Assembly: GCF_024298765.1 (NCBI RefSeq) | Contig: NZ_CP101210.1 | Reading direction: 5' to 3' (one strand) | Source: Escherichia coli | GTDB lineage: Bacteria > Pseudomonadota > Gammaproteobacteria > Enterobacterales > Enterobacteriaceae | Length of the DNA: 64,000 nucleotides | In this document: positions 1 to 64,000 of the stretch, one piece after another | Position numbering within the stretch: position 1 is the stretch's first letter | How the letters are laid out: each line of letters opens with the position of its first letter | Program-made: the position numbers and the translations under genes | Notes under the pieces: model-generated | The model's database searches: none | Seen by the model: the letters and a program-made list of their open reading frames with translations, nothing else | What the model was told of the DNA's origin: nothing

Positions 1-188
1 CTGGTTGCATTGTGCTGGAGTTCTACAACTCCGGTAAGCTGCCGCTGGCGCTGCGTCCGGGCATGTTAATTGGTGCGCTGAGCTTTGAGCCGCTTTCCGG
101 CCCGGCGGCGCGACCTTACAACCGCCGTGAAGATGCGAAATATCGCAACCAGCAGGGCGCGGTAGCCAGCCGAATCGATAAAGACTAA
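1..188 (+). CDS. dcd: dCTP deaminase, 3' end only (start lies upstream of window)
   Basis: Frame 3 reads off the 5' edge and ends ...[23 protein letters not shown], stop at 186-188; matches recalled Dcd C-terminus; dcd-asmA synteny. Confidence 0.8.
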
Positions 189-209
189 TTCAGGCCCATT
201 GAGGATACC

Positions 210-2063
210 ATGAGACGATTTCTGACGACGCTGATGATACTCCTGGTCGTGCTGGTGGCCGGGTTATCTGCGTTAGTGTTGCTGGTGAATCCGAATGATT
301 TCCGCGACTATATGGTCAAGCAAGTTGCTGCACGTAGCGGTTATCAATTGCAGCTCGACGGGCCACTGCGTTGGCACGTCTGGCCGCAGCTTAGTATCCT
401 CTCCGGGCGAATGTCTCTCACCGCCCAGGGCGCAAGCCAGCCACTGGTTCGCGCCGACAACATGCGTCTGGACGTGGCGCTTTTACCACTACTGAGTCAT
501 CAACTGAGCGTTAAGCAGGTGATGCTAAAAGGGGCAGTGATCCAACTGACGCCGCAGACGGAAGCGGTGCGCAGTGAAGACGCTCCGGTTGCACCGCGCG
601 ACAATACCTTGCCGGATCTGTCAGACGATCGCGGATGGTCGTTTGATATATCCAGTCTTAAGGTGGCGGACAGCGTGCTGGTGTTCCAGCATGAAGATGA
701 CGAGCAGGTGACAATCCGCAATATCCGCCTGCAAATGGAACAAGATCCCCAACATCGTGGCTCATTTGAGTTCTCCGGGCGGGTTAATCGCGATCAGCGC
801 GATCTCACGATATCCCTTAACGGTACGGTAGATGCTTCTGATTATCCGCATGATTTAACGGCGGCTATTGAACAAATTAACTGGCAGTTGCAGGGTGCAG
901 ATTTACCAAAACAAGGTATTCAGGGGCAGGGGAGTTTCCAGGCCCAGTGGCAGGAGTCACATAAACGCCTTTCATTTAACCAAATCAGCTTGACCGCCAA
1001 TAACAGCACGCTGAGCGGGCAAGCACAGGTCACGCTGACAGAGAAACCTGAATGGCAGCTGAGACTGCAATTCCCGCAACTGAATCTTGACAACCTCATC
1101 CCGCTTAATGAAACAGCGAATGGTGAAAACGGTGCCGCGCAGCAGGGGCAGAGCCAATCAACATTGCCGCGCCCGGTCATTTCTTCGCGTATTGATGAAC
1201 CGGCATATCAGGGACTGCAAGGCTTTACGGCTGATATTTTGTTGCAGGCCAGTAACGTGCGCTGGCGCGGAATGAATTTTACAGATGTTGCCACGCAAAT
1301 GACCAACAAGTCGGGTTTGCTGGAAATTACTCAACTGCAGGGCAAGCTTAACGGTGGACAGGTTTCACTGCCGGGCACGCTGGACGCGACATCAATAAAT
1401 CCGCGGATAAACTTCCAGCCACGGCTGGAAAACGTTGAGATTGGTACCATTCTGAAGGCGTTTAACTATCCGATTTCGTTGACCGGAAAAATGTCACTGG
1501 CTGGTGATTTCTCCGGTGCTGACATAGATGCCGACGCATTCCGCCACAACTGGCAAGGACAGGCACATGTCGAAATGACCGACACGCGCATGGAAGGGAT
1601 GAACTTCCAGCAGATGATTCAGCAAGCGGTAGAGCGTAATGGCGGTGATGTGAAGGCCGCTGAAAACTTTGATAACGTGACGCGGCTTGACCGCTTTACC
1701 ACCGATTTGACGTTGAAGGATGGCGTCGTGACGTTAAACGACATGCAAGGTCAATCGCCTGTGCTGGCGCTGACAGGGGAAGGCATGTTGAATCTGGCAG
1801 ATCAAACCTGCGACACCCAGTTTGATATTCGGGTCGTGGGTGGCTGGAACGGGGAAAGCAAACTGATTGATTTCCTCAAAGAAACGCCAGTACCGCTGCG
1901 GGTTTATGGCAACTGGCAGCAACTCAATTACAGTCTGCAAGTGGATCAGTTACTGCGCAAACATCTACAGGACGAAGCGAAACGTCGCCTGAATGACTGG
2001 GCCGAGCGGAATAAAGATTCCCGCAATGGCAAAGATGTGAAGAAGTTGCTGGAGAAGATGTAG
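210..2063 (+). CDS. asmA: AsmA, outer-membrane assembly protein
   Basis: 617-aa ORF with N-terminal signal/anchor (MRRFLTTLMILLVVLVAGLSALVLLV); length and synteny fit AsmA. Confidence 0.9.
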   Translation: MRRFLTTLMILLVVLVAGLSALVLLVNPNDFRDYMVKQVAARSGYQLQLDGPLRWHVWPQLSILSGRMSLTAQGASQPLVRADNMRLDVALLPLLSHQLSVKQVMLKGAVIQLTPQTEAVRSEDAPVAPRDNTLPDLSDDRGWSFDISSLKVADSVLVFQHEDDEQVTIRNIRLQMEQDPQHRGSFEFSGRVNRDQRDLTISLNGTVDASDYPHDLTAAIEQINWQLQGADLPKQGIQGQGSFQAQWQESHKRLSFNQISLTANNSTLSGQAQVTLTEKPEWQLRLQFPQLNLDNLIPLNETANGENGAAQQGQSQSTLPRPVISSRIDEPAYQGLQGFTADILLQASNVRWRGMNFTDVATQMTNKSGLLEITQLQGKLNGGQVSLPGTLDATSINPRINFQPRLENVEIGTILKAFNYPISLTGKMSLAGDFSGADIDADAFRHNWQGQAHVEMTDTRMEGMNFQQMIQQAVERNGGDVKAAENFDNVTRLDRFTTDLTLKDGVVTLNDMQGQSPVLALTGEGMLNLADQTCDTQFDIRVVGGWNGESKLIDFLKETPVPLRVYGNWQQLNYSLQVDQLLRKHLQDEAKRRLNDWAERNKDSRNGKDVKKLLEKM

Positions 2064-2077
2064 GTTACCAGGTGACC

Positions 2078-2125
2078 TGTCCTGTAGGCCTGATAAGACG
2101 CGTAAAGCGTCGCATCAGGCGTTCG
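2078..2125. repeat. REP (palindromic unit) downstream of asmA
   Basis: GTAGGCCTGATAAGACGCG...CGTCGCATCAGGCG motif typical of enterobacterial REP. Confidence 0.7.
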
Positions 2126-2336
2126 CGGCGGCACCATTATATTCTGAATATGTAAGATCGAAGGCTGTTCCGTTCACTTGATGTTCCTCACTACTATGGA
2201 ACGCTCAAGCCGGTGAACGTGCCAGGGTGGCTCAATCGCCACCACCCTGGCAACCCGGGCTCCCGGCGGTAAATCGCCGCTGGCGCGGTTCCCTCATCTT
2301 ATTCCTTTCGGCTATCGGGTAAAATGACCGATACCA

Positions 2337-3920
2337 TCACACCTCGTACTCCAACTCGCCATCCTTATGCAGCGGAATAATCTGCACCTTCTGCACGCGA
2401 TGGCTTTCCACCTGCAACGTTTTAAGCAAATAATCCCCCACCTGAACTTCTTCGCCAGGTTTTGGAATACGCTGTAAATATTCCATCAACAGCCCGGCAA
2501 TGGTGTGATATTCACGTTTTTCATCCAGCGGCAGCGGCACATATTGCACCAGATCTTCCAGCGGCATATGACCATTCGCCGTCCAGGAACCGTCCGCATT
2601 CTTCTGAATATCATGGCGGGCGTCGATCTCTTCCACTTCGTTCGGTAAGTTACCGGCAATGGTTTCAGTGACGTCACTTAATGTCACAATCCCTTCCACC
2701 GAGCCAAACTCATCCACCACAAAAGCAAAGTGCGTGCGGGCATTACGGAACTGCTCCAGGGCAGGTAACAACGGCAAGGTTTCCGGGAACACCAGCGGCT
2801 GGCGAATCAACACCCGCAGGTTGAGCGGTTCGCCACGCAGTGACTGTTGTAGCAGGTCGATAACGTGAACAACACCGAGCAAATCTTCTGCGTCATCACC
2901 GTCGGTAACCACCAGCCGCGTATGCTGATTTCGCTCCAGCAACTGGCGGATCTCGTCTTCCGGCGCGTTGAGATCGATATGCTCAATATCGTGGCGCGAC
3001 GTCATAATGCTGCTGACAGTACGCTGGTTAAGATTAAGTACCCGCTCAATCATCCGCCGTTCCTGCGGATTAAAGATCTGCTGGTTACCATGATCCACCA
3101 GCATGGACGCGGTTTCGGCGTCCAGTTCCGCATCTTCTTTTTGCCCGCTAAGCAGGCGCATTACCGCTTCGGTAGTCCGCTGGCGTAGCGTCTGGTTAGC
3201 GGAAAGAAAACGTCGCCGGTTAAAGATAGCCAACTGATTGAGCGCCTCGATCATCACCGAGAAACCAATGGCAGCGTACAGGTAGCCTTTCGGAATGACG
3301 AAGCCGAAACCTTCTGCCACCAGGCTAAAGCCAATCATCAACAGGAAGCTTAAGCAGAGAATAACGATGGTCGGGTGACTGTTAACAAATTGCGTTAACG
3401 GCTTGCTGGCCATCAACATCAGGCTGATAGCGATAACCACGGCGGCCATCATGACCAGTAAATGGTCGACCATCCCGACGGCGGTAATCACTGAGTCGAG
3501 TGAGAAGATGGCGTCCAGTACCACAATTTGTGTCACCACCCCCCAGAACTTCGCACCTTTGCGTTGTGTGGGATTATTGCTGTCTTTCCCTTCCAGCCGT
3601 TCGTTCAGCTCCATCGTGGCTTTGAACAACAGGAAGAAACCACCAAACAGCATGATTAAGTCGCGGGCGCTAAAGGTAAACGAGCGGAAGCTGAACAGCG
3701 GTTGCGTCAGGGTGACCAGCCAGGAGATTGACGCCAGCAGTAACAGGCGCATTAACATCGCCAGCAGCAGCCCGGTAACCCGTGCGCGGTCGCGCTGCTT
3801 CGGCGGTAGTTTTTCGGCGAGGATGGCAATAAAGACCAGGTTATCAATGCCGAGGACCAGTTCGATCACAATCAGCGTGATTAACCCGGCCCAGATAGAC
3901 GGATCGGCAATCCATTCCAT
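2337..3920 (-). CDS. yegH: TerC-family inner membrane protein with CBS/CorC domains
   Basis: ORF track gives 549 aa; likely true start is [10 protein letters not shown] (527 aa); hydrophobic N-terminal half then CBS-like C-terminal half. Confidence 0.85.
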
Positions 3921-4361
3921 AGTAAGTACAAAACCTATTCGTTGTATGACAAATGTCACAATTCGATCATGGATAAATCGGGGCAAAAATGCAATGTTGC
4001 AGCACTATTTATCTCATATTATTTGAGGGTAATAACCTCACATTATCCCTGAATTAAAAGTGGTAATAATAAAACATTATTTAAGAAATATCGCATGTGG
4101 AGGCGCAATATTAAATATTGTCAACCTAAAGAAACTCCTAAAAACCATATTGAATGACACTTAATATAATTCTTAAAAATAGCCAATTGCCGAATTGTTA
4201 CCTTGCCTGCTATTCCGTTAGCTGTAACACTTCCTCCTGCATTATTGGAGAGCCAATATTCAATTACCATAATGTCACCTTATATTCGGAAGTTAATTTC
4301 CGCAATAACCCTTTCTCATCAACGATTGTATGCAGAGAGGGTTTGAAAAATTAAGCTAAAT

Positions 4362-4400
4362 CAGTGTATTGGTAGCTAAAAAGCCAGGGGCGGTAGCGTG
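4362..4400 (+). promoter_or_regulatory. JUMPstart element with ops (GGCGGTAGCGTG, 4389-4400) in colanic acid operon leader
   Basis: cagtgtattggtagctaaaaagccaggggcggtagcgtg about 180 bp upstream of wza; ops is the RfaH recruitment site. Confidence 0.85.
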
Positions 4401-4578
4401 TCTGGATGCCTGAAAGACCAGTCTGAATTATTCTGTCAATAGCCTGCGGATGAAATCAATTTTTTTAGGACTGATGCCAGTTAAATTTGTATTCAATTAA
4501 CTGCAAGGTAAATGTGCATGGCGACATTGCTATTAATAGTGCACAGGATAATTACTCTGCCAAAGTGATAAATAAACA

Positions 4579-5718
4579 ATGATGAAATCCAAAATGAAAT
4601 TGATGCCATTATTGGTGTCAGTAACCTTGATAAGCGGTTGCACAGTACTTCCGGGCAGCAATATGTCGACGATGGGCAAAGACGTCATCAAACAGCAGGA
4701 CGCTGATTTCGATCTCGACAAAATGGTGAATGTTTATCCGCTGACCCCGCGCCTGATTGACCAATTACGCCCACGCCCGAATGTAGCGCGCCCCAATATG
4801 ACGCTGGAAAGTGAGATCGCGAATTACCAGTATCGCGTCGGGCCGGGCGACGTTCTGAATGTCACCGTCTGGGATCACCCGGAACTCACCACGCCAGCCG
4901 GTCAGTACCGCAGCTCCAGCGACACCGGCAACTGGGTACAGCCTGACGGCACTATGTTTTACCCGTATATCGGCAAGGTCCACGTAGTCGGGAAAACGCT
5001 CGCTGAAATCCGCAGTGATATTACCGGGCGCTTAGCGACGTACATCGCTGACCCGCAGGTGGATGTTAATATCGCCGCCTTCCGCTCGCAAAAGGCCTAT
5101 ATCTCAGGTCAGGTGAATAAATCCGGTCAACAGGCGATCACCAACGTACCACTGACCATTCTCGACGCCATCAACGCCGCAGGTGGCCTGACCGACACCG
5201 CTGACTGGCGCAACGTGGTGCTAACACACAATGGTCGTGAAGAACGCATTTCTTTGCAGGCGCTGATGCAAAACGGCGACCTCAATCAGAACCGACTGCT
5301 TTACCCCGGCGATATTCTCTACGTGCCGCGTAATGATGATCTGAAAGTGTTTGTGATGGGTGAAGTGAAGAAACAGAGCACCCTGAAAATGGACTTTAGC
5401 GGCATGACCCTGACTGAAGCCCTGGGCAATGCCGAAGGTATCGACATGACCACCTCCAACGCCAGCGGCATCTTTGTCATTCGTCCGCTGAAAGGCGAGG
5501 GCGGGCGTAACGGCAAGATTGCCAATATCTACCAGCTGGATATGTCCGATGCCACGTCGCTGGTGATGGCGACAGAATTCCGCCTGCAACCTTATGACGT
5601 GGTGTATGTCACCACCGCCCCGGTTTCCCGCTGGAACCGTCTGATCAATCAGTTGCTGCCAACTATTAGCGGTGTCCGTTACATGACGGATACAGCCAGC
5701 GACATTCATAACTGGTAA
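4579..5718 (+). CDS. wza: Outer membrane polysaccharide export lipoprotein
   Basis: 379 aa, lipoprotein signal (LISGC); first gene of colanic acid cluster. Confidence 0.95.
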
Positions 5719-5723
5719 TCGTC

Positions 5724-6167
5724 ATGTTTAACAACATCTTAGTTGTCTGTGTCGGCAATATTTGCCGTTCCCCGACGGCGGAACGCTTACTGCAACGTTA
5801 TCACCCGGAGCTGAAAGTGGAGTCCGCTGGACTCGGCGCGCTGGTCGGTAAGGGCGCTGATCCTACCGCTATCAGCGTCGCCGCAGAACATCAACTGTCT
5901 CTGGAAGGTCACTGTGCCCGTCAAATCAGCCGCCGTCTGTGTCGCAACTACGACCTGATTTTGACCATGGAAAAGCGCCATATCGAACGCTTATGCAAGA
6001 TGGCACCCGAGATGCGCGGCAAAGTGATGCTGTTTGGTCACTGGGATAACGAATGTGAAATCCCCGATCCGTATCGCAAAAGCCGGGAAACGTTTGCAGC
6101 GGTGTACACATTACTTGAACGGTCTGCCCGCCAGTGGGCGCAGGCATTGAACGCAGAGCAGGTATAA
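5724..6167 (+). CDS. wzb: Low-molecular-weight protein-tyrosine phosphatase
   Basis: 147 aa, N-terminal CVGNICRSP P-loop motif. Confidence 0.95.
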   Translation: MFNNILVVCVGNICRSPTAERLLQRYHPELKVESAGLGALVGKGADPTAISVAAEHQLSLEGHCARQISRRLCRNYDLILTMEKRHIERLCKMAPEMRGKVMLFGHWDNECEIPDPYRKSRETFAAVYTLLERSARQWAQALNAEQV

Positions 6168-6169
6168 GA

Positions 6170-8332
6170 ATGACAGAAAAAGTAAAACAACATGCCGCTC
6201 CGGTAACGGGCAGTGATGAAATCGATATTGGTCGCCTGGTCGGCACCGTCATTGAAGCGCGCTGGTGGGTGATTGGCATCACCGCTGTATTTGCCCTCTG
6301 TGCCGTGGTTTACACCTTCTTCGCCACGCCGATTTATAGTGCCGACGCACTGGTACAAATCGAGCAAAACAGCGGCAATTCGTTAGTGCAGGATATCGGA
6401 TCGGCGTTAGCCAACAAACCGCCTGCATCGGACGCCGAGATCCAGTTGATTCGTTCGCGTCTGGTGCTTGGTAAAACGGTGGACGATCTCGACCTCGATA
6501 TTGCAGTGAGCAAAAACACGTTCCCGATTTTCGGTGCGGGCTGGGATCGCCTGATGGGACGTCAGAACGAGACGGTGAAAGTGACCACCTTTAACCGCCC
6601 GAAAGAGATGGCGGATCAGGTGTTTACGCTTAATGTGCTGGACGATAAAAACTACACCCTGAGCAGCGACGGCGGCTTTAGCGCCCGTGGGCAAGCGGGC
6701 CAGATGCTGAAAAAAGAAGGCGTCACGCTGATGGTTGAAGCCATTCACGCCCGCCCGGGCAGTGAGTTTACCGTCACCAAATACTCCACGTTGGGGATGA
6801 TCAACCAACTGCAAAACAGCCTGACGGTAACGGAGAACGGCAAAGACGCAGGCGTACTGAGCCTGACTTATACCGGTGAAGATCGCGAACAGATCCGCGA
6901 CATTCTTAACAGCATCGCCCGTAACTATCAGGAACAAAATATTGAGCGCAAATCGGCGGAAGCGTCGAAAAGCCTCGCTTTCCTCGCGCAACAGTTACCG
7001 GAAGTACGTAGCCGCCTCGATGTTGCCGAAAACAAACTGAATGCCTTCCGTCAGGATAAAGATTCTGTTGATCTGCCGCTGGAAGCGAAAGCGGTGCTCG
7101 ATTCGATGGTGAACATCGACGCGCAGTTGAACGAACTGACCTTTAAAGAGGCGGAAATCTCCAAGCTGTACACCAAAGTTCACCCGGCGTACCGCACGCT
7201 GCTGGAGAAACGTCAGGCGCTGGAAGAAGAGAAAGCCAAACTTAACGGTCGCGTAACGGCGATGCCGAAAACCCAGCAGGAGATTGTGCGCCTGACCCGC
7301 GATGTCGAGTCTGGTCAGCAGGTCTATATGCAACTGCTGAATAAAGAGCAGGAGCTGAAAATCACCGAAGCCAGCACCGTCGGCGATGTGCGCATTGTTG
7401 ACCCGGCAATCACCCAGCCTGGCGTGCTGAAACCGAAGAAAGGGCTGATTATCCTCGGCGCGATTATCCTTGGCCTGATGCTTTCTATCGTGGGTGTGCT
7501 GCTGCGCTCGTTGTTTAATCGCGGCATCGAAAGCCCGCAGGTGCTGGAAGAACACGGTATCAGCGTCTATGCCAGCATCCCGCTGTCGGAATGGCAGAAA
7601 GCGCGCGATAGCGTCAAAACCATCAAAGGGATTAAACGCTATAAACAGAGCCAGCTACTGGCGATGGGGAATCCAACCGATCTGGCGATTGAAGCCATCC
7701 GCAGTCTGCGTACCAGTTTGCACTTCGCGATGATGCAGGCACAGAACAATGTGTTGATGATGACCGGGGTTAGCCCGTCAATCGGTAAAACCTTTGTCTG
7801 CGCCAACCTGGCGGCGGTGATCAGCCAGACCAATAAACGGGTGTTGTTGATCGACTGCGATATGCGCAAAGGCTACACCCACGAGCTGCTGGGCACTAAT
7901 AACGTTAATGGCCTGTCGGAAATTCTGATTGGTCAGGGCGATATTACTACCGCTGCTAAACCGACCTCTATTGCCAAATTTGACCTGATCCCGCGCGGTC
8001 AGGTGCCGCCAAATCCTTCTGAACTGTTGATGAGCGAACGCTTTGCCGAACTGGTGAACTGGGCGAGTAAAAACTATGACCTGGTGTTGATTGATACGCC
8101 GCCGATTCTGGCAGTGACCGATGCGGCAATTGTTGGTCGTCATGTCGGAACCACATTAATGGTGGCGCGTTATGCGGTCAACACATTGAAAGAAGTGGAA
8201 ACCAGTCTGAGCCGCTTTGAGCAAAACGGTATTCCGGTGAAAGGGGTGATTCTGAACTCCATCTTCCGCCGCGCCAGCGCGTATCAGGATTATGGCTATT
8301 ACGAATACGAATATAAGTCGGATGCGAAATAA
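6170..8332 (+). CDS. wzc: Tyrosine autokinase / polysaccharide co-polymerase
   Basis: Start taken at MTEKVKQ (720 aa), not the upstream track start 6134; Walker A GVSPSIGKT; Tyr-rich C-terminus YQDYGYYEYEYKSD. Confidence 0.95.
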   Translation: MTEKVKQHAAPVTGSDEIDIGRLVGTVIEARWWVIGITAVFALCAVVYTFFATPIYSADALVQIEQNSGNSLVQDIGSALANKPPASDAEIQLIRSRLVLGKTVDDLDLDIAVSKNTFPIFGAGWDRLMGRQNETVKVTTFNRPKEMADQVFTLNVLDDKNYTLSSDGGFSARGQAGQMLKKEGVTLMVEAIHARPGSEFTVTKYSTLGMINQLQNSLTVTENGKDAGVLSLTYTGEDREQIRDILNSIARNYQEQNIERKSAEASKSLAFLAQQLPEVRSRLDVAENKLNAFRQDKDSVDLPLEAKAVLDSMVNIDAQLNELTFKEAEISKLYTKVHPAYRTLLEKRQALEEEKAKLNGRVTAMPKTQQEIVRLTRDVESGQQVYMQLLNKEQELKITEASTVGDVRIVDPAITQPGVLKPKKGLIILGAIILGLMLSIVGVLLRSLFNRGIESPQVLEEHGISVYASIPLSEWQKARDSVKTIKGIKRYKQSQLLAMGNPTDLAIEAIRSLRTSLHFAMMQAQNNVLMMTGVSPSIGKTFVCANLAAVISQTNKRVLLIDCDMRKGYTHELLGTNNVNGLSEILIGQGDITTAAKPTSIAKFDLIPRGQVPPNPSELLMSERFAELVNWASKNYDLVLIDTPPILAVTDAAIVGRHVGTTLMVARYAVNTLKEVETSLSRFEQNGIPVKGVILNSIFRRASAYQDYGYYEYEYKSDAK

Positions 8333-8356
8333 CGACGCCTGCATTCGCACCGCCCC

Positions 8357-8391
8357 GTAGGCCGGATAAGGCGCTCACGCCGCATCCGGCA
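8357..8391. repeat. REP element downstream of wzc
   Basis: GTAGGCCGGATAAGGCGC...GCCGCATCCGGCA palindromic unit. Confidence 0.7.
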
Positions 8392-8424
8392 AGCAAACCA
8401 GCTCATAAGCCGGGAGAACAACCT

Positions 8425-9264
8425 ATGAAAGACAATCCGCTGATCTCAATCTATATGCCGACCTGGAACCGCCAACAACTGGCGATTCGGGCGATAAAAT
8501 CGGTCTTGCGCCAGGACTACAGCAACTGGGAGATGATCATCGTGGATGATTGCTCCACCTCCTGGGAACAGCTTCAGCAGTACGTCACCGCCCTCAACGA
8601 TCCGCGTATTACCTACATTCACAACGACATTAACAGCGGGGCGTGCGCGGTACGTAACCAGGCGATTATGCTGGCGCAAGGGGAATACATCACCGGGATC
8701 GATGATGATGATGAATGGACGCCCAACCGCCTGAGCGTCTTCCTCGCCCATAAACAGCAACTGGTCACCCACGCCTTTTTGTACGCTAACGACTACGTTT
8801 GTCAGGGCGAAGTCTATTCCCAACCGGCAAGTTTGCCGCTGTATCCCAAATCGCCGTATTCACGCCGCCTGTTCTACAAACGCAATATCATTGGCAATCA
8901 GGTCTTTACCTGGGCGTGGCGTTTCAAAGAGTGTTTGTTCGATACCGAACTGAAAGCGGCACAGGATTACGACATCTTCCTGCGGATGGTGGTGGAGTAT
9001 GGCGAACCGTGGAAAGTGGAAGAAGCGACGCAGATCCTGCATATCAATCACGGTGAAATGCAGATCACCTCGTCACCGAAAAAATTCTCCGGATACTTCC
9101 ACTTTTACCGCAAGCACAAAGACAAATTCGACCGGGCCAGCAAAAAATATCAGCTGTTTACCCTCTACCAGATCCGCAATAAACGTATGACCTGGCGCAC
9201 TTTGCTGACGCTGCTGTCGGTGCGTAACGGCAAACGTCTGGCTGATGGTATTCGGGGGCGCTAA
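8425..9264 (+). CDS. wcaA: Colanic acid glycosyltransferase (GT2)
   Basis: 279 aa; GT2 N-terminal motifs (ISIYMPTWN, IIVDDCS). Confidence 0.9.
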   Translation: MKDNPLISIYMPTWNRQQLAIRAIKSVLRQDYSNWEMIIVDDCSTSWEQLQQYVTALNDPRITYIHNDINSGACAVRNQAIMLAQGEYITGIDDDDEWTPNRLSVFLAHKQQLVTHAFLYANDYVCQGEVYSQPASLPLYPKSPYSRRLFYKRNIIGNQVFTWAWRFKECLFDTELKAAQDYDIFLRMVVEYGEPWKVEEATQILHINHGEMQITSSPKKFSGYFHFYRKHKDKFDRASKKYQLFTLYQIRNKRMTWRTLLTLLSVRNGKRLADGIRGR

Positions 9265-9266
9265 AG

Positions 9267-9755
9267 ATGCTGGAAGATCTGCGCGCCAACAGCTGGAGTT
9301 TACGCCCGTGCTGCATGGTTCTTGCCTATCGCGTTGCTCATTTTTGTTCGGTGTGGCGCAAAAAGAACGTCCTCAACAATCTGTGGGCGGCCCCGCTGCT
9401 GGTGCTGTATCGCATTATCACCGAATGCTTTTTCGGTTATGAAATCCAGGCCGCCGCGACCATTGGCCGCCGCTTTACTATCCATCACGGTTACGCCGTA
9501 GTGATCAATAAAAACGTGGTAGCGGGGGATGATTTCACCATTCGCCACGGCGTCACTATCGGCAATCGTGGTGCCGATAACATGGCATGTCCACACATTG
9601 GCAACGGCGTCGAACTCGGAGCCAACGTCATTATTCTTGGTGATATCACGCTTGGTAACAACGTCACCGTGGGCGCGGGCAGCGTGGTGCTCGACTCTGT
9701 CCCGGACAACGCGCTGGTGGTGGGAGAAAAAGCGCGAGTGAAGGTAATTAAATGA
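9267..9755 (+). CDS. wcaB: Colanic acid acetyltransferase (hexapeptide-repeat)
   Basis: 162 aa; left-handed beta-helix hexapeptide repeats. Confidence 0.9.
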   Translation: MLEDLRANSWSLRPCCMVLAYRVAHFCSVWRKKNVLNNLWAAPLLVLYRIITECFFGYEIQAAATIGRRFTIHHGYAVVINKNVVAGDDFTIRHGVTIGNRGADNMACPHIGNGVELGANVIILGDITLGNNVTVGAGSVVLDSVPDNALVVGEKARVKVIK

Positions 9756-10969
9756 ATATTCTGCAATTTAATGTGCGACTGGCGGAAGGCGGGGCAGCAG
9801 GTGTGGCGTTAGATCTCCACCAGCGTGCGCTGCAACAGGGGCTGGCGTCACATTTTGTCTACGGTTACGGCAAAGGCGGCAAAGAGAGCGTCAGCCATCA
9901 GAACTATCCGCAGGTCATCAAACATACGCCGCGGATGACCGCAATGGCGAATATTGCACTGTTTCGTCTGTTTAATCGCGATCTGTTTGGCAATTTCAAT
10001 GAGTTATATCGCACCATTACTCGCACACCGGGTCCGGTGGTCCTGCATTTTCATGTGCTGCACAGCTACTGGCTAAATCTTAAGAGCGTGGTGCGCTTTT
10101 GCGAAAAGGTGAAAAACCACAAACCGGATGTCACTCTGGTCTGGACGCTGCATGACCACTGGAGCGTTACCGGGCGCTGCGCCTTTACCGACGGTTGTGA
10201 AGGCTGGAAAACGGGCTGCCAGAAATGCCCGACCTTAAATAACTATCCGCCGGTGAAGATTGATCGGGCGCACCAGCTGGTGGCGGGCAAACGCCAGTTA
10301 TTCCGCGAGATGCTGGCGCTGGGCTGTCAGTTTATTTCCCCCAGCCAGCATGTGGCTGACGCTTTCAATAGTCTGTACGGGCCAGGGCGTTGCCGGATTA
10401 TCAATAATGGTATTGATATGGCAACCGAAGCAATTCTGGCGGACTTGCCTCCGGTGCGCGAAACCCAGGGCAAGCCGAAAATCGCGGTGGTGGCGCATGA
10501 TCTGCGTTACGACGGCAAAACTAACCAGCAACTGGTACGCGAGATGATGGCGCTGGGCGACAAAATCGAACTGCATACCTTTGGTAAGTTTTCGCCGTTC
10601 ACCGCTGGCAACGTGGTTAATCACGGCTTTGAAACCGACAAACGTAAGCTGATGAGCGCGCTCAATCAGATGGATGCGCTGGTGTTCAGTTCTCGTGTCG
10701 ATAACTACCCGCTGATTTTGTGTGAGGCGTTATCAATTGGCGTGCCGGTGATTGCCACCCATAGCGACGCGGCGCGTGAAGTGTTGCAAAAATCCGGCGG
10801 TAAAACCGTCAGCGAAGAAGACGTGCTGCAACTGGTCCAGTTAAGCAAACCGGAAATCGCGCAGGCGATATTTGGTACCACGCTGGCTGAGTTCAGCCAA
10901 CGCAGCCGCGCCGCCTACAGTGGACAACAGATGCTGGAGGAGTATGTCAACTTCTATCAGAATCTGTAG
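9752..10969 (+). CDS. wcaC: Colanic acid glycosyltransferase (GT4-like)
   Basis: 405 aa; 4-bp overlap with wcaB; synteny. Confidence 0.9.
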   Translation: MNILQFNVRLAEGGAAGVALDLHQRALQQGLASHFVYGYGKGGKESVSHQNYPQVIKHTPRMTAMANIALFRLFNRDLFGNFNELYRTITRTPGPVVLHFHVLHSYWLNLKSVVRFCEKVKNHKPDVTLVWTLHDHWSVTGRCAFTDGCEGWKTGCQKCPTLNNYPPVKIDRAHQLVAGKRQLFREMLALGCQFISPSQHVADAFNSLYGPGRCRIINNGIDMATEAILADLPPVRETQGKPKIAVVAHDLRYDGKTNQQLVREMMALGDKIELHTFGKFSPFTAGNVVNHGFETDKRKLMSALNQMDALVFSSRVDNYPLILCEALSIGVPVIATHSDAAREVLQKSGGKTVSEEDVLQLVQLSKPEIAQAIFGTTLAEFSQRSRAAYSGQQMLEEYVNFYQNL

Positions 10970-12161
10970 CTACCTGTTGTTGCCGCTGATTTATCTGCTG
11001 GTTAACGTCAAAATCGCCCAGCTTGGCGAAAGTTTCCCCATCACCATCGTCACTTTTTTACCTGTCTTGTTACTGCTGTTTTTAGAACGCATCAGCGTTA
11101 AAAAATTGATGATTGCCTTAGGGATTGGCGCGGGACTCACGGCGTTTAACTATCTGTTTGGTCAGTCGCTGGATGCCAGTAAATACGTCACTTCAACTAT
11201 GCTGTTTGTCTATATTGTGATCATTATTGGCATGGTGTGGAGTATTCGTTTTAAAACAATTTCGCCACACAACCATCGCAAGATATTACGTTTCTTTTAT
11301 CTGGTGGTCGGGCTGGTGGTGGCGCTGGCGGCGGTGGAGATGGCACAAATTATCCTCACCGGTGGCAGCAGTATTATGGAGTCGATTTCGAAATATCTGA
11401 TTTACAGCAACAGCTATGTGCTGAATTTCATTAAATTCGGCGGCAAGCGCACGACAGCACTTTATTTCGAACCGGCATTTTTCGCTCTGGCATTAATCTC
11501 AATTTGGCTCAGCATCAAACAGTTTGGTATCAAAACGCCTAAAACCGATGCTATGATTCTCGCAGGGATAATATTATCCGGATCGTTTTCAGGGGTTATG
11601 ACCTTTATCCTGTTTTATTTGCTGGAGTGGGCATTTCAATATCTGAATAAAGAGGCGATTAAGAAAAAGTTACCGTTAGCATTGATTTCTCTGGCTGTAT
11701 TCCTGGTTGGTGTGGTAATTGCATTTCCTTATATTTCCACCCGTCTGGGCGATTTAGGTACGGAAGGATCGTCATCGTATTATCGTATTGTCGGTCCGCT
11801 GGTGATGGTCGGTTATTCTTTGACCCATATTGACGGTGTAGTCAGATTTGGCTCACTTTATGAATATGTCGCATCATTCGGAATATTTAACGGTGCGGAT
11901 GTCGGAAAAACCATAGACAATGGTTTGTATCTGCTGATTATTTATTTTTCCTGGTTCGCAGTGTTTTTATCGCTGTGGTACATGGGGAAAGTGATAAAAA
12001 TGATGATCAACGCTTTTGGTGATAACCGCAATTTTCGCGTGCAATTATATCTTTTTACTCCGGTGTCGCTGTTTTTTACCGGTTCGATATTTAGCCCGGA
12101 ATATGCATTTTTAATCGTCTGTCCGTTTATTTTGCGAAAAGCGTTAAATATTACGAGGTAA
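10944..12161 (+). CDS. wcaD: Colanic acid polymerase (Wzy-like)
   Basis: Start taken at [10 protein letters not shown] (405 aa), not the longer track ORF from 10872; polytopic membrane protein. Confidence 0.85.
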
Positions 12162-12171
12162 GAATAAGAAC

Positions 12172-12918
12172 ATGTTGCTTAGCATAATCACTGTCGCGTT
12201 TCGTAACCTCGAAGGGATAGTCAAAACACATGCCTCGCTGGCGCATCTGGCGCAGGCGGAAGATATCAGCTTCGAATGGATTGTTGTCGATGGCGGTTCC
12301 AATGACGGCACCCGTGAGTATCTGGAAAATCTCAATGGTATCTATAACCTACGCTTTGTCAGCGAGCCAGATAACGGTATCTACGACGCCATGAACAAAG
12401 GCATTACGATAGCACAAGGCAAGTTCGCGTTGTTTCTCAATTCGGGCGATATTTTTCATCAGGATGCCGCAAATTTTGTCCGTAAGTTAAAAATGCAAAA
12501 AGATAACATGATGATCACCGGCGATGCGCTGCTGGATTTTGGCGACGGGCATAAAATTAAACGTAGCGCCAAACCGGGCTGGTATATTTATCACAGCCTG
12601 CCCGCCAGTCATCAGGCGATATTTTTCCCTGTATCCGGCTTGAAAAAATGGCGTTATGACCTGGAATATAAAGTTTCTTCCGACTACGCGCTGGCAGCCA
12701 AAATGTATAAAGCCGGTTATGCATTTAAAAAACTCAATGGCCTGGTGTCTGAATTTTCCATGGGTGGGGTATCTACCACCAATAATATGGAATTGTGTGC
12801 TGACGCGAAAAAAGTCCAACGACAAATATTACATGTACCTGGCTTTTGGGCTGAATTATCCTGGCATTTACGCCAACGTACTACCTCAAAGACGAAAGCC
12901 TTATATAACAAAGTCTGA
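12172..12918 (+). CDS. wcaE: Colanic acid glycosyltransferase (GT2)
   Basis: 248 aa; GT2 motifs; synteny. Confidence 0.9.
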
Positions 12919-12933
12919 ATATAAGGAGAACCA

Positions 12934-13482
12934 ATGCAAGATTTAAGCGGTTTCTCGGTGCCGAAAGGGTTCCGGGGCGGCAACGCTATTAAAGTGCAAT
13001 TATGGTGGGCAGTACAGGCAACAATATTTGCCTGGTCGCCACAAGTATTGTATCGCTGGCGGGCATTTTTATTACGTTTATTCGGCGCAAAAATAGGAAA
13101 AAACGTAGTTATTCGTCCGTCAGTAAAAATTACCTATCCGTGGAAATTAACCTTAGGTGATTACGCGTGGGTCGGCGATGACGTCAATTTATATACCCTC
13201 GGTGAAATAACCATTGGCGCACATTCGGTGATATCGCAAAAAAGTTATTTATGCACCGGTAGCCACGACCATGCAAGTCAACATTTCACCATTAATGCTA
13301 CGCCTATTGTGATTGGCGAGAAATGCTGGCTGGCAACCGATGTTTTTGTTGCCCCTGGCGTCACGATTGGCGACGGCACCGTCGTGGGTGCACGAAGCAG
13401 TGTTTTTAAAACGCTTCCGGCAAATGTGGTTTGCCGGGGGAATCCCGCAGTGGTGATACGCGAACGCGTTGAAACTGAATAA
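12934..13482 (+). CDS. wcaF: Colanic acid acetyltransferase (hexapeptide-repeat)
   Basis: 182 aa; hexapeptide repeat beta-helix. Confidence 0.9.
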   Translation: MQDLSGFSVPKGFRGGNAIKVQLWWAVQATIFAWSPQVLYRWRAFLLRLFGAKIGKNVVIRPSVKITYPWKLTLGDYAWVGDDVNLYTLGEITIGAHSVISQKSYLCTGSHDHASQHFTINATPIVIGEKCWLATDVFVAPGVTIGDGTVVGARSSVFKTLPANVVCRGNPAVVIRERVETE

Positions 13483-13508
13483 ATTCAAAAAATACAGAGG
13501 AATAAGAC

Positions 13509-14630
13509 ATGTCAAAAGTCGCTCTCATCACCGGTGTAACCGGACAAGACGGTTCTTACCTGGCAGAGTTTCTGCTGGAAAAAGGTTACGAGGTGCATGG
13601 TATTAAGCGTCGTGCATCGTCATTCAACACCGAGCGCGTGGATCACATTTATCAGGATCCGCACACCTGCAACCCGAAATTCCATCTGCATTATGGCGAC
13701 CTGAGTGATACCTCCAACCTGACACGCATTTTGCGTGAAGTGCAGCCGGATGAAGTTTACAACCTGGGCGCAATGAGCCACGTTGCGGTTTCTTTTGAGT
13801 CACCGGAATATACCGCAGACGTCGATGCGATGGGTACGCTGCGCCTGCTCGAGGCGATCCGCTTCCTCGGTCTGGAAAAGAAAACCCGTTTCTATCAGGC
13901 TTCCACCTCTGAACTGTATGGTCTGGTGCAGGAAATTCCGCAGAAAGAAACCACGCCGTTCTACCCACGCTCTCCGTATGCTGTCGCCAAACTGTACGCC
14001 TACTGGATCACCGTTAACTACCGCGAATCCTACGGCATGTACGCCTGTAACGGTATTCTCTTCAACCATGAATCCCCGCGCCGCGGCGAAACCTTCGTTA
14101 CCCGCAAAATCACCCGCGCAATCGCCAATATCGCCCAGGGGCTGGAGTCGTGCCTGTACCTCGGCAATATGGATTCCCTGCGTGACTGGGGCCACGCCAA
14201 AGACTACGTAAAAATGCAGTGGATGATGCTGCAACAGGAACAGCCGGAAGATTTCGTTATCGCGACCGGCGTTCAGTACTCCGTGCGTCAGTTCGTGGAA
14301 ATGGCAGCGGCACAGCTGGGCATCAAACTGCGCTTTGAAGGCACGGGTGTTGAAGAGAAGGGCATTGTGGTTTCCGTCACCGGGCATGACGCGCCGGGCG
14401 TTAAACCGGGTGATGTGATTATCGCCGTTGATCCGCGTTACTTCCGTCCGGCTGAAGTTGAAACGCTGCTCGGCGACCCGACCAAAGCGCACGAAAAACT
14501 GGGCTGGAAACCGGAAATCACCCTCAGAGAGATGGTGTCTGAAATGGTGGCTAATGACCTCGAAGCGGCGAAAAAACACTCTCTGCTGAAATCTCACGGC
14601 TACGACGTGGCGATCGCGCTGGAGTCATAA
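13509..14630 (+). CDS. gmd: GDP-mannose 4,6-dehydratase (colanic acid copy)
   Basis: 373 aa; Rossmann [10 protein letters not shown]; SDR active-site region. Confidence 0.95.
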
Positions 14631-14632
14631 GC

Positions 14633-15598
14633 ATGAGTAAACAACGCATTTTTATCGCTGGCCATCGTGGGATGGTCGGTTCTGCCATCAGGCGGCAGCT
14701 CAAACAGCGCGGTGATGTGGAACTGGTATTACGCACCCGCGACGAGCTGAACCTGCTGGACAGCCGCGCGGTGCATGATTTCTTTGCCAGCGAACGCATT
14801 GACCAGGTCTATCTGGCGGCGGCGAAAGTGGGCGGCATTGTTGCCAACAACACCTATCCGGCGGATTTCATCTACCAGAACATGATGATTGAGAGCAACA
14901 TCATTCACGCCGCGCATCAGAACGACGTGAACAAACTGCTGTTTCTCGGATCGTCCTGTATCTACCCGAAACTGGCAAAACAGCCGATGGCAGAAAGCGA
15001 GTTATTGCAGGGCACGCTGGAGCCGACCAACGAGCCTTACGCCATTGCCAAAATCGCCGGGATCAAACTGTGCGAATCTTACAACCGCCAGTATGGACGC
15101 GATTACCGCTCAGTCATGCCGACCAACCTGTACGGGCCGCACGACAACTTCCACCCGAGTAACTCGCACGTGATCCCTGCATTGCTGCGTCGCTTCCACG
15201 AGGCGACGGCACAGAATGCGCCGGACGTGGTGGTGTGGGGCAGCGGTACACCGATGCGCGAATTTCTGCACGTTGATGATATGGCAGCGGCGAGCATTCA
15301 TGTGATGGAGCTGGCGCACGAAGTCTGGCAGGAGAACACCCGGCCGATGCTGTCGCACATTAACGTCGGCACGGGCGTTGACTGCACTATCCGTGAGCTG
15401 GCGCAAACCATCGCCAAAGTGGTGGGTTACAAAGGTCGGGTGGTTTTTGATGCCAGCAAACCGGATGGTACGCCGCGCAAACTGCTGGATGTGACGCGCC
15501 TGCATCAGCTTGGCTGGTATCACGAAATCTCACTGGAAGCGGGGCTTGCCAGCACTTACCTGTGGTTCCTTGAGAATCAAGACCGCTTTCGGGGGTAA
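14633..15598 (+). CDS. fcl: GDP-L-fucose synthase (colanic acid copy)
   Basis: 321 aa; N-terminal GHRGMVGSA; immediately after gmd. Confidence 0.95.
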
Positions 15599-16080
15599 TG
15601 ATGTTTTTACGTCAGGAAGACTTTGCCACGGTAGTGCGCTCCACCCCGCTTGTCTCCCTCGACTTTATTGTTGAGAACAGTCGCGGCGAGTTTCTGCTTG
15701 GCAAAAGAACCAACCGCCCGGCGCAGGGTTACTGGTTTGTGCCGGGAGGGCGCGTGCAGAAAGACGAAACGCTGGAAGCCGCATTTGAGCGGCTGACGAT
15801 GGCGGAACTGGGGCTGCGTCTGCCGATAACAGCAGGCCAGTTTTACGGTGTCTGGCAGCACTTTTATGACGATAACTTCTCCGGCACGGATTTCACCACT
15901 CACTATGTGGTGCTCGGTTTTCGCTTCAGAGTAGCGGAAGAAGAACTGTTACTGCCGGATGAGCAGCATGACGATTACCGCTGGCTGACGCCGGACGCAC
16001 TGCTCGCCAGTGACAATGTTCACGCTAACAGCCGCGCCTATTTTCTCGCTGAGAAGCGTGCCGGAGTACCCGGATTATGA
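15598..16080 (+). CDS. gmm: GDP-mannose mannosyl hydrolase (Nudix)
   Basis: 160 aa; synteny after fcl. Confidence 0.9.
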
Positions 16081-17300
16081 AAATACTGGTCTACGGCATT
16101 AACTACTCGCCGGAGTTAACCGGCATCGGCAAATACACCGGAGAAATGGTGGAATGGCTGGCGGCGCAAGGTCATGAGGTGCGGGTTATTACCGCACCGC
16201 CTTACTACCCGCAGTGGCAGGTGGGCGAGAACTATTCCGCCTGGCGCTACAAACGAGAAGAGGGGGCCGCCACGGTGTGGCGCTGCCCGCTGTACGTGCC
16301 AAAACAGCCGAGCACCCTGAAACGCCTGTTGCATCTCGGCAGTTTTGCCGTCAGCAGTTTTTTCCCGTTGATGGCGCAACGTCGCTGGAAGCCGGTTCGC
16401 ATTATCGGCGTGGTGCCAACGCTGTTTTGCACGCCGGGAATGCGCCTGCTGGCGAAACTCTCTGGTGCGCGTACCGTGCTGCATATTCAGGATTACGAAG
16501 TGGACGCCATGCTGGGGCTGGGCCTTGCCGGAAAAGGCAAAGGCGGCAAAGTGGCACAGCTGGCAACGGCGTTCGAACGTAGCGGACTGCATAACGTCGA
16601 TAACGTCTCCACGATTTCGCGTTCGATGATGAATAAAGCCATCGAAAAAGGCGTGGCGGCGGAAAACGTCATCTTCTTCCCCAACTGGTCGGAAATCGCC
16701 CGTTTTCAGCATGTTGCAGACACCGATGTTGATGCCCTTCGTAACCAGCTTGGCCTGCCGGATAACAAAAAAATCATTCTTTACTCCGGCAATATTGGTG
16801 AAAAGCAGGGGCTGGAAAACGTTATTGAAGCTGCCGATCGTCTGCGCGATGAACCGCTGATTTTTGCCATTGTCGGGCAGGGCGGCGGCAAAGCGCGGCT
16901 GGAAAAAATGGCGCAGCAGCGTGGACTGCGCAACATGCAATTTTTCCCGCTGCAATCGTATGACGCTTTACCCGCACTGCTGAAGATGGGCGATTGCCAT
17001 CTGGTGGTGCAAAAACGCGGCGCGGCAGATGCCGTATTGCCGTCGAAACTGACCAATATTCTGGCGGTAGGCGGTAACGCGGTGATTACCGCAGAAGCCC
17101 ACACAGAACTGGGACAGCTTTGCGAAACCTTTCCGGGCATTGCGGTTTGCGTGGAACCGGAATCGGTCGAGGCGCTGGTGGCGGGGATCCGTCAGGCGCT
17201 CCTGCTGCCCAAACACAACACGGTGGCACGTGAATATGCCGAACGCACACTCGATAAAGAGAACGTGTTACGTCAATTTATAAATGATATTCGGGGATAA
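16077..17300 (+). CDS. wcaI: Colanic acid glycosyltransferase
   Basis: 407 aa; GT-B type; synteny. Confidence 0.9.
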
Positions 17301-17302
17301 TT

Positions 17303-18739
17303 ATGGCGCAGTCGAAACTCTATCCAGTTGTGATGGCAGGTGGCTCCGGTAGCCGCTTATGGCCGCTTTCCCGCGTACTTTACCCCAAGCAGTTTTTATG
17401 CCTGAAAGGCGATCTCACCATGCTGCAAACCACCATCTGCCGCCTGAACGGCGTGGAGTGCGAAAGCCCGGTGGTGATTTGCAATGAGCAGCACCGCTTT
17501 ATTGTCGCGGAACAGCTGCGTCAACTGAACAAACTCACCGAGAACATTATTCTCGAACCGGCAGGGCGTAACACTGCACCTGCCATTGCACTGGCGGCGC
17601 TGGCGGCAAAACGTCATAGCCCGGAGAGCGACCCGTTAATGCTGGTGCTGGCGGCGGATCATGTGATTGCCGATGAAGACGCGTTCCGTGCCGCCGTGCG
17701 TAATGCCATGCCGTATGCCGAAGCGGGCAAGCTGGTGACCTTCGGCATTGTGCCGGATCTACCTGAAACCGGATATGGCTATATTCGTCGCGGTGAAGTG
17801 TCGGCGGGTGAGCAGGATACGGTGGCCTTTGAAGTGGCGCAGTTTGTCGAAAAACCGAATCTGGAAACCGCCCAGGCCTATGTGGCAAGCGGCGAATATT
17901 ACTGGAACAGCGGCATGTTCCTGTTCCGCGCCGGACGCTATCTCGAAGAACTGAAAAAATATCGCCCGGATATTCTCGACGCCTGTGAACAAGCGATGAG
18001 CGCCGTCGATCCGGATCTCGATTTTATTCGCGTGGATGAAGAAGCGTTTCTGGCCTGCCCGGAAGAGTCGGTGGATTACGCGGTCATGGAACGTACGGCA
18101 GATGCCGTTGTGGTGCCGATGGATGCGGGCTGGAGCGATGTCGGTTCCTGGTCTTCATTATGGGAGATCAGCGCCCACACCGCCGAGGGCAACGTTTGCC
18201 ACGGTGATGTGATTAATCACAAAACTGAAAACAGCTATGTGTACGCCGAATCTGGCCTGGTCACCACCGTCGGGGTGAAAGATCTGGTAGTGGTGCAGAC
18301 CAAAGATGCGGTGCTGATTGCCGACCGTAACGCGGTGCAGGATGTGAAAAAAGTGGTCGAGCAGATCAAAGCCGATGGTCGCCATGAGCATCGGGTGCAT
18401 CGCGAAGTGTATCGTCCGTGGGGCAAATATGACTCTATCGACGCGGGCGACCGCTACCAGGTGAAACGCATCACCGTGAAACCGGGCGAGGGCTTGTCGG
18501 TACAGATGCACCATCACCGCGCGGAACACTGGGTAGTGGTCGCGGGAACGGCAAAAGTCACCATTGATGGTGATATCAAACTGCTTGGTGAAAACGAGTC
18601 CATTTATATTCCGCTGGGGGCGACGCACTGCCTGGAAAACCCGGGGAAAATTCCGCTCGATTTAATTGAAGTGCGCTCCGGCTCTTATCTCGAAGAGGAT
18701 GATGTGGTGCGCTTCGCGGATCGCTACGGACGGGTGTAA
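17303..18739 (+). CDS. cpsB: Mannose-1-phosphate guanylyltransferase (colanic acid copy)
   Basis: 478 aa; N-terminal nucleotidyltransferase [12 protein letters not shown]; C-terminal cupin domain. Confidence 0.95.
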
Positions 18740-18845
<106 letters not shown>

Positions 18846-18931
18846 AATGCGAAACCGAGATGTAAATAACGACAAAAACAAAATTGGCCGTTTCGGTCAG
18901 GGCCAACTATTGCCTGAAAAAGGGTAACGAC

Positions 18932-20302
18932 ATGAAAAAATTAACCTGCTTTAAAGCCTATGATATTCGCGGGAAATTAGGCGAAGAACTGAATGAAGAT
19001 ATCGCCTGGCGCATTGGTCGCGCCTATGGCGAATTTCTCAAACCGAAAACCATTGTGTTAGGCGGTGATGTCCGTCTCACCAGCCAAACCTTAAAACTGG
19101 CGCTGGCAAAAGGTTTACAGGATGCGGGCGTTGACGTGCTGGATATTGGTATGTCCGGCACCGAAGAGATCTATTTCGCCACGTTCCATCTCGGCGTGGA
19201 TGGCGGCATTGAAGTTACCGCCAGCCATAATCCGATGGATTATAACGGCATGAAGCTGGTTCGCGAGGGGGCTCGCCCGATCAGCGGAGATACCGGACTG
19301 CGCGACGTCCAGCGTCTGGCTGAAGCCAACGACTTTCCTCCCGTCGATGAAACCAAACGCGGTCGCTATCAGCAAATCAACCTGCGTGACGCTTACGTTG
19401 ATCACCTGTTCGGTTATATCAATGTCAAAAACCTCACGCCGCTCAAGCTGGTGATTAACTCCGGGAATGGCGCAGCGGGTCCGGTGGTGGACGCCATTGA
19501 AGCCCGCTTTAAAGCCCTTGGCGCACCCGTGGAATTAATCAAAGTGCACAACACGCCGAACGGCAATTTCCCCAACGGTATTCCTAACCCGCTACTGCCG
19601 GAATGCCGCGACGACACCCGCAATGCGGTCATCAAACACGGCGCGGATATGGGCATTGCCTTTGATGGCGATTTTGACCGCTGCTTCCTGTTTGACGAAA
19701 AAGGGCAGTTTATCGAAGGCTACTACATTGTCGGCCTGCTGGCAGAAGCGTTCCTCGAAAAAAATCCCGGCGCGAAGATCATCCACGATCCACGTCTCTC
19801 CTGGAATACCGTTGATGTGGTGACTGCCGCTGGCGGCACGCCGGTGATGTCGAAAACCGGACACGCCTTTATTAAAGAACGTATGCGCAAGGAAGACGCC
19901 ATCTACGGTGGCGAAATGAGCGCCCACCATTACTTCCGTGATTTCGCTTACTGCGACAGCGGCATGATCCCGTGGCTGCTGGTCGCCGAACTGGTGTGCC
20001 TGAAAGATAAAACGCTGGGCGAACTGGTACGCGACCGGATGGCGGCGTTTCCGGCAAGCGGTGAGATCAACAGCAAACTGGCGCAACCCGTTGAGGCGAT
20101 TAACCGCGTGGAACAGCATTTTAGCCGTGAGGCGCTGGCGGTGGATCGCACCGATGGCATCAGCATGACCTTTGCCGACTGGCGCTTTAACCTGCGCACC
20201 TCCAATACCGAACCGGTGGTGCGCCTGAATGTGGAATCGCGCGGTGATGTGCCGCTGATGGAAGCGCGAACGCGAACTCTGCTGACGTTGCTGAACGAGT
20301 AA
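18932..20302 (+). CDS. cpsG: Phosphomannomutase (colanic acid copy)
   Basis: Start taken at [14 protein letters not shown] (456 aa), not the track start 18884; phosphohexomutase fold with TASHNP. Confidence 0.95.
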
Positions 20303-20312
20303 TGTCATTACT

Positions 20313-20417
20313 TTCCCCCTCACCCTGACGCTCTACTGCCTGCGGAGAGAAGTGAGCACGGAACTTTCTTCTCCCCCTCGCCCCTTTGGGGAGAGGGCCG
20401 GGGTGAGGGGCGAGGCG
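20313..20417. repeat. GC-rich imperfect palindromic element between cpsG and wcaJ
   Basis: CCCCCTCACCC (20316-20326) pairs with GGGTGAGGGG (20401-20410); inner CTCCCCCTCGCCCC / GGGGAGAGGG arms. Confidence 0.5.
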
Positions 20418-20437
20418 ACAATAGAACAGGAACAACG

Positions 20438-21832
20438 ATGACAAATCTAAAAAAGCGCGAGCGAGCGAAAACCAATGCATCGTTAATCTCTATGGTGCAA
20501 CGCTTTTCAGATATCACCATCATGTTTGCCGGACTATGGCTGGTTTGCGAAGTCAGCGGACTGTCATTCCTCTACATGCACCTGTTGGTGGCGCTGATTA
20601 CGCTGGTGGTGTTCCAGATGCTGGGCGGCATCACCGATTTTTATCGCTCATGGCGCGGTGTTCGGGCAGCGACAGAATTTGCCCTGTTGCTACAAAACTG
20701 GACCTTAAGCGTGATTTTCAGCGCCGGACTGGTGGCGTTCAACAATGATTTCGACACGCAACTGAAAATCTGGCTGGCGTGGTATGGGCTGACCAGTATC
20801 GGACTGGTGGTTTGCCGTTCATGTATTCGTATTGGGGCGGGCTGGCTGCGTAATCATGGCTATAACAAGCGCATGGTCGCCGTAGCGGGGGATTTAGCCG
20901 CCGGACAAATGCTGATGGAGAGCTTCCGTAATCAGCCGTGGTTAGGGTTTGAAGTGGTGGGGGTTTACCACGACCCGAAACCGGGCGGCGTTTCTAACGA
21001 CTGGGCGGGCAATCTTCAACAGCTGGTCGAGGACGCGAAAGCGGGCAAGATTCATAACGTCTATATCGCGATGCAAATGTGCGACGGCGCGCGAGTGAAA
21101 AAACTGGTCCATCAATTGGCGGACACCACCTGTTCGGTGTTGCTGATCCCCGATGTCTTTACCTTCAACATTCTCCATTCACGTCTTGAAGAGATGAACG
21201 GCGTTCCGGTGGTGCCGCTTTACGACACGCCGCTTTCCGGGGTTAACCGCCTGCTCAAACGTGCGGAAGACATTGTGCTGGCGACGCTTATTCTGCTGCT
21301 GATCTCCCCGGTGCTGTGCTGTATTGCGCTGGCGGTGAAACTCAGTTCACCAGGGCCGGTTATTTTCCGCCAGACTCGCTATGGCATGGATGGCAAACCG
21401 ATCAAAGTGTGGAAGTTCCGTTCGATGAAAGTGATGGAGAACGACAAAGTGGTGACTCAGGCGACGCAGAACGATCCGCGCGTCACCAAAGTGGGGAACT
21501 TTCTGCGCCGCACCTCGCTGGATGAACTGCCGCAGTTTATCAATGTGCTGACCGGGGGGATGTCGATTGTGGGGCCACGTCCGCACGCAGTAGCGCATAA
21601 CGAACAGTATCGCCAGCTCATTGAAGGCTACATGCTGCGCCATAAAGTGAAACCGGGCATTACTGGCTGGGCGCAGATTAACGGCTGGCGCGGCGAAACC
21701 GACACGCTGGAGAAAATGGAAAAACGCGTCGAGTTCGACCTTGAGTACATCCGCGAATGGAGCGTCTGGTTCGATATCAAAATCGTTTTCCTGACGGTGT
21801 TCAAAGGTTTCGTTAACAAAGCGGCATATTGA
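20438..21832 (+). CDS. wcaJ: Undecaprenyl-phosphate glucose-1-phosphate transferase
   Basis: 464 aa; N-terminal TM segments and C-terminal sugar-transferase domain. Confidence 0.9.
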   Translation: MTNLKKRERAKTNASLISMVQRFSDITIMFAGLWLVCEVSGLSFLYMHLLVALITLVVFQMLGGITDFYRSWRGVRAATEFALLLQNWTLSVIFSAGLVAFNNDFDTQLKIWLAWYGLTSIGLVVCRSCIRIGAGWLRNHGYNKRMVAVAGDLAAGQMLMESFRNQPWLGFEVVGVYHDPKPGGVSNDWAGNLQQLVEDAKAGKIHNVYIAMQMCDGARVKKLVHQLADTTCSVLLIPDVFTFNILHSRLEEMNGVPVVPLYDTPLSGVNRLLKRAEDIVLATLILLLISPVLCCIALAVKLSSPGPVIFRQTRYGMDGKPIKVWKFRSMKVMENDKVVTQATQNDPRVTKVGNFLRRTSLDELPQFINVLTGGMSIVGPRPHAVAHNEQYRQLIEGYMLRHKVKPGITGWAQINGWRGETDTLEKMEKRVEFDLEYIREWSVWFDIKIVFLTVFKGFVNKAAY

Positions 21833-21833
21833 T

Positions 21834-23312
21834 ATGAGCTTACGTGAAAAAACCATCAGCGGCGCGAAGTGGTCGGCGATTGCCACGGTGATCATCATCG
21901 GCCTCGGGCTGGTGCAGATGACCGTGCTGGCGCGGATTATCGACAACCACCAGTTCGGCCTGCTGACTGTGTCGCTGGTGATTATCGCGCTGGCAGATAC
22001 GCTTTCTGACTTTGGTATCGCTAACTCGATTATTCAGCGAAAAGAAATCAGTCACCTTGAACTCACCACGTTGTACTGGCTGAACGTCGGGCTGGGGATC
22101 GTGGTGTGCGTGGCGGTGTTTTTGTTGAGTGATCTCATCGGCGACGTGCTGAATAACCCGGACCTGGCACCGTTGATTAAAACATTGTCGCTGGCGTTTG
22201 TGGTGATCCCCCACGGGCAACAGTTCCGCGCGTTGATGCAGAAGGAGCTGGAGTTCAACAAAATCGGCATGATCGAAACCAGCGCGGTACTGGCGGGCTT
22301 CACTTTTACGGTGGTTAGCGCCCATTTCTGGCCGCTGGCGATGACCGCGATCCTCGGTTATCTGGTCAATAGTGCGGTAAGAACGCTGCTGTTTGGCTAC
22401 TTTGGTCGCAAAATTTATCGCCCCGGTCTGCATTTCTCGCTGGCGTCGGTGGCACCGAACTTACGCTTTGGTGCCTGGCTGACGGCGGACAGCATCATCA
22501 ACTATCTCAATACCAACCTTTCAACGCTGGTGCTGGCGCGTATTCTCGGCGCGGGCGTGGCAGGGGGATACAACCTGGCGTACAACGTGGCCGTTGTGCC
22601 ACCGATGAAGCTGAACCCAATCATCACCCGCGTGTTGTTTCCGGCATTCGCCAAAATTCAGGACGATACCGAAAAGCTGCGCGTTAACTTCTACAAGCTG
22701 CTGTCGGTAGTGGGGATTATCAACTTTCCGGCGCTGCTGGGGCTGATGGTGGTGTCGAATAACTTTGTACCGCTGGTCTTTGGTGAGAAGTGGAACAGCA
22801 TTATTCCGGTGCTGCAATTGCTGTGTGTGGTGGGTCTGCTGCGTTCCGTAGGTAACCCGATTGGTTCGCTGCTGATGGCGAAAGCGCGGGTCGATATCAG
22901 CTTTAAATTCAACGTATTCAAAACCTTTCTGTTTATTCCGGCGATTGTTATTGGTGGGCAGATGGCGGGCGCAATTGGCGTCACGCTCGGCTTCCTGTTG
23001 GTACAGATTATCAACACCATTCTGAGTTACTTCGTGATGATTAAACCGGTTCTTGGTTCCAGTTATCGCCAGTACATCCTGAGTTTGTGGCTGCCGTTTT
23101 ATCTCTCGTTGCCGACGCTGGTGGTCAGTTATGCGCTGGGCATTGTGCTGAAAGGGCAACTGGCGCTGGGGATGCTGCTGGCGGTGCAAATAGCCGCGGG
23201 CGTGCTGGCGTTTGTGGTGATGATTGTGCTGTCGCGCCATCCGCTGGTGGTGGAAGTGAAGCGTCAGTTTTGTCGCAGCGAAAAAATGAAAATGCTTTTA
23301 CGGGCGGGGTGA
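21834..23312 (+). CDS. wzxC: Colanic acid repeat-unit flippase
   Basis: 492 aa polytopic membrane protein; synteny. Confidence 0.9.
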   Translation: MSLREKTISGAKWSAIATVIIIGLGLVQMTVLARIIDNHQFGLLTVSLVIIALADTLSDFGIANSIIQRKEISHLELTTLYWLNVGLGIVVCVAVFLLSDLIGDVLNNPDLAPLIKTLSLAFVVIPHGQQFRALMQKELEFNKIGMIETSAVLAGFTFTVVSAHFWPLAMTAILGYLVNSAVRTLLFGYFGRKIYRPGLHFSLASVAPNLRFGAWLTADSIINYLNTNLSTLVLARILGAGVAGGYNLAYNVAVVPPMKLNPIITRVLFPAFAKIQDDTEKLRVNFYKLLSVVGIINFPALLGLMVVSNNFVPLVFGEKWNSIIPVLQLLCVVGLLRSVGNPIGSLLMAKARVDISFKFNVFKTFLFIPAIVIGGQMAGAIGVTLGFLLVQIINTILSYFVMIKPVLGSSYRQYILSLWLPFYLSLPTLVVSYALGIVLKGQLALGMLLAVQIAAGVLAFVVMIVLSRHPLVVEVKRQFCRSEKMKMLLRAG

Positions 23313-23329
23313 GTTGCTGTTTTCGGTTC

Positions 23330-23535
23330 CGACAACGGTTGCCGGATGCGGCGTAAAACGCCTTATCCATCCTACGGTTCCGTGCTCGGGACCTGTAGGC
23401 CTGATAAGACGCGTCAGCGTCGCATCAGGCACTGAATGCCGGATGCGGCGTGAACGCCTTATCCGGCCTACGGTTCTGTGCTCGGGTCTTGTAGGCCTGA
23501 TAAGACGCGTCAGCGTCGCATCAGGCAAAAAGCGG
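23330..23535. repeat. BIME: about four REP palindromic units in alternating orientation, with an internal ~96-bp tandem duplication
   Basis: Alternating GCCGGATGCGGCGT(A/G)AACGCCTTATCC and GGCCTGATAAGACGCGTCAGCGTCGCATCAGGC units; the long track ORF 23314-24867 reads through them artefactually. Confidence 0.8.
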
Positions 23536-23586
23536 CAACGAACAAAACAAACACAGCCCACCTGGCATCAAATTTATGAGGAAAAA

Positions 23587-24867
23587 ATGAAATTACTTAT
23601 TCTGGGCAACCACACTTGCGGCAATCGTGGCGACAGCGCCATCCTGCGCGGCTTACTTGATGCCATCAACATCCTCAATCCACACGCCGAAGTGGACGTG
23701 ATGAGCCGCTATCCGGTCAGTTCTTCCTGGCTGCTCAACCGCCCGGTAATGGGCGATCCGCTGTTCCTGCAAATGAAACAACACAACAGCGCGGCGGGCG
23801 TTGTCGGGCGCGTTAAAAAAGTCCTCCGTCGCCGCTACCAGCATCAGGTATTGCTCTCACGCGTCACCGACACTGGCAAGCTGCGTAATATCGCCATCGC
23901 CCAGGGATTCACCGACTTCGTGCGCCTGCTGTCAGATTACGACGCCATTATTCAGGTCGGCGGATCGTTTTTTGTCGATCTCTACGGCGTGCCGCAGTTT
24001 GAACATGCACTTTGCACGTTTATGGCGAAAAAGCCGCTGTTTATGATTGGTCACAGCGTCGGTCCCTTCCAGGATGAGCAATTTAACCAACTGGCGAACT
24101 ACGTTTTTGGTCACTGCGACGCGCTGATCCTGCGCGAATCGGTCAGCCTTGATCTGATGAAACGCAGCAATATCACTACCGCAAAAGTGGAACATGGCGT
24201 CGATACCGCGTGGCTGGTCGATCACCACACAGAAGAATTCACCGCCAGCTATGCCGTTCAACACTGGCTGGACGTTGCCGCACAACAGAAAACGGTGGCA
24301 ATTACCCTGCGCGAACTGGCACCGTTCGACAAACGTCTCGGCACCACTCAACAAGCGTATGAAAAAGCCTTTGCCGGGGTGGTCAATCGCATTCTCGACG
24401 AAGGCTATCAGGTTATTGCGCTCTCCACCTGTACGGGCATCGACAGCTATAATAAAGACGACCGCATGGTGGCGCTCAATCTTCGCCAGCACATCAGCGA
24501 TCCTGCCCGTTACCACGTGGTGATGGATGAACTCAACGATCTGGAAATGGGCAAAATTCTCGGAGCCTGTCAACTCACCGTCGGTACGCGTCTGCACTCA
24601 GCCATTATCTCGATGAATTTCTCCACTCCGGCAATTGCCATCAACTACGAACATAAATCCGCCGGGATTATGCAGCAGCTGGGGCTGCCAGAGATGGCGA
24701 TCGATATCCGTCATTTATTAGATGGCAGCCTGCAAGCGATGGTTGCGGATACCTTAGGCCAGCTTCCGGCGCTGAACGCACGACTTAGCGAAGCCGTCAG
24801 TCGCGAACGTCAGACGGGAATGCAGATGGTGCAATCTGTGCTTGAGCGCATCGGGGAGGTGAAATGA
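23587..24867 (+). CDS. wcaK: Colanic acid pyruvyl transferase
   Basis: Start taken at MKLLILGNH (426 aa) downstream of the REP cluster; synteny. Confidence 0.9.
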   Translation: MKLLILGNHTCGNRGDSAILRGLLDAINILNPHAEVDVMSRYPVSSSWLLNRPVMGDPLFLQMKQHNSAAGVVGRVKKVLRRRYQHQVLLSRVTDTGKLRNIAIAQGFTDFVRLLSDYDAIIQVGGSFFVDLYGVPQFEHALCTFMAKKPLFMIGHSVGPFQDEQFNQLANYVFGHCDALILRESVSLDLMKRSNITTAKVEHGVDTAWLVDHHTEEFTASYAVQHWLDVAAQQKTVAITLRELAPFDKRLGTTQQAYEKAFAGVVNRILDEGYQVIALSTCTGIDSYNKDDRMVALNLRQHISDPARYHVVMDELNDLEMGKILGACQLTVGTRLHSAIISMNFSTPAIAINYEHKSAGIMQQLGLPEMAIDIRHLLDGSLQAMVADTLGQLPALNARLSEAVSRERQTGMQMVQSVLERIGEVK

Positions 24868-26084
24868 AGGTCGGTTTCTTCTTATTGAAATTTCCGCTGT
24901 CGTCAGAAACCTTCGTTCTTAACCAAATCACTGCGTTTATTGATATGGGCTTTGAAGTGGAGATTGTCGCGTTGCAAAAAGGCGATACAGAGAACACCCA
25001 CGCGGCTTGGACGAAATACAACCTTGCTGCCAGAACCCGCTGGTTACAGGACGAACCTACGGGCAAAGTGGCGAAACTGCGCCACCGCGCCAGCCAGACC
25101 TTACGCGGCATTCATCGTAAAAATACCTGGCAGGCGCTCAACCTCAAACGCTATGGTGCCGAGTCGCGGAACCTGATTTTGTCTGCCATTTGCGGCCAGG
25201 TCGCAACCCCGTTTCATGCCGATGTGTTCATCGCTCATTTTGGACCTGCGGGGGTAACCGCAGCAAAACTACGGGAACTGGGTGTCATTCGCGGCAAAAT
25301 TGCCACCATTTTCCACGGCATTGATATCTCCAGTCGGGAAGTGCTCAACCGCTACACCCCCGAATATCAACAACTGTTTCGCCGTGGCGACCTGATGCTA
25401 CCGATAAGCGATCTGTGGGCCGGAAGGCTGCAAAAAATGGGCTGCCCGAGGGAAAAAATCGCCGTATCGCGTATGGGTGTGGACATGACGCGCTTTAGCC
25501 CGCGTCCGGTGAAAGCGCCTGCAACGCCGCTGGAAATCATTTCCGTCGCACGCTTAACCGAGAAAAAAGGCCTGCATGTGGCGATCGAAGCCTGCCGTCA
25601 GTTGAAAGAGCAGGGTGTGGCATTTCGCTATCGCATCCTCGGCATTGGCCCGTGGGAACGACGCTTGCGCACGCTCATCGAACAATATCAACTGGAAGAT
25701 GTGGTGGAGATGCCGGGCTTTAAACCGAGCCATGAAGTGAAGGCGATGCTCGACGACGCGGATGTCTTCCTCCTGCCATCGGTAACGGGCGCGGACGGTG
25801 ATATGGAAGGTATTCCGGTGGCGCTGATGGAAGCGATGGCGGTCGGCATTCCGGTGGTTTCTACTCTGCATAGCGGAATACCAGAGCTGGTCGAGGCCGA
25901 TAAATCCGGCTGGCTGGTGCCTGAGAACGATGCTCGCGCACTGGCGCAACGACTGGCGGCGTTTAGCCAACTGGACACTGACGAACTGGCTCCGGTTATC
26001 AAACGTGCTCGCGAAAAAGTCGAACACGATTTTAACCAGCAGGTGATCAATCGAGAACTCGCCAGCTTGCTGCAAGCTTTATAG
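24864..26084 (+). CDS. wcaL: Colanic acid glycosyltransferase (GT4)
   Basis: 406 aa; 4-bp overlap with wcaK; GT-B type. Confidence 0.9.
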
Positions 26085-26094
26085 AGGAGAACGC

Positions 26095-27489
26095 ATGCCA
26101 TTTAAAACACTCTCCCGACGCACCTTCCTGACGGCAAGCTCGGCGCTTGCCTTCCTCCATACCCCTTTCGCTCGCGCACTTCCCGCCCGACAAAGCGTTA
26201 ACATTAACGACTACAACCCACACGACTGGATCGCCTCATTTAAACAAGCCTTCAGCGAAGGGCGAACGGTCGTCGTGCCTGCCGGATTGGTTTGTGACAA
26301 TATCAACACCGGCATCTTCATTCCTCCCGGCAAAACGTTACACATCCTTGGAAGCCTGCGCGGCAATGGCAGAGGGCGATTTGTCTTACAGGACGGCAGC
26401 CAGGTGACAGGGGAGGAGGGCGGCAGTATGCATAACATCACCCTGGATGTGCGTGGCTCTGACTGCACCATCAAAGGGCTGACGATGAGCGGCTTTGGTC
26501 CGGTAACGCAGATTTATATCGGCGGCAAAAACAAACGAGTAATGCGTAACCTCTCCATCGATAACCTGACCGTTAGCCACGCTAATTACGCCATCTTACG
26601 CCAGGGATTTCATAACCAGATTATCGGTGCCAACATCACCAACTGTAAATTTAGTGATTTACAGGGCGACGCCATTGAATGGAACGTGGCGATTAACGAC
26701 CGTGATATTTTGATATCTGACCATGTCATCGAGCGCATCAACTGTACCAACGGCAAAATCAACTGGGGTATCGGCATAGGCCTTGCGGGAAGTACCTACG
26801 ATAATAACTACCCGGAAGACCAGGCAGTGAAAAACTTTGTCGTGGCGAATATCACGGGATCGGATTGTCGGCAGTTGATCCATGTTGAAAATGGTAAACA
26901 TTTTGTTATTCGTAATATCAAAGCCCGCAATATCACGCCGGATTTCAGTAAGAAAGCAGGTATTGATAACGCGACGGTCGCTATTTACGGTTGTGACAAT
27001 TTCGTGATTGATAATATTGAAATGATTAATAGCGCCGGAATGTTAATCGGCTATGGGGTAATTAAAGGCACATATCTCTCGATACCGCAAAATTTCCGAG
27101 TGAATAATATTCAACTGGATAATACCCACCTTGCTTACAAATTGCGCGGCATCCAAATCTCTGCCGGGAATGCCGTCTCCTTTGTGGCACTGACTAACAT
27201 TGAGATGAAGCGTGCGTCGCTGGAGTTACACAACAAACCGCAACATCTTTTTATGCGAAATATCAAGGTGATGCAGGAATCCTCAGTTGGACCCGCATTG
27301 AGCATGAACTTTGACATGCGCAAAGACGTTCGCGGCGTATTTATGGCGAAAAAAGAAACACTACTGTCTCTTGCAAATGTTCATGCGGTGAATGAAAAAG
27401 GGCAAAGCTCCGTCGATATCGACAGGATTAATCACCATATTGTTAATGTGGAAAAGATTAACTTTAGATTGCCGGAACGGAGGGAGTAG
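26095..27489 (+). CDS. wcaM: Colanic acid biosynthesis protein WcaM (signal peptide, predicted beta-helix)
   Basis: 464 aa; N-terminal Tat-like signal [13 protein letters not shown]; last gene of the wca cluster. Confidence 0.9.
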
Positions 27490-27646
27490 ATTTGCGACCA
27501 TTCATAAACTTACTGGATATAATGTTCTAAAAGATTATAATCCTCACACTAACTGTTAAAGCTGGGGCTGGGCAGCATTGACTACTCAGGGAAGGTACTC
27601 ATCTTTATCTTGTGTTTCTTACGTAACAACCAGACTAAAGTGATTT

Positions 27647-28642
27647 ATGAACGATAACGTTTTGCTCATAGGAGCTTCCGGATTCGTAGGAACCCGACTA
27701 CTTGAAACGGCAATTGCTGACTTTAATATCAAGAACCTGGACAAACAGCAGAGCCACTTTTATCCAGAAATCACACAGATTGGCGATGTTCGCGATCAAC
27801 AGGCACTCGACCAGGCATTAGTTGGTTTTGACACTGTTGTACTACTGGCAGCGGAACACCGCGATGACGTCAGCCCTACTTCTCTCTATTATGATGTCAA
27901 CGTTCAGGGTACCCGCAATGTGCTGGCGGCCATGGAAAAAAATGGCGTTAAAAATATCATCTTTACCAGTTCCGTTGCTGTTTATGGTTTGAACAAACAT
28001 AACCCTGACGAAAACCATCCACACGACCCTTTCAACCACTACGGCAAAAGTAAGTGGCAGGCAGAGGAAGTGCTGCGTGAATGGTATAACAAAGCACCAA
28101 CAGAACGTTCATTAACCATCATCCGTCCTACCGTTATCTTCGGTGAACGCAACCGCGGTAACGTCTATAACTTGCTGAAACAGATCGCTGGCGGCAAGTT
28201 TATGATGGTGGGCGCAGGGACTAACTATAAGTCCATGGCTTATGTTGGAAACATTGTTGAGTTTATCAAGTACAAACTGAAGAATGTTGCCGCAGGTTAT
28301 GAGGTTTATAACTACGTTGATAAGCCAGACCTGAACATGAACCAGTTGGTTGCTGAAGTTGAACAAAGTCTGAACAAAAAGATCCCTTCTATGCACTTGC
28401 CTTACCCACTAGGAATGCTGGGTGGATATTGCTTTGATATCCTGAGCAAAATTACGGGCAAAAAATACGCTGTCAGCTCTGTGCGCGTGAAAAAGTTCTG
28501 CGCAACTACACAGTTTGACGCAACGAAAGTGCATTCGTCAGGTTTTGTTGCACCGTATACGCTGTCGCAAGGTCTGGATCGAACTCTGCAGTATGAATTC
28601 GTCCATGCCAAAAAAGACGACATAACGTTTGTTTCTGAGTAA
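27647..28642 (+). CDS. gne: NAD-dependent UDP-N-acetylhexosamine 4-epimerase (Gne-like SDR)
   Basis: 331 aa; Rossmann GASGFVGTRL; sits between wcaM and galF where some E. coli lineages carry gne. Confidence 0.8.
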   Translation: MNDNVLLIGASGFVGTRLLETAIADFNIKNLDKQQSHFYPEITQIGDVRDQQALDQALVGFDTVVLLAAEHRDDVSPTSLYYDVNVQGTRNVLAAMEKNGVKNIIFTSSVAVYGLNKHNPDENHPHDPFNHYGKSKWQAEEVLREWYNKAPTERSLTIIRPTVIFGERNRGNVYNLLKQIAGGKFMMVGAGTNYKSMAYVGNIVEFIKYKLKNVAAGYEVYNYVDKPDLNMNQLVAEVEQSLNKKIPSMHLPYPLGMLGGYCFDILSKITGKKYAVSSVRVKKFCATTQFDATKVHSSGFVAPYTLSQGLDRTLQYEFVHAKKDDITFVSE

Positions 28643-28884
28643 TGCAGACGAGTCAGAGAAAAAAGGACTAGGTTGGACTACGATTATTCGGAAAGAGGTA
28701 CTGATTAAATTATCAGTATGTGGATTTCCGAGTAATCCGAGTAACCCAGATGCTGATGGTGTGTAGTGTTATCGTAAGGTTTAAGCAAAGTTATGCGGAA
28801 CTAAGCTTTGGTATATAGCCATAACGTTTGGCTAACCTATGGCAATAATTTACGCACTATCAGCCACTTAGAGGTAGGAAAAGA

Positions 28885-29778
28885 ATGACGAATTTAAAAG
28901 CAGTTATACCGGTAGCAGGTCTTGGGATGCATATGTTGCCTGCCACTAAGGCGATTCCCAAAGAGATGCTACCGATCGTCGACAAGCCAATGATTCAGTA
29001 CATTGTTGACGAGATTGTGGCTGCAGGGATCAAAGAAATCCTCCTGGTAACTCATGCGTCCAAGAACGCGGTCGAAAACCACTTCGACACCTCTTATGAA
29101 TTAGAATCTCTCCTTGAACAGCGCGTGAAGCGTCAGCTGCTGGCGGAAGTGCAGTCCATCTGTCCGCCTGGCGTGACCATTATGAACGTGCGTCAGGGTG
29201 AACCTTTAGGTTTGGGCCACTCCATTTTATGTGCACGACCCGCCATTGGTGACAACCCATTTGTCGTGGTGCTGCCAGACGTTGTGATCGATGACGCCAG
29301 CGCCGACCCGCTGCGCTACAACCTTGCTGCCATGATTGCGCGCTTCAACGAAACGGGCCGCAGCCAGGTGCTGGCAAAACGTATGCCGGGTGACCTCTCT
29401 GAATACTCCGTCATTCAGACCAAAGAACCGCTGGACCGTGAAGGCAAAGTCAGCCGCATTGTTGAATTTATCGAAAAACCGGATCAGCCGCAGACGCTGG
29501 ACTCAGACATCATGGCCGTAGGTCGTTATGTGCTTTCTGCTGATATTTGGCCGGAACTGGAACGTACTCAGCCTGGTGCATGGGGGCGTATTCAGCTTAC
29601 TGATGCTATTGCCGAACTGGCGAAAAAACAGTCCGTTGATGCCATGCTGATGACTGGAGACAGCTACGACTGCGGTAAAAAAATGGGCTATATGCAGGCG
29701 TTTGTGAAGTATGGGCTGCGCAACCTGAAAGAAGGGGCGAAGTTCCGCAAAGGTATTGAGAAGGTGTTAAGTGAATAA
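28885..29778 (+). CDS. galF: UTP-glucose-1-phosphate uridylyltransferase paralogue (GalU-like regulatory subunit)
   Basis: 297 aa; nucleotidyltransferase motif [25 protein letters not shown]. Confidence 0.95.
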
Positions 29779-30011
29779 AAATTGATCATCCATATATGGT
29801 GGATTGAATAAAAATAGAACTGCAGTGAACATTCAAAAGAAAAGATGATTACGTTATAAGAATGTTCCTGTCTTTTATTGAAAGTATTTAATAACAATAA
29901 GTTACAGCATGTATCGCTCGTACATAGATTTTCCTTGTATTTGACTTCGTTTGATTAGACTATTGGAAAATAGTGAAAAGTATTAAATAATTAGTACCTA
30001 TGATTCATTTT

Positions 30012-30050
30012 CAGTGAGTTGGTAACTGTTAAGCCAAGGGCGGTAGCGTG
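30012..30050 (+). promoter_or_regulatory. JUMPstart element with ops (GGCGGTAGCGTG, 30039-30050) in O-antigen operon leader
   Basis: cagtgagttggtaactgttaagccaagggcggtagcgtg; same 39-bp architecture as the wza leader copy. Confidence 0.85.
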
Positions 30051-30085
30051 TGTTTTGATCCTACCCACGTAATATGGACACAGGC

Positions 30086-30841
30086 CTAAGCGAGGTTCTG
30101 GTTTTCAAATTGTTCCGGACTGAGGCCGCCACACCAACTGTGCCGCCGCCACCGATTGTAATCACATTCGATATAATTAAACACCGTTGCCCGCATTATT
30201 TCCCGGCTGATAAAGTGTTCTCCATGGATACATTCCACTTTCAGCGAATGAAAGAAGCTTTCCACGCAGGCATTATCGTAGCAGCAACCTTTTGCGCTCA
30301 TACTTCCACGCAGATTATGCCGCTTCAGTTGCGCCGTCATGCGTGGCGACATTGACCAGCCAATAACGGCACGTGACCACAGGTCAATGACCACTGCCAG
30401 ATACAGCCAGCCTTCATCTGTACGTAAGTACGTGATGTCTCCTGCCCACTTCTGGTTCGGGCCACTGGCGTAAAAATCCTGCTCCAACAGATTTTCTGAC
30501 ACAGGCAGGCCGTGTGCGCGGTAGCTGACCGGGCTGAACTTCCGGGAGGCCTTTGCCCTCAGTCCCTGACGGCGCAGGCTTGCCGCCACGGTTTTTACGT
30601 TAAAGGGGTAACCCTGAGCACGCAGTTCATCCGTCAGGCGTGGGGCACCGTAACGCTGTTTTGACCGGGTAAAAGCCGCGAGGACAACGCTGTCGCAGTG
30701 TTGGCGGAACTGCTGACGCGTGCTTATCCTTGTCCGCCGCTGACACCACGTATACCAGCCGCTGCGGGCCACCCGGAGCACGCGGCACATTGCTTTGATG
30801 CTGAACTCAGCCTGATGTTTTTCAATAAAGACATACTTCAT
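30086..30841 (-). pseudogene. insF: IS3 OrfB transposase catalytic domain, apparently truncated by in-frame internal deletion (251 aa versus recalled 288 aa)
   Basis: [19 protein letters not shown]...; junction PRMTAQL|KRHNLRG at about 30326/30327; recalled intact OrfB has about 37 extra residues here including HTDRGGQY. Confidence 0.7.
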
Positions 30842-31146
30842 TTCAGGCGCTTCGCGAAGTATGTCGCGGCCTTTTGGAGGATAGCCAGCTCTTCATCCCG
30901 TTCTGCCAGCTGGCGTTTGAGACGTGCAATCTCGGTAGACATCTCCAGTTCACGTTCAGAAGACGTCTGCTGATTTTGCTGTTTACTGCGCCAGTTGTAG
31001 AGCTGTGATTCATACAGGCTGAGTTCACGGGCTGCGGCAGTAACACCGATGCGTTCAGCAAGCTTCAGGGCTTCACTGCGAAATTCAGGCGAATGCTGTT
31101 TACGGGGTTTTTTACTGGTTGATACTGTTTTTGTCATGTGAGTCAC
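30838..31146 (-). CDS. insE: IS3 OrfA (transposase N-terminal HTH protein)
   Basis: 102-aa ORF ...[50 protein letters not shown]...; leucine-zipper-like C-terminus. Confidence 0.9.
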
Positions 31147-31237
31147 CTCTGACTGAGAGTTTACTCACTTAGCCGCGTGTCCACTATTGCTGGGTAAGAT
31201 CATTTTTCTCTCAATCCTCATGATAAAGGAGGTTTAT

Positions 31238-32257
31238 ATGGTGATTTTCGTAACAGGCGGTGCAGGATATATTGGATCCCATACCATACTTGAGTTACTT
31301 AATAATGGTCATGATGCCGTTTCGATAGATAATTTTGCCAATTCCTCTATAGAATCATTAAAAAGAGTAGAGCAAATAACTAATAAGAAAATTATTTCTT
31401 ATCAAGGTGATATCCGTGATAAAAATCTACTTGATGAGATTTTTTCAAGACATCATATCGATGCTGTAATTCATTTTGCATCGTTAAAATCTGTAGGTGA
31501 GTCAAAGTTAAAGCCCTTAGAGTATTATTCTAATAATGTTGGTGGAACTTTAGTATTACTTGAATGCATGAAGAGATATAACATTAATAAAATGATATTT
31601 AGCTCTTCTGCTACTGTTTATGGGAATAACAGTATCCCTCCCCATACGGAAGATAGACGAATTGGTGAAACTACAAACCCATATGGGACATCGAAGTTTA
31701 TAATAGAAATGATTTTGAGTGATTATTGTGATAGCGATAATAATAAATCAGTAATTGCACTACGTTATTTTAATCCAATCGGAGCACATAAGTCCGGGAT
31801 GATTGGTGAAAATCCTAACGGGATTCCTAATAATCTGGTTCCTTATATATCTAAAGTTGCACAAAATCAACTTCCTGTATTAAATATTTATGGCAACGAT
31901 TATCCAACTAAAGATGGTACAGGAGTAAGAGACTATATACATGTCTGTGATTTGGCTAAAGGGCATGTTAAAGCATTAGAATATATGTTTTTAAATGATG
32001 TCAATTATGAGGCTTTTAATTTAGGTACTGGTCAAGGTTATTCTGTTTTAGAGATTGTAAAAATGTTTGAGATAGTCACTAAAAAGAGTATACCTTTTGC
32101 TATTTGTAATAGACGTGAGGGGGATGTTGCTGAGTCATGGGCGTCTGCTGATTTGGCACATGAAAAGCTTTCCTGGAAAGCGGAAAAAAAATTGAAAGAA
32201 ATGATCGAAGATGTATGGCGTTGGCAAACAAAAAATCCAAATGGATATAAAAAATAA
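31238..32257 (+). CDS. UDP-hexose 4-epimerase (GalE/Gne family), first O-antigen gene
   Basis: Start at ATG 31238 with AGGAGG RBS (track ORF begins 31187, overlapping the IS end); 339 aa; TGGAGYIGSHT Rossmann, NPYGTSK, YxxxK; AT-rich. Confidence 0.85.
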   Translation: MVIFVTGGAGYIGSHTILELLNNGHDAVSIDNFANSSIESLKRVEQITNKKIISYQGDIRDKNLLDEIFSRHHIDAVIHFASLKSVGESKLKPLEYYSNNVGGTLVLLECMKRYNINKMIFSSSATVYGNNSIPPHTEDRRIGETTNPYGTSKFIIEMILSDYCDSDNNKSVIALRYFNPIGAHKSGMIGENPNGIPNNLVPYISKVAQNQLPVLNIYGNDYPTKDGTGVRDYIHVCDLAKGHVKALEYMFLNDVNYEAFNLGTGQGYSVLEIVKMFEIVTKKSIPFAICNRREGDVAESWASADLAHEKLSWKAEKKLKEMIEDVWRWQTKNPNGYKK

Positions 32258-32275
32258 TTTTTGGAATTTTGATAT

Positions 32276-33292
32276 ATGAAAAATGTTGGTTTTATTGTTA
32301 CAAAATCAGAAATTGGTGGTGCACAAACATGGGTAAATGAAATATCTAACCTTATTAAAGAGGAATGTAATATATTTCTTATTACATCTGAAGAAGGATG
32401 GCTCACACATAAAGATGTCTTTGCTGGAGTTTTTGTCATACCAGGTATTAAAAAATATTTTGACTTCCTTACATTGTTTAAATTGAGAAAAATTTTAAAA
32501 GAAAATAATATTTCAACATTAATAGCAAGTTCTGCTAATGCCGGAGTTTATGCTAGGTTAGTTCGATTACTAGTCGACTTTAAATGTATTTATGTTTCGC
32601 ATGGATGGTCTTGTTTATATAATGGTGGTCGACTAAAATCAATTTTTTGTATTGTGGAGAAATACCTTTCTTTATTAACTGATGTTATATGGTGTGTTTC
32701 CAAAAGTGATGAAAAAAAAGCAATTGAGAAAATTGGTATAAAAGAAACAAAGATAATCACAGTATCGAATTCAGTGCCTCAGATGCCAAGATGTAATAAT
32801 AAACCACTCCAGTATAAAGTTCTGTTTGTTGGTAGGTTAACACACCCTAAGCGCCCCGAATTGTTAGCGAATGTAATATCGAAAAAGCCCCAGTATAGCC
32901 TCCATGTCGTAGGAGGGGGGGAAAGGTTAGAATCATTGAAGAAACAATTCAGTGAATGTGAAAATATTCATTTTATGGGTGAGGTCAATAATTTTTATAA
33001 CTATCATGAGTATGATTTATTTTCACTGATATCCGATAGTGAAGGTTTGCCTATGTCAGGCCTTGAGGCTCACACAGCTGCAATACCACTCCTTTTAAGT
33101 GATGTGGGCGGATGTTTTGAATTAATTGAGGGTAATGGGGTACTTGTGGAAAATACTGAAGACGACATTGGATATAAATTGGATAAAATATTCGATGACT
33201 ATGAAAATTATCGGGAACAGGCAATTCGTGCCTCCGGAAAATTTGTTATCGAGAACTATGCTTCAGCATATAAAAGCATTATTTTAGGTTGA
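32276..33292 (+). CDS. Glycosyltransferase, GT4 family (retaining, GT-B)
   Basis: 338 aa; EX7E-type motif SEGLPMSGLEAHTAAIPLL; AT-rich. Confidence 0.75.
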   Translation: MKNVGFIVTKSEIGGAQTWVNEISNLIKEECNIFLITSEEGWLTHKDVFAGVFVIPGIKKYFDFLTLFKLRKILKENNISTLIASSANAGVYARLVRLLVDFKCIYVSHGWSCLYNGGRLKSIFCIVEKYLSLLTDVIWCVSKSDEKKAIEKIGIKETKIITVSNSVPQMPRCNNKPLQYKVLFVGRLTHPKRPELLANVISKKPQYSLHVVGGGERLESLKKQFSECENIHFMGEVNNFYNYHEYDLFSLISDSEGLPMSGLEAHTAAIPLLLSDVGGCFELIEGNGVLVENTEDDIGYKLDKIFDDYENYREQAIRASGKFVIENYASAYKSIILG

Positions 33293-33318
33293 GTATTTTT
33301 TAGAACAGGAAATGTAAA

Positions 33319-34440
33319 ATGGCTAAAGTCGCTCTCATTACTGGCATAACCGGACAAGACGGTTCTTACCTGGCAGAGTTTCTGCTGGAAAAAGGTTACG
33401 AGGTGCATGGTATTAAGCGTCGTGCATCGTCATTCAACACCGAGCGCGTGGATCACATTTATCAGGATCCGCACACCTGCAACCCGAAATTCCATCTGCA
33501 TTATGGCGACCTGAGTGATACCTCCAACCTGACGCGCATTTTGTGTGAAGTGCAGCCGGATGAAGTGTACAACCTTGGCGCAATGAGTCACGTTGCGGTC
33601 TCTTTTGAGTCACCGGAATATACCGCAGACGTTGATGCGATGGGTACGCTGCGCCTGCTCGAGGCGATCCGCTTCCTCGGTCTGGAAAAGAAAACCCGTT
33701 TCTATCAGGCTTCCACTTCTGAACTGTACGGTCTGGTGCAGGAGATTCCGCAGAAAGAGACCACGCCGTTCTACCCACGCTCTCCGTATGCAGTCGCCAA
33801 ACTGTACGCCTACTGGATCACCGTTAACTACCGCGAATCCTACGGCATGTACGCCTGTAACGGTATTCTCTTTAACCATGAATCCCCGCGCCGCGGCGAA
33901 ACCTTCGTTACCCGCAAAATCACCCGCGCAATCGCCAACATCGCACAGGGGCTGGAGTCGTGCCTGTACCTCGGCAATATGGATTCCCTGCGTGACTGGG
34001 GCCACGCCAAAGACTACGTAAAAATGCAGTGGATGATGCTGCAACAGGAACAGCCGGAAGATTTCGTCATCGCTACCGGCGTTCAGTATTCCGTGCGTCA
34101 GTTCGTGGAAATGGCGGCAGAGCGAGTCGGAATCAAACTGCGTTTTGAAGGCGCAGGTGTAGATGAGAAAGGGATAGTGGTTTCTGTTAATGGTGAGGAT
34201 GCTCCAGCAGTTAAACCTGGAGATGTAATCGTTAAGGTTGACCCGCGTTACTTCCGTCCGGCTGAAGTTGAAACACTGCTCGGCGACCCGACCAAAGCGC
34301 ACGAAAAACTGGGCTGGAAACCGGAAATCACCCTCAGAGAGATGGTGTCTGAAATGGTGGCTAATGACCTCGAAGCGGCGAAAAAACACTCTCTGCTGAA
34401 ATCTCACGGCTACGACGTGGCGATCGCGCTGGAGTCATAA
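33319..34440 (+). CDS. gmd: GDP-mannose 4,6-dehydratase (O-antigen copy)
   Basis: 373 aa; near-identical to colanic acid gmd apart from a divergent patch at about 34110-34255. Confidence 0.95.
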
Positions 34441-34442
34441 GC

Positions 34443-35408
34443 ATGAGTAAACAACGCATTTTTATCGCTGGCCATCGTGGGATGGTCGGTTCTGCCATCA
34501 GGCGGCAGCTCAAACAGCGCGGTGATGTGGAACTGGTATTACGCACCCGCGACGAGCTGAACCTGCTGGACAGCCGCGCGGTGCATGATTTCTTTGCCAG
34601 CGAACGCATTGACCAGGTCTATCTGGCGGCGGCGAAAGTGGGCGGCATTGTTGCCAACAACACCTATCCGGCGGATTTCATCTACCAGAACATGATGATT
34701 GAGAGCAACATCATTCACGCCGCGCATCAGAACGACGTGAACAAACTGCTGTTTCTCGGATCGTCCTGTATCTACCCGAAACTGGCAAAACAGCCGATGG
34801 CAGAAAGCGAGTTATTGCAGGGCACGCTGGAGCCGACCAACGAGCCTTACGCCATTGCCAAAATCGCCGGGATCAAACTGTGCGAATCTTACAACCGCCA
34901 GTATGGACGCGATTACCGCTCAGTCATGCCGACCAACCTGTACGGGCCGCACGACAACTTCCACCCGAGTAACTCGCACGTGATCCCTGCATTGCTGCGT
35001 CGCTTCCACGAGGCGACGGCACAGAATGCGCCGGACGTGGTGGTGTGGGGCAGCGGTACACCGATGCGCGAATTTCTGCACGTTGATGATATGGCAGCGG
35101 CGAGCATTCATGTGATGGAGCTGGCGCACGAAGTCTGGCAGGAGAACACCCGGCCGATGCTGTCGCACATTAACGTCGGCACGGGCGTTGACTGCACTAT
35201 CCGTGAGCTGGCGCAAACCATCGCCAAAGTGGTGGGTTACAAAGGTCGGGTGGTTTTTGATGCCAGCAAACCGGATGGTACGCCGCGCAAACTGCTGGAT
35301 GTGACGCGCCTGCATCAGCTTGGCTGGTATCACGAAATCTCACTGGAAGCGGGGCTTGCCAGCACTTACCTGTGGTTCCTTGAGAATCAAGACCGCTTTC
35401 GGGGGTAA
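34443..35408 (+). CDS. fcl: GDP-L-fucose synthase (O-antigen copy)
   Basis: 321 aa; nucleotide-identical to colanic acid fcl across the whole gene by line-by-line comparison. Confidence 0.95.
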
Positions 35409-35911
35409 TGATGTTTTTACGTCAGGAAGACTTTGCCACGGTAGTGCGCTCCACCCCGCTTGTCTCCCTCGACTTTATTGTTGAGAACAGTCGCGGCGAG
35501 TTTCTGCTTGGCAAAAGAACCAACCGCCCGGCGCAGGGTTACTGGTTTGTGCCGGGAGGGCGCGTGCAGAAAGACGAAACGCTGGAAGCCGCATTTGAGC
35601 GGCTGACGCTTGCGGAACTGGGGTTGCGTCTGCCGATAACAGCAGGCCAGTTTTACGGTGTCTGGCAGCACTTTTATGACGATAACTTCTCCGGCTCGGA
35701 TTTCACCACTCACTATGTGGTGCTCGGTTTTCGCATCAGAGTAGCGGAAGAAAAGCTGTTACTGCCGGATGAGCAGCATGACGATTACCGCTGGCTGACG
35801 CCGGACGCGTTGCTCGCCAGTGACAATGTTCACGCTAACAGCCGAGCTTATTTTAATCATGATCCAAGAGCTGTTATTGGTTTAGATAAAAAGGATGTCA
35901 AAAATGTCTGA
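35408..35911 (+). CDS. gmm: GDP-mannose mannosyl hydrolase (O-antigen copy, divergent C-terminus)
   Basis: 167 aa; first ~145 aa near-identical to colanic gmm, then diverges after ...NSRAYF; 3' end overlaps manC. Confidence 0.85.
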
Positions 35912-37352
35912 TGTACCGTTGATTGCTGTTGTAATGGCTGGTGGTACGGGTAGCCGTCTTTGGCCCCTCTCAAGAGAGCACTATCCGAAGCAATTTCTGC
36001 AATTATCAGGTGAGAATACTTTATTACAGTCAACCTTATTACGACTATCCCCGCTTTCTTGCGAAACTCCATTAGTAATAACAAATGAGCAACATCGCTT
36101 TGTGGTTGCAGAACAATTACGTCAAATTGATCAGTTAAGAGATAATATTATTCTTGAGCCATGTGGAAGAAATACGGCTCCCGCCATAGCTCTTTCAGCA
36201 TTTACAGCTTTGAAGCGTAATGAACAACAGGATCCTATTTTGTTGATTCTCGCAGCTGACCATATTATAAGCAAAGCGGATGTTTTTTGTGACGCTATTC
36301 AAAAATCGAAAACTGTAGCTGAACAGGGGAATATTGTAACCTTTGGGATTATACCTGAATATGCGGAAACAGGTTATGGTTATATAAAAAAAGGAGATCC
36401 TTTTAAAATTTTACCAAATATTACTGATGATAAGTTTTATCATGTCCAACAATTTATTGAAAAACCTAACCATTCGACGGCAGAAGAGTATGTTTCCACA
36501 GGAGAATATCTCTGGAATAGTGGAATGTTTATGTTTAAAGCATCAGTATATTTAGAGGAATTGAAAAAGCACAGGCCTGATATATACGAAATCTGTGAGC
36601 AGACAGCTTCATTATCCTATAACGATCTTGATTTCATACGATTGCCTAAACATATTTTCCAAGATTGTCCGTCGGAATCAATTGATTTTGCGGTTATGGA
36701 AAAAACAAAAAATTGCATTGTTCGTCCAGTAGACATCGGGTGGAGTGATGTAGGCTCTTGGCATTCTTTGTGGGATATTAGTGATAAAACGCAGGATGGA
36801 GATGTCTGTAAAGGTGATATTCTAACTTATAACACTAAAAACAATTATATATATTGTGAATCAGCCCTAGTGGCTGCTGTAGGTGTAGAAGATATAGTTA
36901 TTGTTCAAACAAAAGATGCTATTCTCGTGTCCAAAAAAACTGAGGTTCAGGATGTAAAAAAAATAGTAGAAATGCTTAAGGAACATGAGCGCTCAGAGTA
37001 TATATCGCATCGAGAGGAGTTTCGGCCTTGGGGAAAATTTGATGCGATAGATCAGGGAGAACGATATAAAGTTAAAAAGATAGTTGTGAAACCCGGCGAA
37101 GGACTATCCTTACGAATGCACCATCATCGTTCTGAGCATTGGATTGTTCTTTCCGGCACAGCAAAAGTAACTTTAAACGATAAAACAGTATTGCTTGCTG
37201 CAAATGAATCAATCTACATTCCTCTAGGAGCAACGTATAGTCTTGAAAATCCAGGAATAATCCCTCTGAATCTTATTGAGGTTAGTTCAGGCGATTATTT
37301 AGGTGAGGATGATATTGTACGGCAAAAAGAACGCTACAGAATAGATGACTAA
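35895..37352 (+). CDS. manC: Mannose-1-phosphate guanylyltransferase (O-antigen copy, divergent and AT-rich)
   Basis: 485 aa; [12 protein letters not shown] nucleotidyltransferase motif; clearly diverged from cpsB in protein and composition. Confidence 0.9.
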
Positions 37353-37355
37353 TAT

Positions 37356-38735
37356 ATGAAAAAATTAACCTGCTTTAAAGCCTATGATATTCGCGGGAAA
37401 TTAGGTGAAGAACTGAATGAAGATATCGCCTGGCGCATTGGTCGCGCCTATGGCGAATTTCTCAAACCGAAAACCATTGTGTTAGGCGGTGATGTCCGCC
37501 TCACCAGCGAAACCTTAAAACTGGCGCTGGCAAAAGGTTTGCAGGATGCGGGCGTCGATGTGCTGGATATTGGTATGTCCGGCACCGAAGAGATCTATTT
37601 CGCCACGTTCCATCTCGGCGTGGATGGCGGCATTGAAGTTACCGCCAGTCATAATCCGATGGATTACAACGGCATGAAACTGGTGCGCGAAGGGGCTCGC
37701 CCGATCAGCGGCGATACCGGACTGCGCGATGTCCAGCGTCTGGCAGAAGCCAACGACTTTCCTCCCGTTGATGAAACCAAACGCGGTCGCTATCAGCAAA
37801 TCAACCTGCGTGACGCTTACGTTGATCACCTGTTCGGTTATATCAGTGTCAAAAACCTTACGCCGCTCAAGCTGGTGATTAACTCCGGGAACGGCGCGGC
37901 GGGTCCGGTGGTGGACGCCATTGAAGCCCGCTTTAAAGCCCTCGGCGCACCGGTGGAATTAATCAAAGTACACAACACGCCGGACGGCAATTTCCCCAAC
38001 GGTATTCCTAACCCGTTGCTGCCGGAATGCCGCGACGACACCCGTCATGCGGTCATCAAACACGGCGCGGATATGGGCATTGCCTTTGATGGCGATTTTG
38101 ACCGCTGTTTCCTGTTTGACGAAAAAGGGCAGTTTATCGAGGGCTACTACATTGTCGGCTTGCTGGCACAAGCGTTCCTCGAAAAAAATCCCGGCGCGAA
38201 GATCATCCACGATCCACGTCTCTCCTGGAACACCGTTGATGTGGTGACTGCCGCAGGCGGCACCCCGGTAATGTCGAAAACCGGACACGCCTTTATTAAA
38301 GAACGGATGCGCAAGGAAGACGCCATCTACGGTGGCGAAATGAGCGCCCACCATTACTTCCGTGATTTTGCTTACTGCGACAGCGGCATGATCCCGTGGC
38401 TGCTGGTCGCCGAACTGGTGTGTCTGAAAGGAAAAACGCTGGGCGAACTGGTGCGCGACCGGATGGCAGCATTTCCGGCAAGCGGTGAGATCAACAGCAA
38501 ACTGGCGGACCCCGTTGAGGCGATTAACCGCGTGGAACAGCATTTTAGCCGTGAGGCGCTGGCGGTGGATCGCACCGATGGCATCAGTATGACCTTTGCC
38601 GACTGGCGCTTTAACCTGCGCTCCTCCAACACCGAACCGGTGGTGCGCCTGAATGTGGAATCGCGCGGTAATATAGCATTAATGAATGAACAGGTTGAAT
38701 TTATTACAAAATTTTTAAACGGTGATGGTTTATGA
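37356..38735 (+). CDS. manB: Phosphomannomutase (O-antigen copy)
   Basis: 459 aa; near-identical to cpsG in the stretches compared except the last ~20 codons. Confidence 0.95.
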
Positions 38736-39289
38736 GAATATTAAAAATTATTATAAGTGTATTGTTGTTTATAAAAAAGAAAAGAAAAAAAATACCGGAC
38801 TCAGCAATAATAAACTTAACAAGTCATGTGGATAAACATTCAGTAATTGGAAAGTGTTGTTATATAGGGAAAAATGTATATATAACTAAAAGTATCATTG
38901 GGAATTACACATCTATTGCAAATAATGTCTCAATTGGTCAAGGTGAACATAAGGTTGATGCAGTTAGTACAAGTTCGATGTTCTACGATAATGAATTCGA
39001 AGATTTAACACAAAACGATTGTATTATAGGTAATGATGTGTGGCTCGGTACAGGAGTTACTGTATTACGAGGGGTAAGAATTGGTGATGGTGCTATTATT
39101 GGTGCTAATGCCGTTGTCACAAAAAATATTCCAGATTATTGTATTGCGGTAGGAGTACCTGCGAAAGTAATCAAAAGAAGATTACCAGTAAATGTTACTG
39201 AAAAAATAAAAGAGACTAAATGGTGGAATGATGAATATGAAGTGGCGAAGGATAAAATTATTTGCTTAACAAATGAATTAAAGTTATGA
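38732..39289 (+). CDS. O-acetyltransferase, hexapeptide-repeat (LbH) family
   Basis: 185 aa; repeats such as [31 protein letters not shown]; 4-bp overlap with manB; AT-rich. Confidence 0.75.
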
Positions 39290-40728
39290 ACAAAAAAGAA
39301 ATAATTATCTTGCTTATAGCCAGAATTCTACAGATTCTCATTAGTTTATTCACAATGAGATTGATGACAACGATTTTAAGCAATGAGCAAATGGGGGAGT
39401 ATTATATTTTTTTAGCAATCTATATGTTGGCATCATTGGGTATAATTAATCCAATAGGACAATATGTGAATCGCAACACTTATTTATGGTGGAGAGAGGG
39501 AGTACTAACCCAATATATTGATCGATATATTAATTTTGTTTTGTGTTTTTCGCTTATTTATGTGATTTTGTATGGACTTGGTGAATGTTTGTTTAAAGGA
39601 ATAAATACACCATTTTGGATGTTATTCTGTTATTTATATATAGTATGTTTATCTCTAAACCAATTTCTATTACATACTTTAAATATCTTAAATTTTAAGA
39701 TAGTATTTTCCATTATGACGTTGATGACTTCTGTATTAAGTTTATCAGGGGCATATTTATTTATTGAATATAGCATAGCTAAACAAACTGTTAGTATATA
39801 TTACTGGGTTGCAGGAATCATAATTGGCAATTTTATTTCTTTATGTATATGCGTTGTATATCTGAGATGTAGAAATACGTTCCAAAAATCAATTCCTAAA
39901 TCTATCAATGTAAGCATAAAAGAAGTTTTTAATTTTTGCTGTCCAATTATGATAACAACTTTGTTCATTTGGTTTCAAAGCTCTGGATATCGATTTGCTG
40001 TCGAGCAAATGTTTGGCTTAAAGTTTTTAGGTATACTAGCTGTATGTTTTGCTGTGTCAGGGCAAATAATGTCAGTGATTGAGTCTTTAGTGACACAGAT
40101 ATTTCAACCAACATTATTTAAGCATATGGATAATGTCAAAAATAGAAAGCAACATCTAGATTTTTATATTAATGAAAATATAGCAATTTATGCTAGTGTA
40201 TTATTTTTTTGTACTTTCTTTATGCGCGAAATATTTTTGGTTTTAGTTGACAATAAATATCTTCCTTACTTCTATATAGGTATAATAGCTTTATGGAGTG
40301 AATTTTTTAGGATATCAACCAATACTTTGTCTTTAGTGTTTTTTTGCGAAAAGAAAATGAAGGTGGGAATTTTTCCTTATTTAATTGGCTCATTAAGTCT
40401 GGCTTTTTCGATCGTCTTGTTCAGGTTGTTAAATGTAAATTTGGGTATTTTAATAGCTTTTGCTATTGGGATTGCACAATTGGCCTCCTTTATCGTTTGC
40501 TTAATTACGGTAAAAAAAATCTCTTATTTTAAAATAAATTCCATCTTCTTAATGAAGAGGATAATAATAGTACTACCTTCTGTGTTAATTGCCCATTGCA
40601 TTCCTAAATTTGAAATGATTAATGCTGTCCATTTTATTATCATTTTCGGTGTCGGTTTATTTTACTTAATCTCTTTAGTTACTTCTTTTATGTTTATTAA
40701 ACAACCAGGAGGTGTTTATGGAAGTTAA
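39286..40728 (+). CDS. wzx: O-antigen flippase (Wzx-like polytopic membrane protein)
   Basis: 480 aa, very hydrophobic with about 12 predicted TM segments; position in O-antigen cluster. Confidence 0.7.
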   Translation: MNKKEIIILLIARILQILISLFTMRLMTTILSNEQMGEYYIFLAIYMLASLGIINPIGQYVNRNTYLWWREGVLTQYIDRYINFVLCFSLIYVILYGLGECLFKGINTPFWMLFCYLYIVCLSLNQFLLHTLNILNFKIVFSIMTLMTSVLSLSGAYLFIEYSIAKQTVSIYYWVAGIIIGNFISLCICVVYLRCRNTFQKSIPKSINVSIKEVFNFCCPIMITTLFIWFQSSGYRFAVEQMFGLKFLGILAVCFAVSGQIMSVIESLVTQIFQPTLFKHMDNVKNRKQHLDFYINENIAIYASVLFFCTFFMREIFLVLVDNKYLPYFYIGIIALWSEFFRISTNTLSLVFFCEKKMKVGIFPYLIGSLSLAFSIVLFRLLNVNLGILIAFAIGIAQLASFIVCLITVKKISYFKINSIFLMKRIIIVLPSVLIAHCIPKFEMINAVHFIIIFGVGLFYLISLVTSFMFIKQPGGVYGS

Positions 40729-41569
40729 AATTATTGGGGGACTTGGCAATCAGATGTTTCAGTATGCAACTGCATTTGCTATTGCAAAAAGAACTCATCA
40801 AAATTTGACTGTTGATATATCTGATGCAGTAAAATATAAAACTCATCCATTAAGATTAGTTGAATTATCTTGTAGTTCAGAATTTGTAAAAAAAGCATGG
40901 CCATTTGAAAAATACTTATTTTCCGAAAAAATCCCACATTTCATGAAAAAAGAAATGTTCAGAAAGCATTACGTTGAGAAAAGTTTAGAGTATGATCCAG
41001 ATATTGATACTAAAAGTATAAATAAAAAAATCGTCGGTTATTTTCAAACTGAAAAATATTTTAAGGAATTTAGGCATGAGTTGATAAAGGAATTTCAACC
41101 TAAAACTAAGTTTAATAGTTATCAAAATGAATTGCTTAATTTAATTAAAGAAAATGATACTTGTTCATTGCATATTAGAAGAGGTGATTATGTTTCCAGT
41201 AAAATAGCAAATGAAACTCATGGTACATGTAGTGAAAAATATTTTGAACGTGCCATTGATTATTTGATGAATAAAGGTGTTATTAATAACAAAACCCTTC
41301 TCTTCATTTTTTCTGATGATATAAAGTGGTGCAGGGAAAATATATTTTTTAATAATCAAATATGTTTTGTTCAAGGTGATGCTTATCATGTTGAATTAGA
41401 TATGTTGCTTATGAGTAAATGTAAAAATAATATAATTTCAAATAGTTCTTTCAGTTGGTGGGCTGCTTGGTTAAATGAAAATAAAAATAAAACAGTAATT
41501 GCTCCGAGTAAATGGTTTAAGAAAGATATTAAACATGATATTATTCCCGAATCGTGGGTAAAATTATGA
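40718..41569 (+). CDS. Alpha-1,2-fucosyltransferase (GT11 family)
   Basis: Start at ATG 40718 with AGGAGG RBS; GT11 signature HIRRGDYV; N-terminal GGLGNQMFQYA; co-located with GDP-fucose genes. Confidence 0.8.
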   Translation: MEVKIIGGLGNQMFQYATAFAIAKRTHQNLTVDISDAVKYKTHPLRLVELSCSSEFVKKAWPFEKYLFSEKIPHFMKKEMFRKHYVEKSLEYDPDIDTKSINKKIVGYFQTEKYFKEFRHELIKEFQPKTKFNSYQNELLNLIKENDTCSLHIRRGDYVSSKIANETHGTCSEKYFERAIDYLMNKGVINNKTLLFIFSDDIKWCRENIFFNNQICFVQGDAYHVELDMLLMSKCKNNIISNSSFSWWAAWLNENKNKTVIAPSKWFKKDIKHDIIPESWVKL

Positions 41570-42432
41570 TGGAAGATACAAAAGAATTAATAACAGTAAT
41601 AATGCCTGTTTATAATGCGGAAAAATACATATATGAATCTATAAAAAGTATTTTGGTGCAGTCATATTCTAATTTTGAGTTCATCATTATTAATGATGGC
41701 TCAAAAGATTCTTCTGGAAAAATTATTGAAAACTTTCTCGATGATACGAGGATACGATATATAAATCGTGAAAATAAAGGTTTGGTCTTCACTCTGAATG
41801 AAGCTATTTCGTTATCAAGAGGAAATTATATTGCTCGAATGGATGCTGATGATATTTCACATCCCCTACGATTAGAAAAGCAACTAAATTTTCTACTAGA
41901 AAATCCAGATATAGCCGTAGTTGGGTGTTCTTCTTTTATTATTGACCAAAATTCTAAGGTTATAAATACGCGAAAACCACCTTTGACACCTTTAGTAAAT
42001 AAAGCATTGCTATTTTTTGGCCCAACATTAACTCATCCATCAGTGATGTTTAATAAAATACTACTTGGAGATCAGCTTTACTACAGTGATAAATATCTTC
42101 ATGTTGAAGATTATGACTTGTGGTTGAGGTTAATTAATCAATACAAAATAGCTAATATCAAAGATGTTCTTTTTTACTATCGAATTAATGAGTCAGGTGT
42201 TTCACAGACTAATTTATTTGAACAAAAAATTAATGCTGCTAAAGCATATAGTGAAATTAAATATGATGGTAAGTATAAAGACTTACTGGAAAAGTTAGAA
42301 GTCATACACCTGAGACATGAAATGGAGAAAAGTAAGGTCTTTCAGGCCGTATTATATATATTATTAAAGTATGAACATGATTCATTATTATTTTTAAAAT
42401 TAGGATATATATTACGATGGTTAATAAAATAA
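41554..42432 (+). CDS. Glycosyltransferase, GT2 family
   Basis: 292 aa; VIMPVYNAEKYI...IIINDGSKDSS and ARMDADD (DXD-type) motifs. Confidence 0.8.
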   Translation: MGKIMMEDTKELITVIMPVYNAEKYIYESIKSILVQSYSNFEFIIINDGSKDSSGKIIENFLDDTRIRYINRENKGLVFTLNEAISLSRGNYIARMDADDISHPLRLEKQLNFLLENPDIAVVGCSSFIIDQNSKVINTRKPPLTPLVNKALLFFGPTLTHPSVMFNKILLGDQLYYSDKYLHVEDYDLWLRLINQYKIANIKDVLFYYRINESGVSQTNLFEQKINAAKAYSEIKYDGKYKDLLEKLEVIHLRHEMEKSKVFQAVLYILLKYEHDSLLFLKLGYILRWLIK

Positions 42433-43316
42433 AAATAGCACTAATAAGTACAGAAAAAGCTAATCTTCCTGAAATTGAAGCCTATAAGGAGTATTTTTCG
42501 GAGCCATTTGATGTCTCTGTTGTTAATAAAAATGATGATTTAAGTTGTTATGATGTTTTATGGTACTTTATGGGGTTTAAAGGTAATAAAATAAACTCTA
42601 AACAGTTCTTGATTCATGAGTTTTCCTCAATTTCAGTACCACCATTTCCAAAAATAAAAAACGTTATCAAGAAATTTATTTTGCCTAAACCTAATTTGAG
42701 GGTTTTTTTAAATAAATCAGTGCAACAACAATTCGATTTTAATGATAGAGTTCCTTTTTGTTACCGAGATATGGGCGTCAATTATAAACCAGTAGTTGAA
42801 AGAAATAATAAAAAATATGATATATTATATGTGGGGGCAATTACTGGTAGAAAACTAGATGATGCATTAAATTTGATTTTGTCATATAAATTAGATTGTA
42901 AAATCGCAATTCTTGGTAAAGTGCCAGAAAAGTTCAAAGAAAAATATAAAAATACTGATGTTATATTTCTTGGGCAAGTTCCTTATAATCGGGTAGCCAC
43001 CATTATTGCAGAATCTAACTTGTGTTTAAATTGGATTCCGAATATTTATCCATATAACATGCAGACATCAACAAAATTCTTAGAGTATCTGGCACAAAAT
43101 AAACAAATAATATCGAATAGCTACCCTTGGGTTGACTCTTATTGTCAACAGCATAATATTGACTATATTAATGTCAATGATTCCAATTCTATTCGACAAG
43201 CATTGAACTCAGTCATAATCCAAAAATCAACACATATCCCCCCAAGTTGGCGAGAGGTTATTATGAATAGCGGGATAGAGAATCACATTAAATCATATTT
43301 TGAGGTAACAAAATGA
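42417..43316 (+). CDS. Putative glycosyltransferase (family not recognisable from motifs)
   Basis: 299 aa, AT-rich, 16-bp overlap with upstream GT2 gene; C-terminal region loosely resembles a GT-B C-terminal domain. Confidence 0.5.
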   Translation: MVNKIKIALISTEKANLPEIEAYKEYFSEPFDVSVVNKNDDLSCYDVLWYFMGFKGNKINSKQFLIHEFSSISVPPFPKIKNVIKKFILPKPNLRVFLNKSVQQQFDFNDRVPFCYRDMGVNYKPVVERNNKKYDILYVGAITGRKLDDALNLILSYKLDCKIAILGKVPEKFKEKYKNTDVIFLGQVPYNRVATIIAESNLCLNWIPNIYPYNMQTSTKFLEYLAQNKQIISNSYPWVDSYCQQHNIDYINVNDSNSIRQALNSVIIQKSTHIPPSWREVIMNSGIENHIKSYFEVTK

Positions 43317-44356
43317 TTTCTTACGGAGTGCTATTTCTCTTCTCTTATATCAATGCTGTACTTCAGAAGAGAGTAACCGTAACGTTACTATTTTTTATAA
43401 TGATAATTGTTTCTTTCTTTAAATATAATATTGGATTTGATTGGGGGAATTATCATGAAATTTACCTTCAGCAAGGAGATGGCTTTTTTTTTAATGAACC
43501 CCTATTTTCTCTCTTAATTATTCTTTCCAATAAGGTTGCATTAGAATATAAATATTTTATATCAATGTGCTCATTAATTACACTGATTGTTTATTATTCT
43601 GGTATGCGGTGTTTTGCAAGAGATATAAAAGAGTTAGCTTTAGCATTAACTTATTTTGTTGTCTCTTATTGCTACTTTGAACACTTTAATATTATTCGAC
43701 AAGCTTTAGCAATCGCTTTATTCTTTTATAGTTGGAAATATATTATTGAGACTAACTTTATAATGTATAGCCTCTTTATTTTTTTTGCATCTATGATTCA
43801 TGCGGCGGCGGTTGTATTGCTCCCATTTTACTTTTTCCTTAGAATTGATAATTTTAAACCTGTATATTATGGTATAGTGGTCTTATTTATTATTATTGTT
43901 GTTAGATTCGATATTAACAGCATCCTTTTAAGTTCACTTAATTTATTTAAAAATTTCGATTTTGTAGCCAGGTATTTAGCAAATTCAACAGATTTGGCTG
44001 ACTTTGCATCAAAAAAATCTGATCTTGGATTAAGTAAGATATACCCAGCAATTATATTTGTTTTCTGTTGTTTTTGGGGAGGGATTAGGTTAGAGTCTCG
44101 AAGAGACTATGTTTTTTTTAATGCTGGCTTTATTGCAATAACTTTACTGCTCTTAAGCTATCAGGTTGATATTTTGTTTAGATTTTTCTCTTTTTTTGAG
44201 ACTTCATTTGTCTTGTTGTACTGCATTATTTTTTCTGGTTTTAATAAAAAAAGTAAAATTATACTGCATATGGTTAATTTAATTGTATATACGGTAATGA
44301 CATTTAACATGTTATCAGTAATGGGCTTGATTCCTTATGAATCATACATTTTCTAA
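43313..44356 (+). CDS. wzy: O-antigen polymerase (Wzy-like polytopic membrane protein)
   Basis: 347 aa, highly hydrophobic and Phe/Ile/Leu-rich, very AT-rich; 4-bp overlap with upstream gene. Confidence 0.6.
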   Translation: MISYGVLFLFSYINAVLQKRVTVTLLFFIMIIVSFFKYNIGFDWGNYHEIYLQQGDGFFFNEPLFSLLIILSNKVALEYKYFISMCSLITLIVYYSGMRCFARDIKELALALTYFVVSYCYFEHFNIIRQALAIALFFYSWKYIIETNFIMYSLFIFFASMIHAAAVVLLPFYFFLRIDNFKPVYYGIVVLFIIIVVRFDINSILLSSLNLFKNFDFVARYLANSTDLADFASKKSDLGLSKIYPAIIFVFCCFWGGIRLESRRDYVFFNAGFIAITLLLLSYQVDILFRFFSFFETSFVLLYCIIFSGFNKKSKIILHMVNLIVYTVMTFNMLSVMGLIPYESYIF

Positions 44357-44837
44357 TAAGCTTCCCTCAGTTGTTTGTTGTATAGTAATATTTTAATATC
44401 ATTGCAGTGTGTAATTATTGTCAATAAGCTAATTTCTGTTATTTGCATGATTAATTCAGTTTGCAATGCTTGATGTAAAAAGATAAAGTGCACCCGTTTA
44501 CACAATGTTTATTTTGGCATGTCAAGTATAAGTTCTAAATAATACGTTTGTAATGTTTAGCATGTAAACATAATAGTTAAATAATATTAAACATGCAACA
44601 TGCCATTTGTTATTCTAATAAAACATATGTGTTGTGTGAATTATTTAATGTGGAAAGTGGTTGCGTATTATAAATTGTTCATATTGACGTTTAAGTCTTT
44701 TATAACTCCATGCTTGCATGTTAAAAACATTTCGCTATATATTCGCTATATATTATGGTAGGTGGTTTTTATCTAGGCAGATTTGTCTATTTAACTCTAA
44801 ATCTAAATCGCTTAAGAAAGTATGAGTAGGAGTATTT

Positions 44838-45857
44838 ATGGCTATTCTCGTTACAGGTGGTGCTGGTTATATTGCATCACATACTATACTGAGTTTGATA
44901 GAGCAGGGTAATGAAGTAATTATTATTGATAATTTATCAAATTCATATTATGATTCGTTATTGAAAATAAAAGAGATTACTGGATGTGATTGTCTTTTTT
45001 ATAAAGGAGATATCCTTGACAAAAAACTCTTGCTAAAAATATTTGATGAAAATAATATCACTGCTGTGATGCATTTTGCTGGTGCAAAGTCTGTAAGTGA
45101 ATCTGTTATCAGACCTTTGCAATACTATCGAAATAATGTCTCTGGCACTTTTTCTTTAGTTGAGGCAATGGAGGAGTCTGGTGTAGAAAATTTAATATTT
45201 AGCTCTTCAGCAACTGTCTATGGTGAGCCAAAGATTATTCCTGTGAATGAAAGTTGTGCTATAGGTGGTACTACAAATCCGTATGGAACGTCCAAGTTAT
45301 TTGTAGAGAACTTTTTGCGGGATTATTCTAAGGCATCCCCTAATTTTAAAACTATAGTATTAAGATATTTTAACCCTATCGGTGCTCACTCATCTGGAAA
45401 AATAGGTGAAGATCCTAACGGAATTCCGAATAACTTGATGCCCTTTATATGCCAGGTTGCTATCGGTAAACAAAAAACGCTCAAGATCTACGGAAATGAT
45501 TATCCTACTAAAGATGGTACTGGGATTCGCGATTATATTCATGTTATGGATCTTGCTGAAGGTCATGTTGCTGCATTAAATAATATTAATCAAGGAGCTA
45601 ATTATAGAGTTTACAACCTTGGAACAGGAATTGGATACTCTGTGTTGGAATTATTAGAAGCATTTCAGAAAGTTACAACTCGGAGAGTTCCCTATGTTTT
45701 TACTAAAAGGCGTTCAGGTGATATCGCTGAATGTTGGTCTGATCCTACCAAAGCGTATGAAGAATTAGGATGGAAAGCAAGGCGAGGGTTAGAAGATATG
45801 ATTCGTGATGCATGGAATTGGCAGCAAAAAAATCCAAATGGATTTAAGAAAGTTTAA
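44838..45857 (+). CDS. UDP-hexose 4-epimerase (GalE/Gne family), last O-antigen gene
   Basis: 339 aa; TGGAGYIASHT, NPYGTSK, IYGNDYPTKDGTGIRDYIHV; paralogous to the 31238 gene. Confidence 0.85.
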   Translation: MAILVTGGAGYIASHTILSLIEQGNEVIIIDNLSNSYYDSLLKIKEITGCDCLFYKGDILDKKLLLKIFDENNITAVMHFAGAKSVSESVIRPLQYYRNNVSGTFSLVEAMEESGVENLIFSSSATVYGEPKIIPVNESCAIGGTTNPYGTSKLFVENFLRDYSKASPNFKTIVLRYFNPIGAHSSGKIGEDPNGIPNNLMPFICQVAIGKQKTLKIYGNDYPTKDGTGIRDYIHVMDLAEGHVAALNNINQGANYRVYNLGTGIGYSVLELLEAFQKVTTRRVPYVFTKRRSGDIAECWSDPTKAYEELGWKARRGLEDMIRDAWNWQQKNPNGFKKV

Positions 45858-45963
45858 TAAAAATGAAACGATATATTAAGTGTTAGCTTGTTTAATTAAT
45901 TTAAAGTTAATATTATTTACATTAATATGTAATGAAAGTGATATTCTATGACAGGAGTAAACA

Positions 45964-47370
45964 ATGTCAAAGCAACAGATCGGCGTAGTCGGTATGGCAG
46001 TGATGGGGCGCAACCTTGCGCTCAACATCGAAAGCCGTGGTTATACCGTCTCTATTTTCAACCGTTCCCGTGAAAAGACGGAAGAAGTGATTGCCGAAAA
46101 TCCAGGCAAGAAACTGGTTCCTTACTATACGGTGAAAGAGTTTGTTGAATCTCTGGAAACGCCTCGTCGCATCCTGTTAATGGTGAAAGCAGGTGCAGGC
46201 ACGGATGCTGCTATTGATTCCCTCAAGCCATACCTCGATAAAGGTGACATCATTATTGATGGTGGTAATACCTTCTTCCAGGATACCATTCGTCGTAACC
46301 GTGAGCTTTCTGCCGAAGGTTTTAACTTCATTGGTACCGGTGTCTCCGGTGGTGAAGAAGGCGCGCTGAAAGGTCCTTCCATCATGCCTGGTGGGCAGAA
46401 AGAAGCCTATGAACTGGTTGCACCGATCCTGACCAAAATCGCCGCCGTTGCTGAAGATGGCGAACCGTGCGTTACCTATATTGCTGCCGATGGCGCGGGT
46501 CACTATGTGAAGATGGTTCACAACGGTATTGAATACGGTGATATGCAACTGATTGCTGAAGCCTATTCTCTCCTGAAAGGCGGCCTGAATCTTTCTAACG
46601 AAGAACTGGCACAGACCTTTACCGAGTGGAATAACGGTGAACTGAGCAGCTACCTGATCGACATCACCAAAGACATCTTCACTAAAAAAGATGAAGACGG
46701 TAACTACCTGGTTGATGTGATCCTGGATGAAGCGGCTAACAAAGGTACCGGTAAATGGACCAGCCAGAGCGCGCTGGATCTCGGAGAACCGCTGTCGCTG
46801 ATTACCGAGTCTGTGTTTGCACGTTATATCTCTTCTCTGAAAGATCAGCGTGTTGCAGCGTCTAAAGTTCTCTCTGGTCCGCAAGCGCAGCCTGCTGGCG
46901 ACAAGGCTGAGTTCATCGAAAAAGTTCGTCGTGCTCTGTATCTGGGCAAAATCGTTTCTTACGCCCAAGGCTTCTCTCAGCTGCGTGCTGCGTCTGAAGA
47001 GTACAACTGGGATCTGAACTACGGCGAAATCGCGAAGATTTTCCGTGCTGGCTGCATCATCCGTGCGCAGTTCCTGCAGAAAATCACCGATGCTTATGCC
47101 GAAAATCCGCAGATCGCTAACCTGCTGCTGGCTCCGTACTTCAAGCAAATTGCCGATGACTACCAGCAGGCGCTGCGTGATGTCGTTGCTTATGCAGTAC
47201 AGAACGGTATCCCGGTTCCGACCTTCGCGGCTGCGGTTGCCTATTATGACAGCTACCGCGCCGCAGTTCTGCCTGCAAACCTGATCCAGGCACAGCGTGA
47301 CTATTTCGGTGCGCATACTTATAAGCGCATTGATAAAGAAGGTGTGTTCCATACTGAATGGCTGGATTAA
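45964..47370 (+). CDS. gnd: 6-phosphogluconate dehydrogenase, decarboxylating
   Basis: 468 aa; N-terminal [19 protein letters not shown]-binding motif. Confidence 0.97.
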
Positions 47371-47395
47371 TCTGATTTAACCAACAATAAAATTG

Positions 47396-47429
47396 AGGCC
47401 CGGCGTATATTGCACCGGGCTTTTTTTTG
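47396..47429 (+). terminator. Rho-independent terminator after gnd
   Basis: GC hairpin GCCCGG...CCGGGC followed by a T8 run. Confidence 0.8.
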
Positions 47430-47609
47430 CCAAATATCTTATAGACTAAATTTCACTGCTTAATATTAACTTAATAAATATCAGCTATTCTTATAAAGAA
47501 AATCTGAATTGTTTTTCGTTGCGTTGACCATCTGACAACGTAGCGTTAAAACTTTTAACTCTTATCAGGATGCTAAAAACATCATGATTCACAGTTAAGT
47601 TAATTCTGA

Positions 47610-48785
<1,176 letters not shown>

Positions 48786-48927
48786 CATCCTGTTATCAGG
48801 GCGATTTTCGCCCTGATTGTCTTTTGTTACCTCCGCAATAATTCATTATTTTTATCACTTATCCTATAGCATTCACTAGGATTATCGCTAAACTATGCGG
48901 ACTTGGAAATTTCCGTCAGTTAGGGTA

Positions 48928-49908
48928 ATGATGAGAGTAGAAAATAATAATGTTTCTGGGCAAAACCATGACCCGGAACAGATTGATTTGATTGATTTAC
49001 TAGTGCAGTTGTGGCGTGGCAAGATGACAATCATCATTTCCGTCATTGTGGCTATTGCCCTGGCTATTGGATATTTGGCAGTAGCGAAGGAGAAATGGAC
49101 GTCAACAGCAATTATCACTCAGCCCGACGTGGGGCAAATTGCTGGCTATAACAATGCCATGAATGTTATCTATGGTCAGGCTGCACCGAAAGTATCGGAT
49201 TTACAGGAGACGTTAATTGGTCGCTTCAGTTCTGCATTCTCTGCATTAGCAGAAACGCTGGATAATCAGGAAGAACCAGAAAAACTTACCATCGAACCTT
49301 CTGTTAAGAACCAGCAATTACCATTGACAGTTTCTTATGTTGGGCAAACTGCAGAGGGAACACAAATGAAGTTGGCCCAATACATTCAGCAAGTTGATGA
49401 TAAAGTGAATCAAGAGCTAGAAAAGGATCTCAAGGACAACATTGCTCTGGGACGGAAAAACTTGCAGGACTCTTTAAGAACTCAGGAAGTAGTCGCGCAA
49501 GAGCAGAAAGATCTGCGTATCCTTCAGATTCAGGAAGCGTTGCAGTATGCGAATCAGGCGCAGGTGACAAAGCCACAGGTTCAGCAGACTGAAGATGTGA
49601 CACAAGATACGTTGTTCCTTTTGGGGAGCGAAGCGCTGGAGTCGATGATTAAGCATGAGGCGACCCGTCCGTTGGTGTTCTCACCAAACTACTATCAGAC
49701 TCGTCAAAACCTGCTGGATATCGAAAGCTTAAAAGTTGATGATCTTGATATTCATGCTTACCGTTATGTAATGAAACCGACGTTACCTATTCGTCGCGAT
49801 AGTCCGAAAAAGGCAATCACCTTGATTCTGGCGGTGCTACTGGGCGGCATGGTTGGCGCGGGGATTGTGCTGGGGCGTAATGCTCTGCGTAATTACAACG
49901 CGAAATAA
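48928..49908 (+). CDS. wzzB: O-antigen chain-length regulator (polysaccharide co-polymerase)
   Basis: About 326 aa from MMRVENNN (start ambiguous among 48895, 48928, 48931); TM near both termini. Confidence 0.9.
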   Translation: MMRVENNNVSGQNHDPEQIDLIDLLVQLWRGKMTIIISVIVAIALAIGYLAVAKEKWTSTAIITQPDVGQIAGYNNAMNVIYGQAAPKVSDLQETLIGRFSSAFSALAETLDNQEEPEKLTIEPSVKNQQLPLTVSYVGQTAEGTQMKLAQYIQQVDDKVNQELEKDLKDNIALGRKNLQDSLRTQEVVAQEQKDLRILQIQEALQYANQAQVTKPQVQQTEDVTQDTLFLLGSEALESMIKHEATRPLVFSPNYYQTRQNLLDIESLKVDDLDIHAYRYVMKPTLPIRRDSPKKAITLILAVLLGGMVGAGIVLGRNALRNYNAK

Positions 49909-49927
49909 TCTTTGCAGTTTTAAAGAA

Positions 49928-49998
49928 AACGGGCAGAGTGGTGACACCTTGCCCGTTTTTTTTTGCCGGATGCGACTACAACATCGCATCCGGTCAGT
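49928..49998. terminator. Convergent terminator region between wzzB (+) and hisI (-)
   Basis: Hairpin AACGGGCAG...TTGCCCGTT then T9 on plus strand; second hairpin CCGGATGCGA...TCGCATCCGG adjacent, serving the minus strand. Confidence 0.75.
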
Positions 49999-50005
49999 CC
50001 GCAAC

Positions 50006-50610
50006 TCACTGATGCCGTTTACGCAGGTTCTCAATCACCGTTGTTAAATCCAGATCCTGATCCTGCAACAATACCAGCAGGTGATACATCAAATCAGATG
50101 CCTCGTTAGTTAGTTCAAAGCGGTCATGTACCGTTGCTGCCAGTGCGGTTTCCACCCCTTCTTCGCCCACTTTCTGCGCAATGCGTTTGGTGCCGCTGGC
50201 ATACAGTTTGGCGGTATAGGAAGTTTCCGGGTCGGCAGATTTGCGTGCGGCGAGCAGTTGTTCCAGTTGATACAGGAACAGCCATTGGTGAGCGGTGTCG
50301 CCGAAGCAGCCGCTGGTGCCTTTGTGGCAGGTTGGTCCGATAGGATTCGCCAGTACCAGTAGCGTGTCGTTGTCGCAATCCGGGACAATACTCACTACGT
50401 TGAGGAAATTGCCCGACATTTCGCCTTTGGTCCACAGCCGTTGTTTAGTGCGCGAGAAGAAGGTGACTTTGCCGCTTTCGATGGTTTTGTCTAAAGCTTC
50501 CGGGTTCATATAGCCCAGCATTAGCACTTCGCCGGATACCGCGTGTTGTACAATCACCGGCATAAGTCCGTCGGTTTTTTCCCAGTCCAGTTCGCGACGT
50601 TGTTGTTCTG

Positions 50611-50617
<7 letters not shown>
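50006..50617 (-). CDS. hisI: Bifunctional phosphoribosyl-AMP cyclohydrolase / phosphoribosyl-ATP pyrophosphatase
   Basis: 203 aa; last gene of his operon. Confidence 0.95.
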
Positions 50618-56134
<5,517 letters not shown>

Positions 56135-56139
56135 GGCGA

Positions 56140-57039
56140 TCACTCCATCATCTTCTCAATCGGCAGGACCAGGATTGAACTGGCACCCAGCGCTTTCAGT
56201 TTTTCCATCGTTTCCCAGAACAGGGTTTCGCTACTGACCATGTGCATCGCTACACGCTGTTGGTCACCCGCCAGCGGCAGAATGGTTGGGCGTTCGGCAC
56301 CTGGCAGCAGGGCGATGACTTCATCCAGACGTTCGGTCGGTGCGTGCATCATGATGTATTTTGATTCGCGCGCCTGGATCACACCCTGAATACGGGTCAG
56401 CAGTTTGTCGATCAGTTGCTGTTTGGATTCTTCCATTTCGCCATCGCGCTGGATCAGGCAGGCTTTCGAGCGGTAGATAACTTCGACTTCGCGCAGGCCG
56501 TTTGCTTCCAGCGTGGCACCGGTGGAAACCAGATCGCAAATCGCATCCGCCAGTCCGGCACGCGGGGCGACTTCAACAGAACCGTTCAGTAAGCAGGATT
56601 TAAAAGAGATGCCTTTCTGGTCGAGATAACGCTTGAGCAGGTGAGGATAAGAGGTGGCGATACGTTTACCGTTTAAGGAGAGCGGGCCATCCCAGGCTTC
56701 ATCAACCGGCGTTGCCAGCGAAAGACGGCAGCCGCCGAAATCCAGACGACGCAGGGTAAAGTAGCGTGGATCTTCACCCTGGGCGCGGCGGTTAAGCAGC
56801 TCTTCTTCCAGCACGTTTTCGCCGATAATCCCGAGGTCAACCACGCCGTCCATTACCAGACCGGGAATGTCGTCGTCACGCACGCGCAGAATATCAATCG
56901 GCATGTTTTCTGCCATCGCGATCAGGCGCTGGGTGTGAAGATTGATTTTAATGCCACAGCGCGCCAGCAATTCACGTGAGTCATCACTTAAACGGCCGGA
57001 TTTCTGCATAGCTATGCGTAAACGAGTGTTGTCTGTCAT
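56140..57039 (-). CDS. hisG: ATP phosphoribosyltransferase
   Basis: Start taken at [15 protein letters not shown] (299 aa) within the 312-aa track ORF. Confidence 0.95.
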
Positions 57040-57084
57040 TTTCTTATTCCTCTTTAAACCTGTCTGAACCGTTATCAACCGCGC

Positions 57085-57120
57085 AATAAAAAAGCCCCCG
57101 GAAGGTGATCTTCCGGGGGC
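57085..57120 (-). terminator. his attenuator terminator hairpin
   Basis: GCCCCCGGAAG...CTTCCGGGGGC stem followed on the minus strand by a T-run; lies between hisL and hisG. Confidence 0.85.
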
Positions 57121-57184
57121 TTTCTCATGCGTTCATGTACCACTGGAAGATCTGAATGTCTTCCAGCACACATCGCCTGAAAGA

Positions 57185-57235
57185 CTAGTCAGGATGATGG
57201 TGATGATGGTGGTGTTTAAATTGAACGCGTGTCAT
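57185..57235 (-). CDS. hisL: his operon leader peptide (7 consecutive His codons)
   Basis: Minus-strand ORF ATG ACA CGC GTT CAA TTT AAA CAC CAC CAT CAT CAC CAT CAT CCT GAC TAG = MTRVQFKHHHHHHHPD. Confidence 0.95.
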   Translation of the reverse strand: MTRVQFKHHHHHHHPD

Positions 57236-57484
57236 AAAAGTCTCTGTGAATTTTTATTCAACTGATGTCTTTTAACCTAAACCACTTTCACGTTAGAAAG
57301 CAAGGGCTTTTTTATATATTTTATGGCAATGGATTTGTTTAATGAATGAGCGGGGAAAGGAGGGGGCTAAGAGGACTGTCCTCTAAGCTGACGGCACCAA
57401 AAATAGCGAAGCCTGGATTTTCGTCTCACTGACAATACCTTGATCTACAAACTAATTAATAAATAGTTAATTAACGCCCATCAT

Positions 57485-57502
57485 TGTACAATGAACTGTA
57501 CA
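57485..57502 (+). promoter_or_regulatory. yefM-yoeB operator: two TGTACA core motifs with 12-bp centre spacing
   Basis: cattgTACAatgaacTGTACAaaag immediately upstream of the yefM RBS; matches the recalled YefM/YoeB autoregulatory site architecture. Confidence 0.7.
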
Positions 57503-57517
57503 AAAGAGGAGATTGAC

Positions 57518-57769
57518 ATGCGTACAATTAGCTACAGCGAAGCGCGTCAGAATTTGTCGGCAACAATGATGAAAGCCGTTGAAGATCATGCCCCGATCCT
57601 TATTACTCGTCAGAATGGAGAGGCTTGTGTTCTGATGTCACTCGAAGAATACAACTCGCTGGAAGAGACGGCTTATCTACTGCGCTCCCCCGCTAACGCC
57701 CGGAGATTGATGGACTCAATCGATAGCCTGAAATCAGGCAAAGGAACAGAAAAGGACATTATTGAGTGA
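57518..57769 (+). CDS. yefM: Antitoxin YefM (Phd/YefM family)
   Basis: 83 aa from [13 protein letters not shown]; the track ORF begins 27 bp upstream. Confidence 0.95.
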
Positions 57770-58020
57770 AACTAATCTGGTCTGAGGAATCATGGGATGA
57801 TTATCTGTACTGGCAGGAAACAGATAAGCGAATTGTTAAAAAGATCAATGAACTTATCAAAGATACCCGCAGAACGCCATTTGAATGTAAGGGGAAGCCA
57901 GAACCCCTGAAACATAATTTGTCAGGTTTCTGGTCCCGACGCATTACAGAGGAGCACCGTCTGGTATACGCGGTTACCGACGATTCACTGCTCATTGCAG
58001 CATGTCGTTATCATTATTGA
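57766..58020 (+). CDS. yoeB: Toxin YoeB (ribosome-dependent mRNA interferase, RelE/ParE superfamily)
   Basis: 84 aa; 4-bp overlap with yefM. Confidence 0.95.
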
Positions 58021-58102
58021 ACAGATTCATTCATAGAATGAATTGTCAGTTTTGATACGCTAGCGTAGCCTTATAGATCTAAGGTGTATCAGGAGATAAC
58101 GG

Positions 58103-58927
58103 ATGAAAAAGGTCGCAATTGTCGGGTTAGGGTGGTTAGGCATGCCGCTGGCGATGTCACTTTCAGCGCGAGGCTGGCAAGTCACCGGGAGTAAAACCAC
58201 ACAAGATGGTGTCGAAGCGGCCCGAATGAGTGGCATTGATAGCTATCTGCTTCGCATGGAGCCTGAGTTAGTTTGCGATTCTGACGATCTGGATGCCCTG
58301 ATGGATGTCGATGCGCTGGTCATTACGCTTCCGGCACGTCGTAGCGGCCCCGGCGATGAGTTCTATTTACAAGCGGTACAAGAGTTAGTGGATAGCGCGC
58401 TGGCCCATCGTATTCCCCGCATTATTTTTACCAGCTCAACATCTGTCTATGGCGACGCGCAAGGCACGGTGAAAGAAACTACCCCGCGTAATCCGGTAAC
58501 CAACAGTGGACGAGTATTAGAAGAACTCGAAGACTGGCTGCACAATTTACCCGGTACTTCGGTCGATATTCTGCGTCTTGCGGGGCTGGTCGGACCGGGA
58601 CGTCATCCCGGACGCTTCTTTGCCGGAAAAACCGCGCCTGATGGTGAACATGGTGTTAATTTAGTCCATTTAGAAGATGTTATTGGCGCTATCACTCTGT
58701 TGTTACAGGCACCTAAAGGCGGACACATCTATAATATATGTGCGCCAGCTCACCCTGCGCGTAATGTTTTCTATCCGCAGATGGCCCGTTTACTGGGGCT
58801 GGAGCCTCCGCAGTTCAGAAATAGTCTGGACAGCGGCAAAGGTAAGATTATTGATGGCAGTCGGATTTGTAATGAACTGGGATTTGAATACCAGTATCCC
58901 GATCCGCTGGTAATGCCGCTGGAGTAA
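58103..58927 (+). CDS. yeeZ: NAD(P)-binding Rossmann-fold protein (epimerase/dehydratase-like)
   Basis: 274 aa; N-terminal VAIVGLGWLG. Confidence 0.85.
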   Translation: MKKVAIVGLGWLGMPLAMSLSARGWQVTGSKTTQDGVEAARMSGIDSYLLRMEPELVCDSDDLDALMDVDALVITLPARRSGPGDEFYLQAVQELVDSALAHRIPRIIFTSSTSVYGDAQGTVKETTPRNPVTNSGRVLEELEDWLHNLPGTSVDILRLAGLVGPGRHPGRFFAGKTAPDGEHGVNLVHLEDVIGAITLLLQAPKGGHIYNICAPAHPARNVFYPQMARLLGLEPPQFRNSLDSGKGKIIDGSRICNELGFEYQYPDPLVMPLE

Positions 58928-58972
58928 ACGATCACGCCAGCAGGACGCCGCATGCACTGCAAGGGGGCGTGT

Positions 58973-59902
58973 ATGAAACCACTGCTGGATGTGTTGATGA
59001 TCCTCGATGCCTTAGAAAAAGAAGGCAGTTTTGCGGCGGCGTCGGCCAAACTCTATAAGACGCCGTCCGCTCTGAGTTACACCGTTCACAAGCTGGAAAG
59101 CGACCTTAATATTCAATTGCTTGATCGTAGCGGTCACCGCGCTAAATTCACCCGTACCGGAAAAATGTTATTAGAGAAAGGGCGGGAAGTTCTGCATACC
59201 GTGCGAGAACTGGAAAAGCAGGCGATCAAACTGCATGAAGGCTGGGAAAACGAGCTGGTGATTGGCGTGGACGACACGTTTCCTTTTTCTCTGCTTGCGC
59301 CACTGATTGAAGCTTTTTATCAACATCATAGCGTGACGCGCCTGAAGTTTATCAATGGCGTACTCGGTGGTTCCTGGGATGCCCTGACTCAGGGGCGAGC
59401 GGATATTATTGTTGGCGCGATGCATGAGCCACCATCTTCCAGTGAGTTTGGTTTTTCACGGTTGGGCGATCTGGAACAAGTCTTTGCGGTCGCGCCTCAT
59501 CATCCGTTAGCCCTGGAAGAAGAGCCGTTAAACCGTCGTATTATTAAGCGATATCGGGCGATTGTGGTGGGGGATACTGCGCAGGCAGGCGCTTCTACGG
59601 CCTCACAACTTCTCGACGAACAAGAAGCCATTACCGTTTTCGATTTTAAAACCAAGCTGGAGCTGCAAATTAGCGGCCTCGGCTGCGGCTATTTACCCCG
59701 TTATCTGGCACAACGTTTTCTCGATAGTGGCGCGTTAATCGAGAAGAAAGTGGTCGCCCAAACTCTCTTTGAACCCGTCTGGATTGGCTGGAACGAACAG
59801 ACCGCAGGGCTTGCCAGCGGCTGGTGGCGGGATGAAATTTTAGCAAATAGTGCGATCGCCGGTGTTTATGCAAAATCTGATGACGGAAAATCAGCCATTT
59901 AA
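58973..59902 (+). CDS. yeeY: LysR-family transcriptional regulator
   Basis: Start taken at MKPLLDVL (309 aa); HTH N-terminus plus LysR substrate-binding domain. Confidence 0.85.
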   Translation: MKPLLDVLMILDALEKEGSFAAASAKLYKTPSALSYTVHKLESDLNIQLLDRSGHRAKFTRTGKMLLEKGREVLHTVRELEKQAIKLHEGWENELVIGVDDTFPFSLLAPLIEAFYQHHSVTRLKFINGVLGGSWDALTQGRADIIVGAMHEPPSSSEFGFSRLGDLEQVFAVAPHHPLALEEEPLNRRIIKRYRAIVVGDTAQAGASTASQLLDEQEAITVFDFKTKLELQISGLGCGYLPRYLAQRFLDSGALIEKKVVAQTLFEPVWIGWNEQTAGLASGWWRDEILANSAIAGVYAKSDDGKSAI

Positions 59903-59987
59903 AGAAAAATTATTATGACAAGCCTCTCATTCTCTTGTCATTTCCCCCCCATTTAGGCACAATGCGCCGCTGTCAAAAAATGACTAA

Positions 59988-60020
59988 AAACCGACGTTTC
60001 ATCAGCGTCGGTTATTTTTT
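59988..60020 (+). terminator. Rho-independent terminator after yeeY
   Basis: AACCGACG...CGTCGGTT hairpin followed by ATTTTTT. Confidence 0.7.
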
Positions 60021-60168
60021 GCTTCAAACCAATCATTCATACCAAGAGGCCGGGCTTCGTACCGGATAGATATTTACTAAAAATCGACAGTTGTTGTCGC
60101 TGAGGAATCCAAAAAAATGGGGCAATTTTTTGCTTACGCGACGGTTATCACCGTAAAGGAGAATGACC

Positions 60169-61527
60169 ATGTCGCATAACGTTACTCCAAACACCTCTCG
60201 CGTGGAATTGCGTAAAACGCTTACGTTAGTTCCGGTTGTAATGATGGGTCTTGCCTATATGCAGCCGATGACGCTGTTTGATACTTTTGGTATCGTTTCA
60301 GGCCTCACGGATGGTCATGTGCCGACAGCCTATGCGTTCGCATTGATTGCGATCCTGTTTACGGCTCTGAGCTACGGGAAACTGGTTCGCCGCTATCCTT
60401 CTGCTGGCTCTGCATACACTTACGCCCAGAAATCCATTAGCCCGACTGTCGGCTTTATGGTGGGTTGGTCTTCTCTGCTCGACTATCTGTTCGCGCCGAT
60501 GATCAACATTCTGCTGGCGAAAATCTATTTTGAAGCTCTGGTGCCTTCCATCCCATCGTGGATGTTTGTGGTGGCGCTGGTGGCCTTTATGACCGCCTTT
60601 AACCTGCGTAGTCTGAAATCCGTAGCGAACTTCAACACTGTAATCGTCGTGTTGCAGGTAGTGCTGATCGCGGTGATTCTGGGCATGGTTGTTTATGGCG
60701 TATTTGAAGGTGAAGGCGCTGGTACGCTGGCGAGCACTCGTCCGTTCTGGTCTGGCGATGCGCATGTTATCCCGATGATTACCGGGGCGACAATCCTGTG
60801 CTTCTCCTTTACCGGCTTTGACGGCATCAGCAACCTGTCGGAAGAAACCAAAGATGCAGAGCGCGTGATCCCGCGTGCGATTTTCCTGACCGCGCTGATT
60901 GGCGGCATGATCTTCATCTTTGCAACTTACTTCCTGCAGCTGTACTTCCCGGATATCTCTCGCTTTAAAGATCCGGATGCGTCACAGCCTGAAATCATGC
61001 TGTATGTTGCAGGTAAAGCATTCCAGGTTGGTGCGCTGATCTTCTCCACCATTACCGTACTGGCGTCTGGTATGGCGGCGCACGCAGGCGTTGCGCGACT
61101 GATGTACGTAATGGGTCGTGACGGCGTATTCCCGAAAAGCTTCTTCGGTTATGTTCACCCGAAATGGCGTACTCCGGCAATGAACATCATCCTGGTTGGC
61201 GCGATTGCCCTGCTGGCAATCAACTTCGACCTGGTAATGGCTACGGCGCTGATCAACTTTGGTGCGTTGGTGGCGTTCACCTTCGTTAACCTGTCGGTCA
61301 TCTCGCAGTTCTGGATCCGTGAGAAGCGTAACAAGACGCTGAAAGATCACTTCCAGTATCTGTTCCTGCCGATGTGTGGTGCGCTGACCGTTGGTGCGCT
61401 GTGGGTTAACCTGGAAGAAAGCTCAATGGTTCTGGGTCTGATCTGGGCTGCTATCGGTCTGATTTACCTGGCTTGCGTCACCAAGAGCTTCCGTAACCCG
61501 GTTCCGCAGTACGAAGACGTAGCATAA
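60169..61527 (+). CDS. plaP: Putrescine importer (APC-family amino acid/polyamine permease)
   Basis: Start taken at [10 protein letters not shown] (452 aa); 12-TM APC transporter. Confidence 0.9.
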
Positions 61528-61545
61528 TCATCTTTTCTAATAATC

Positions 61546-61583
61546 AACCGGAGTCGAATGAATATTTGGCTCCGGTTTTTTTA
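61546..61583 (+). terminator. Rho-independent terminator after plaP
   Basis: AACCGGAGTCGAATGAATATTTGGCTCCGGTT hairpin followed by a T-run. Confidence 0.75.
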
Positions 61584-61705
61584 TTCTTTTTTATCGAAAT
61601 CCTCATTAATAACCATTTGTTCTAATTTAGAGAATTTGGTTATTGGTCTGCATTCCACCAGTCATGAATAATTTCCTCATTAACATTCATCTGGTTAATT
61701 AATTT

Positions 61706-62764
61706 ATGTTTTCAATGATATTAAGCGGGCTAATTTGTGGTGCTCTGCTGGGATTTGTCATGCAGCGTGGGCGTTTTTGCCTGACAGGTGGTTTTCGCGA
61801 TATGTATATCGCGAAAAATAATCGCATGTTTTACGCCTTGCTGATTGCAATTTCGGTACAAAGCGTGGGGGTTTTTGCGTTAATTCAGGCGGGCCTACTG
61901 ACTTACGAAGCCGGGGCGTTCCCGTGGCTTGGTACTGTTATAGGTGGGTATCTTTTCGGGCTGGGAATTGTTCTGGCGGGTGGATGTGCCACCGGGACCT
62001 GGTATCGCGCGGGTGAGGGATTGATCGGCAGTTGGATCGCGCTTTTCACTTATATGGTGATGAGTGCGGTGATGCGTTCTCCACACGCCAGTGGTTTAAA
62101 TCAAACCTTGCAGCACTACACTACTGAACATAACTCTATTGCTGATACTTTTAATTTGTCTGTGTGGCCGTTGGTTGCCGTTTTGCTGGTGATAACGCTC
62201 TGGGTGGTGATGAAAGAGTTGAAGAAGCCAAAACTCAAAGTCGCGACCTTACCGCCGCGCCGAGCCGGGATCGCTCATATTCTGTTTGAAAAACGCTGGC
62301 ATCCCTTTGTCACAGCTGTACTCATCGGTTTGATTGCGCTTTTAGCCTGGCCCCTGAGTGAAGCAACCGGACGTATGTTTGGGTTAGGCATCACTTCCCC
62401 AACGGCCAATATTCTGCAATTTCTGGTCGCGGGTGACGTGAAATACATTAACTGGGGCGTTTTCCTGGTGTTAGGGATCTTCGTGGGGTCATTTATTGCC
62501 GCCAAAGCGAGCCGTGAGTTCCGCGTTCGCGCTGCTGATGCACAAACAACATTACGTAGCGGGTTAGGTGGTGTACTGATGGGCTTCGGTGCCAGCATTG
62601 CAGGTGGTTGCTCTATCGGTAATGGACTGGTCATGACTGCAATGATGACCTGGCAGGGCTGGATTGGCCTTGTATTTATGATTCTCGGAGTCTGGACTGC
62701 GTCCTGGCTTGTGTATGTTCGACCGCAGCGTAAGGCGCGACTGGCAACTGCTGCGGCAAATTAA
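61706..62764 (+). CDS. yeeE: YeeE/YedE-family inner membrane transporter (thiosulfate uptake-type)
   Basis: 352 aa; internal duplication with two GGCxxG-type motifs (GGCATGTWYRAGEG and GGCSIGNG). Confidence 0.85.
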   Translation: MFSMILSGLICGALLGFVMQRGRFCLTGGFRDMYIAKNNRMFYALLIAISVQSVGVFALIQAGLLTYEAGAFPWLGTVIGGYLFGLGIVLAGGCATGTWYRAGEGLIGSWIALFTYMVMSAVMRSPHASGLNQTLQHYTTEHNSIADTFNLSVWPLVAVLLVITLWVVMKELKKPKLKVATLPPRRAGIAHILFEKRWHPFVTAVLIGLIALLAWPLSEATGRMFGLGITSPTANILQFLVAGDVKYINWGVFLVLGIFVGSFIAAKASREFRVRAADAQTTLRSGLGGVLMGFGASIAGGCSIGNGLVMTAMMTWQGWIGLVFMILGVWTASWLVYVRPQRKARLATAAAN

Positions 62765-62777
62765 GTAAGGTGTAAAG

Positions 62778-63005
62778 ATGGCGATTAAAAAGCTGGATGT
62801 GGTGACGCAGGTCTGTCCGTTTCCACTCATAGAAGCAAAAGCAGCACTGGCAGAAATGGCCAGCGGCGATGAGTTGGTAATTGAGTTTGATTGCACCCAG
62901 GCAACTGAAGCAATCCCACAGTGGGCGGCAGAAGAAGGACATGCCATCACCGATTATCAGCAGATTGGCGATGCAGCGTGGAGCATCACCGTTCAAAAAG
63001 CCTGA
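62778..63005 (+). CDS. yeeD: TusA-like sulfurtransferase
   Basis: 75 aa; conserved CPFP motif (QVCPFPLIEAK); immediately downstream of yeeE. Confidence 0.9.
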   Translation: MAIKKLDVVTQVCPFPLIEAKAALAEMASGDELVIEFDCTQATEAIPQWAAEEGHAITDYQQIGDAAWSITVQKA

Positions 63006-63016
63006 CTCAACATTGT

Positions 63017-63040
63017 CCTCCGCCGTACCAGCGGCGGAGG
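63017..63040. terminator. Bidirectional terminator hairpin between yeeD (+) and sbcB (-)
   Basis: CCTCCGCCG tacca GCGGCGGAGG perfect inverted repeat between convergent stop codons. Confidence 0.7.
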
Positions 63041-63047
63041 CTTCAAA

Positions 63048-64000
63048 TTAGACGATCTCTTCCGCGTACTGCCAAAGCGCTTTTAACAGCGCCACTTTCT
63101 CTTTGTCATCGGCATACTGTTGTGCCAGCATCTGCAATTCATCAGCGTAGCCCTGCAAAAACTCTGGCGTGAAGACCTGGCGGCGGTGCTCAAGCCAGCG
63201 TTGCTGCTCGGCATAATCCAGCGTCCCCGGGAAGTTGCGCGCCCGATAATTGAACAACAGTTTTTCAATTCGTTTATCAACAAAAGTGATATCCAGTGCC
63301 GGTAAATTACGCGGCTCGGTTTCCAGCACAATTTTCATTGCTGCACGATCGGCGTCACTGAAAAAGCCGTTATAAAGCTGTGCATCCACGTTATCTGAAG
63401 GCGTAAACGGTTCGGCTTCCGCGAATATCGCCACCACTTTTTCACGCACTTGCGGATTTTCACGCAGAATTTTTAGGTTATCGAGGCAATGCTGACGATT
63501 AATTCCCAGTCGGTCGGCATCTTCCGGGCGTAGCGTATTCGCCTGGGCCAGTACCGGACATTTATTGATGTGCACCAGCTTAATCGGAACGGCGGCGTTA
63601 TCGCCAAGATCGGCTTTTGCGGTATATAAACGCTCGCGCAATGTGTCGCTATCCAGCTCCAGTAATGGCGAAATGTCTCCTGCCAAATCCACCATAATTA
63701 CGGCATTGCGATTTTCAGGATGCCACGCCAGCGGTGCCACCCAGCTGGTATTGCCGCGCCATGCCCCAAACATTCCGGAAACGTGAACCAGGGGTTTCAT
63801 CTGCGGAACATCAATCAACGCCATCAGTTTGTGTTTATTACGATGGGTAAAGAGATATTCAAACAGACGTGGCTGACGCGTTTTTACCAGTTTCGCCATC
63901 GCAATAGTGGCGTACACATCAGCCATCGCATCGTGGGCGTTGCTATGTTCAATTCCATTCGCTTTGGTTAAATGCTCAAGGCGAAAGCTCGGTAGACCGT
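63048..64000 (-). CDS. sbcB: Exodeoxyribonuclease I, C-terminal part (N-terminus beyond window end)
   Basis: Minus-strand frame open to the window edge; ...MADVYATIAMAKLVKTRQPRLFEYLF... through ...LKALWQYAEEIV*; the track start 63926 is an internal Met. Confidence 0.85.
   Translation of the reverse strand, partial: GLPSFRLEHLTKANGIEHSNAHDAMADVYATIAMAKLVKTRQPRLFEYLFTHRNKHKLMALIDVPQMKPLVHVSGMFGAWRGNTSWVAPLAWHPENRNAVIMVDLAGDISPLLELDSDTLRERLYTAKADLGDNAAVPIKLVHINKCPVLAQANTLRPEDADRLGINRQHCLDNLKILRENPQVREKVVAIFAEAEPFTPSDNVDAQLYNGFFSDADRAAMKIVLETEPRNLPALDITFVDKRIEKLLFNYRARNFPGTLDYAEQQRWLEHRRQVFTPEFLQGYADELQMLAQQYADDKEKVALLKALWQYAEEIV

Follow-up and report, generated by a model that had tools for sequence, protein, structure and literature searches.

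Are both polysaccharide operons on this stretch of Escherichia coli DNA preceded by a site of the type that recruits RfaH, and is the second of these sites still joined to its genes, given that an insertion sequence, IS3, now lies between them? The question arises from a sequence-only reading of the window (the whole stretch of 64,000 nucleotides analysed here), in which two near-identical 39-bp JUMPstart/ops elements were held to place both operons under RfaH-type antitermination, the colanic-acid copy being intact and the O-antigen copy being cut off by IS3. The JUMPstart element is said to go back to Hobbs and Reeves 1994. The window is from E. coli and its ORFs are colinear with those annotated in the RefSeq record of LHM10-1; the gene order is dcd, asmA and yegH, followed by wza-wcaM, gne and galF (28885-29778), the O128 cluster, galE, gnd, ugd and wzzB, and the his operon. 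The two elements and their surroundings are:

4362-4400, + strand: JUMPstart copy 1, in the leader of the colanic-acid operon (wza-wcaM), CAGTGTATTGGTAGCTAAAAAGCCAGGGGCGGTAGCGTG; Rfam RF01707, 57.3 bits
4389-4400, + strand: ops copy 1, 12 nt, GGCGGTAGCGTG; exact consensus match
4401-4578, + strand: rest of the wza 5′ leader, 178 nt, between ops and the wza ATG
4579-27489, + strand: colanic-acid operon wza-wzb-wzc-wcaA...wcaM, presumed target of ops copy 1; ORFs colinear with the LHM10-1 RefSeq annotation
29779-30011, + strand: intergenic region from galF to JUMPstart, AT-rich, presumed O-antigen promoter region (pattern match)
30012-30050, + strand: JUMPstart copy 2, in the leader of the O128 O-antigen operon, CAGTGAGTTGGTAACTGTTAAGCCAAGGGCGGTAGCGTG; Rfam RF01707, 52.5 bits
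30039-30050, + strand: ops copy 2, 12 nt, GGCGGTAGCGTG; exact consensus match, intact
31238-44356, + strand: O128 O-antigen genes; ORF lengths match the LHM10-1 annotation

Our main reading, to which we assign a probability of about 80%, is that the window carries two JUMPstart/ops RfaH sites of the functional type and that the second would still be in cis with the O-antigen operon. The identity of the elements themselves, both 39-mers being JUMPstart elements with ops as their 3′ 12 nt, is almost certain. In pairwise alignment, the two 39-mers agree at 32 of 39 positions (82%) and their 12-nt ops are identical, with agreement at 19 of the last 20 bases at the 3′ end; the earlier coordinates and family assignment are thus upheld, and only the wording “near-identical” is slightly generous. 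The ops consensus, tested as the 12-nt GGCGGTAGnnTG on the non-template (coding) strand, is matched by an exact GGCGGTAGCGTG at both sites, and formal comparison, which the sequence-only reading had named as the point at which it could fail, went in its favour for both ops and JUMPstart. The exact ops GGCGGTAGNNTG occurs twice in the 64 kb, against 0.12 occurrences expected from shuffles, and both occurrences (4389-4400 and 30039-30050, the only ones in the window) have the + orientation of the operons. The matches to RF01707 have E-values of 1.6e-10 (4362-4400) and 3.8e-9 (30012-30050), exceed the gathering score of 35 bits, and cover the covariance model of length 38 in full (positions 1-38 of 38, untruncated). 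Furthermore, both ops sites are intergenic and outside any long ORF, share their strand with a long polysaccharide operon, and are placed 178 nt 5′ of wza and, natively, 37 nt 5′ of galE. One-mismatch matches to ops at 3802, 17063, 26419, and 52312 occur at chance frequency, in or antisense to genes, and were dismissed.

The 40-nt flanks of the two elements agree at 10 of 40 and 9 of 40 positions, which is the chance level; hence, the similarity is limited to the 39 bp and does not reflect a segmental duplication. The notion that the likeness of the 39-mers is accidental, or the relic of a duplication, without function, can draw on the AT-rich intergenic DNA around both elements and on nothing more, and in view of the unrelated flanks, the low E-values, the excess of exact ops, and the occurrence of the same element in the leaders of many genera, it deserves practically no credence. 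An 18-mer, GCCARGGGCGGTAGCGTG, was found at at least 120 loci in Enterobacterales and Aeromonas (one genome per species), and the matches listed include Escherichia, Citrobacter, Enterobacter, Pantoea, Serratia, Erwinia, Yersinia, Aeromonas, and others, often with two to four copies per genome. Among the matches listed, the spacing between ops and the following ORF (of at least 120 codons) was measured at 81 loci outside long ORFs: the median is 178 nt, equal to the 178 nt in the wza leader, the interquartile range spans 84-224 nt, and the longest spacing is 1016 nt. Both copies share with JUMPstart (RF01707) the 39-bp pattern CAGTG...TGGTA(G/A)C...AAGCCA(G/A)GGGCGGTAGCGTG on the coding strand upstream of a polysaccharide cluster; copy 1 has no difference from the known element, whereas copy 2 now lies 1187 nt, rather than 37 nt, from the first gene.

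Rfam models a 5-bp stem in this family, and both copies can pair UUGGU with GCCAG or GCCAA, which is suggestive of a role of the JUMPstart 5′ half mainly as structured RNA (stem UGGU...GCCA), instead of or besides the ops as non-template DNA. At the outer pair of the Rfam stem, the change between the window copies, U.G versus U-A, is a compatible one, and in 60 strict full-length matches this pair is T-A in 26, C-G in 17, T.G in 16, and G.G in one, and C-A in none; the covariation count is nevertheless weak because the pattern used had a fixed 3′ arm and the sequences are related. However, folding of the 39-mers and of their 101-nt contexts was no better than that of dinucleotide shuffles (z of -0.03, +0.72, -1.26, and -0.07), the minimum-energy folds are devoid of the Rfam stem, and the published RfaH mechanism requires only the ops DNA, the essential part acting as non-template DNA (PMC7819879). 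The absence of folding support for a stable RNA in these tests agrees with this published non-template role, and a mainly RNA-based function is considered improbable. As DNA, ops can form a marginal 3-bp hairpin (-0.9 kcal/mol), which is compatible with the published non-template hairpin and constitutes no evidence for it.

The colanic-acid copy is intact, as the sequence-only reading had it. The wza leader (4184-4589) has 99% identity to its CFT073 counterpart and 100% to that of other E. coli; of 5426 complete E. coli genomes, 4818 contain it. CFT073 carries exactly the same 39-mer in its wza leader, and the start of ops copy 1 lies 190 nt before the wza ATG (4389 to 4579), as in CFT073. No Shine-Dalgarno sequence is recognisable before the wza ATG (GTGATAAATAAACAATG, 4558-4584), in agreement with the reported absence of Shine-Dalgarno sequences in RfaH targets. 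Promoters at both leaders were represented by weak consensus matches only, and the presumed promoter region at 29779-30011 contains a single consensus-like promoter, TTGGAA-17-AATAAT at 29963-29991, by pattern match only. A search for the RcsAB box, the consensus of which we take to be TAAGAATATTCCTA, with up to three mismatches yielded no match upstream of wza; its five matches in the window, against 4.75 expected, are at the chance level. The best of them, TAAGAATGTTCCTG at 29857-29870 (+), lies between galF and the O-antigen JUMPstart, has two mismatches, and is not significant.

The claim that RfaH-type elements stand ahead of both operons gains support from binding data on the orthologous ops sites. 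In CFT073, RfaH ChIP-seq signal was reported at eight leader sites, including those of wzx (O-antigen) and wza (Hustmyer et al., 2022; PMC9765446); the wza signal was obtained in Δhns ΔstpA, in which the promoter is de-silenced, and the wza site has an upstream sigma-70 peak. The supplementary table of the same study places GGCGGTAGCGTG 190 nt before wza and, in the wzx leader, 67 nt after the transcription-unit start and 71 nt before the gene. The 12-nt ops is identical at both loci of the two strains, and the order of galF, JUMPstart, and O-antigen genes is also the same. By contrast, CFT073 carries O6 rather than O128, the 39-mers of the rfb leaders show six differences, none of them within ops, the CFT073 O-antigen leader has 71 nt from ops to the first gene with no IS, and it is in CFT073 that RfaH binding was measured. 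The colanic-acid operon has also been described as using a “JUMPStart-RfaH antitermination mechanism” (PMC9976346, 2023, citing Stout, 1996 and Hobbs and Reeves, 1994). Judged from these likenesses in sequence, dependence of both operons on RfaH is highly probable; the window does not include rfaH. As a separate observation, the CFT073 RefSeq record (2423638-2424776) lists wza as a pseudogene with a frameshift, yet the ops leader of this gene is RfaH ChIP-positive.

The presence of JUMPstart/ops ahead of both operons is established knowledge, and there is nothing new in the elements. The result mainly confirms a correct annotation; in E. coli, JUMPstart/ops has long served as a landmark before wza and before the O-antigen genes, and PCR primers for O-antigen clusters are even placed on it (PMC4384082). 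According to published work, RfaH does not leave RNA polymerase before termination and excludes NusG, so that Rho-dependent termination is limited (PMC7819879). Applied to the window, RNA polymerase transcribing either leader would pause at ops, where the exposed non-template GGCGGTAGCGTG would recruit RfaH with displacement of NusG, and RfaH would then accompany the polymerase through the whole operon, limiting Rho-dependent termination and aiding ribosome recruitment. Copy 1 would serve the Rcs-inducible colanic-acid operon wza-wcaM, and copy 2 would serve the O128 O-antigen operon.

The second leader is the one that carries the insertion, with the following parts:

30053-30055, no strand: target-site duplication TTT, left copy, from alignment with the IS-free allele
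30056-31202, - strand: IS3, 1147 bp, from alignment with IS-free EcPF16 and with LHM10-1
30086-30841, - strand: IS3 orfB (HTH_21 and rve)
30838-31137, - strand: IS3 orfA (HTH_Tnp_1)
31203-31205, no strand: target-site duplication TTT, right copy of the same 3-bp duplication

The layout reads ...GGCGGTAGCGTG TG TTT [ TGATCCTACCC...GGGTAAGATCA ] TTT TTCTCTCAATCC...AAGGAGGTTTATATG(galE), with the element between the square brackets. IS3 starts 5 bp 3′ of ops in the orientation opposite to the operon, with its right inverted repeat toward ops and its left inverted repeat toward galE, and the gap between ops and galE is extended from 37 nt in the IS-free allele to 1187 nt. Assignment to the IS3 family is based on aligned terminal inverted repeats (starting with TGATC), the 3-bp duplication, and orfA and orfB with HTH and DDE (rve) domains; RefSeq labels an insertion at the same site “IS3-like element IS3 family transposase.” Compared with the full-length IS3 in LHM10-1 and CP52E, the window copy lacks 111 bp after 30325 (at 30325/30326, in frame, within orfB), a deletion flanked by 10-bp direct repeats, CAGTTGCGCC. 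Profile positions 52-100 of rve, half of the catalytic core, are lost through this deletion, leaving positions 2-51 of 102, against 2-100 in the LHM10-1 copy, and the window IS3 is thus very probably unable to transpose on its own. No second copy with the 111-bp deletion was present among the best matches listed from complete E. coli genomes; in the search with the deletion junction, the best matches listed were split over 191 bp, which corresponds to full-length IS3. No literature precedent was found for an IS between JUMPstart and the first gene or directly behind ops. An ISKpn26 near galF-galE in one match was considered as a second leader insertion and rejected, as this IS lies inside a glycosyltransferase gene.

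Does IS3 cut the O-antigen copy off, as the sequence-only reading proposed? The insertion is real and lies between ops and galE. Nevertheless, comparison with the IS-free allele shows no change in ops, in the 6 nt downstream of it (TGTTTT), or in the intergenic DNA upstream, and the 39-mer of copy 2 is identical to that in the IS-free O128 strain EcPF16. On the strand transcribed with the operon (+), neither a consensus scan nor a scan of every T-run revealed an intrinsic terminator within IS3, and no terminator-like site was found on either strand of the element. The wording “cut off” is therefore unsupported, since ops is not a promoter-proximal operator that must adjoin its gene. On these alignments, IS3 is best described as lengthening the O-antigen leader rather than as demonstrably disconnecting ops copy 2.

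It is conceivable that the O-antigen genes have lost their functional link to ops and the promoter through IS3, in which case the strain would be rough or O-antigen-poor and the second JUMPstart would be an orphan. IS3 places 1147 nt of foreign, untranslated RNA between ops and galE, and its antisense transcript at 30134-30445 is C-rich and G-poor (C/G 1.3-1.9); untranslated RNA of this composition is preferred by Rho, and substantial polarity would thus be possible even with RfaH. The 1187-nt leader also exceeds the maximum of 1016 nt in the 81 natural ops leaders sampled among the matches listed. Furthermore, no promoter-like site facing galE was found on the + strand of IS3, so that expression must come from read-through. 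Insertion of an IS is a common route to capsule or O-antigen loss (PMC12077207), although the insertions described there are inside genes. The IS3 allele at the O128 leader is rare, occurring in two of 5426 complete genomes, in agreement with a mildly deleterious or a recent insertion. Some polarity from IS3 is plausible.

By contrast, RfaH stays with the polymerase past ops and counters Rho and NusG, no intrinsic terminator interrupts the path, and action from a distance has a known example: the hly ops in CFT073 lies 634 nt before hlyC in a 5′ UTR of 768 nt (PMC9765446). The hlyCABD leader is comparable in that its ops is far from the first gene and RfaH acts at a distance, as would be needed for the IS3 allele; it differs in being native sequence, whereas the O128 leader here is mostly antisense IS3 and approximately twice as long (1187 nt). 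In the O62 reference strain, IS1 lies inside the O-antigen cluster, and the strain serotypes positive (PMC4384082), which indicates that such an insertion is compatible with O-antigen expression. As here, an RfaH-type operon is concerned and the downstream genes are retained; the difference is that IS1 is situated between genes of the cluster (rmlA and rmlC), whereas IS3 is in the leader directly after ops. All 13 O-antigen ORFs in the window, in the order galE, a glycosyltransferase gene (GT), gmd, fcl, gmm, manC, manB, acetyltransferase, wzx, fucosyltransferase, two GTs, and wzy, are intact with the lengths annotated in LHM10-1, where wzx (flippase) and wzy (polymerase) carry the annotation “O128 family.” Every downstream ORF being intact speaks against disconnection, but the LHM10-1 cassette differs by only ~0.1%, and these intact genes consequently carry little statistical power. 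The first gene, galE (31238), has a strong Shine-Dalgarno sequence, AAGGAGG, 5 nt before its ATG (31212-31243); galE would therefore not need RfaH for ribosome recruitment.

The distribution of the cassette also bears on this point. The galF-wzzB block (~28.5-50 kb, IS3 included) is 99.85-100% identical to LHM10-1, whereas the flanks are 94.9-98.8% identical on the colanic-acid side and 95.8-98% identical on the his side. Because the block is near-identical while its flanks diverge, the IS3-bearing O128 cassette must be present in at least two chromosomal backgrounds, and the three isolates that carry it (from a pig in China, from a human in Thailand, and the source of this window) argue against a disconnection of the O-antigen genes. 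The O128 cassette looks to have been exchanged by recombination, with breakpoints that would lie near gne/galF and wzzB/hisI.

Taken together, the now transposase-defective IS3 would have turned a 37-nt gap into an untranslated leader of 1187 nt with ops kept in the transcription unit, and an RfaH-modified polymerase would presumably read through the antisense strand of IS3, so that the O-antigen genes would be expressed, probably at a reduced level. We consider the chance that read-through gives at least partial O-antigen expression to be slightly better than even, and a leader that is longer and partly polar, with RfaH as a buffer, seems somewhat more probable than silencing, the rough or O-antigen-poor outcome being possible and rather doubtful. 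The stronger proposal, in which the RfaH-modified polymerase makes this 1.15-kb antisense leader IS largely non-polar, operons with ops are buffered against such insertions, and the strain is smooth O128, is put forward tentatively, at a little under even odds.

IS3 directly behind ops is a small natural curiosity and no new kind of system. If O128 is still made, the IS3 allele offers a natural test of the distance over which RfaH can suppress Rho-dependent polarity in foreign DNA that is not translated. Should O128 no longer be made, the allele adds to the ways in which a strain becomes rough, and genotyping of O128 from wzx/wzy would predict the wrong phenotype.

Several further features of the window were recorded. 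The GDP-fucose genes gmd-fcl-gmm are present in duplicate, at 13509-16044 in the colanic-acid operon and at 33319-35854 in the O128 cluster, with 97.1% identity, as is most of the phosphomannomutase gene (18932-20245 and 37356-38669, 96.3% identity). These long direct repeats, ~20 kb apart, could give rise to deletion or gene conversion. A galE gene lies at either end of the O128 cluster (31238-32257 and 44838-45857); the two have only ~66% DNA identity, and a non-coding gap of 481 bp (44357-44837) separates wzy from the second galE. Rfam matches above the gathering score were additionally obtained at four places:

18878-18927, + strand: algC RNA motif, just before cpsG
23398-23468, - strand: naRNA4 (REP-type element), between wzxC and wcaK
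57086-57209, - strand: His leader
59948-60022, + strand: sRNA STnc240, after yeeY

Finally, the asmA-yegH intergenic region (~2064-2336), from asmA to the 3′ end of yegH, is ~178 bp shorter than in LHM10-1, a length difference that probably represents a REP-type indel.

Follow-up and report, generated by a model that had tools for sequence, protein, structure and literature searches.

The colanic acid (wca) and O128 O-antigen clusters of Escherichia coli carry two pairs of paralogous blocks, gmd-fcl-gmm (R1) and cpsG/manB (R2), that lie in the same orientation and appear to recombine. In the window (the whole 64,000-nucleotide stretch that was analysed) part of one R1 copy has been overwritten by the other, and four complete public genomes hold the junction that a crossover between R1 copies would leave. 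As a whole, this explanation, in which wca/O paralogue blocks undergo gene conversion and, at R1, deletion, strikes us as highly probable.

The window contains the wca cluster followed by the O128 cluster. The wca order is kept (wza-wzb-wzc-wcaA..F-gmd-fcl-gmm-wcaI-cpsB-cpsG-wcaJ-wzxC-wcaK-L-M) and is collinear, at 97-98% identity, with the annotated cluster of CP52E, a collinear O128 genome whose RefSeq annotation we used to confirm gene identities and interval content; even the best complete genomes are only ~98% identical to the wca region of the window. NCBIfam equivalog or subfamily models, scored against curated cut-offs, identify both copies of each shared gene: gmd (TIGR01472; 587 and 589 bits, cut-off 415), fcl (NF047922; 550 bits each, cut-off 500), gmm (NF011963; 326 and 313 bits, cut-off 146), manC (TIGR01479; 811 and 754 bits, cut-off 373) and cpsG/manB (NF011943; 1053 and 1035 bits, cut-off 801). 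Positions 38700-44400 are 99.2-99.9% identical to 22 RefSeq genomes, in which wzx is annotated as O128 family in 22/22 and wzy in 21/22, and we assign the O-antigen cluster to serogroup O128 on these matches. E41 is the exception for wzy, which is annotated there as an EpsG family protein. The repeat copies and the genes that mark the two loci are as follows.

13509-16044, + strand: R1, wca copy; gmd (13509-14630), fcl (14633-15598) and most of gmm (15598-16080), from self-BLAST, NCBIfam and the CP52E annotation.
33319-35854, + strand: R1, O-locus copy; gmd (33319-34440), fcl (34443-35408) and most of gmm (35408-35911), from self-BLAST, NCBIfam and the CP52E annotation.
18932-20248, + strand: R2, wca copy; cpsG (18932-20302) minus its last 54 bp, from self-BLAST and NF011943.
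37356-38672, + strand: R2, O-locus copy; manB (37356-38735) minus its low-GC 3' tail, from self-BLAST, NF011943 and GC.
17303-18739, + strand: cpsB (the wca manC), ~64% identical to its paralogue at 35895-37352; a marker separating the two loci.
35895-37352, + strand: O-locus manC, of low GC (37.5%); it marks the O side of the deletion junction and is the basis of the architecture count.
38732-44356, + strand: O128-specific genes (acetyltransferase, wzx, alpha-1,2-fucosyltransferase, two glycosyltransferases and wzy), from RefSeq matches; these define the serogroup.

The first-pass annotation had proposed two same-orientation repeat pairs, and self-BLAST recovers both where it had placed them. 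R1 aligns over 2539 columns at 97.05% identity (69 mismatches, 2 gaps), its 2.54-kb copies spaced 19,810 bp apart; R2 spans 1317 bp at 96.28% identity (49 mismatches, no gaps) with a spacing of 18,424 bp. Each block opens exactly with a start codon, that of gmd in R1 and that of cpsG/manB in R2, and ends just short of the gmm or manB stop codon, respectively. Their earlier description as near-identical calls for refinement: R1 is a mosaic of a 1333-bp perfect tract, an adjoining ~170-bp patch of 76% identity and, elsewhere, 1-6 differences per 100 bp, and the mismatches of R2 are spread evenly, its longest perfect tract being 92 bp. Both perfect tracts are well above the minimal processing segment for homologous recombination, ~25-30 bp in E. 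coli. The cpsB and manC paralogues between the blocks lie outside the repeat at ~64% identity and are no recombination substrate.

Since GDP-L-fucose is required by both clusters, each carries its own gmd-fcl-gmm and manC-manB. The O-locus gmd/fcl/gmm copy has a GC content of 52-57% against 29-37% in neighbouring O-cluster genes; the 3' tail of O-locus gmm outside the repeat falls to 31.6%, and that of O-locus manB to 25.4%. This manB and the cpsG of its own genome share 96.3% identity, a divergence equal to that between cpsG alleles of different strains. These high-GC islands with low-GC tails, and the position of O-locus manB inside cpsG allelic diversity, argue that the O-locus copies derive from wca. 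On this reading, wca-type sequence has replaced the greater part of gmd, fcl, gmm and manB in the O locus, leaving high-GC islands, native low-GC 3' tails and a ~170-bp divergent remnant in gmd; the outcome is two same-orientation homologous blocks 18-20 kb apart.

14299-14468, + strand: patch of divergent sequence in the 3' portion of gmd (offsets 791-960), ~76% identical to 34109-34278.

The two versions of this patch differ in GC (48.8 vs 57.1%). The O-type version is 96-100% conserved among O128ab, O127 and O86 copies and 74-79% identical to all wca copies, and no genome examined has homogenised it; we infer that it is a remnant of the ancestral O-locus gmd.

An exchange in the lineage of the window is recorded immediately downstream.

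14466-15798, + strand: gene-conversion tract, O copy into wca copy; 1333 bp, 100% identical to 34276-35608, with a minimum converted span of 14702-15672.

Between 11 and 21 kb the wca region is near-identical to that of TUM18780 (O124/O164), with a background of ~1 difference per kb. Of the 34 substitutions separating the two over this 10-kb stretch, 23 fall within 14466-15798 (P = 4.7e-13), and all 23 carry the base of the O-locus copy. The alignment therefore indicates that the O copy converted the wca copy, which resolves the direction of transfer and means that the R1 repeats have recombined in the lineage of the window; ~1.0-1.33 kb of the wca fcl region was replaced, giving the perfect 1333-bp tract. 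Nor does the window appear to be alone in this. Comparison of the two fcl segments within each genome gives 100% identity for the window, 100% for EPEC1 (an E2348/69 derivative) and 99.9% for RIVM_C036569 (O86), and the segments of these three are only 97-98% identical to those of other genomes. Within-genome identity is lower elsewhere (98.3% in CP52E, 96.0% in AW1.7). Homogenisation of the fcl segment thus appears as a recurrent event in three lineages, the signature of concerted evolution, and the blocks would keep exchanging sequence through homologous recombination, presumably RecA-dependent.

A static account would have wca genes duplicated or captured long ago, the repeats now inert, and the 1333-bp identity a product of chance retention or an artefact of assembly polishing. 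In its favour, neither copy is disrupted and both are under purifying selection, and fcl is the most conserved segment throughout all comparisons. We nevertheless judge it very improbable: it has to accommodate 23 differences from TUM18780 that each equal the O copy on a background of ~1/kb, and fcl copies that group by genome in three independent lineages, though not in CP52E or AW1.7; a mismatch-free 1333 bp would also be very unlikely at the ~3% divergence of the flanking repeat. The segment between the R1 copies is as follows.

16045-35854, + strand: segment expected to be lost on crossover between the R1 copies (19,810 bp), its content taken from the collinear CP52E annotation; it holds wcaI, cpsB, cpsG, wcaJ, wzxC, wcaK, wcaL, wcaM, a UndPP-GlcNAc 4-epimerase gene, galF, an IS3-family element, a galE-like gene, a GT4 glycosyltransferase gene and one R1 copy.
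30057-31202, - strand: inserted IS3-family element that separates galF from the first O-cluster gene, within the deletable interval; boundaries by comparison with strain S1.

The first-pass content of this interval (wcaI to galF, the IS3 and the first two O-antigen genes) agrees with the CP52E annotation, in which the last two are the galE-like and GT4 glycosyltransferase genes, and in which an IS3-family transposase with a programmed frameshift is annotated at the same site. Reciprocal crossover or single-strand annealing of the R1 copies would excise wcaI through the first two O-cluster genes and leave the wca operon with only its 5' half, running on into gmd/fcl/gmm-manC(O)-manB(O) and the rest of the O genes.

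A survey of related genomes for this predicted deletion was positive for R1. The junction wcaE-wcaF-gmd-fcl-gmm-manC(O) is present as one collinear piece in 4 of 5426 complete E. coli genomes, all four among the 134 that carry this O-type manC, which we take as the denominator (a count of 293, from at least 80% coverage of 13201-38200, was dropped because joined pieces are ambiguous). The records are E41 (O128; GCF_016889485.1), OkiPb01675 (O128; GCF_055393375.1), the E2348/69 record CP059840.2 (O127; GCF_014117345.2) and isolate 3702594 (O86; GCF_059428025.1). By annotation, the segment equivalent to 16045-35854 is absent from each, and E41 has no cpsG-wcaJ site anywhere on its chromosome.

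Each of the four hybrids switches once from cps-type to O-type sequence, inside the repeat, and the switch points differ. In E41 the switch lies between 14466 and 15798, within the stretch over which the two copies in the window match perfectly. The E2348/69 record switches in a 110-bp interval of gmd, with parental markers 22/22 and then 47/47, no new mutations in the hybrid, and flanks identical to EPEC1. The O86 isolate switches at gmd offsets 334-383, a 50-bp identity interval, as judged against RIVM_C036569; S1 (H25) was rejected as an O86 reference since it proved to be O90/O127. In OkiPb01675 the switch falls at about offsets 952-1088, an approximate position with a few out-of-pattern markers, its reference AW1.7 being imperfect (the 5' end of the O128ac O cluster differs, with no galE, another GT4 and a more divergent gmd). 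Two of the four crossovers thus fall where the stretch of identity is short (50 and 110 bp) and not in the >1.3-kb identical tract, contrary to a simple length-proportional model.

These junctions bear on two other origins for the deletions. The IS3-family element inside the interval in the window and CP52E might suggest IS-mediated or illegitimate recombination, yet every one of the four junctions falls within the homologous block, with the hybrid gmd-fcl-gmm intact and in-frame and with no IS sequence, indel or filler, and in intact genomes of the O127 and O86 parent types the site is free of IS elements. Such clean homologous hybrid junctions rule this origin out for practical purposes, and we give it almost no weight.

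Misassembly is a more serious concern: an R-X-R arrangement may have been collapsed to one R, with loss of the 18-20 kb between. The first-pass annotation had itself raised the risk of assembly collapse, a caveat that applies equally to the four records; the repeats hold perfect tracts of up to 1.3-1.5 kb; and the word 'colanic' is absent from the mBio paper in which the E2348/69 assembly GCF_014117345.2 is used. A literature search by accession returned no description of deletions in these records. Against this, the four come from four submissions and three serogroups with differing switch points, two of which sit in 50- and 110-bp intervals despite a >1.3-kb tract just downstream, and all four chromosomes are closed and circular. 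A 2.5-kb repeat is far below typical long-read length. In E41 the remaining O genes are intact, free of homopolymer-indel noise, and wzzB has a nonsense codon, which would fit relaxed selection after loss of the O antigen. (The wzy pseudogene of the O86 deletion isolate was rejected as post-deletion decay: the intact O86 genome RIVM_C036569 has the same annotation.) On balance we regard misassembly as unlikely and infer that the four records are real deletions.

Deletion had been predicted at either pair, and only the R1 half of that prediction is represented: no genome exceeded 70% coverage of an R2 deletion junction with O128 flanks, in a search confined to the O128 context. The accompanying prediction of duplication or amplification did not materialise. 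The tandem junction (O-side upstream flank, repeat, wca-side downstream flank) occurs in 0/5426 genomes for both R1 and R2, and amplification of the locus is therefore purely theoretical. Tandem duplications are unstable and seldom captured in assemblies.

RecA-mediated deletion between direct chromosomal repeats is familiar from rrn operons, IS copies and rhs elements. The present case resembles these in its same-orientation homology of 1.3-2.5 kb and in the one hybrid copy left behind. Unlike such generic repeats, the copies here are 3-4% divergent save for tracts renewed by conversion; they are functional paralogues, one in each of two neighbouring surface-polysaccharide operons, and a single event would therefore disable both polymers. 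The closest precedent is the O14 type strain, for which PMC7685785 cites a deletion between manB genes (Jensen and Reeves 2004). There too, wca/O paralogous GDP-mannose-pathway genes act as direct repeats and crossover removes all between, at the pair corresponding to R2; the events described here instead use R1, occur in O128, O127 and O86, and retain the 3' part of the O cluster. For O157, replacement or conversion of the O-locus manB by wca cpsG is attributed to Samuel et al. by Iguchi et al. 2011 (PMC3158064). That exchange between the loci is likewise non-reciprocal, with an O-locus copy >95% identical to cpsG among low-GC, divergent neighbours; unlike it, the conversion documented here runs from the O copy to the wca copy and involves fcl. 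Jensen and Reeves reportedly described mosaic manB genes in Salmonella enterica in 2001. The kind of event is thus already known, and our finding extends a known phenomenon and opens no new one.

What it adds is a clear case of two neighbouring polysaccharide loci evolving in concert, in which the direction of transfer is known, and a prediction from raw sequence alone that is borne out in public genome records. One of these has practical weight: the E2348/69 record NZ_CP059840.2 lacks wcaI through the first two O127 genes, which the derivative EPEC1 retains, and it has served as a mapping reference (PMC11481537). Its users should know of the gap, whether it is a stock variant or a misassembly. 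A bolder proposal, which we rate as a long shot, is that in fucose-containing serogroups (O128, O127/O90 and O86) recurrent conversion between wca and O-locus fcl renews kb-long perfect identity and so sustains a comparatively high rate of one-step deletion, ending the synthesis of colanic acid and probably of O antigen, as a recurrent, selectable switch for surface-polysaccharide loss. If true, the switch would be selected for example under phage, serum or laboratory passage, and the widely used E2348/69 assembly GCF_014117345.2 would represent such a loss variant.

For the strains themselves, the gene content of the interval suggests that colanic acid would no longer be made after deletion because wcaJ, wzxC, wcaI and wcaK-M are removed, and that the concomitant loss of the UndPP-GlcNAc epimerase gene, galF, the galE-like gene and the GT4 glycosyltransferase gene would probably abolish or change O-antigen synthesis. 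Strains with this architecture can shed ~18-20 kb in one step, and with it colanic acid and probably O-antigen synthesis; this would yield O-untypeable or rough isolates that are still called O128, O127 or O86 by serogroup-specific wzx/wzy PCR or in-silico serotyping.

Self-comparison of the window identifies two direct repeat pairs, R1 (gmd-fcl-gmm) and R2 (cpsG/manB), each with one copy in the colanic-acid (wca) cluster and one in the O-antigen cluster. The serogroup-specific part of the latter (38700-44400) matches 22 complete E. coli genomes in RefSeq at 99.2–99.9% identity; their O128-family annotation includes wzx in 22/22 and wzy in 21/22. Gene order was read from the annotation of CP52E, a collinear O128 genome.

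Features of the window (R1 and R2 each listed as wca copy, then O-locus copy)
4.5-27.5 kb, wca cluster: wza-wzb-wzc-wcaA-F-gmd-fcl-gmm-wcaI-cpsB-cpsG-wcaJ-wzxC-wcaK-L-M
3' of wca: UndPP-GlcNAc 4-epimerase gene, galF, IS3-family element
30057-31202, minus strand, IS3-family element (~1.15 kb; orfA 30838-31146, orfB 30086-30841), between galF and the first O-cluster gene
31.2-44.4 kb, O-antigen cluster: galE-like gene, GT4 glycosyltransferase, gmd-fcl-gmm-manC-manB; then acetyltransferase, wzx, alpha-1,2-fucosyltransferase, two glycosyltransferases, wzy
After wzy: galE-like gene, gnd, ugd, wzzB
13509-16044 and 33319-35854, direct, R1, 2.54 kb, 97.05% identity
18932-20248 and 37356-38672, direct, R2, 1317 bp, 96.28% identity

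The NCBIfam models for gmd, fcl, gmm, manC and manB each match the two copies above their curated cut-offs. The coordinates, shared orientation and interval content agree with the first-pass annotation, which had called the repeats near-identical; that description hides a mosaic. R1 (69 mismatches, 2 gaps; spacing 19,810 bp) holds a tract of 1333 bp without any difference (14466-15798 in the wca copy), directly preceded by a patch of ~76% identity (gmd offsets 791-960), and elsewhere differs at 1-6 positions per 100 bp. The 49 mismatches of R2 (3.7% divergence, no gaps; spacing 18,424 bp) are spread evenly and leave no perfect run longer than 92 bp; as mismatches limit homologous recombination in E. 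coli, R2 should recombine much less readily than R1. Between the repeat blocks lie manC paralogues of only ~64% identity.

Other repeats and insertions lie nearby. The galE-like epimerase genes flanking the O128 cluster (31227-31983 and 44828-45582; 65.8% identity over ~780 bp) form a third, far more divergent direct repeat at which recombination is unlikely, and REP/BIME-type palindromic units (GCCGGATGCGGCGTGAACGCCTTATCC...) at 18736-18850, 23340-23528, 8347-8395 and 2079-2120, some of them between cpsB and cpsG and between wzxC and wcaK, are short, scattered repeats with no relation to R1 or R2. The IS3-family element occupies the same site in CP52E and is absent from O127, O86 and O128ac genomes; a 4-bp overlap at its insertion suggests a target-site duplication. 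It may be truncated, being shorter than canonical IS3 (~1.26 kb), and may separate the O-cluster genes from the upstream promoter/JUMPStart region.

Deletion by crossover at either pair had been predicted, and a survey of related genomes bears this out for R1. A junction query, wcaE-wcaF-gmd-fcl-gmm-manC(O), where (O) marks O-locus copies, is covered to at most 75% by intact genomes; 4/5426 complete genomes cover 100% of it in a single piece. RefSeq annotation of these four records reads wcaF-gmd-fcl-gmm-manC(O)-manB(O) followed by O-specific genes, with everything from wcaI to the GT4 gene missing. The deletion thus occurs in 4 of the 134 genomes carrying the O-type manC family, and in 2/22 O128 genomes. 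No R2 deletion junction was found in the O128 context, and the predicted duplication or amplification is unmatched by any tandem-duplication junction, for R1 or R2. The O14 type strain does provide a documented R2-type deletion (Jensen and Reeves 2004, as cited in PMC7685785).

Records with the R1 deletion (crossover interval; reference)
E41 (NZ_CP069707.1), O128, pig, China: 14466-15798; the window and CP52E
OkiPb01675 (NZ_AP042478.1), O128, cattle, Japan: ~gmd offsets 952-1088; AW1.7 (imperfect)
E2348/69 (NZ_CP059840.2), O127:H6, human: 110 bp within gmd; EPEC1
Isolate 3702594 (NZ_CM182088.1), O86, human: gmd offsets 334-383; RIVM_C036569

In each record the hybrid copy switches once, from wca-type to O-type markers. 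E41 is wca-type throughout to 14465 and O-type from 15799 on, placing its crossover inside the 1333-bp tract over which the window's two copies do not differ; the rest of its O region has ~6 SNPs in 8.6 kb relative to the window. Compared with EPEC1, an intact derivative, E2348/69 has 22/22 wca-type markers, then 47/47 O-type, with no new mutations and flanks otherwise identical. The OkiPb01675 interval is approximate because its reference is imperfect and a few markers are out of pattern. Repeat–unique–repeat structures are a classic source of assembly collapse, and our literature search found no publications describing these four deletions, so caution is due; yet the records are four independent submissions, all closed chromosomes, from three serogroups with four distinct switch points, two of them within 50-bp and 110-bp identity intervals outside the long identical tract. 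Moreover, the E41 chromosome has no cpsG-wcaJ place anywhere, is free of homopolymer-indel noise and has a nonsense codon in wzzB. We therefore consider it quite probable that at least most of the four deletions are real.

The E41 wzzB nonsense codon lies at position 38 (L002, the E41 locus, 42854-43831) and is absent from the window and CP52E; as a single observation, it would be compatible with weaker selection for control of O-antigen chain length once the deletion had occurred. NZ_CP059840.2 (L004, 10505-13097) lacks ~18.4 kb relative to the EPEC1 record, from wcaI to the first two O127 genes; it served as a mapping reference in PMC11481537, a paper in which the word 'colanic' does not occur. 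Decay of O86 wzy as a result of deletion is ruled out: the annotation gives the gene a frameshift and an internal stop both in isolate 3702594 (L005) and in intact RIVM_C036569 (L010), and its disruption is a lineage feature or an annotation issue. In AW1.7 (L008, 21930-25660; O128ac:H12) the 5' end of the cluster has no galE-like gene and a different GT4 gene (1122 nt), and the O-locus gmd (1125 nt) and fcl are more divergent, the block sharing 93.9% identity with the wca copy of the same genome; O128 subgroups thus carry recombination substrates of unequal quality.

The O-locus repeat copies are GC-rich islands (52-57%) within a cluster of 29-37% GC, with low-GC 3' tails just outside the repeats (gmm 31.6%, manB 25.4%). 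The resident cpsG and the O-locus manB share 96.3% identity, the same divergence as among cpsG alleles of different strains (95.6-97.4% identity). The divergent gmd patch is 96-100% identical among O-locus copies of O128ab, O127/O90 and O86, and 74-79% identical to every wca copy. Most of the O-locus gmd, fcl, gmm and manB sequence thus appears to have been overwritten by wca-type sequence, so that the tails and a single patch are what survives of the original, in agreement with O157 manB as described in PMC3158064.

Transfer in the opposite direction is indicated within R1. At 11-21 kb the wca region nearly matches TUM18780, an O124/O164 strain without an O-locus copy, and 23/34 substitutions across these 10 kb fall within 14466-15798 (binomial P = 4.7e-13). 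At 23/23 of these sites the wca base matches the window's own O-locus base, and that O-locus allele is common to O128 genomes (the CP52E O copy matches it at 99.8%, and E41 has it too). The O copy has thus replaced a stretch of the wca fcl region no shorter than 971 bp (14702-15672) and no longer than 1333 bp. Such homogenisation has also arisen independently elsewhere: the two fcl segments within one genome are 100% identical in EPEC1 (O127) and 99.9% in RIVM_C036569 (O86), each differing 2-3% from other genomes, and are unhomogenised in CP52E (98.3%) and AW1.7 (96.0%), a pattern of concerted evolution through recurrent gene conversion.

Outside this region, 8.4-11 kb and 21-29.8 kb differ from TUM18780 by 2-4%, versus ~1 difference per kb at 11-21 kb with the fcl tract excluded. 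The wca cluster too is therefore mosaic through recombination, with implied allelic-exchange breakpoints near 11.0 and 21.0 kb. The cpsG-wcaJ intergenic sequence (20250-20500) is identical to TUM18780 and has 93 differences in 250 bp from CP52E (annotated gaps 135 and 54 bp, respectively), suggesting an intergenic element restricted to some wca alleles.

Recombination between R1 copies, whether through single-strand annealing, an intramolecular crossover or unequal sister exchange, would yield a single in-frame hybrid gmd-fcl-gmm that joins the wca operon's 5' half with the 3' part of the O cluster. Colanic acid should then not be makeable, as wcaJ (initiating transferase), wzxC, wcaI and wcaK-M would be lost. 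The O-antigen side would lose the UndPP-GlcNAc 4-epimerase gene, galF, the galE-like gene and the GT4 glycosyltransferase, and O-antigen synthesis would probably be abolished or altered; sequence-based serotyping would still call the serogroup, since the predicted product keeps wzx and wzy. Deletion and conversion between GDP-mannose-pathway paralogues of the two clusters are already established; what this analysis adds is R1 deletion in genome records of serogroups O128, O127 and O86, one of them an E2348/69 reference record, conversion of established direction, from O locus to wca, and an fcl segment homogenised recurrently, in three lineages.

Follow-up and report, generated by a model that had tools for sequence, protein, structure and literature searches.

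The cpsG–wcaJ junction

The DNA analysed here, a 64,000-nucleotide stretch hereafter called the window, is a segment of the Escherichia coli chromosome that carries the colanic-acid (cps/wca) cluster. Every gene of this cluster from wza (4579) to wcaM (27489) lies on the + strand, 3' of an ops element at 4389–4399. Exact ops/JUMPStart cores (GGCGGTAGCGT) occur twice in the window, at this position upstream of wza and again at 30039–30049 downstream of galF, where the core stands at the head of the O-antigen cluster. The O-antigen region also contains a second set of GDP-sugar genes (33319–35854 and 36738–38672); compared with the K-12 colanic-acid genes, its gmd-fcl-gmm-like part is 95% and its manB-like part 96% identical, and its manC-like part only 64%. 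Duplicates as similar as these, separated by about 15 kb, could serve as substrates for recombination.

The feature under study occupies the gap between cpsG and wcaJ. With the last base of cpsG at 20302 and the first of wcaJ at 20438, this intercistronic spacer measures 135 bp and is longer than the approximately 105 bp given in the preliminary description; its palindromic part spans roughly 20316–20415. An identical spacer (100%) lies between the annotated cpsG and wcaJ genes of E. coli O26:H11 11368. On the opposite strand, two open reading frames (20187–20480 and 20320–20523) overlap the spacer, running antisense through the 3'-terminal part of cpsG and the 5'-terminal part of wcaJ. The features of the junction are the following:

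20300–20302, + strand: cpsG stop codon TAA, directly 3' of which the structured region begins (from the annotation of the identical O26:H11 locus)
20303–20437, + strand: cpsG–wcaJ intercistronic spacer, long allele, 135 bp (54 bp in K-12)
20316–20352, − strand: decayed inverted boxC/TMECO unit, type-A-like, CCCCTCACCC-TGA-CGCTCTACT-GCCTGC-GGAGAGAAG
20353–20374, + strand: linker between the units, TGAGCACGGAACTTTCTTCTCC, which forms an inner hairpin with 20344–20352 and whose 3' part lies within the 56-bp repeat
20356–20411, + strand: 56-bp stretch shared with non-orthologous copies, e.g. K-12 282085–282140 (91%)
20375–20410, + strand: intact TMECO/PIT 36-mer, type B one mismatch, CCCTCGCCC-CTTTG-GGGAGAGGG-CCG-GGGTGAGGG-G
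20406–20415, + strand: extra G block AGGGGCGAGG, the perfect complement of CCTCGCCCCT at 20376–20385
20428–20440, + strand: wcaJ Shine-Dalgarno AGGA (20428–20431) and ATG (20438–20440), unpaired in the predicted fold

A head-to-head pair of boxC units

Repeats termed boxC have reportedly been described in E. coli and Enterobacteriaceae by Bergler in 1992 and Bachellier in 1999. According to Holder et al. 2015 (PMC4666352), the boxC repeat named in E. coli during the 1990s, the PIT elements that Hoyne & Maher described in 2000 and 2002, and the TMECO motif all form a single family, whose consensus reads CCCTCNCCC-N3-6-GGGNGAGGG-N3-GGGNGAGGG, then [G/T/C/-] (PMC4666352). Across the 64 kb searched, this consensus matches exactly once, at 20375–20409 (+), with 0 matches expected from 100 shuffles. 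The 36-mer at 20375–20410 is identical to K-12 TMECO no. 3, a type B unit with one mismatch (Table 1, PMC4666352), and the O26:H11 11368 copy at the corresponding site appears as TM no. 391 in the published catalogue (NC_013361 2875141–2875106; Holder et al. 2015 supplement), an entry that was matched by its coordinates, the Holder et al. supplements being without these gene names.

The left unit (20316–20352) is less well preserved. Its first block is intact, the other two blocks carry 3 mismatches each against the consensus, and it falls outside the strict TMECO motif. It aligns column for column with the intact inverted type-A units that Kluyvera, Enterobacter and Buttiauxella carry at the same site. 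When the two units were tested as a pair, the right unit proved to be type B, with a CCG loop, and the left unit showed a TGA loop where TAA is expected and departed from the family at 6 of the 24 specified block positions. The feature in the cpsG–wcaJ spacer consists of two boxC (PIT/TMECO) units arranged head to head, the right one intact and the left one decayed; its outer arms are the third blocks of both units, and its inner arms are the C block and the first G block of the right unit. The pair has the same architecture as the K-12 inverted pair between lldD and trmL.

The length and dispersal of the element agree with this identity. Non-orthologous matches cover 56 bp (query positions 46–101), which is the classical boxC length (56 bp, range 51–59; PMC5172473, PMC2267715). 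A 55-bp core finds matches in 4,940 of 5,426 complete E. coli genomes, at a median of 12 places per genome, and queries of 110–135 bp do so at a median of 6 places per E. coli genome. The copy-number search that had been proposed as a check thus returned a dispersed core and excluded single-copy status. By every sequence-level criterion that can be tested, the feature is a boxC/PIT/TMECO element. The preliminary description had guessed at a described GC-rich, boxC-like family, and in this it was right, given the exact consensus match and the catalogued copy at the site. It had also named identification as a known annotated repeat devoid of any transcript effect as the outcome that would count against its own reading; the known-repeat part of that outcome holds, since the copy already stands in a published catalogue and the element was therefore already known, and the palindrome as a finding is to this extent largely explained away.

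The K-12 copies at lldD–trmL and yagA–yagE share a T-rich lead-in and a linker (…TGCACCGAGC..TCTTTTC-CCCTCGCCCC…). As lead-in and linker are common to other boxC copies, the repeated unit exceeds the 36-nt triplex motif, and the inverted boxC pair plus linker may be a repeated composite in its own right.

Predicted RNA structure

An inverted-repeat search returned four nested inverted repeats in all: 20316–20334 with 20392–20410 (19 nt, 84% complementary), 20374–20384 with 20400–20410, 20376–20385 with 20406–20415 (10 nt, 100% complementary) and 20344–20352 with 20368–20376. The arms picked out by eye in the preliminary description are all present, the outer pair as CCCCCTCACCC at 20315–20325 (1 base off the position given) and GGGTGAGGGG at 20401–20410, and the inner pair, exactly as given, as CTCCCCCTCGCCCC at 20371–20384 and GGGGAGAGGG at 20388–20397.

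The + strand RNA of 20300–20440 is predicted to form a very stable intra-operon hairpin of −59.0 kcal/mol (z = −3.7); dinucleotide shuffles gave a mean of −45.8 ± 3.6 kcal/mol (n = 200), and 0 of the 200 were as stable. The predicted structure comprises a 12-bp outer stem (20316–20327 with 20400–20411) enclosing two inner hairpins. The − strand folds slightly more weakly (−57.2 kcal/mol, z = −2.5). With the G block at 20406–20415, the C block of this 'mismatch' unit has a second possible partner, which pairs with it better than the canonical partner does, and Enterobacter hormaechei carries the same extra G block AGGGGCGAGG 3' of its boxC unit.

Two familiar classes of hairpin were considered as identities for this structure and set aside. 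The claim that it is not a canonical REP is borne out: the REP core (GCCGGATGCGGCG... / ...CTTATCCGGCCTAC) has 0 matches in 20303–20437, compared with counts of 3, 1 and 10 for the three remaining large spacers, and REP/BIME identity was rejected. An intrinsic terminator was likewise rejected, as no U/T tract follows the stem and the sequence runs on as CGACAATAGAACAGG. A terminator scan of 19900–20800 found nothing terminator-like within the element (20311–20420); two terminator-like sites lie outside it, the first spanning the stop codon of cpsG and the second within wcaJ, and shuffles lead one to expect just as many. A promoter scan over the same interval (19900–20800) found no promoter-like site, and a search of 19800–20900 against Rfam 15 at a permissive E-value returned only unrelated eukaryotic families, the best at E of about 1–8, far below the gathering threshold.

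The other large spacers of the operon have contents of their own. The wzc–wcaA spacer (8333–8424), the site of a described attenuator, is occupied by a REP (GTAGGCCGGATAAGGCGCTCACGCCGCATCCGGCAAGC), and its fold is unremarkable (z = −1.7). The cpsB–cpsG spacer (18740–18931; 192 bp) contains REP/BIME sequences, e.g. GTCGGATGCGGCGTGAACGCCTTATCCAACCTAC, folds at −67.6 kcal/mol (z = −3.6) and is also polymorphic in length, measuring 104 bp in K-12. The wzxC–wcaK spacer (23313–23587; about 275 bp) holds two BIME-like REP pairs with 10 REP-core matches, and parts of it match each other as well as the cpsB–cpsG spacer.

The junction across Enterobacteriaceae

A scan with WcaJ, covering a single genome for each species, located 80 loci, from 74 of which the spacer was extracted, with a usable length in 73; together with the window and K-12, these make up a survey set of 75 spacers. 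Almost all of them contain a GC-rich hairpin, placed soon after the cpsG stop and 5' of a conserved ribosome-binding region. The median fold z across the 75 is −3.2, and 81% have z < −2. At least one boxC-type C block together with at least one G block is found in 47 of the 75 spacers, and three or more blocks in 29. Single or paired boxC units are carried by Enterobacter, Lelliottia, Kluyvera, Buttiauxella, Superficieibacter, Pluralibacter, Pseudenterobacter and Phytobacter. The arms keep their polarity, C-rich 5' and G-rich 3', in 54 spacers, and are reversed in 2. The REP core, as a regular expression derived from E. coli REPs, was found in 0 of the 73 other-genome spacers.

The sense RNA is the more stable in 51 spacers and the antisense RNA in 21, and in the group with short alleles (E. 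coli, E. whittamii, Citrobacter and Salmonella arizonae) 97.8% of stem cells are paired, as against 44–66% in a slid control in which partners were moved by 1–3 columns; because the surveyed species are related and not independent, the pairing and the sense/antisense shuffle statistics overstate significance. Within this group, three stem pairs are altered on both sides, one of them dividing A-U:G-C at 7:7, and the loop varies freely. Template switching between the arms of a DNA palindrome can also restore their complementarity in the absence of selection. Salmonella arizonae retains the junction hairpin; the TMECO motif has been reported to be completely absent from Salmonella (PMC4666352).

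The boxC units themselves are arranged in more than one way. Some genera have the asymmetric loop TTA before CCG and others the reverse, and single intact units are found on either strand, which indicates that it is the hairpin that is conserved and not the triplex-capable strand. Where genera carry boxC, the sequence of the blocks is itself conserved, beyond pairing alone, and this conservation suggests either a constraint or an exchange of sequence among repeat copies that a simple hairpin role leaves unexplained. The literature searched yielded no description of a cpsG–wcaJ hairpin across genera, nor of a function for boxC after 2015, and the persistence of the junction hairpin across genera, often built from boxC, may be a new observation and a modest lead. 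One contig in the scan bears the label Chryseobacterium sp. 18061, yet its WcaJ shares 81% identity with the E. coli protein and its spacer is of the enterobacterial type; it is probably a contaminated or mislabelled assembly.

Two alleles in E. coli

Within E. coli the junction exists in two main forms. A 541-bp search found the long allele of the window in 509 of 4,849 matching genomes, or about 10% of complete E. coli, and nearly all other sampled records showed the 459–461-bp span of the short allele. In this majority allele, which K-12 also carries, the spacer is 54 bp long and contains a hairpin of 9 bp, CCCTTACCC-CACTGC-GGGTAAGGG. The two forms differ also beside the arms, where GGATCTT stands against ATTACTTT and CTAAT against CGAGGCGACAATAG; these differing bases rule out a simple insertion into the K-12 sequence and indicate allele replacement rather than a clean insertion or deletion. 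Among the long alleles there are micro-variants in which 1 nt is missing from a C or G run, the G of the CCG loop is replaced by T, or 8 nt are deleted.

The gene flanks of long- and short-allele strains are up to 100% identical over about 200 bp. A recent transfer into a K-12-like background is unsupported, since the cps cluster of the window as a whole is only about 97–98% identical to that of K-12; the 100% identity of the immediate flanks reflects conserved gene ends. With both alleles circulating in flanks that can be identical, a swap between a 25-nt and a 100-nt hairpin is seemingly tolerated. The presence or absence of boxC at cpsG–wcaJ is a common polymorphism of E. coli that involves a catalogued repeat, and as found it matters little. 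The natural allelic series that it provides (135-bp boxC pair, 54-bp short-hairpin form and micro-variants of each) could nonetheless be used for testing whether boxC has any effect on mRNA.

A possible mRNA boundary and its alternatives

The explanation that we favour joins an identity, that of a boxC pair, to a proposed role at an mRNA boundary; taken as a whole, with the identity as its firm part, it is held with high confidence. Its mechanistic part is a model in which the pair would serve passively, as an mRNA hairpin that sets cpsG apart from wcaJ, and this model on its own merits a little under even credence. Under this model the spacer would be transcribed within the long RfaH/ops-dependent cps transcript, in which the hairpin would start directly after the cpsG stop and end 17–27 nt before the wcaJ ATG, so leaving the ribosome-binding site free. 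It could then act as a block to 3'-to-5' exonucleases or as a processing boundary, and the upstream sugar-nucleotide genes and the wcaJ-wzxC-wcaKLM segment might thereby be given different mRNA stabilities. REP hairpins separate mRNA stabilities in other operons, and those in the other three large spacers of this operon may play the same boundary role. The hairpin of the long allele would do the same work as the short hairpin found at the junction in nearly all Enterobacteriaceae, with the boxC sequence as one among several interchangeable ways of building it. The fold with its free Shine-Dalgarno sequence (z = −3.7), the conserved arm polarity (54 vs 2) and the pairing of the short stems (97.8%) are consistent with such a role, and the preservation of a junction hairpin from genus to genus lends indirect support to the processing or stabilising element suggested in the preliminary description; the negative PIT reporter tests, as far as the summary of Hoyne & Maher in PMC4666352 describes them, argue against an mRNA role.

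The most serious competitor holds that the repeat is neutral or selfish, without function at this site and tolerated in one of the few harmless gaps of the operon, and that the hairpins of other species are remnants of an ancient boxC pair whose palindromy was maintained by inter-arm deletions, which leave a smaller hairpin, and by template switching; we regard this as a plausible account, though one that falls well below an even chance. It draws strength from the family itself, which remains without an assigned function after several studies and whose paired units collapse to leave a stem-loop, the 'palindrome effect' (Holder et al., PMC4666352). The short hairpin arms CCCTTACCC/GGGTAAGGG and CCCTCTCCC/GGGAGAGGG resemble boxC blocks, the micro-variants at the polymorphic E. 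coli site fit the local instability reported for TMECO loci, and palindromic repeats fill all the other large spacers of the operon. A neutral 25-nt hairpin, however, should have been lost over the divergence of Escherichia, Salmonella, Citrobacter, Kosakonia and Leclercia, in the course of which the loop and the flanks have been randomised, whereas both its position and its polarity are conserved; and REPs, although they far outnumber boxC in E. coli, have no core match in any of the 73 spacers (by an E. coli-derived expression). A further alternative places the activity in the DNA, where on unwinding the G-rich strand would form a purine triplex, or the palindrome a cruciform, that stalls replication or transcription and promotes local rearrangement, making the junction a hotspot of variability beside the O-antigen region. 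Type B one-mismatch oligonucleotides do form an intrastrand purine-motif triplex in the isolated G-rich strand, as followed by CD and NMR, and this is stable in vitro, with a Tm of about 70 °C; TMECO loci also vary more than the control loci do (PMC4666352). Here the triplex-capable strand is the non-template strand of the operon, and the site shows both allelic and micro-indel variation. Against this stand the missing signal in duplex DNA and the missing protection in in-vivo DMS footprints (PMC4666352), the negative outcome of earlier in-vivo tests of polymerase blockage in so far as PMC4666352 summarises them, the orientation of the units, which varies by genus (+ only, − only or both) with the A/B arrangement flipped in some, and the existence of short alleles that have no third block at all, and we judge the proposal improbable.

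Less probable still is that the hairpin, through intrinsic or Rho-dependent termination, works as an attenuator or partial terminator and lowers transcription of wcaJ–wcaM unless RfaH is bound. The operon does have an ops element, clusters for colanic acid and for group 1 capsules are described as having a comparable stem-loop attenuator after wzc (PMC2516531, PMC3438125), and the C-rich 5' arm, being the first to leave the polymerase, might by inference briefly load Rho. Nevertheless, the stem is followed by CGACAATAGAACAGG in place of a U tract, and the terminator scan is blank within the element. The PIT elements tested by Hoyne & Maher acted neither as terminators nor as promoters and left RNA polymerase unaffected, on the abridged account in PMC4666352. 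The partial terminator entertained in the preliminary description is unsupported.

A broader claim would be that a functional intercistronic RNA hairpin, C-rich in its 5' arm and G-rich in its 3' arm, has been kept at this junction throughout the Enterobacteriaceae, with boxC units as its ancestral or recurrent material. We consider this claim possible but rather doubtful. If true, it would make cpsG–wcaJ the first site that ties boxC/TMECO, a family without a known function after 30 years, to a conserved role, and it would mean that repeats supposed to be unstable are able to persist at one orthologous site across genera. The presence of a hairpin in so many genera immediately 5' of the gene for the initiating transferase WcaJ suggests that colanic-acid operons mark this boundary for a reason.

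Comparison with known systems

The REP/BIME (PU) palindromes are said, from the work of Higgins, Newbury and colleagues, to act as barriers to mRNA 3'-exonucleases. The element described here resembles them in being a GC-rich extragenic palindrome, transcribed within an operon between cistrons, and in its proposed way of working. It differs in belonging to an unrelated sequence family without a REP core, and boxC copies number in the tens whereas REPs number in the hundreds. Unlike REPs, boxC is not known to stabilise mRNA.

A stem-loop attenuator after wzc in group 1 capsule clusters was reportedly described by Rahn and Whitfield in 2003. Like the element at cpsG–wcaJ, this attenuator, known from K30 and Klebsiella clusters, is a hairpin inside a long RfaH-dependent polysaccharide operon, and as the capsule-cluster attenuator lies directly upstream of wbaP, the gene for the initiating phosphoglycosyltransferase, so the element here lies upstream of wcaJ. 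It occupies another junction, however, and is Rho-independent (predicted or shown), whereas the element here is without a U tract; it is also far weaker, at about −8 kcal/mol predicted in Kp13 (PMC2516531, PMC3438125).

The closest likeness is to boxC/PIT/TMECO itself, with which the element shares the exact consensus, the 56-bp length, the intergenic position and the multiple copies; its inverted arrangement of a type-B and a decayed type-A-like unit recalls the A + B pairs of the family. The decay of the left unit and the extra G block after the right one set it apart from other members, and neither of these is essential.

Follow-up and report, generated by a model that had tools for sequence, protein, structure and literature searches.

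BIME-1 elements pair a Y with a Z1 REP across a long L linker, in which an IHF site lies. Rho-dependent BIME attenuators are a further class (Espeli 2001; REP325 in Harris 2026). BIME-2 elements consist of z2 and y REPs joined by a short S linker and repeated in tandem, and their copy number varies between strains at each locus (Ton-Hoang 2012, PMC3333891). The REP325 array, whose units have been described as Y and Z2 hairpins (PMC4550694), lies between yjdM and yjdN, where it cuts the downstream yjdN about 8- to 10-fold and stabilises the upstream yjdM (bioRxiv 10.64898/2026.03.23.713779). REP hairpins also halt 3'-to-5' exonucleases, and many Rho-terminated transcripts have their steady-state 3' ends at such hairpins (PMC6061677). 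The wzxC-wcaK gap itself has been recorded: the K-12 listing gives REP144 (NC_000913.3, 2118467-2118652) in the tandem pair wzxC-wcaK (bioRxiv 10.64898/2026.03.23.713779, supplement), and Iguchi et al. 2011 found REP insertions and deletions there in six O157 strains, with two REPs in some and four in another, as well as a sequence-similarity junction at this gap (PMC3158064). Thus, REP/BIME arrays, their copy variation between strains and the wzxC-wcaK locus are already known, and since both the element and its polymorphism have been described, finding the array here is ordinary. What the present survey adds is a population-scale spectrum of unit numbers, 0 to 7, at a single site inside an operon, which could serve as a typing marker.

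The array studied here lies in a window of 64,000 nucleotides from Escherichia coli, the whole stretch of DNA that was analysed. Gene names follow the RefSeq annotation of strain BS74R-D, whose genome matches this stretch with 100% identity. The upstream neighbour is wzxC, the colanic acid flippase gene (21834..23312, + strand; ORF list and RefSeq annotation), and the downstream neighbour is wcaK, which encodes a pyruvyl transferase of 426 aa with no stop and begins with the ATG of 23587..24867 (+ strand; RefSeq). The 274-nt gap between them contains four REPs, alternately Y, Z2, Y and Z2, which span positions 23340-23527. Our results show that this array is a canonical BIME-2, the element catalogued in K-12 as REP144. 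In support of this, it consists of Y and Z2 REPs in alternating orientation, with short linkers of 19 nt (S-like) and 5 nt and a copy number that varies between strains.

REP 1, of the Y type (TGCCGGATGCGGCG...CCATCCTAC), occupies 23340..23375 on the + strand, and the foot of its stem is degenerate, with CCATCC in place of CCGGCC. A tail-to-tail, S-like linker of 19 nt (23376..23394, +) separates it from REP 2 (23395..23431, - strand), which is of the Z2 type and inverted relative to REP 1, as indicated both by an exact match to the Z2 head and tail and by the inverted repeats. The head-to-head linker CTGAA (23432..23436, +) closes the first, 97-nt unit. REP 3 (23437..23471, +) is a canonical Y with 0 mismatches to the Y head and tail, and is followed by the second S-like linker (23472..23490, +) and by REP 4 (23491..23527, -), an inverted Z2 that ends the repeated element. 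A Hamming scan with Y and Z2 head and tail strings gave exact matches to both types, and placed two Y REPs on the + strand and two Z2 REPs on the - strand.

Several other analyses agree with this arrangement. The array contains two Y-S-Z2 units of 96/97 nt that are 92-93% identical, and as present in the window they measure 97 nt (23340-23436) and 91 nt, because the trailing linker is absent from the last unit. Tandem Repeats Finder reported a single array at 23340-23527 (period 96, 1.9 copies, 92% matches, score 327), and a repeat search of the array region found a direct repeat of 75 nt with 93% identity and a spacing of 96. The inverted repeats agree with the alternating orientation of the REPs, tail-to-tail and then head-to-head. 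In a comparison with 5,426 complete E. coli genomes, the matches at other places run precisely from 23340 to 23527 (query positions 211-398), which marks these two positions as the limits of the repeated element. The original prediction, a BIME of about four REP units inside the wca operon, is thus borne out. It had also described a duplication of about 96 bp, and this repeat is real; the register proposed for it, 23380-23475 with the second copy from 23476, is equivalent but shifted by 40 nt, and since the repeat runs from 23340 to 23527, the second copy would hold only 52 nt in that register. The same prediction called this an internal tandem duplication, but it is no special event: Y/Z2 alternation, a short linker and tandem copies are what defines BIME-2, so the duplication is the ordinary (Y-S-Z2)n architecture of the family.

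On its left, the array is bordered by a unique flank (23313..23339, +), recognised from the minimum free energy structure and by comparison with the 0-unit allele, which includes the left copy of a flanking direct repeat, CGACAACG (23330-23337). The right unique flank (23528..23586, +) is the A/C-rich, G-poor leader of wcaK, with a GC skew of -0.28 and an AT skew of +0.76 at 23520-23569; within it lie CGGCAACG (23533-23540), which is the direct repeat's right copy, and GAGG (23578-23581), the Shine-Dalgarno sequence of wcaK. A homologue of the right flank is also present in the 0-unit allele, of which the representative, L001, has just one copy of CGGCAAT, located within a small GTTGTTTT/AAAACAAC hairpin.

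Several further candidate features were considered and rejected. An N-terminal extension of WcaK, or a REP-encoded peptide, is suggested by a 517-aa ORF with a TTG start (23314-24867) that runs through the array in the wcaK frame. This frame is open across the array owing to a 1-nt deletion and a 1-nt insertion in the wcaK leader of this strain relative to REP144 of K-12; in 8 other alleles it is closed 15 to 45 codons before the ATG, and the 517-aa ORF is therefore a chance open frame in one strain. REPs located no more than 15 nt past a stop codon reportedly control translation, as described by Liang, Rudd and Deutscher in 2015. Here 27 nt separate the end of the wzxC stop (23312) from the start of the first REP (23340), which places the array outside the 15-nt rule. 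An internal promoter or an intrinsic terminator in or near the array was rejected as well, since neither a sigma-70-like promoter nor a terminator-like site was found on either strand between 23000 and 23900. Finally, the array differs from BIME-1 in that its second REP is Z2, its linkers are of 19 nt and 5 nt, and no IHF consensus (WATCAANNNNTTR) occurs in it on either strand, even with one mismatch allowed. The original prediction had named gyrase or IHF as the proteins bound by such arrays; because IHF belongs to BIME-1, this narrows to gyrase.

The sense RNA of the array is predicted to be strongly folded. The computed energy was -145.4 kcal/mol, compared with -98.7 +/- 5.1 kcal/mol for shuffled sequences (z = -9.2, with 0 of 100 shuffles as good), so that the modelled structure of the repeat is far beyond chance. 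In the predicted fold, REP 1 and REP 4 are each self-paired and REP 2 pairs with REP 3, and the flanks at 23313-23323 and 23528-23539 pair with each other, enclosing the whole array. Stable hairpins are thus predicted 3' of wzxC, as would be required of an mRNA stabiliser. Co-transcribed in the polycistronic mRNA, the array would form very stable hairpins, and these would most plausibly bar 3'-to-5' exonucleases and so shield the upstream segment (...wcaJ-wzxC). By analogy with REP325, which stabilises yjdM and cuts yjdN, the array should protect the upstream message and could attenuate wcaK-L-M.

Next, we measured the size of the array across E. coli. The two unique flanks were fused into one query, so that the insert in any genome could be sized from the span of its match. 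Queries of 206+231 nt and 500+500 nt found the locus in 4,641 and 4,677, respectively, of 5,426 complete genomes, and an evenly spread sample of 60 rows was read for each. This gave 118 informative rows, with at least 2 genomes present in both samples. Unit number lay between 0 and 7 (0 to 14 REPs), and two other allele types were also present in the 118 rows. Two units was the commonest state (39 rows, 33.1%), a class inflated by laboratory K-12 derivatives. No unit was present in 15 rows (12.7%) and one unit in 18 (15.3%), with 3 further rows (2.5%) carrying one unit with a 34-nt internal deletion. Larger arrays had three (6 rows, 5.1%), four (11 rows, 9.3%), five (13 rows, 11.0%), six (5 rows, 4.2%) or seven units (1 row, 0.8%). 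The remaining 7 rows (5.9%) carried an unrelated 161-nt box-C-like insert, with the palindrome CCCTCACCCTAACCCTCTCCCC...GGGGCGAGGGG, which is complete in 275 of the 5,426 genomes, including E. coli B laboratory strains. The original prediction had held that the unit count may vary between strains and had proposed comparing it across E. coli genomes; the comparison confirms this, since the arrays differ, with 0 to 7 units in 118 rows, and are not identical in all strains.

For every unit number between 0 and 7, a representative sequence was inspected base by base. The intergenic lengths were 71, 179, 275, 372, 468, 564, 661 and 760 nt, respectively, and in these representative sequences each added step is a clean 96/97-nt unit. 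In all of them wcaK is annotated as a normal CDS, with no pseudogene flag. The possibility that the 0-unit alleles sit on an unusually divergent haplotype was rejected: their coding flanks are 97.7-97.9% similar to the window, about as similar as those of most other alleles, and these alleles differ only in the intergenic remainder. Regarding the distribution among clones, all the K-12 derivatives sampled had two units, all the O157:H7 strains sampled had one and one O55:H7 strain had none, and two ST131 genomes carried identical 4-unit arrays. Copy number is thus a property of the lineage, constant within the sampled clones, and not a fast switch. The natural allelic series of 0 to 7 units provides material to test the effect of BIME-2 copy number on a downstream cistron.

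The units themselves carry traces of how the array changes size. When all units were aligned, the 5'-most one proved to be a recognisable anchor common to many arrays, with a degenerate Y foot and a GGGACC linker. The same unit haplotypes come back in blocks; in L006, an array of five units, the second and the fourth are identical, and in the 4-unit array 97-nt and 96-nt units alternate. The 7-unit array has private linker variants in all seven units, and units differ on average at 5.0 positions within arrays and at 7.0 between arrays. This pattern of an anchor, blocks and likeness within arrays is the expected product of in-register unequal recombination or slippage of resident units. From these sequences we infer that the array would grow and shrink as its 96/97-nt units recombine unequally, in register, or slip during replication; a role of the REP-associated transposase (RAYT, TnpA-REP) is possible.

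The sequences on the two sides of the array often differ in their history. Thus, L004 and L092 differ at 33 of 470 sites in the left flank and at 6 of 440 in the right, and L006 and L007 show 2 differences in the left flank and 12 in the right. Recombination in the colanic-acid/O-antigen region appears often to resolve at or near the array, which would then act as a homology patch. The discordant flank histories also fit the similarity junction that Iguchi et al. placed at the wzxC-wcaK gap (PMC3158064).

Taken as a whole, these observations are best explained if the BIME-2/REP144 element is a tolerated passenger repeat with modest local effects and no dedicated role as a copy-number regulator, and we consider this reading likely. 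Under it, any attenuation of wcaK-L-M would probably be weak: RNA polymerase modified by RfaH is resistant to Rho, and no repeat unit can be finished without WcaK and WcaL. The colanic-acid operon around the array is controlled by RcsAB and RfaH. RfaH counteracts Rho. The wza leader contains a JUMPstart element (4362..4400, + strand; Rfam RF01707, 57.3 bits against a gathering threshold of 35) with an exact ops site, GGCGGTAGCGTG (4389-4400), and ChIP has located RfaH on wza-wcaM in CFT073 lacking H-NS and StpA (PMC9765446). In repeat-unit synthesis, the final two steps fall to WcaK and WcaL (PMC12826051); they are needed for each repeat unit, and strong polarity should therefore harm the cell.

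Among the alternatives, an unlikely one is that the array is a strong gyrase binding and cleavage site which clears the positive supercoils of this heavily transcribed operon of about 20 kb, more units giving more capacity. Gyrase cleavage in vivo is over-represented in BIME-2 elements, mainly at Y REPs (PMC6379681), and the array is a BIME-2 with two Y REPs, so that by analogy gyrase binding at wzxC-wcaK is plausible. However, the same study found that only a subset of BIME-2s is cleaved and that the signal is independent of transcription, and the REP144 locus does not appear in the accessible part of the supplementary text of this Topo-seq paper (PMC6379681). Moreover, about 13% of the sampled genomes have 0 units and about 6% the unrelated insert, with the operon intact.

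It is quite unlikely that the array works as a rheostat, a partial Rho-dependent attenuator in which each unit lowers wcaK-L-M relative to the upstream genes, so that lineages set the ratio of wcaK-L-M to upstream genes by the number of units. The original prediction had made this inference, that copy number may modulate wcaK-M; the available evidence lends it no support and, indirectly, leans against a strong effect. The best precedent is REP325, a 6-unit Y/Z2 array that is partly Rho-dependent, gives a ladder of hairpin-ended transcripts and lowers yjdN 8- to 10-fold; by this analogy, an attenuation of 8- to 10-fold at wzxC-wcaK would be possible. REP-containing tandem gene pairs in K-12 are biased on average towards the upstream gene, the untranslated gap, 71 nt in the shortest allele, reaches 760 nt in the longest, and the A/C-rich, G-poor stretch 3' of the array is the arrangement described for Rho-dependent 3' ends (PMC6061677). 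Against this, the operon carries the JUMPstart/ops leader, which recruits RfaH, and is reported to be occupied by this Rho antagonist, as set out above, and the table of REP-associated Rho-utilisation in vitro in K-12 lists no sense-strand rut peak for REP144, only a weak antisense, NusG-dependent one (log10 enrichment 0.37; bioRxiv 10.64898/2026.03.23.713779). The array is also oriented opposite to REP325 and its sense linkers are not C-rich. Basal K-12 RNA-seq values, which are low counts from uninduced cells in a column taken as baseMean from the layout of the table, step up across the array, from 48 for cpsB, 37.5 for wcaJ and 36 for wzxC upstream to 91 for wcaK, 162 for wcaL and 144 for wcaM downstream. 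Finally, both WcaK and WcaL are required per repeat unit, so that strong polarity should be harmful, and copy number is fixed within the sampled clones, with no switching. Should copy number nevertheless tune wcaK-L-M, it would offer a simple non-coding route to variable output of a capsule-like polysaccharide.

The same gap was then compared across species, using loci from species-representative genomes found with WcaK as the query; the wzxC-wcaK gap could be measured in 78 species. Its median is about 29 nt, and in 49 of the 78 it is 40 nt or less and holds no repeat. A gap of more than 100 nt was found between wzxC and wcaK in 17 of 75 species, compared with 3 of 76 for wcaJ-wzxC, 0 of 80 for wcaK-wcaL and 0 of 66 for wcaL-wcaM. 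The E. coli representative has a single Y-Z2 unit in the gap, E. whittamii a lone Z2 and Citrobacter amalonaticus a Y-type pair. Box-C-like palindromes occupy it in Pseudenterobacter, Pluralibacter, Lelliottia, an Enterobacter isolate (kpr-6), Buttiauxella and several further Enterobacteriaceae, at least 8 other species genomes carrying such inserts, and all the inserts are strongly structured. This is evidence that palindromic repeats land preferentially at the wzxC-wcaK junction in the Enterobacteriaceae, the simplest reason being that this junction is the widest non-overlapping junction in that part of the operon. That palindromic repeats enlarge the gap in many other genera could also signal selection for structure, an observation that speaks against a mere passenger.

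Selection for a structured spacer is possible. Strong RNA or DNA structure would then be useful at the junction between the flippase and the late transferases, a benefit that would explain the repeated colonisation of the site by unrelated palindromic families in Enterobacteriaceae. We regard this as decidedly improbable. The excess of long gaps at wzxC-wcaK over the neighbouring junctions argues for it, as do the strong structure common to unrelated families, REP-type in Escherichia and Citrobacter amalonaticus and box-C-like elsewhere, and the occurrence of two alternative inserts within E. coli. However, short gaps without a repeat predominate (49 of 78 species) and 0-unit alleles are common in E. 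coli; therefore, no structure is required. The baseline gap at wzxC-wcaK is the largest of the four, with a median of 29 nt and never an overlap, and the junction is therefore simply the most permissive target; in addition, the species counts are phylogenetically non-independent.

The rheostat and spacer readings can be joined, in that the spacer would be selected and independently colonised, with the 0-7 BIME-2 units setting, lineage by lineage, how much WcaK/L/M is made relative to the flippase and the early enzymes. This is very improbable; if it were true, the completeness of the colanic acid repeat unit and the sequestration of Und-P could be affected.

The weakest alternative concerns the head-to-head Z2 + Y pair at 23398..23468. 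On the - strand, in antisense to the operon, it matches the Rfam naRNA4 model (RF02564), which derives from REP325, with 79.7 bits, the gathering threshold being 59.5; on the + strand, in operon sense, it reaches 55.4 bits, the lower score because the array is transcribed opposite to REP325. That this pair is expressed as a small HU-binding RNA which condenses the chromosome is extremely improbable: the match exceeds the threshold, and naRNA4 and its complement do condense DNA with HU in vitro (Qian 2015, PMC4550694), but only the antisense strand scores above gathering, no promoter-like site was found on either strand at 23000-23900, the model is in effect any Y/Z2 pair, and a 2026 preprint reports REP325 and naRNA4 without measurable nucleoid compaction (bioRxiv 10.64898/2026.03.23.713779).

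A tolerated passenger BIME-2 with modest local effects therefore remains our preferred reading, and it can be set beside the systems already described. With the polymorphism reported by Iguchi et al. 2011 it has the gap in common, six strains having been examined there and 118 sampled rows here, with 0 to 7 units. In the malE-malF and hisJ-hisQ stabilisers (Newbury 1987, Stern 1988), REP hairpins likewise lie in an intercistronic gap of a polycistronic message, from which they can obstruct 3'-to-5' decay of its upstream part; in those systems the effects on upstream and downstream expression were measured, whereas at wzxC-wcaK they are deduced from the predicted structure.

REP325 is 83% identical to the array over 188 nt (two units), and both are tandem Y + Z2 arrays between co-directional genes of an operon; this likeness and the naRNA4 match bear out the typing of the REPs as Y and Z2. 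They differ in that REP325 has six units of 100 nt and the wzxC-wcaK array two of 96/97 nt, and their orientation relative to transcription is opposite, so that the sense RNA at wzxC-wcaK is of the complement type of REP325 and its linkers therefore do not have REP325's C-rich character. The wca operon is set apart from REP325 by its ops/RfaH leader. With the BIME-2 family (Bachellier 1994, Ton-Hoang 2012) the array shares the alternating Y and Z2 REPs, the short linker, the tandem copies, the variable copy number at one locus and the extragenic position, with no difference found. At the same locus, K-12 MG1655 carries this very element as REP144, its two Y-Z2 units lying in an intergenic region of 275 nt, compared with 274 nt here; the two elements are separated by point differences only, the first Y REP reading CCGTCC in K-12 and CCATCC in the present strain.

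Our results suggested that the wzxC-wcaK junction of the colanic-acid (wca) operon is a favoured insertion point for palindromic repeats. Among the wcaK loci taken from species-representative genomes of the Enterobacteriaceae (L011-L090), unrelated palindromic repeats enlarge this junction far more often than the neighbouring ones: gaps longer than 100 nt occurred at wzxC-wcaK in 17 of 75 species, compared to 3 of 76 at wcaJ-wzxC, 0 of 80 at wcaK-wcaL and 0 of 66 at wcaL-wcaM. Moreover, when E. coli alleles were compared, the distances in the wzxC flank of the array (left) disagreed with those in the wcaK flank (right). For example, L004 and the 7-unit allele L092 differ at 33 positions on the left and at 6 on the right, while the flanks of the 5-unit allele L006 and of L007 show 2 differences on the left and 12 on the right. 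This discordance indicates that recombination has had its breakpoints at the array or close by.

An alternative E. coli allele of the gap lacks REPs. In this allele (L009, 484-644) the gap holds an insert of 161 nt that includes a box-C-like palindrome, and the wcaK leader is different. The insert allele was present in 275 of the 5,426 complete E. coli genomes, and its carriers include the E. coli B laboratory strains, one APEC O1:K1:H7 strain and other isolates. Note that the wzxC and wcaK flanks had no match, at megablast sensitivity, in about 750 of these 5,426 genomes, which may have no colanic-acid cluster, for instance if they belong to lineages with group 1 capsule loci. In 13 to 15 genomes of the collection the flank queries matched two separate places; these genomes could carry longer arrays, or insertion sequences inside the array.

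In the source strain, an imperfect 8-nt direct repeat lies on either side of the array, at 23330-23337 (CGACAACG) and 23533-23540 (CGGCAACG). The allele without any unit (L001, 484-554) has one copy of the repeat, CGGCAAT, within the loop that a small hairpin (GTTGTTTT/AAAACAAC) forms. On the basis of this single site, the arrangement looks like a target-site duplication, or else like the outcome of a precise deletion between the repeats. To our knowledge, target-site duplications have not been reported for REPs.

For the REP144 region of K-12, which corresponds to window 23313-24867, a published basal RNA-seq table gives wcaK, wcaL and wcaM counts 2.5 to 4 times those of wcaJ and wzxC, these being low counts from uninduced cells in columns whose meaning was deduced from the table layout. 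The higher distal counts hint that uninduced cells use an internal start not recognised before, or that their distal segment is more stable. A consensus scan of both strands of window 23000-23900 detected no promoter-like site. The source strain is alone in having the wcaK frame open across the entire array, as a TTG-initiated ORF of 517 aa in the ORF list (23314-24867); in eight other alleles this frame is closed at 15 to 45 codons before the wcaK start codon, ATG.

Further along the window, JUMPstart/ops occurs a second time, at 30012-30050 (RF01707, 52.5 bits). Instead of following galF directly, this element lies 3' of a gene annotated as an O126-family wzy and overlaps the beginning of the coding sequence annotated after it. 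Therefore, wzy appears to precede the antitermination signal in the O-antigen cluster. The window also contains two gmd-fcl pairs, one in the colanic-acid cluster (about 13509-15600) and the other in the O126-type O-antigen cluster (about 33793-35900), and short motifs recur 19,810 nt apart. As expected, since the his region adjoins the O-antigen locus, the Rfam models of the histidine operon leader (57086-57209, minus strand, 131.7 bits) and of the sRNA STnc240 (59948-60022, plus strand, 68.2 bits) matched as well.

Finally, other REPs were observed in and near the wca operon. A second BIME within the operon occupies the cpsB-cpsG gap (18740-18843). There, the cpsB stop is immediately followed by a Z2 remnant, and then come a Y REP (about 18761-18794) and a Z2 REP in inverted orientation (about 18806-18842). 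This BIME is followed, just upstream of cpsG, by a match to the Rfam algC RNA motif (RF02929, 18878-18927, 78.2 bits). A Z2-type REP is located upstream of yegH (about 2084-2120), and a single Y-type REP in the wzc-wcaA gap (8357-8391). Since REPs occupy three gaps, wzc-wcaA, cpsB-cpsG and wzxC-wcaK, the wca operon is divided into four segments. The wzc-wcaA REP site is described as conserved in all the strains studied by Iguchi 2011 (PMC3158064).

Follow-up and report, generated by a model that had tools for sequence, protein, structure and literature searches.

Why should a single O-antigen locus of Escherichia coli hold three genes of the epimerase type within 18 kb, and do these genes duplicate one another? 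Our answer, to which we give a probability of about 0.78, is that they are three known SDR 4-epimerases of the O128 locus doing two different jobs, and that the extra copy of the Gne type comes from a mosaic of two modules. The window (the whole stretch of DNA analysed, 64,000 nucleotides) belongs to the chromosome and extends from the colanic acid genes, by way of gnu, galF, the O128 O-antigen cluster, gnd, ugd and wzz, as far as his (Table 1). A region of 20.5 kb matches O128 clusters at 99%, and wzx and wzy bear the PGAP names “O128 family flippase” and “O128 family polymerase”.

The three reading frames (331, 339 and 339 aa) lie on the same strand and have one terminal stop each; in near-identical genomes PGAP presents all three genes as intact coding sequences, with no frameshift in any. 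The initial annotation had seen three distinct “UDP-sugar 4-epimerases” here. The frames and the motifs quoted for them are as it described, and the name suits the two 339-aa proteins; it does not suit the 331-aa protein, since the orthologue that has been characterised takes a lipid-linked sugar, not a UDP-sugar, as its substrate.

Table 1. Features of the O128 O-antigen locus and its flanks (positions in the window)
Feature	Position	Strand	Basis
gnu, Und-PP-GlcNAc to Und-PP-GalNAc 4-epimerase (“gne” in the initial annotation)	27647..28642	+	330/331 aa to O157:H7 protein, PGAP name
galF, conserved gene flanking the O-antigen cluster on its 5' side	28885..29778	+	TIGR01105, 687.8 bits (cutoff 659.2)
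JUMPstart/ops element of the O-antigen operon	30012..30050	+	Rfam RF01707, 52.5 bits (gathering score 35)
IS3 copy between JUMPstart and gne	30057..31202	-	PGAP: IS3 family transposase in LHM10-1
gne (first GalE-like gene), Gne-type 4-epimerase	31238..32257	+	O86 gne2 orthologue; TIGR01179, 423.6 bits
GT4 glycosyltransferase, orthologue of O86 WbnH (alpha-1,3-GalNAc transferase onto GalNAc-PP-Und)	32276..33292	+	332/338 identical to O86 protein
gmd, fcl, gmm, manC, manB (GDP-L-fucose pathway)	33319..38735	+	NCBIfam equivalog matches over cutoff, manC by TIGR01479
O128-specific module: O-acetyltransferase, wzx, alpha-1,2-fucosyltransferase (GT11), GT2, further GT, wzy	38732..44356	+	PGAP names; Pfam (Hexapep, Glyco_transf_11, Glycos_transf_2, EpsG)
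Second GalE-like gene, predicted Gne-type UDP-hexose/UDP-HexNAc 4-epimerase	44838..45857	+	TIGR01179, 457.9 bits
gnd, conserved gene flanking the O-antigen cluster on its 3' side	45964..47370	+	PGAP: gndA

By kinship and position the 331-aa gene is gnu, which would encode a lipid-linked-sugar epimerase non-redundant with the two GalE-like genes. Its product, which carries the motif GASGFVGTRL, differs from the O157:H7 protein WP_000999466.1 by a single A60V-type substitution, and PGAP names it Und-PP-GlcNAc 4-epimerase. It is only 24% identical to the two 339-aa proteins, and its score with the galE profile of NCBIfam (TIGR01179) is 70.3 bits, far under the cutoff of 262.3, which places it outside galE. 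In the order wcaM - gnu - galF, gnu stands outside the block of O-unit genes. Of 5426 complete genomes, 1314 have gnu directly upstream of galF, and this is the site that PMC7685785, which also deals with the function of the enzyme and its clade, gives as expected. The function of Gnu (clade D) as an Und-PP-GlcNAc 4-epimerase is described in PMC3682973; in that paper's account of Rush et al. (2010), the O157:H7 enzyme (Gnu/Z3206) is active on Und-PP-GlcNAc and has no activity on UDP-GlcNAc; a Gnu is expected to go with an O unit whose first sugar is GalNAc. Between that system and the present gnu, which shares its wcaM-galF position, we see no substantive difference. It had been suggested for this gene that it might be redundant or specific for lipid-linked sugars: the sequence identity, the PGAP name and PMC3682973 speak for the latter, and gnu does not duplicate the two GalE-like genes.

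The two 339-aa proteins are identical at 188 of 339 positions (55%, which falls inside the “half to two-thirds” estimated earlier by eye) and share the motifs TGGAGYI(G/A)SHT, NPYGTSK, LRYFNPIGAH and IYGNDYPTKDGTG(V/I)RDYIHV. Both exceed the cutoff of TIGR01179 (scores in Table 1), the match extending from profile position 1-2 to 331 of 332. The GxxGxxG NAD-binding motif is present in both (TGGAGYIGSHT and TGGAGYIASHT), and both keep the equivalents of K84, S124, Y149, K153, N179, N199, R231 and R292 (K-12 GalE numbering). The gate position, which is Tyr299 in K-12 GalE, is occupied by Ser300 in the gne product and by Cys299 in the second protein; in an alignment with human GALE, Ser300 faces C307, and Cys299 is the same residue as C307. 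Active-site size is a determinant of the substrate, a bulky Tyr excluding the N-acetyl group (PMC3682973). Because a small gate residue replaces Tyr299 in each, both proteins look Gne-type, rather than one being GalE and the other Gne. The gate residues predict the entry of N-acetylated substrates and not a preference for them, and the Ser-gate and Cys-gate proteins, which form distinct subclades, could differ quantitatively.

Both genes lie between galF and gnd, and galE of K-12 adjoins galT, galK and galM; with no bulky Tyr and a place outside the gal operon, neither gene looks like a GalE sensu stricto (group 1). Cunneen et al. 2013 (PMC3682973) annotate as Gne a clade A gene that lies in a polysaccharide cluster of a genome with a gal-operon galE elsewhere; both genes come under this rule, and three GalE-family places are present in O128 strain 504239. 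The TviC equivalog NF011728 (for the clade B, group 3 UDP-GlcNAcA 4-epimerases GnaB/WbpP/TviC) gave 75.4 and 64.7 bits for the two proteins against a cutoff of 760, and no match for the 331-aa protein. The three genes do not fall into one specificity clade, gnu belonging to clade D and not to clade A; the two GalE-like genes do share the same broad clade.

The first of them, gne, is the orthologue of O86 gne2, with 98.2% nucleotide and 97.6% amino acid identity. The Ser gate occurs in only 17 of the 115 homologues in the gne search set. In O86, gne2 is the first gene past galF; normal LPS depends on it, and it has been assigned the role of UDP-GlcNAc epimerase (PMC3682973). PMC5389812 reports for Gne1 and Gne2 the interconversion of either substrate pair, UDP-Glc/Gal as well as UDP-GlcNAc/GalNAc. 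By analogy with this Gne2, reported to be active, the gne product would act on UDP-GlcNAc/GalNAc. The adjoining glycosyltransferase shares 98% of its residues with WbnH, whose sugar donor is UDP-GalNAc (PMC4506291). Upstream, the JUMPstart element includes the ops sequence GGCGGTAG at 30039-30046. The IS3 copy that follows it is flanked by a TTT duplication, and its orfB has an in-frame 111-bp deletion relative to the LHM10-1 copy; in the locus comparison, IS3 is missing at the same site in strain 504239 and in O86.

The second GalE-like gene is O128-specific: it occurs at nucleotide identity of at least 99% in only 22 genomes, the next best match being 66%. Compared with its relatives it has dN/dS of 0.10-0.14, which indicates long-term purifying selection. 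Of its relatives, the two whose genomic context was examined (73% and 67% aa identity) each close a different cluster, right before gnd; the gene is one of a group of GalE-like genes with a place just upstream of gnd. We found no characterised close relative of its product, the nearest named relatives being annotated only as “GalE”.

The origin of the extra copy is suggested by the comparison of clusters. In form A, the type of the window, gne and the WbnH-type transferase are present in addition to the second GalE-like gene. Form B, found in eleven O128 genomes, is without gne, has an unrelated 373-aa GT4 protein and keeps the second GalE-like gene as the sole copy in the cluster. From 29.8 to 36.2 kb the window is 94-98% (mostly 97-98%) identical to O86 at the nucleotide level: 96.6-98.4% at 31.2-35.7 kb and 94.4% at 35.7-36.2 kb, with the galF-gne intergenic region of the O86 type and manC at only 79%. 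Between 38.3 and 45.8 kb its identity to form B is 99-100%, except for 97.0% in the intergenic 44.3-44.8 kb. The breakpoints fall just after the end of galF and around gmm/manC, not within the epimerase genes. Because form B keeps only the second copy and the segment at 29.8-36.2 kb is O86-like, the extra epimerase is most likely a by-product of modular recombination, each module having its own epimerase.

We presume the following division of labour. WecA, encoded elsewhere, would make Und-PP-GlcNAc, and Gnu would epimerise this lipid-linked first sugar to give Und-PP-GalNAc; the gne product would make UDP-GalNAc and could also make UDP-Gal, and the WbnH-type transferase beside it would add GalNAc from UDP-GalNAc onto Und-PP-GalNAc. 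The second GalE-like enzyme, of the Gne type and probably of broad specificity, would provide the other transferases with UDP-GalNAc and UDP-Gal. The O128 O unit presumably demands two GalNAc, two Gal and Fuc. With a WbnH orthologue, the unit would be expected to begin with GalNAc-alpha-1,3-GalNAc, which is not known to be part of the published O128 structure; this is a point against our reading. A 5' module similar to O86/O127 (JUMPstart region, gne, wbnH-like transferase, gmd, fcl and gmm) would have been joined to an O128 module (manC through the GalE-like gene), and the swap may have derived form A from B or B from A. Because each module brought its own epimerase, the two Gne-type genes are probably largely redundant in this strain.

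It is tempting to propose subfunctionalisation instead, with one dedicated GalE (UDP-Glc/UDP-Gal) and one dedicated Gne, so that O128 synthesis would not depend on the gal operon; a split between UDP-Glc/Gal and UDP-GlcNAc/GalNAc had in fact been proposed in the initial annotation. The identity of only 55%, the different subclades with Ser and Cys gates and an O unit that we assume to need both Gal and GalNAc would fit. Inside clade A, moreover, GalE and Gne are indistinguishable by sequence alone (PMC3682973). We nevertheless consider the split unlikely: both proteins lack the bulky Tyr of K-12 GalE, the Cys of the bifunctional human GALE stands at the gate in 119 of the 119 nearest homologues of the second protein, and form B manages with the second copy alone. 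That copy is missing from O86, whose unit is, as we assume, also Gal-rich. The O86 orthologue of gne is also reported to act on both substrate pairs (PMC5389812).

In favour of one GalE-like gene being a non-functional relic in decay are the redundancy to be expected once modules are swapped and the IS3 copy directly upstream of gne in this strain; we hold this to be very improbable, as both genes are full-length, with the Rossmann motif and catalytic triad intact and a Shine-Dalgarno sequence before the ATG. The second gene, moreover, is conserved in 22 of 22 holders, with an intact coding sequence annotated in all four genomes inspected, and gne has dN/dS of 0.21 relative to O86 gne2. Least credible of all is that the GalE-like paralogues serve as homologous ends for the horizontal exchange of the cassette between them. 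They do enclose the variable region in full, and recombination in the cluster is demonstrable; to this extent the earlier proposal that they mark the ends of an exchanged cassette stands. However, they belong to separate modules, with the breakpoints outside them, and cannot serve as recombination ends because they are too diverged (66% nucleotide identity over 781 bp, the longest exact match being 17 nt). The real long repeats of the region are the colanic-acid and O-antigen copies of gmd/manB (96-98%), and the deletion in strain E41 runs between those and not between the epimerase genes.

The module mosaic has close parallels. The epimerase set of O86:B7 (galE, gne1, which is gnu, and gne2; Guo et al. 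2007, as cited in PMC5389812) was reinterpreted by Cunneen et al. 2013 (PMC3682973). O86:B7 shares with our locus the layout gnu - galF - gne - wbnH-type transferase - gmd fcl gmm, at 94-98% nucleotide identity from the galF-gne spacer to gmm, and the split of labour, with Gnu acting on the lipid-linked first GalNAc and Gne supplying UDP-GalNAc. O86 has no GalE-like gene before gnd, whereas O128 form A has one and counts four SDR 4-epimerase genes per genome, the gal-operon galE included. The group-2 bifunctional epimerases (human GALE with C307, Y. enterocolitica O:8 Gne, Bifidobacterium longum GalE, PDB 6k0g-i) are alike in fold family, catalytic residues and small gate residue; unlike them, the gne product has Ser and not Cys at the gate, and the window proteins are ~53-54% identical to the solved enzymes. 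In O86/O90/O127, recombination has replaced halves of the O-antigen cluster (Feng et al. 2005, as summarised in PMC7685785), and very similar shared 5' genes with a divergent 3' part follow the same mosaic logic; the difference is that the O128 3' module already ended in its own GalE-like gene, which gives two Gne-type genes per cluster. The searched sections of that review do not group O128 with these three.

The three genes are those already described for the O128 locus, ordinary and known in kind, and the importance of the result beyond annotation hygiene is small. A further idea, that forms A and B are the genetic basis of the O128ab/O128ac subtypes (differing in the second sugar or its linkage), with the Ser-gate and Cys-gate epimerases partitioning UDP-GalNAc and UDP-Gal in form A, we put forward as rather doubtful. 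The split between the forms could bear on molecular serotyping and on the explanation of the O128 subtypes, although this is a modest, specialist matter and may already be documented. The labels “gne” and “galE” near E. coli O-antigen clusters span two mechanisms, lipid-linked (Gnu) and nucleotide-linked (Gne), and a second epimerase copy in a cluster can be what modular recombination has left behind and not the mark of a new activity.

The window shows an ordinary stretch of the E. coli chromosome: dcd, asmA and yegH come first, then the colanic acid cluster (wza to wcaM), an SDR gene of 331 aa, galF and the O-antigen cluster, followed by gnd, ugd and wzzB, by the his operon, and by yefM-yoeB and on to sbcB. 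Among 5426 complete E. coli genomes, 20 match the 20.5 kb between 27000 and 47500 over at least 80% of that length, and the flippase and polymerase of these 20 are assigned to the "O128 family" in the PGAP annotation. This region is the O128 O-antigen locus, for which AY217096 is the reference cluster accession (cited in PMC4309606). The RNA features found in the window are all expected in such a chromosomal region.

Coordinates of the features discussed (window positions unless stated otherwise)
Feature	Position	Strand	Remark
Gene 1, gnu	27647-28642		between wcaM and galF; 330/331 aa shared with the O157:H7 protein
Gene 2, gne	31238-32257		339 aa
Gene 3, second GalE-like gene	44838-45857		339 aa
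Colanic and O-antigen gmd/fcl/gmm	13509-~16000 and 33319-~35900		direct repeat
Colanic cpsG and O-antigen manB	18932-~20300 and 37356-38735		direct repeat
JUMPstart/ops element	30012-30050		beside IS3
IS3 copy, 1146 bp	30057-31202	-	opposite strand to the O-antigen operon
Contrast between forms A and B	29779-36200 vs 6548-~10700 in AW1.7 (locus L004)		
Colanic-acid JUMPstart	4362-4400	+	Rfam match above gathering score
algC RNA	18878-18927	+	upstream of colanic cpsG; Rfam match above gathering score
naRNA4	23398-23468	-	Rfam match above gathering score
His operon leader	57086-57209	-	Rfam match above gathering score
STnc240	59948-60022	+	Rfam match above gathering score

The initial annotation counted three genes for UDP-sugar 4-epimerases here. 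All three ORFs exist at their coordinates and carry the motifs quoted for them; gene 1, however, does not encode a UDP-sugar epimerase. None of the three is frameshifted, each has a single terminal stop, and the reading of any copy as a pseudogene is rejected. The proteins of genes 2 and 3 share 55% identity, and both are full-length matches to the NCBIfam galE equivalog (423.6 and 457.9 bits; cutoff 262.3), whereas the gene 1 protein is 24% identical to both and scores 70.3 bits, below that cutoff. Membership of genes 2 and 3 in the WbpP/GnaB group is also rejected (75 and 65 bits on the WbpP/TviC-type model, cutoff 760).

The suggestion that gene 1 is specific for a lipid-linked sugar was right. 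Its O157:H7 orthologue is identical at 330 of 331 residues and has the same position between wcaM and galF; PGAP names the product N-acetyl-alpha-D-glucosaminyl-diphospho-undecaprenol 4-epimerase. According to the account of Rush et al. 2010 given by Cunneen et al. 2013 (PMC3682973), who named this clade (D) Gnu, the O157 enzyme was inactive towards UDP-GlcNAc. The gene is found in 1314 of the 5426 complete genomes, in 1309 of them at no less than 95% nucleotide identity, and a lipid-linked-sugar epimerase at this locus is textbook knowledge (PMC7685785).

Gene 2 shares 98.2% of nucleotides and 97.6% of amino acids with the gene that comes first after galF in an O86 genome. This counterpart is gne2, which is needed for normal LPS and was assigned as a UDP-GlcNAc 4-epimerase (PMC3682973); Guo et al. 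2007 (summary in PMC5389812) reported that it interconverts both UDP-Glc/Gal and UDP-GlcNAc/GalNAc. The glycosyltransferase directly after gene 2 (32276-33292) shares 332 of 338 residues with O86 WbnH, an alpha-1,3-GalNAc transferase that passes GalNAc from UDP-GalNAc to GalNAc-PP-undecaprenol (PMC4506291). An O86-type gne with a WbnH-type neighbour suggests that gnu, gne and the transferase would form a coherent starter set, in which Gnu would provide the lipid acceptor, Gne the donor, and the transferase would join them. By orthology, the transferase predicts a GalNAc-alpha-1,3-GalNAc start of the O unit; to our knowledge, such a start is not part of the published O128 structure. For the O128 unit we take a demand of two GalNAc, two Gal and one Fuc, with which the four glycosyltransferases encoded in the cluster, plus WecA, would at least agree.

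Gene 3, which looks like a second gene of the Gne type, is specific to O128: at 99% nucleotide identity or more it occurs in 22 genomes only, all with O128 clusters, and after these the best match in E. coli drops to 66%. Its closest relatives are GalE-like proteins of 67-75% identity (the named ones from Escherichia, Citrobacter, Enterobacter, Leclercia and Salmonella). Both relatives inspected for context close an O-antigen cluster and lie directly upstream of gnd-ugd-wzz-his, and dN/dS between gene 3 and these two is 0.10-0.14. An AT-rich spacer of 481 bp without an ORF (44357-44837) separates wzy from gene 3; it is 97% identical between the two O128 forms described below, somewhat less conserved than its flanks (99-100%). 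The terminator scan of 44300-46000 gave no site, and the several promoter-like matches there, lying within the AT-rich spacer, exceed shuffles by only about 2 sd.

It had been proposed that genes 2 and 3 divide the substrates, one serving UDP-Glc/Gal and the other UDP-GlcNAc/GalNAc. The proteins were aligned with K-12 GalE, human GALE and a Bifidobacterium enzyme, and the equivalents of K84, S124, Y149, K153, N179, N199, R231 and R292 are kept in both. The position of K-12 Tyr299, where active-site size governs UDP-GlcNAc use (PMC3682973), is Ser300 in the gene 2 protein and Cys299 in the gene 3 protein, the latter being the residue of human GALE at C307. Each of the 119 homologues nearest to gene 3 has Cys at this gate, and the Ser of gene 2 is shared with a small enterobacterial group (17 in its search set of 115 homologues). 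With Ser or Cys in place of Tyr299, neither gene looks GalE-only; the residue is small in both, and the proposed division is unsupported. The two enzymes could still differ quantitatively. An S306Y gate mutant reportedly made in O86 Gne was set aside as a guide, residue 306 not being Ser in any of the three proteins.

The 22 genomes with gene 3 comprise nine clusters arranged as in the window (form A, with gne and the WbnH-type 338-aa GT4; IS3 is also present in two of them), eleven of form B (e.g., O128ac:H12 strain AW1.7) and two deletion derivatives, which match from gmd onward only. Form B is without gene 2 and keeps gene 3; after galF comes an unrelated GT4 of 373 aa, which shares 25% identity with the WbnH type, and then gmd onward. 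As the sole epimerase within the form B cluster, gene 3 could supply whatever UDP-GalNAc the O128 transferases need, as this arrangement argues.

Sliding identity of the window to O86 is 96.6-98.4% over 31.2-35.7 kb (gne, GT4, gmd, fcl, gmm), 94.4% over 35.7-36.2 kb and 79% over manC. Identity to form B is 93-97% over gmd-fcl-gmm, 99.8% over manC and 99-100% over 38.3-45.8 kb, except for the intergenic 44.3-44.8 kb (97.0%). Between galF and gne, the spacer with its JUMPstart region resembles that of O86 and not that of form B. By these boundaries and the spacer, the window's cluster is a mosaic of an O86/O127-like 5' module and an O128 module, each with an epimerase of its own, which would account for the two. 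Replacement of cluster halves by recombination has a precedent in O86/O90/O127, as recounted in PMC7685785.

The initial annotation also suggested that genes 2 and 3 could mark the ends of an exchanged cassette. The breakpoints that were found fall shortly behind galF and around gmm/manC and spare these two genes, which we reject as recombination ends: they share 66% of nucleotides over 781 bp, with a longest exact match of 17 nt. The actual long direct repeats in the vicinity are formed by gmd and manB, whose colanic-acid and O-antigen copies are 96-98% identical and about 19 kb apart. In the one deletion derivative inspected (strain E41, locus L008), colanic-acid wcaF-gmd joins directly to the O128 cluster, and wcaI to wcaM, gnu, galF and gne are lost together with the first glycosyltransferase; recombination between the two copies of gmd would be expected to leave such a deletion.

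The IS3 copy is separated by 6 bp from the preceding JUMPstart/ops element and by 35 bp from the start codon of gne that follows. The O-antigen transcript must cross this insertion. Its ends were set by alignment to IS-free genomes and by reading of the sequence; a search for inverted repeats at the ends gave nothing at the settings used. A TTT duplication flanks the element, and, compared with the copy of strain LHM10-1, its orfB has an in-frame deletion of 111 bp. The insertion is common to only two of the 5426 complete genomes.

The literature search returned nothing that defines the structures or subtype genetics of O128ab/O128ac. The difference between forms A and B may underlie these subtypes, and the predicted GalNAc-GalNAc start may likewise be related to the two forms and the subtypes.

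The finding is real but ordinary, a known locus with known enzyme classes. The O128 set has a precedent in O86, where "three UDP-hexose 4-epimerases coexist" (PMC5389812). What is new is only mildly so: the two Gne-type genes in O128 form A as the footprint of a module swap, and the existence of two forms of the O128 cluster.

Follow-up and report, generated by a model that had tools for sequence, protein, structure and literature searches.

Which enzyme is encoded by the gene lying between wcaM and galF in this Escherichia coli strain, and how are its presence and its expression at that site to be explained? The question is raised by a stretch of 64,000 nucleotides (contig NZ_CP101210.1 of assembly GCF_024298765.1; hereafter the window), for which an earlier note had proposed that the gene is gne, that it is a lineage-variable insertion at the boundary of the colanic acid and O-antigen regions, and that, being expressed independently of the ops-controlled O-antigen operon, it supplies UDP-GalNAc for the O-unit and possibly for other glycans. 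The layout described there, a gene for a 331-aa SDR protein separated from wcaM and galF by spacers of 157 and 242 bp, is confirmed by the ORF coordinates and by the family matches (Table 1); the two spacers run exactly from 27490 to 27646 and from 28643 to 28884. This 996-bp CDS is also annotated in RefSeq, at identical spacing, in genomes of O157:H7, O128:H27, O146, O104 and O160 strains.

Table 1. Features of the wcaM-galF region and of the adjoining O-antigen cluster, in positions of the window.
Feature	Coordinates	Strand	Description and basis
wcaM	26095..27489	+	Final colanic acid cluster gene; match to the NCBIfam WcaM equivalog (1022 bits, cutoff 808)
Variable segment	27504..28867		1364 bp, against 142 unrelated bp in K-12; blastn of K-12 versus the window
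Promoter-like site for gnu	27513..27541	+	CTG at 27513-27515 (in CTGGAT/TGGATA), spacer of 16-17 nt, perfect -10 TATAAT at 27536-27541
gnu (formerly gne/Z3206)	27647..28642	+	ATG start, TAA stop; 331-aa extended SDR; UndPP-GlcNAc 4-epimerase by RefSeq product name
Stem-loop in the gnu-galF spacer	28682..28737	+	Basal stem AUUAUUCGGAAA / UUUCCGAGUAAU, inner 8-bp hairpin
galF	28885..29778	+	Right flank; match to the NCBIfam GalF equivalog (688 bits, cutoff 659)
JUMPstart with ops	30012..30050	+	Start of the RfaH-dependent O-antigen operon leader; Rfam RF01707; ops GGCGGTAG at 30039-30046
IS3 with internal deletion of about 111 bp	30057..31202	-	orfA/orfB ORFs; between JUMPstart and the first O-antigen gene
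GalE-family 4-epimerase gene, probable gne	31238..32257	+	Opens the O128 cluster; match to NCBIfam GalE (423.6 bits, cutoff 262)
Second GalE-family 4-epimerase gene	44838..45857	+	Last gene before gnd; annotated galE in the O128:H27 reference

The protein encoded in the window is identical to that of E. coli O157:H7 (WP_000999466.1) at 330 of its 331 residues, the sole change being V59 here in place of A59, and the two genes share 98.5% of their nucleotides. Comparison with the Citrobacter sedlakii orthologue gave 22, 9 and 177 differences at the first, second and third codon positions; this excess of third-position substitutions against orthologues from other genera indicates that the gene is real and evolves under purifying selection. 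In RefSeq, each of the 1314 E. coli copies carries the product name N-acetyl-alpha-D-glucosaminyl-diphospho-ditrans,octacis-undecaprenol 4-epimerase. In the passages of PMC3682973 that describe the work of Rush et al. (2010), the O157 enzyme is inactive on UDP-GlcNAc and epimerises UndPP-GlcNAc, made by WecA, to UndPP-GalNAc; the corresponding passages of Liu et al. restate this activity and give the position of the gene as immediately upstream of galF (PMC7685785). The gene had originally been named gne, and UDP-GalNAc synthesis assumed, from its co-occurrence with GalNAc-containing O-antigens; the clade was renamed gnu by Cunneen et al. (2013), and across 115 serogroups the presence of gnu tracks GalNAc as the first sugar (PMC3682973).

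The gene of the window is very probably gnu, coding for a lipid-linked UndPP-GlcNAc 4-epimerase beside the O128 cluster, with the activity taken from the literature on the O157 protein. As an enzyme inactive on UDP-GlcNAc, Gnu should not supply UDP-GalNAc; given the single residue that separates the two proteins and the agreement of the RefSeq naming, the name gne and the supply of UDP-GalNAc attributed to the gene are superseded, and no evidence was found for a contribution to other glycans. In an O128 strain this is an ordinary, textbook galF-linked gene, and it is already known as such.

The original annotation of 2002 would correspond to a classical Gne, that is, a soluble UDP-GlcNAc 4-epimerase making UDP-GalNAc for WecA or for glycosyltransferases. 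The first naming from co-occurrence with GalNAc O-antigens points in that direction, as does a weak similarity of the protein to the GalE family. The scores, however, lie far under the GalE cutoffs (TIGR01179, 70.3 bits against 262.3; NF007956, 55 bits against 394), and in a BLASTP comparison with the in-cluster GalE-family protein (27% over 177 aa) residues 5-160, the Rossmann half, are the only part aligned. The failed cutoff and the partial alignment set Gnu apart from GalE/Gne. Pfam matches were obtained both to Epimerase (PF01370, 3.8e-30) and to 3Beta_HSD (PF01073, 6.8e-27), and sequence matches in the PDB are weak (best E about 1e-17), those to GalE covering mainly residues 45-170.

The NAD motif GASGFVG is found at residue 9 and the catalytic motif YGKSK at residue 132; in 29 homologues, little or no variation was seen in the GxxGxxG motif or at Ser108, Tyr132 and Lys136. 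An AlphaFold2 model of Gnu (pLDDT 79.5, pTM 0.81) shows a GalE-like extended-SDR fold, with pLDDT below 50 at residues 69-84 and 110-129, which adjoin the active site. Gnu has no close relative with a solved structure: the nearest to the model is the UDP-GlcNAc C4-epimerase of Pseudomonas protegens (6wjb; TM 0.73-0.78, 20% identity), followed by other extended SDRs. Fold and nearest structure would suit a classical Gne; as this nearest fold is that of a UDP-GlcNAc 4-epimerase, structure alone cannot tell a lipid-linked from a nucleotide-linked substrate. In a proteome study the O157 protein was detected and found enriched, with other O-antigen enzymes, in the insoluble, inner-membrane-associated fraction (PMC3210124). 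A search for a membrane anchor in Gnu gave no transmembrane segment, the most hydrophobic stretch (residues 246-267) being moderately hydrophobic only, so that the membrane association suggested by the proteome fractionation is putative.

The surrounding cluster bears on the same point. Over wzx-wzy, the window matches O128 clusters at 99.8-99.9% identity, which identifies the host as an O128 strain. The O128 antigen has two GalNAc residues in its main chain and no GlcNAc, and gnu and gne are both needed and both present (Table S2, PMC3682973). It starts with GalNAc via WecA and its cluster holds no initial transferase, the situation expected for Gnu, with the chemistry drawn from the literature. 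According to the same Table S2, all seven gnu-bearing O-groups sampled (O128, O166, O157, O146, O104, O102 and O160) need gnu, or gnu or gne, and O16 and O25 are not among the groups that need gnu (PMC3682973). Of the two GalE-family genes in the cluster, the first occupies the position of gne2 of O86, and its product is the likely source of UDP-GalNAc, its assignment as Gne rather than GalE being probable; the product of the second is 55% identical to it. That the strain already holds two bona fide GalE-family genes argues against a classical Gne beside galF. So do the O86 knockouts, in which loss of gne1 (whose product is identical to the O157 protein) or of gne2 alters the LPS, which means that the two are not redundant, and so does the correlation with the first sugar across serogroups. 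We consider a classical Gne very improbable and retain the assignment as Gnu.

How widespread the gene is was determined in a sample of 5426 complete E. coli genomes, 1314 of which (24%) carry gnu. K-12 MG1655 has wcaM followed directly by galF, with a spacer of 174 bp. The 142-bp core of this spacer was found in 3242 genomes, and a query made of the wcaM end and the galF start joined over a 174-bp gap in 3239; the K-12 type comprises about 3240 genomes (60%), and the remaining 16% or so match neither the gnu-type nor the K-12-type allele. Strain K-12 lacks the gene and O157-type strains have it at exactly the same site, so the synteny that the earlier note had stated is borne out, and its claim that presence varies within the species stands; the finding that would have contradicted it, the gene at this site in every E. 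coli, K-12 included, was not made. The description as lineage-variable does not, because presence goes with the chemistry of the O-antigen (GalNAc as first sugar) and with local recombination rather than with lineage. An identical Gnu protein is found in O157, O128:H27, O146, O104 and O160 strains, and gnu alleles within E. coli are 1-5% apart, similar to the flanking genes.

Whether the gene was inserted is a separate matter. Homology with K-12 runs through wcaM (95.7% identical) to position 27503, 14 bp past its stop codon, and is picked up again at 28868, which is 17 bp ahead of the galF ATG. Direct or inverted repeats flanking the intervening 1364-bp segment did not exceed chance level (at most 13 nt, and none at 27504 or 28867), and no mobility ORFs lie within 27504-28867. 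What K-12 shares of this spacer is just the 14-bp wcaM-proximal end and about 40 nt next to galF. A search for remnants of gnu in the 142-bp K-12 core (blastn with word size 7, Smith-Waterman) left its middle 100 nt or so without any match, which favours neither polarity of the indel. The K-12 spacer shows, in its last 40 nt or so, homology to the galF-proximal end of the gnu-galF spacers of other genera, and with this stretch in common a loss of gnu fits the polymorphism as well as a gain.

The order wcaM-gnu-galF, present in the window and in the sampled E. coli genomes, is kept with wcaL in front of it in about 11 other enterobacterial genera, and was found in Citrobacter, Enterobacter, Trabulsiella, Kluyvera, Cedecea, Pseudescherichia, Lelliottia, Siccibacter, Buttiauxella and E. 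albertii; Gnu identity in those genera (82-97%) scales with that of WcaM and GalF. It is distinctly unlikely, in our view, that gnu is a recent, horizontally inserted cassette of some E. coli lineages and the K-12 arrangement ancestral. Such an origin would agree with the GC content of gnu (45%, against 55% for wcaL and 52% for galF), with its presence in only 24% of genomes and with the existence of close homologues in marine Bacteroidota, which implies a transfer between phyla at some time. Conservation of the order across genera, with Gnu diverging in step with its neighbours, speaks against it, however, as do the lack of repeats and mobility genes at the segment, the replacement of 142 unrelated bp instead of a clean insertion, an allele divergence within E. 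coli like that of the flanking genes, and the galF-proximal homology that fits loss equally. The term insertion is therefore unproven for this gene.

As to the more distant homologues of Gnu, proteins 74-77% identical to it occur in the marine Bacteroidota Maribellus, Sunxiuqinia, Saccharicrinis, Prolixibacteraceae and Salinivirgaceae and in a Cloacimonadota MAG. Two of the loci were examined, those of Maribellus and Sunxiuqinia, and in both the gnu homologue comes directly after glycosyltransferase genes.

With respect to expression, JUMPstart was identified with 52.5 bits (gathering score 35; E 2.5e-10) and with an exact ops match; a scan of 27300-31400 against Rfam (E <= 1) returned, besides JUMPstart, one chance snoRNA match and nothing else. 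JUMPstart and ops lie downstream of both gnu and galF, which puts gnu outside the ops-governed leader. In the 157-bp spacer between wcaM and gnu, a consensus scan detected TGGATA-16-TATAAT at 27514-27541, matching 10 of 12 positions, with a weak -35 region. When the spacer of the window was compared with 18 sequences, from about 11 other genera, CTG and a nearly invariant TATAAT formed its sole conserved island. A location upstream of JUMPstart together with a conserved -10 makes independent expression of gnu plausible, and a dedicated promoter, with good comparative support, is a plausible candidate for driving it. Of the independence from the ops operon that had been claimed, the position outside the leader holds and a conserved -10 lies upstream; transcription of gnu on its own stays at the level of a plausible proposal, based on sequence comparison.

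Alternatively, gnu could be transcribed at the far end of the wca mRNA, or could head a transcript shared with galF, the upstream TATAAT being incidental. It is co-directional with wca and galF, and no intrinsic terminator was found by scanning the wcaM-gnu and gnu-galF spacers, nor is the hairpin 3' of gnu followed by a U-run; with no terminator-like site between wcaM and gnu, read-through from wca may occur. The wca genes, however, are normally silent without Rcs activation. Unlike them, O-antigen is produced under ordinary culture conditions, as is the O157 Gnu protein (PMC3210124). Moreover, the -10 is the lone conserved island of an otherwise diverged spacer, and a separate promoter-like element close to galF (CTATAAT/CTATACT) is conserved in other genera and in K-12. 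We regard a shared transcript as rather unlikely and favour a dedicated gnu promoter.

The gnu-galF spacer contains a second conserved element, a stem-loop that begins about 40 nt past the gnu stop codon. Its predicted minimum free energy is -31.6 kcal/mol (z -4.3), and that of a 60-nt core -26.3 kcal/mol (z -6.5). Among 16 sequences, the arms TCGGAAA/TTTCCGA show little or no variation, unlike the interior, and the two pairs adjoining the basal stem show 4 and 7 double compensatory changes; the structure was found in 13 of 16 genera. It is single-copy per genome and co-occurs with gnu in 1313 genomes. It has no match in Rfam. Two explanations of the element were discarded: an intrinsic terminator, because there is no U-tract after it, and a REP/ERIC-like dispersed repeat, because it occurs once per genome and in gnu-positive genomes only. 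It may be a transcript-end or stability element, which is a guess. Tentatively, and as a possible but doubtful reading, gnu may be viewed as a conserved Enterobacteriaceae cassette made up of its own promoter, the gene and an undescribed cis-acting stem-loop of about 56 nt, belonging to a family exchanged with marine Bacteroidota. Were that so, the stem-loop could be a 3'-end or stability determinant, or a binding site insulating gnu from galF.

Local recombination has left traces around gnu. The O128:H27 strain 90-9281 is without the IS3 copy, the junctions overlapping by 4 bp, and a full-length IS3 at the same site was found in LHM10-1 and CP52E only. LHM10-1 shares the IS3 site and the O128 cluster with the window, and the common site is taken to indicate common descent of the region. 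Downstream of the IS, the window and LHM10-1 show 1 difference in 3675 bases; upstream of it, 44 of 48 differences lie in wcaM and gnu, and 2 after position 28775. This clustering of differences upstream marks a recombination breakpoint between gnu and galF in an IS3-marked O128 clone. Lying after JUMPstart, the IS3 copy may influence O-antigen expression in the strain of the window.

Taken together with the published chemistry, the following pathway can be proposed. WecA would make GlcNAc-PP-undecaprenol at the cytoplasmic face of the inner membrane, and Gnu would epimerise C4 of the lipid-linked GlcNAc to give GalNAc-PP-undecaprenol, the first sugar of the O128 O-unit. In GalE-type chemistry, with Tyr132, Lys136 and Ser108 as the predicted catalytic residues, the C4 hydride would pass to a tightly bound NAD+, the 4-keto intermediate would turn, and the hydride would go back on the opposite face. 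UDP-GalNAc would be required for the other GalNAc of O128, the second and internal one, and would be provided by the separate GalE-family Gne of the cluster. Transcription of gnu would probably start from its own sigma-70 promoter, just outside the RfaH/ops operon, and the stem-loop 3' of gnu may serve to mark the transcript's 3' end or to stabilise it.

The main value of these results is correct annotation, as the label gne and a role in UDP-GalNAc synthesis would mispredict the pathway. Assignment as gnu makes GalNAc the initiating sugar of O128, and thereby settles in which order the glycosyltransferases act and which linkage Wzy forms; it is also of relevance for glycoengineering that requires GalNAc-PP-Und primers. 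The population figures and the breakpoint update the known picture without changing it, and the conserved hairpin and the promoter-like site are small additions to it.

Among known systems, the closest is Gnu (Z3206) of O157:H7 (EC 5.1.3.26, clade D), which has the same CDS length, spacers and wcaM/galF neighbours as the gene of the window; it differs in residue A59 and in the cluster downstream, which is that of O157 and not of O128. Gnu of Yersinia pseudotuberculosis also belongs to clade D and shows an absolute correlation with GalNAc as first sugar, but has diverged by about 50% and is located within the O-antigen cluster, in contrast to the galF-linked site (PMC3682973). The GalE/Gne enzymes of clade A (E. 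coli GalE, 1udc; 6wjb) have in common with Gnu the extended SDR fold (TM about 0.7), the GxxGxxG motif and the Ser/Tyr/Lys triad; identity to them is about 20%, however, Gnu fails the GalE cutoff, and according to the literature their substrate is nucleotide-linked whereas that of Gnu is lipid-linked. To the lipid-acting SDRs of the 3-beta-HSD/NSDHL and HpnA types, the similarity of Gnu equals or exceeds that to GalE/Gne. With regard to gene arrangement, the gne1/gne2 pair of O86 offers the nearest parallel: as in the window, galF is preceded by a gnu-type gene, and the genes after it begin with a GalE-family gne; the O86 O-unit, like that of O128, contains GalNAc twice, once as the first sugar. 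The window departs from O86 in the defective IS3 placed between JUMPstart and the in-cluster gne, and in having another GalE-family gene at the O128 cluster's 3' end.

The spacer between gnu (the UndPP-GlcNAc 4-epimerase gene) and galF contains a conserved stem-loop, the basal stem of which (TCGGAAA/TTTCCGA) does not vary between enterobacterial genera. Covariation is found at the two pairs next to this basal stem, while the inner part varies; the dG of the structure is of -26 to -32 kcal/mol. Across 1313 E. coli genomes, the stem-loop was found together with gnu, as a single copy. It is not followed by a U-tract on its 3′ side, has no match in Rfam and is unannotated in the RefSeq records examined.

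Closer to galF, a second element is kept across genera, and a diverged form of it is present in the E. coli gnu-type allele. The K-12 version is GCTATAATTCAGCAACCATTTTACAGGTGGA; that of Enterobacter, Lelliottia and Trabulsiella is CTATACTTCgTCAACCATTTTAAGGTGGA. The element looks like a galF promoter plus leader.

Coordinates of the elements described in the gnu-galF-JUMPstart region and of the Bacteroidota gnu homologues
Feature	Coordinates	Strand	Location
Conserved stem-loop	28682-28737		gnu-galF spacer
galF-proximal element	28840-28884		In K-12 (L003), last ~40 nt of the wcaM-galF spacer
IS3 copy, internally deleted	30057-31202	minus	Between JUMPstart (30012-30050) and first O128 gene (31238)
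Gnu homologue genes, Bacteroidota	L023, 3501-4496; L028, 3495-4487		

We compared window positions 26779-30335 with the corresponding locus of strain LHM10-1 (L040). Both share the IS3 insertion site and have near-identical O128 clusters. As gnu and wcaM each differ by 1.8%, whereas almost no difference is found from galF onwards, the transition at ~28775-29229 marks a recombination breakpoint.

The IS3 copy is inserted directly 3′ of the ops/JUMPstart element, and its orfB has an internal deletion of ~111 bp. A full-length IS3 at this same site was found only in LHM10-1 and CP52E; the O128:H27 reference strain has no IS3 between JUMPstart and the first O128 gene. With this insertion, the O-antigen operon may be disconnected from its own promoter and from its RfaH loading site.

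The ops core GGCGGTAG occurs four times in the window (1.1 expected by chance), the three additional exact matches (3802-3809, 4389-4396 and 17063-17070) lying on the upstream side, inside or ahead of the colanic acid region. Separately, translation of the 5′ extension of the wcaK ORF (23314-23600) yields two near-identical peptide stretches (…LIRPTV.CSG.VGLIRRVSVASG…), hinting that the DNA between wzxC and wcaK contains REP-like repeats.

Outside the Enterobacteriaceae, Gnu homologues with 74-77% identity to the E. coli protein are encoded by marine Bacteroidota (L023, L028, L024, L026 and L037) and by a Cloacimonadota MAG (L025). In the two loci looked at, the Maribellus/Sunxiuqinia pair L023 and L028, the homologue directly follows glycosyltransferase genes. 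Identity this high across phyla implies that the gene was transferred horizontally, which may have been in either direction.

Follow-up and report, generated by a model that had tools for sequence, protein, structure and literature searches.

In an Escherichia coli O-antigen operon, an insertion sequence of 1147 bp separates the ops element from the first gene. The locus raises the question whether this short element is an IS3-family member in its own right or a damaged IS3, how it came to occupy this site, and what it does to the transcription of the O-antigen genes behind it. The window, that is, the whole stretch of DNA analysed, comprises 64,000 nt of contig NZ_CP101210.1 (assembly GCF_024298765.1); all coordinates are window positions. 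The explanation favoured here, at a probability of about 0.85, is that an IS3 inserted into the leader and that 111 bp were subsequently deleted from it in place; that RNA polymerase still reads through it is held less firmly, as more likely than not.

An IS3 copy in the leader of the O128 operon

The features of the locus are listed below with coordinates and strand.

29963..29991, + strand: candidate sigma-70 promoter of the O-antigen operon, TTGGAA-17-AATAAT (by consensus scan only)
30012..30050, + strand: JUMPStart, 39 bp, CAGTGAGTTGGTAACTGTTAAGCCAAGGGCGGTAGCGTG, intact by direct reading and identical in both empty-site alleles
30039-30050, + strand: ops 12-mer, GGCGGTAGCGTG, by direct reading
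30053..30055, no strand: left TTT of the target-site duplication (empty site, five T; occupied site, three T, the IS and five T)
30056..31202, - strand (transposase genes): IS3 with a 111-bp internal deletion, 1147 bp, by alignment to canonical IS3
30056..30095, - strand: IRR of IS3, 28 of 40 positions equal to IRL
30086..30841, - strand: orfB with in-frame deletion, 251 aa instead of 288, without residues 173-209
30107..30137, - strand: outward promoter P3R, -35 TTGGTG at 30132-30137 and -10 CAATTT at 30107-30112, published hexamers found in the window
30326..30335, no strand: surviving copy of the 10-bp direct repeat CAGTTGCGCC, the deletion junction; in full-length IS3, 111 bp separate the starts of its two copies
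30838..31137, - strand: orfA, HTH_Tnp_1, 99 aa, intact; start at the ATG at 31137, by projection of the RefSeq CDS of the full-length copy at the same site
30871-30875, - strand: A4G frameshift motif AAAAG, intact, found in the sequence
31163..31202, - strand: IRL of IS3, adjoining the O-antigen genes, 28 of 40 positions equal to IRR
31203..31205, no strand: right TTT of the target-site duplication, by comparison with the empty sites
31226-31232, + strand: Shine-Dalgarno sequence of gne, AAGGAGG, kept
31238..45857, + strand: O128 O-antigen cluster, ORF lengths equal to those annotated in O128:H27 strain 90-9281 and in LHM10-1

Global alignment of 30056-31202 with the canonical 1258-bp IS3 of E. 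coli C (NZ_CP029371; L002 301-1558) yields two blocks of 270 and 877 bp, with 0 mismatches and a single gap of 111 bp. The element ends with TGATCCTACCCACG at 30056 and with GCTGGGTAAGATCA finishing at 31202; its imperfect terminal inverted repeats, reading TGATCTTACCCAGC... and TGATCCTACCCACG..., are identical at 28 of 40 positions over the 40-bp ends. An earlier, sequence-only reading of this DNA had described a 1147-bp element with such ends and had compared it with a canonical IS3 of 1258 bp with an OrfB of 288 aa. The reference agrees on each point, and the one 111-bp gap expected was found, the remainder being 100% identical where about 99% had been anticipated. Of 5426 complete E. coli genomes, 4743 have a match to IS3. 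Full-length IS3 is the norm, since the best matches among these genomes all span 1258 bp, in two pieces.

The two reading frames of the element, orfA (30838-31137) and orfB (30086-30841), overlap at ATGA, and the AAAAG motif is the A4G frameshift motif of IS3 (PMC8860574). The 251-aa OrfB proposed earlier is present. The proposed orfA at 30838-31146 is a real gene with another start: 31146 is a mechanically assigned GTG, and the annotated same-site copy indicates the ATG at 31137. Full-length OrfB carries the Pfam domains HTH_21, rve, rve_2 and rve_3, with rve at residues 126-222; the precomputed Pfam assignments of the exact 251-aa protein are HTH_21, rve, rve_3 and rve_2, and that of orfA is HTH_Tnp_1. 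Nucleotide identity, inverted repeats, overlapping orfA and orfB with A4G, and a 3-bp target duplication are all those of IS3; the DD(35)E triad in OrfB is incomplete.

JUMPStart is 39 bp long, has its ops core, GGCGGTAG(nn)TG, in the non-template strand of the leader, and lies between galF, which ends at 29778, and gne (ATG at 31238). The candidate promoter at 29963-29991 is directly upstream of it. As the sequence-only reading had it, IS3 begins 5 bp past ops (ops ends at 30050, the IS starts at 30056), antisense and between ops and the O-antigen genes; the gne ATG is 35 bp downstream of its end. Two empty sites, in strain S1 and in O128:H27 strain 90-9281, read GGCGGTAGCGTGTGTTTTTCTCTC with five T, and the occupied site reads TTT, the IS, then TTTTT. 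This confirms the 3-bp TTT duplication proposed earlier. A canonical IS3 has therefore inserted in the untranslated leader of the O128 operon, with its transposase genes antisense. Two junctions at this locus read GGCGGTAGCGTGTGTTTTGATCCTACCC and GGGTAAGATCATTTTTCTCTCAATCC. Strain S1 carries an O90/O127-type cluster, and 90-9281 was serotyped as O128:H27.

The cluster downstream of IS3 contains gne, GT, gmd, fcl, gmm, manC, manB, acetyltransferase, wzx, fucT, GT2, GT, wzy and gne2. All 15 ORFs from gne to gnd are intact in the window, and the same O128 genes are annotated as intact in LHM10-1 and CP52E, the two genomes that share the insertion (next section). The cluster is colinear with that of the serotyped 90-9281, at 99.7% identity, in which the RefSeq annotation names an 'O128 family' flippase and polymerase. 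Judged by wzx, wzy and the full galF-gnd gene set, it is of the O128 type. Against LHM10-1 the O128 genes show 14 nt and 7 aa differences, too few to gauge selection. The OX38 and O128 clusters have been reported as nearly identical, in a text that makes no mention of an IS. With wzx and wzy intact, the strain will be typed in silico as O128. Should the insertion in the leader lower expression, serology could disagree with genotype, a possible mismatch of relevance to the typing of O128 ETEC, EPEC and STEC.

Origin and consequences of the 111-bp deletion

The gap is bounded by two perfect 10-bp direct repeats, CAGTTGCGCC, which encode AQL; short AQL-encoding repeats had been suspected at the breakpoints. 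The lost segment corresponds to bp 878-988 in standard IRL-to-IRR coordinates of IS3, and the loss of 111 bp in frame, proposed earlier from the lengths, is exact by global alignment. At the protein level the junction joins TAQL to KRHN, as had been predicted; it can be placed no more narrowly than the 10-bp repeat at 30326-30335, within which the point of about 30326/30327 given earlier falls. Slippage in replication or short-homology recombination would be the likely route to such a loss. A hairpin between the repeats that would promote slippage was considered and is unsupported, the DNA fold of the interval having z = 0.08 against shuffles.

The deletion removes the 37 OrfB residues 173-209, which include the HTDRGGQY box with the second catalytic aspartate, the loss expected by the sequence-only reading. 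In full-length OrfB the triad is spaced D135-60-D195-36-E231 in residue numbers, that is, with 35 residues between D195 and E231, and all three residues are within or next to the rve domain (126-222). The window OrfB keeps D135 and E231, and D195, the second Asp of DD(35)E, is deleted. OrfAB of this copy is therefore predicted to be unable to catalyse transposition, and the copy to have no autonomous transposition activity. Since D195 falls within the deleted residues, the element at 30056-31202 is, as read from its sequence, a defective IS3 derivative and not an autonomous member. Both ends, orfA and the frameshift site are retained. Catalytic loss would make the insertion a stable fixture, unless another IS3 gives transposase in trans. 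PGAP annotates the 111-bp-deleted form as an intact 'IS3 family transposase'; this label is thus attached to an in-frame form although its second catalytic Asp is gone, a point to bear in mind in annotation.

The whole of a 29700-31700 query is covered by only two of the 5426 complete genomes, LHM10-1 and CP52E. Both carry a full-length 1258-bp IS3 there, with site, orientation and duplication identical to those in the window; the simplest view is thus that the deletion occurred in place. LHM10-1 is from a pig in China and CP52E from a human in Thailand; both are ST515-type strains, CP52E being ST515 and O128:H12, the latter called in silico only (PMC10060365). Between the window and LHM10-1 there are 2 mismatches from ~28.8 kb, just before galF, to the IS, and from the IS through gnd the two are ~99.8% identical. 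The colanic acid genes upstream of ~28.8 kb, on the contrary, diverge by ~3-4%. This identity inside and divergence upstream indicate that the galF-IS3-O128-gnd block is common to different flanking backgrounds. On parsimony, the simplest history would be that IS3 inserted once and that the copy was later shortened in place, in the lineage of the window. Literature searches (O128 with IS3, JUMPStart with insertion sequence, and strain and assembly names) returned no account of the insertion and no LPS phenotype.

The distribution of the deletion was followed with a 44-mer across the 111-bp junction, unable to seed on full-length IS3. Among the 5426 complete E. coli genomes the junction occurs in 7 others, in a single copy each: three bovine Okinawa isolates, where it is chromosomal, and four plasmids of ~130 kb. 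At least 15 contigs, representing at least 8 distinct contexts, encode the exact 251-aa OrfB. At the chromosomal site of the Okinawa isolates (OkiPb), IS3 is present in 479 genomes; among the matches listed the copies are full-length, and those of the 3 Okinawa isolates are deleted. The plasmid site holds a full-length copy in 2 plasmids and a deleted copy in 4. Moreover, deleted copies and their same-site full-length counterparts have private SNPs in common on both sides of the deletion (45T + 565A; 601T + 618C). A same-site full-length counterpart thus exists for all three testable deleted copies. Together with the shared private SNPs, this argues that the same 111 bp were lost independently, in place, at least three times; by this comparison, the deletion arose independently at two or more IS3 sites other than the present one. 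A described 1147-bp IS3 relative with a native 251-aa OrfB, which the sequence-only reading had named as the finding that would overturn it, was not found, and its structural interpretation is supported in all tested detail.

That the 111-bp deletion is an artefact of assembly or sequencing verges on the negligible. IS copies are repeats and are frequently misassembled. However, the window agrees at 100% identity with a draft assembly made independently (GCA_050027535.1) over 27086-33423, some 6.3 kb that include the deletion, so an assembly quirk does not explain it. The junction is also that of 7 complete genomes from other projects, and the breakpoints fall exactly on direct repeats, as those of a real deletion would.

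Another explanation is that the 1147-bp form arrived pre-deleted, either spreading as a non-autonomous element mobilised in trans or being a selected, dominant-negative regulator of IS3. The identical deletion in at least 8 genomic contexts would suit such an element, as would the fact that the deletion is in frame, with both inverted repeats, OrfA and the N-terminal part of OrfAB kept. One further copy (L012) is even flanked by a clean 3-bp duplication, GTC; this copy is uninformative on mobilisation because its site has no same-site match among the complete genomes. The explanation nonetheless appears extremely unlikely: for 3 of 3 testable sites, related genomes or plasmids have full-length IS3 in the same place, private SNPs are shared with these copies on both sides of the deletion, and each genome has a single deleted copy. 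For the O128 locus, trans-mobilisation of a non-autonomous element was rejected on these grounds. As a weaker reading, the recurrent in-frame OrfAB lacking the 111-bp segment could act as a dominant-negative inhibitor of IS3 transposition.

The other repeats of IS3 point in the same direction. IS3 contains three pairs of perfect 10-bp direct repeats, at spacings of 44, 111 and 117 bp, and the other two also delete: with junction probes, the 44-bp deletion was found in 532 of the 5426 genomes and the 117-bp deletion in 4. The former was verified by alignment in one genome, E2865, as a 1214-bp copy. All three deletions are alike in lying between perfect 10-bp repeats and in occurring in natural genomes. 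The far commoner 44-bp form is, in contrast, out of frame and annotated as a pseudogene, whereas the 111-bp form is in frame; the 117-bp deletion affects the orfA part and the 111-bp deletion orfB. The deletion is routine repeat-mediated IS decay and defines no distinct element.

Transcription from ops to gne

IS3 has been documented as a 'mobile promoter' (Charlier et al. 1982, as cited in PMC8860574), and the sequence-only reading had pointed out that it can activate adjacent genes. This is true, but by way of P3R, at the other end of the element. According to the legend of Figure 1B in PMC8860574, P3R is located at the IRR end and has the same direction as the transposase; the hexamers quoted for it in PMC12095673, TTGGTG...CAATTT, were found at the end of the element that faces ops. 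P3R in the window consequently runs leftwards to ops and galF, away from gne, and would cause at most convergent interference.

A new outward or hybrid promoter at the IRL end, freeing O-antigen expression from the native promoter and from RfaH/ops, would fit the 'mobile promoter' record cited above, as well as the finding that IS3-family ends are enriched in proto-promoters, activatable by single mutations (PMC12095673). In the same study, a reporter assay detected no promoter activity for the 150-bp ends of IS3, and none on either strand for the wild-type left end. The IRL end in the window is 100% canonical, without an activating mutation, and a scan of the + strand from 29992 to 31305 detected nothing promoter-like. 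With P3R, as placed by that legend, misoriented, IRL silent and the + strand free of such sites, an IS-borne promoter driving gne was rejected; we consider it very unlikely.

What remains to be weighed is whether polymerase from the native promoter reaches gne. As the candidate promoter and JUMPStart/ops are untouched, RNA polymerase should still recruit RfaH at ops. It would then cross 1147 nt of untranslated antisense IS3 RNA ahead of gne. RfaH-modified polymerase resists Rho and pausing (PMC5449661), and a scan of both strands from 29600 to 31400 found no terminator-like site. The O-antigen genes are for these two reasons probably still expressed. Read-through with some loss of expression is accordingly taken as the most likely outcome, and expression would possibly be reduced and more strongly RfaH-dependent.

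Strong polarity, in which Rho termination inside the antisense IS3 or a convergent block leaves the strain O-rough or with very little O128 antigen, is the less likely outcome, though one to be taken seriously. The 1147-nt insert between ops and gne is untranslated, and its + strand is C-rich and G-poor at 30120-30520 (GC skew -0.11 to -0.32); should RfaH load incompletely, the 1.15-kb stretch could plausibly be targeted by Rho. The downstream duplex is changed from 8 nt past the ops pause position, which could affect pausing as well as the recruitment of RfaH. Two promoters, P3R and that of the transposase, run against the operon, and convergent transcription from them is possible. Furthermore, rough strains classically arise through insertion of an IS into an O-antigen cluster, examples being E. 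coli K-12 (wbbL::IS5) and O157 (gne::IS629).

Several observations weigh against strong polarity. Ops and JUMPStart are intact and upstream of the IS, where RfaH would render the polymerase resistant to Rho and pausing (PMC5449661), and no intrinsic terminator is predicted. The 150-bp IS3 ends were without detectable activity in the reporter assay (PMC12095673). In pHly152-type plasmids, an IS2 directly after hlyR, which contains ops, and ~2 kb upstream of hlyC leaves the transcription of hlyA high (PMC2918590). Finally, the allele persists, all genes being intact, in at least 3 isolates that differ in host and country. These intact genes may just mark a recent insertion, divergence from LHM10-1 being ~0.1%. 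The sequence-only reading had suggested that the IS could 'reduce, abolish or rewire' O-antigen expression; this functional suggestion stays a possibility, and the evidence leans to read-through, not abolition.

Occlusion of the gne ribosome-binding site by the IS was also considered and rejected: the predicted local pairing, CCUC:GGAGG, does not change when the IS is present, and the two folds are both within the range of shuffled sequences.

An improbable further reading is that the IS3-bearing O128 allele, far from a neutral scar, is maintained as a regulatory variant. If true, the Rho-sensitive 1.15 kb would make O-antigen output unusually RfaH-dependent, tunable or lower, and the allele would have moved between backgrounds as a galF-to-gnd block, to be locked afterwards by the loss of the Asp.

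Relation to known systems

Current understanding is unchanged by this locus, which is a well-behaved case of known processes. New are the same-site full-length relatives, the recurrent in-place deletion, the two sister deletions and the argument from orientation against rewiring. The locus also provides a natural test of the reach of RfaH anti-termination, in distance and in type of DNA, in a chromosomal O-antigen operon.

In comparison with E. coli IS3 (1258 bp; IS3 family, IS3 group), the element is 100% identical over all 1147 retained bases and has the same terminal inverted repeats, orfA, A4G motif and 3-bp target duplication. It differs in the absence of bp 878-988, in an OrfB of 251 instead of 288 aa, and in the loss of D195. 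K-12 wbbL::IS5 and O157 gne::IS629 resemble the O128 allele in having an IS in the galF-gnd region; there, however, a coding gene is broken, whereas here only the leader is affected, past ops.

The closest arrangement in expression terms is hlyR(ops)-IS2-hlyCABD of the 'group 2' alpha-haemolysin plasmids (PMC2918590), in which, as here, an IS3-family element separates ops from the first gene of an RfaH-dependent operon. In those plasmids the IS2 is full-length, the operon is another one and expression was measured, whereas the O128 locus is known from its sequence.

Flanking DNA of the O128 block

A recombination breakpoint is placed at about 28700-28900 of the window by comparison with LHM10-1 and CP52E, two complete genomes with a full-length IS3 at the identical O128 leader site. 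Upstream of it, the colanic acid genes are ~3-4% diverged from those of LHM10-1 and CP52E; from just before galF to gnd, only ~20 differences are found. Because the breakpoint separates diverged from near-identical DNA, the IS3-bearing O128 block lies in different flanking backgrounds. The colanic acid region has an additional JUMPStart/ops element of its own (…GGTAGCTAAAAAGCCAGGGGCGGTAGCGTG, 4362-4400), ~180 bp 5' of the first large ORF (4579-5718), presumably wza.

Paralogues and repeats in the O128 cluster

Two copies of each of gmd, fcl, gmm and manB, which belong to the GDP-fucose and mannose pathways, are present: one in the colanic acid cluster and one in the O128 cluster. The paralogous segments share 96-97% identity:

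13509-16044 vs 33319-35854
18932-20245 vs 37356-38669

Of the 39 nucleotides that differ from the serotyped O128:H27 strain 90-9281, 17 fall in the O128-cluster gmd, a clustering that suggests gene conversion between the colanic acid and O128 paralogues. Between wzy and the second gne, the intergenic region contains an 11-bp tandem duplication (TTCGCTATATA x2, 44731-44752); strains 90-9281, LHM10-1 and CP52E all lack it in their O128 clusters.

At the 5' end of the cluster, a mechanically called ORF (31187-32257) initiates at a TTG within the left inverted repeat of the IS3 and continues in frame with gne, corresponding to gne with 17 extra codons. Nothing suggests that this start is used, and the native ATG of gne, at 31238, is preceded by a strong Shine-Dalgarno sequence.

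Internally deleted copies of IS3

The 111-bp-deleted IS3 is also present at a plasmid site and at an Okinawa chromosomal site (loci L003 and L004, 2748-3894 in each), flanked by truncated genes. No matching 3-bp duplication surrounds either copy; both are located on old rearrangement or deletion junctions. RefSeq (PGAP) gives the deleted OrfAB of these two loci (WP_208703284.1, WP_135270069.1) the ordinary label "IS3 family transposase", notes a programmed frameshift and sets no pseudogene flag, despite the loss of the second catalytic Asp.

Other internal deletions of this element are likewise bounded by repeats. A 44-bp deletion, between copies of the 10-bp TTCCACGCAG, occurs at 568 places in 532 of the 5426 complete E. 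coli genomes, for example at 1214-2427 of locus L020 (NZ_AP018808.1). A 117-bp deletion, bounded by TGCTGTTTAC, is found in four of these genomes, exclusively on plasmids.
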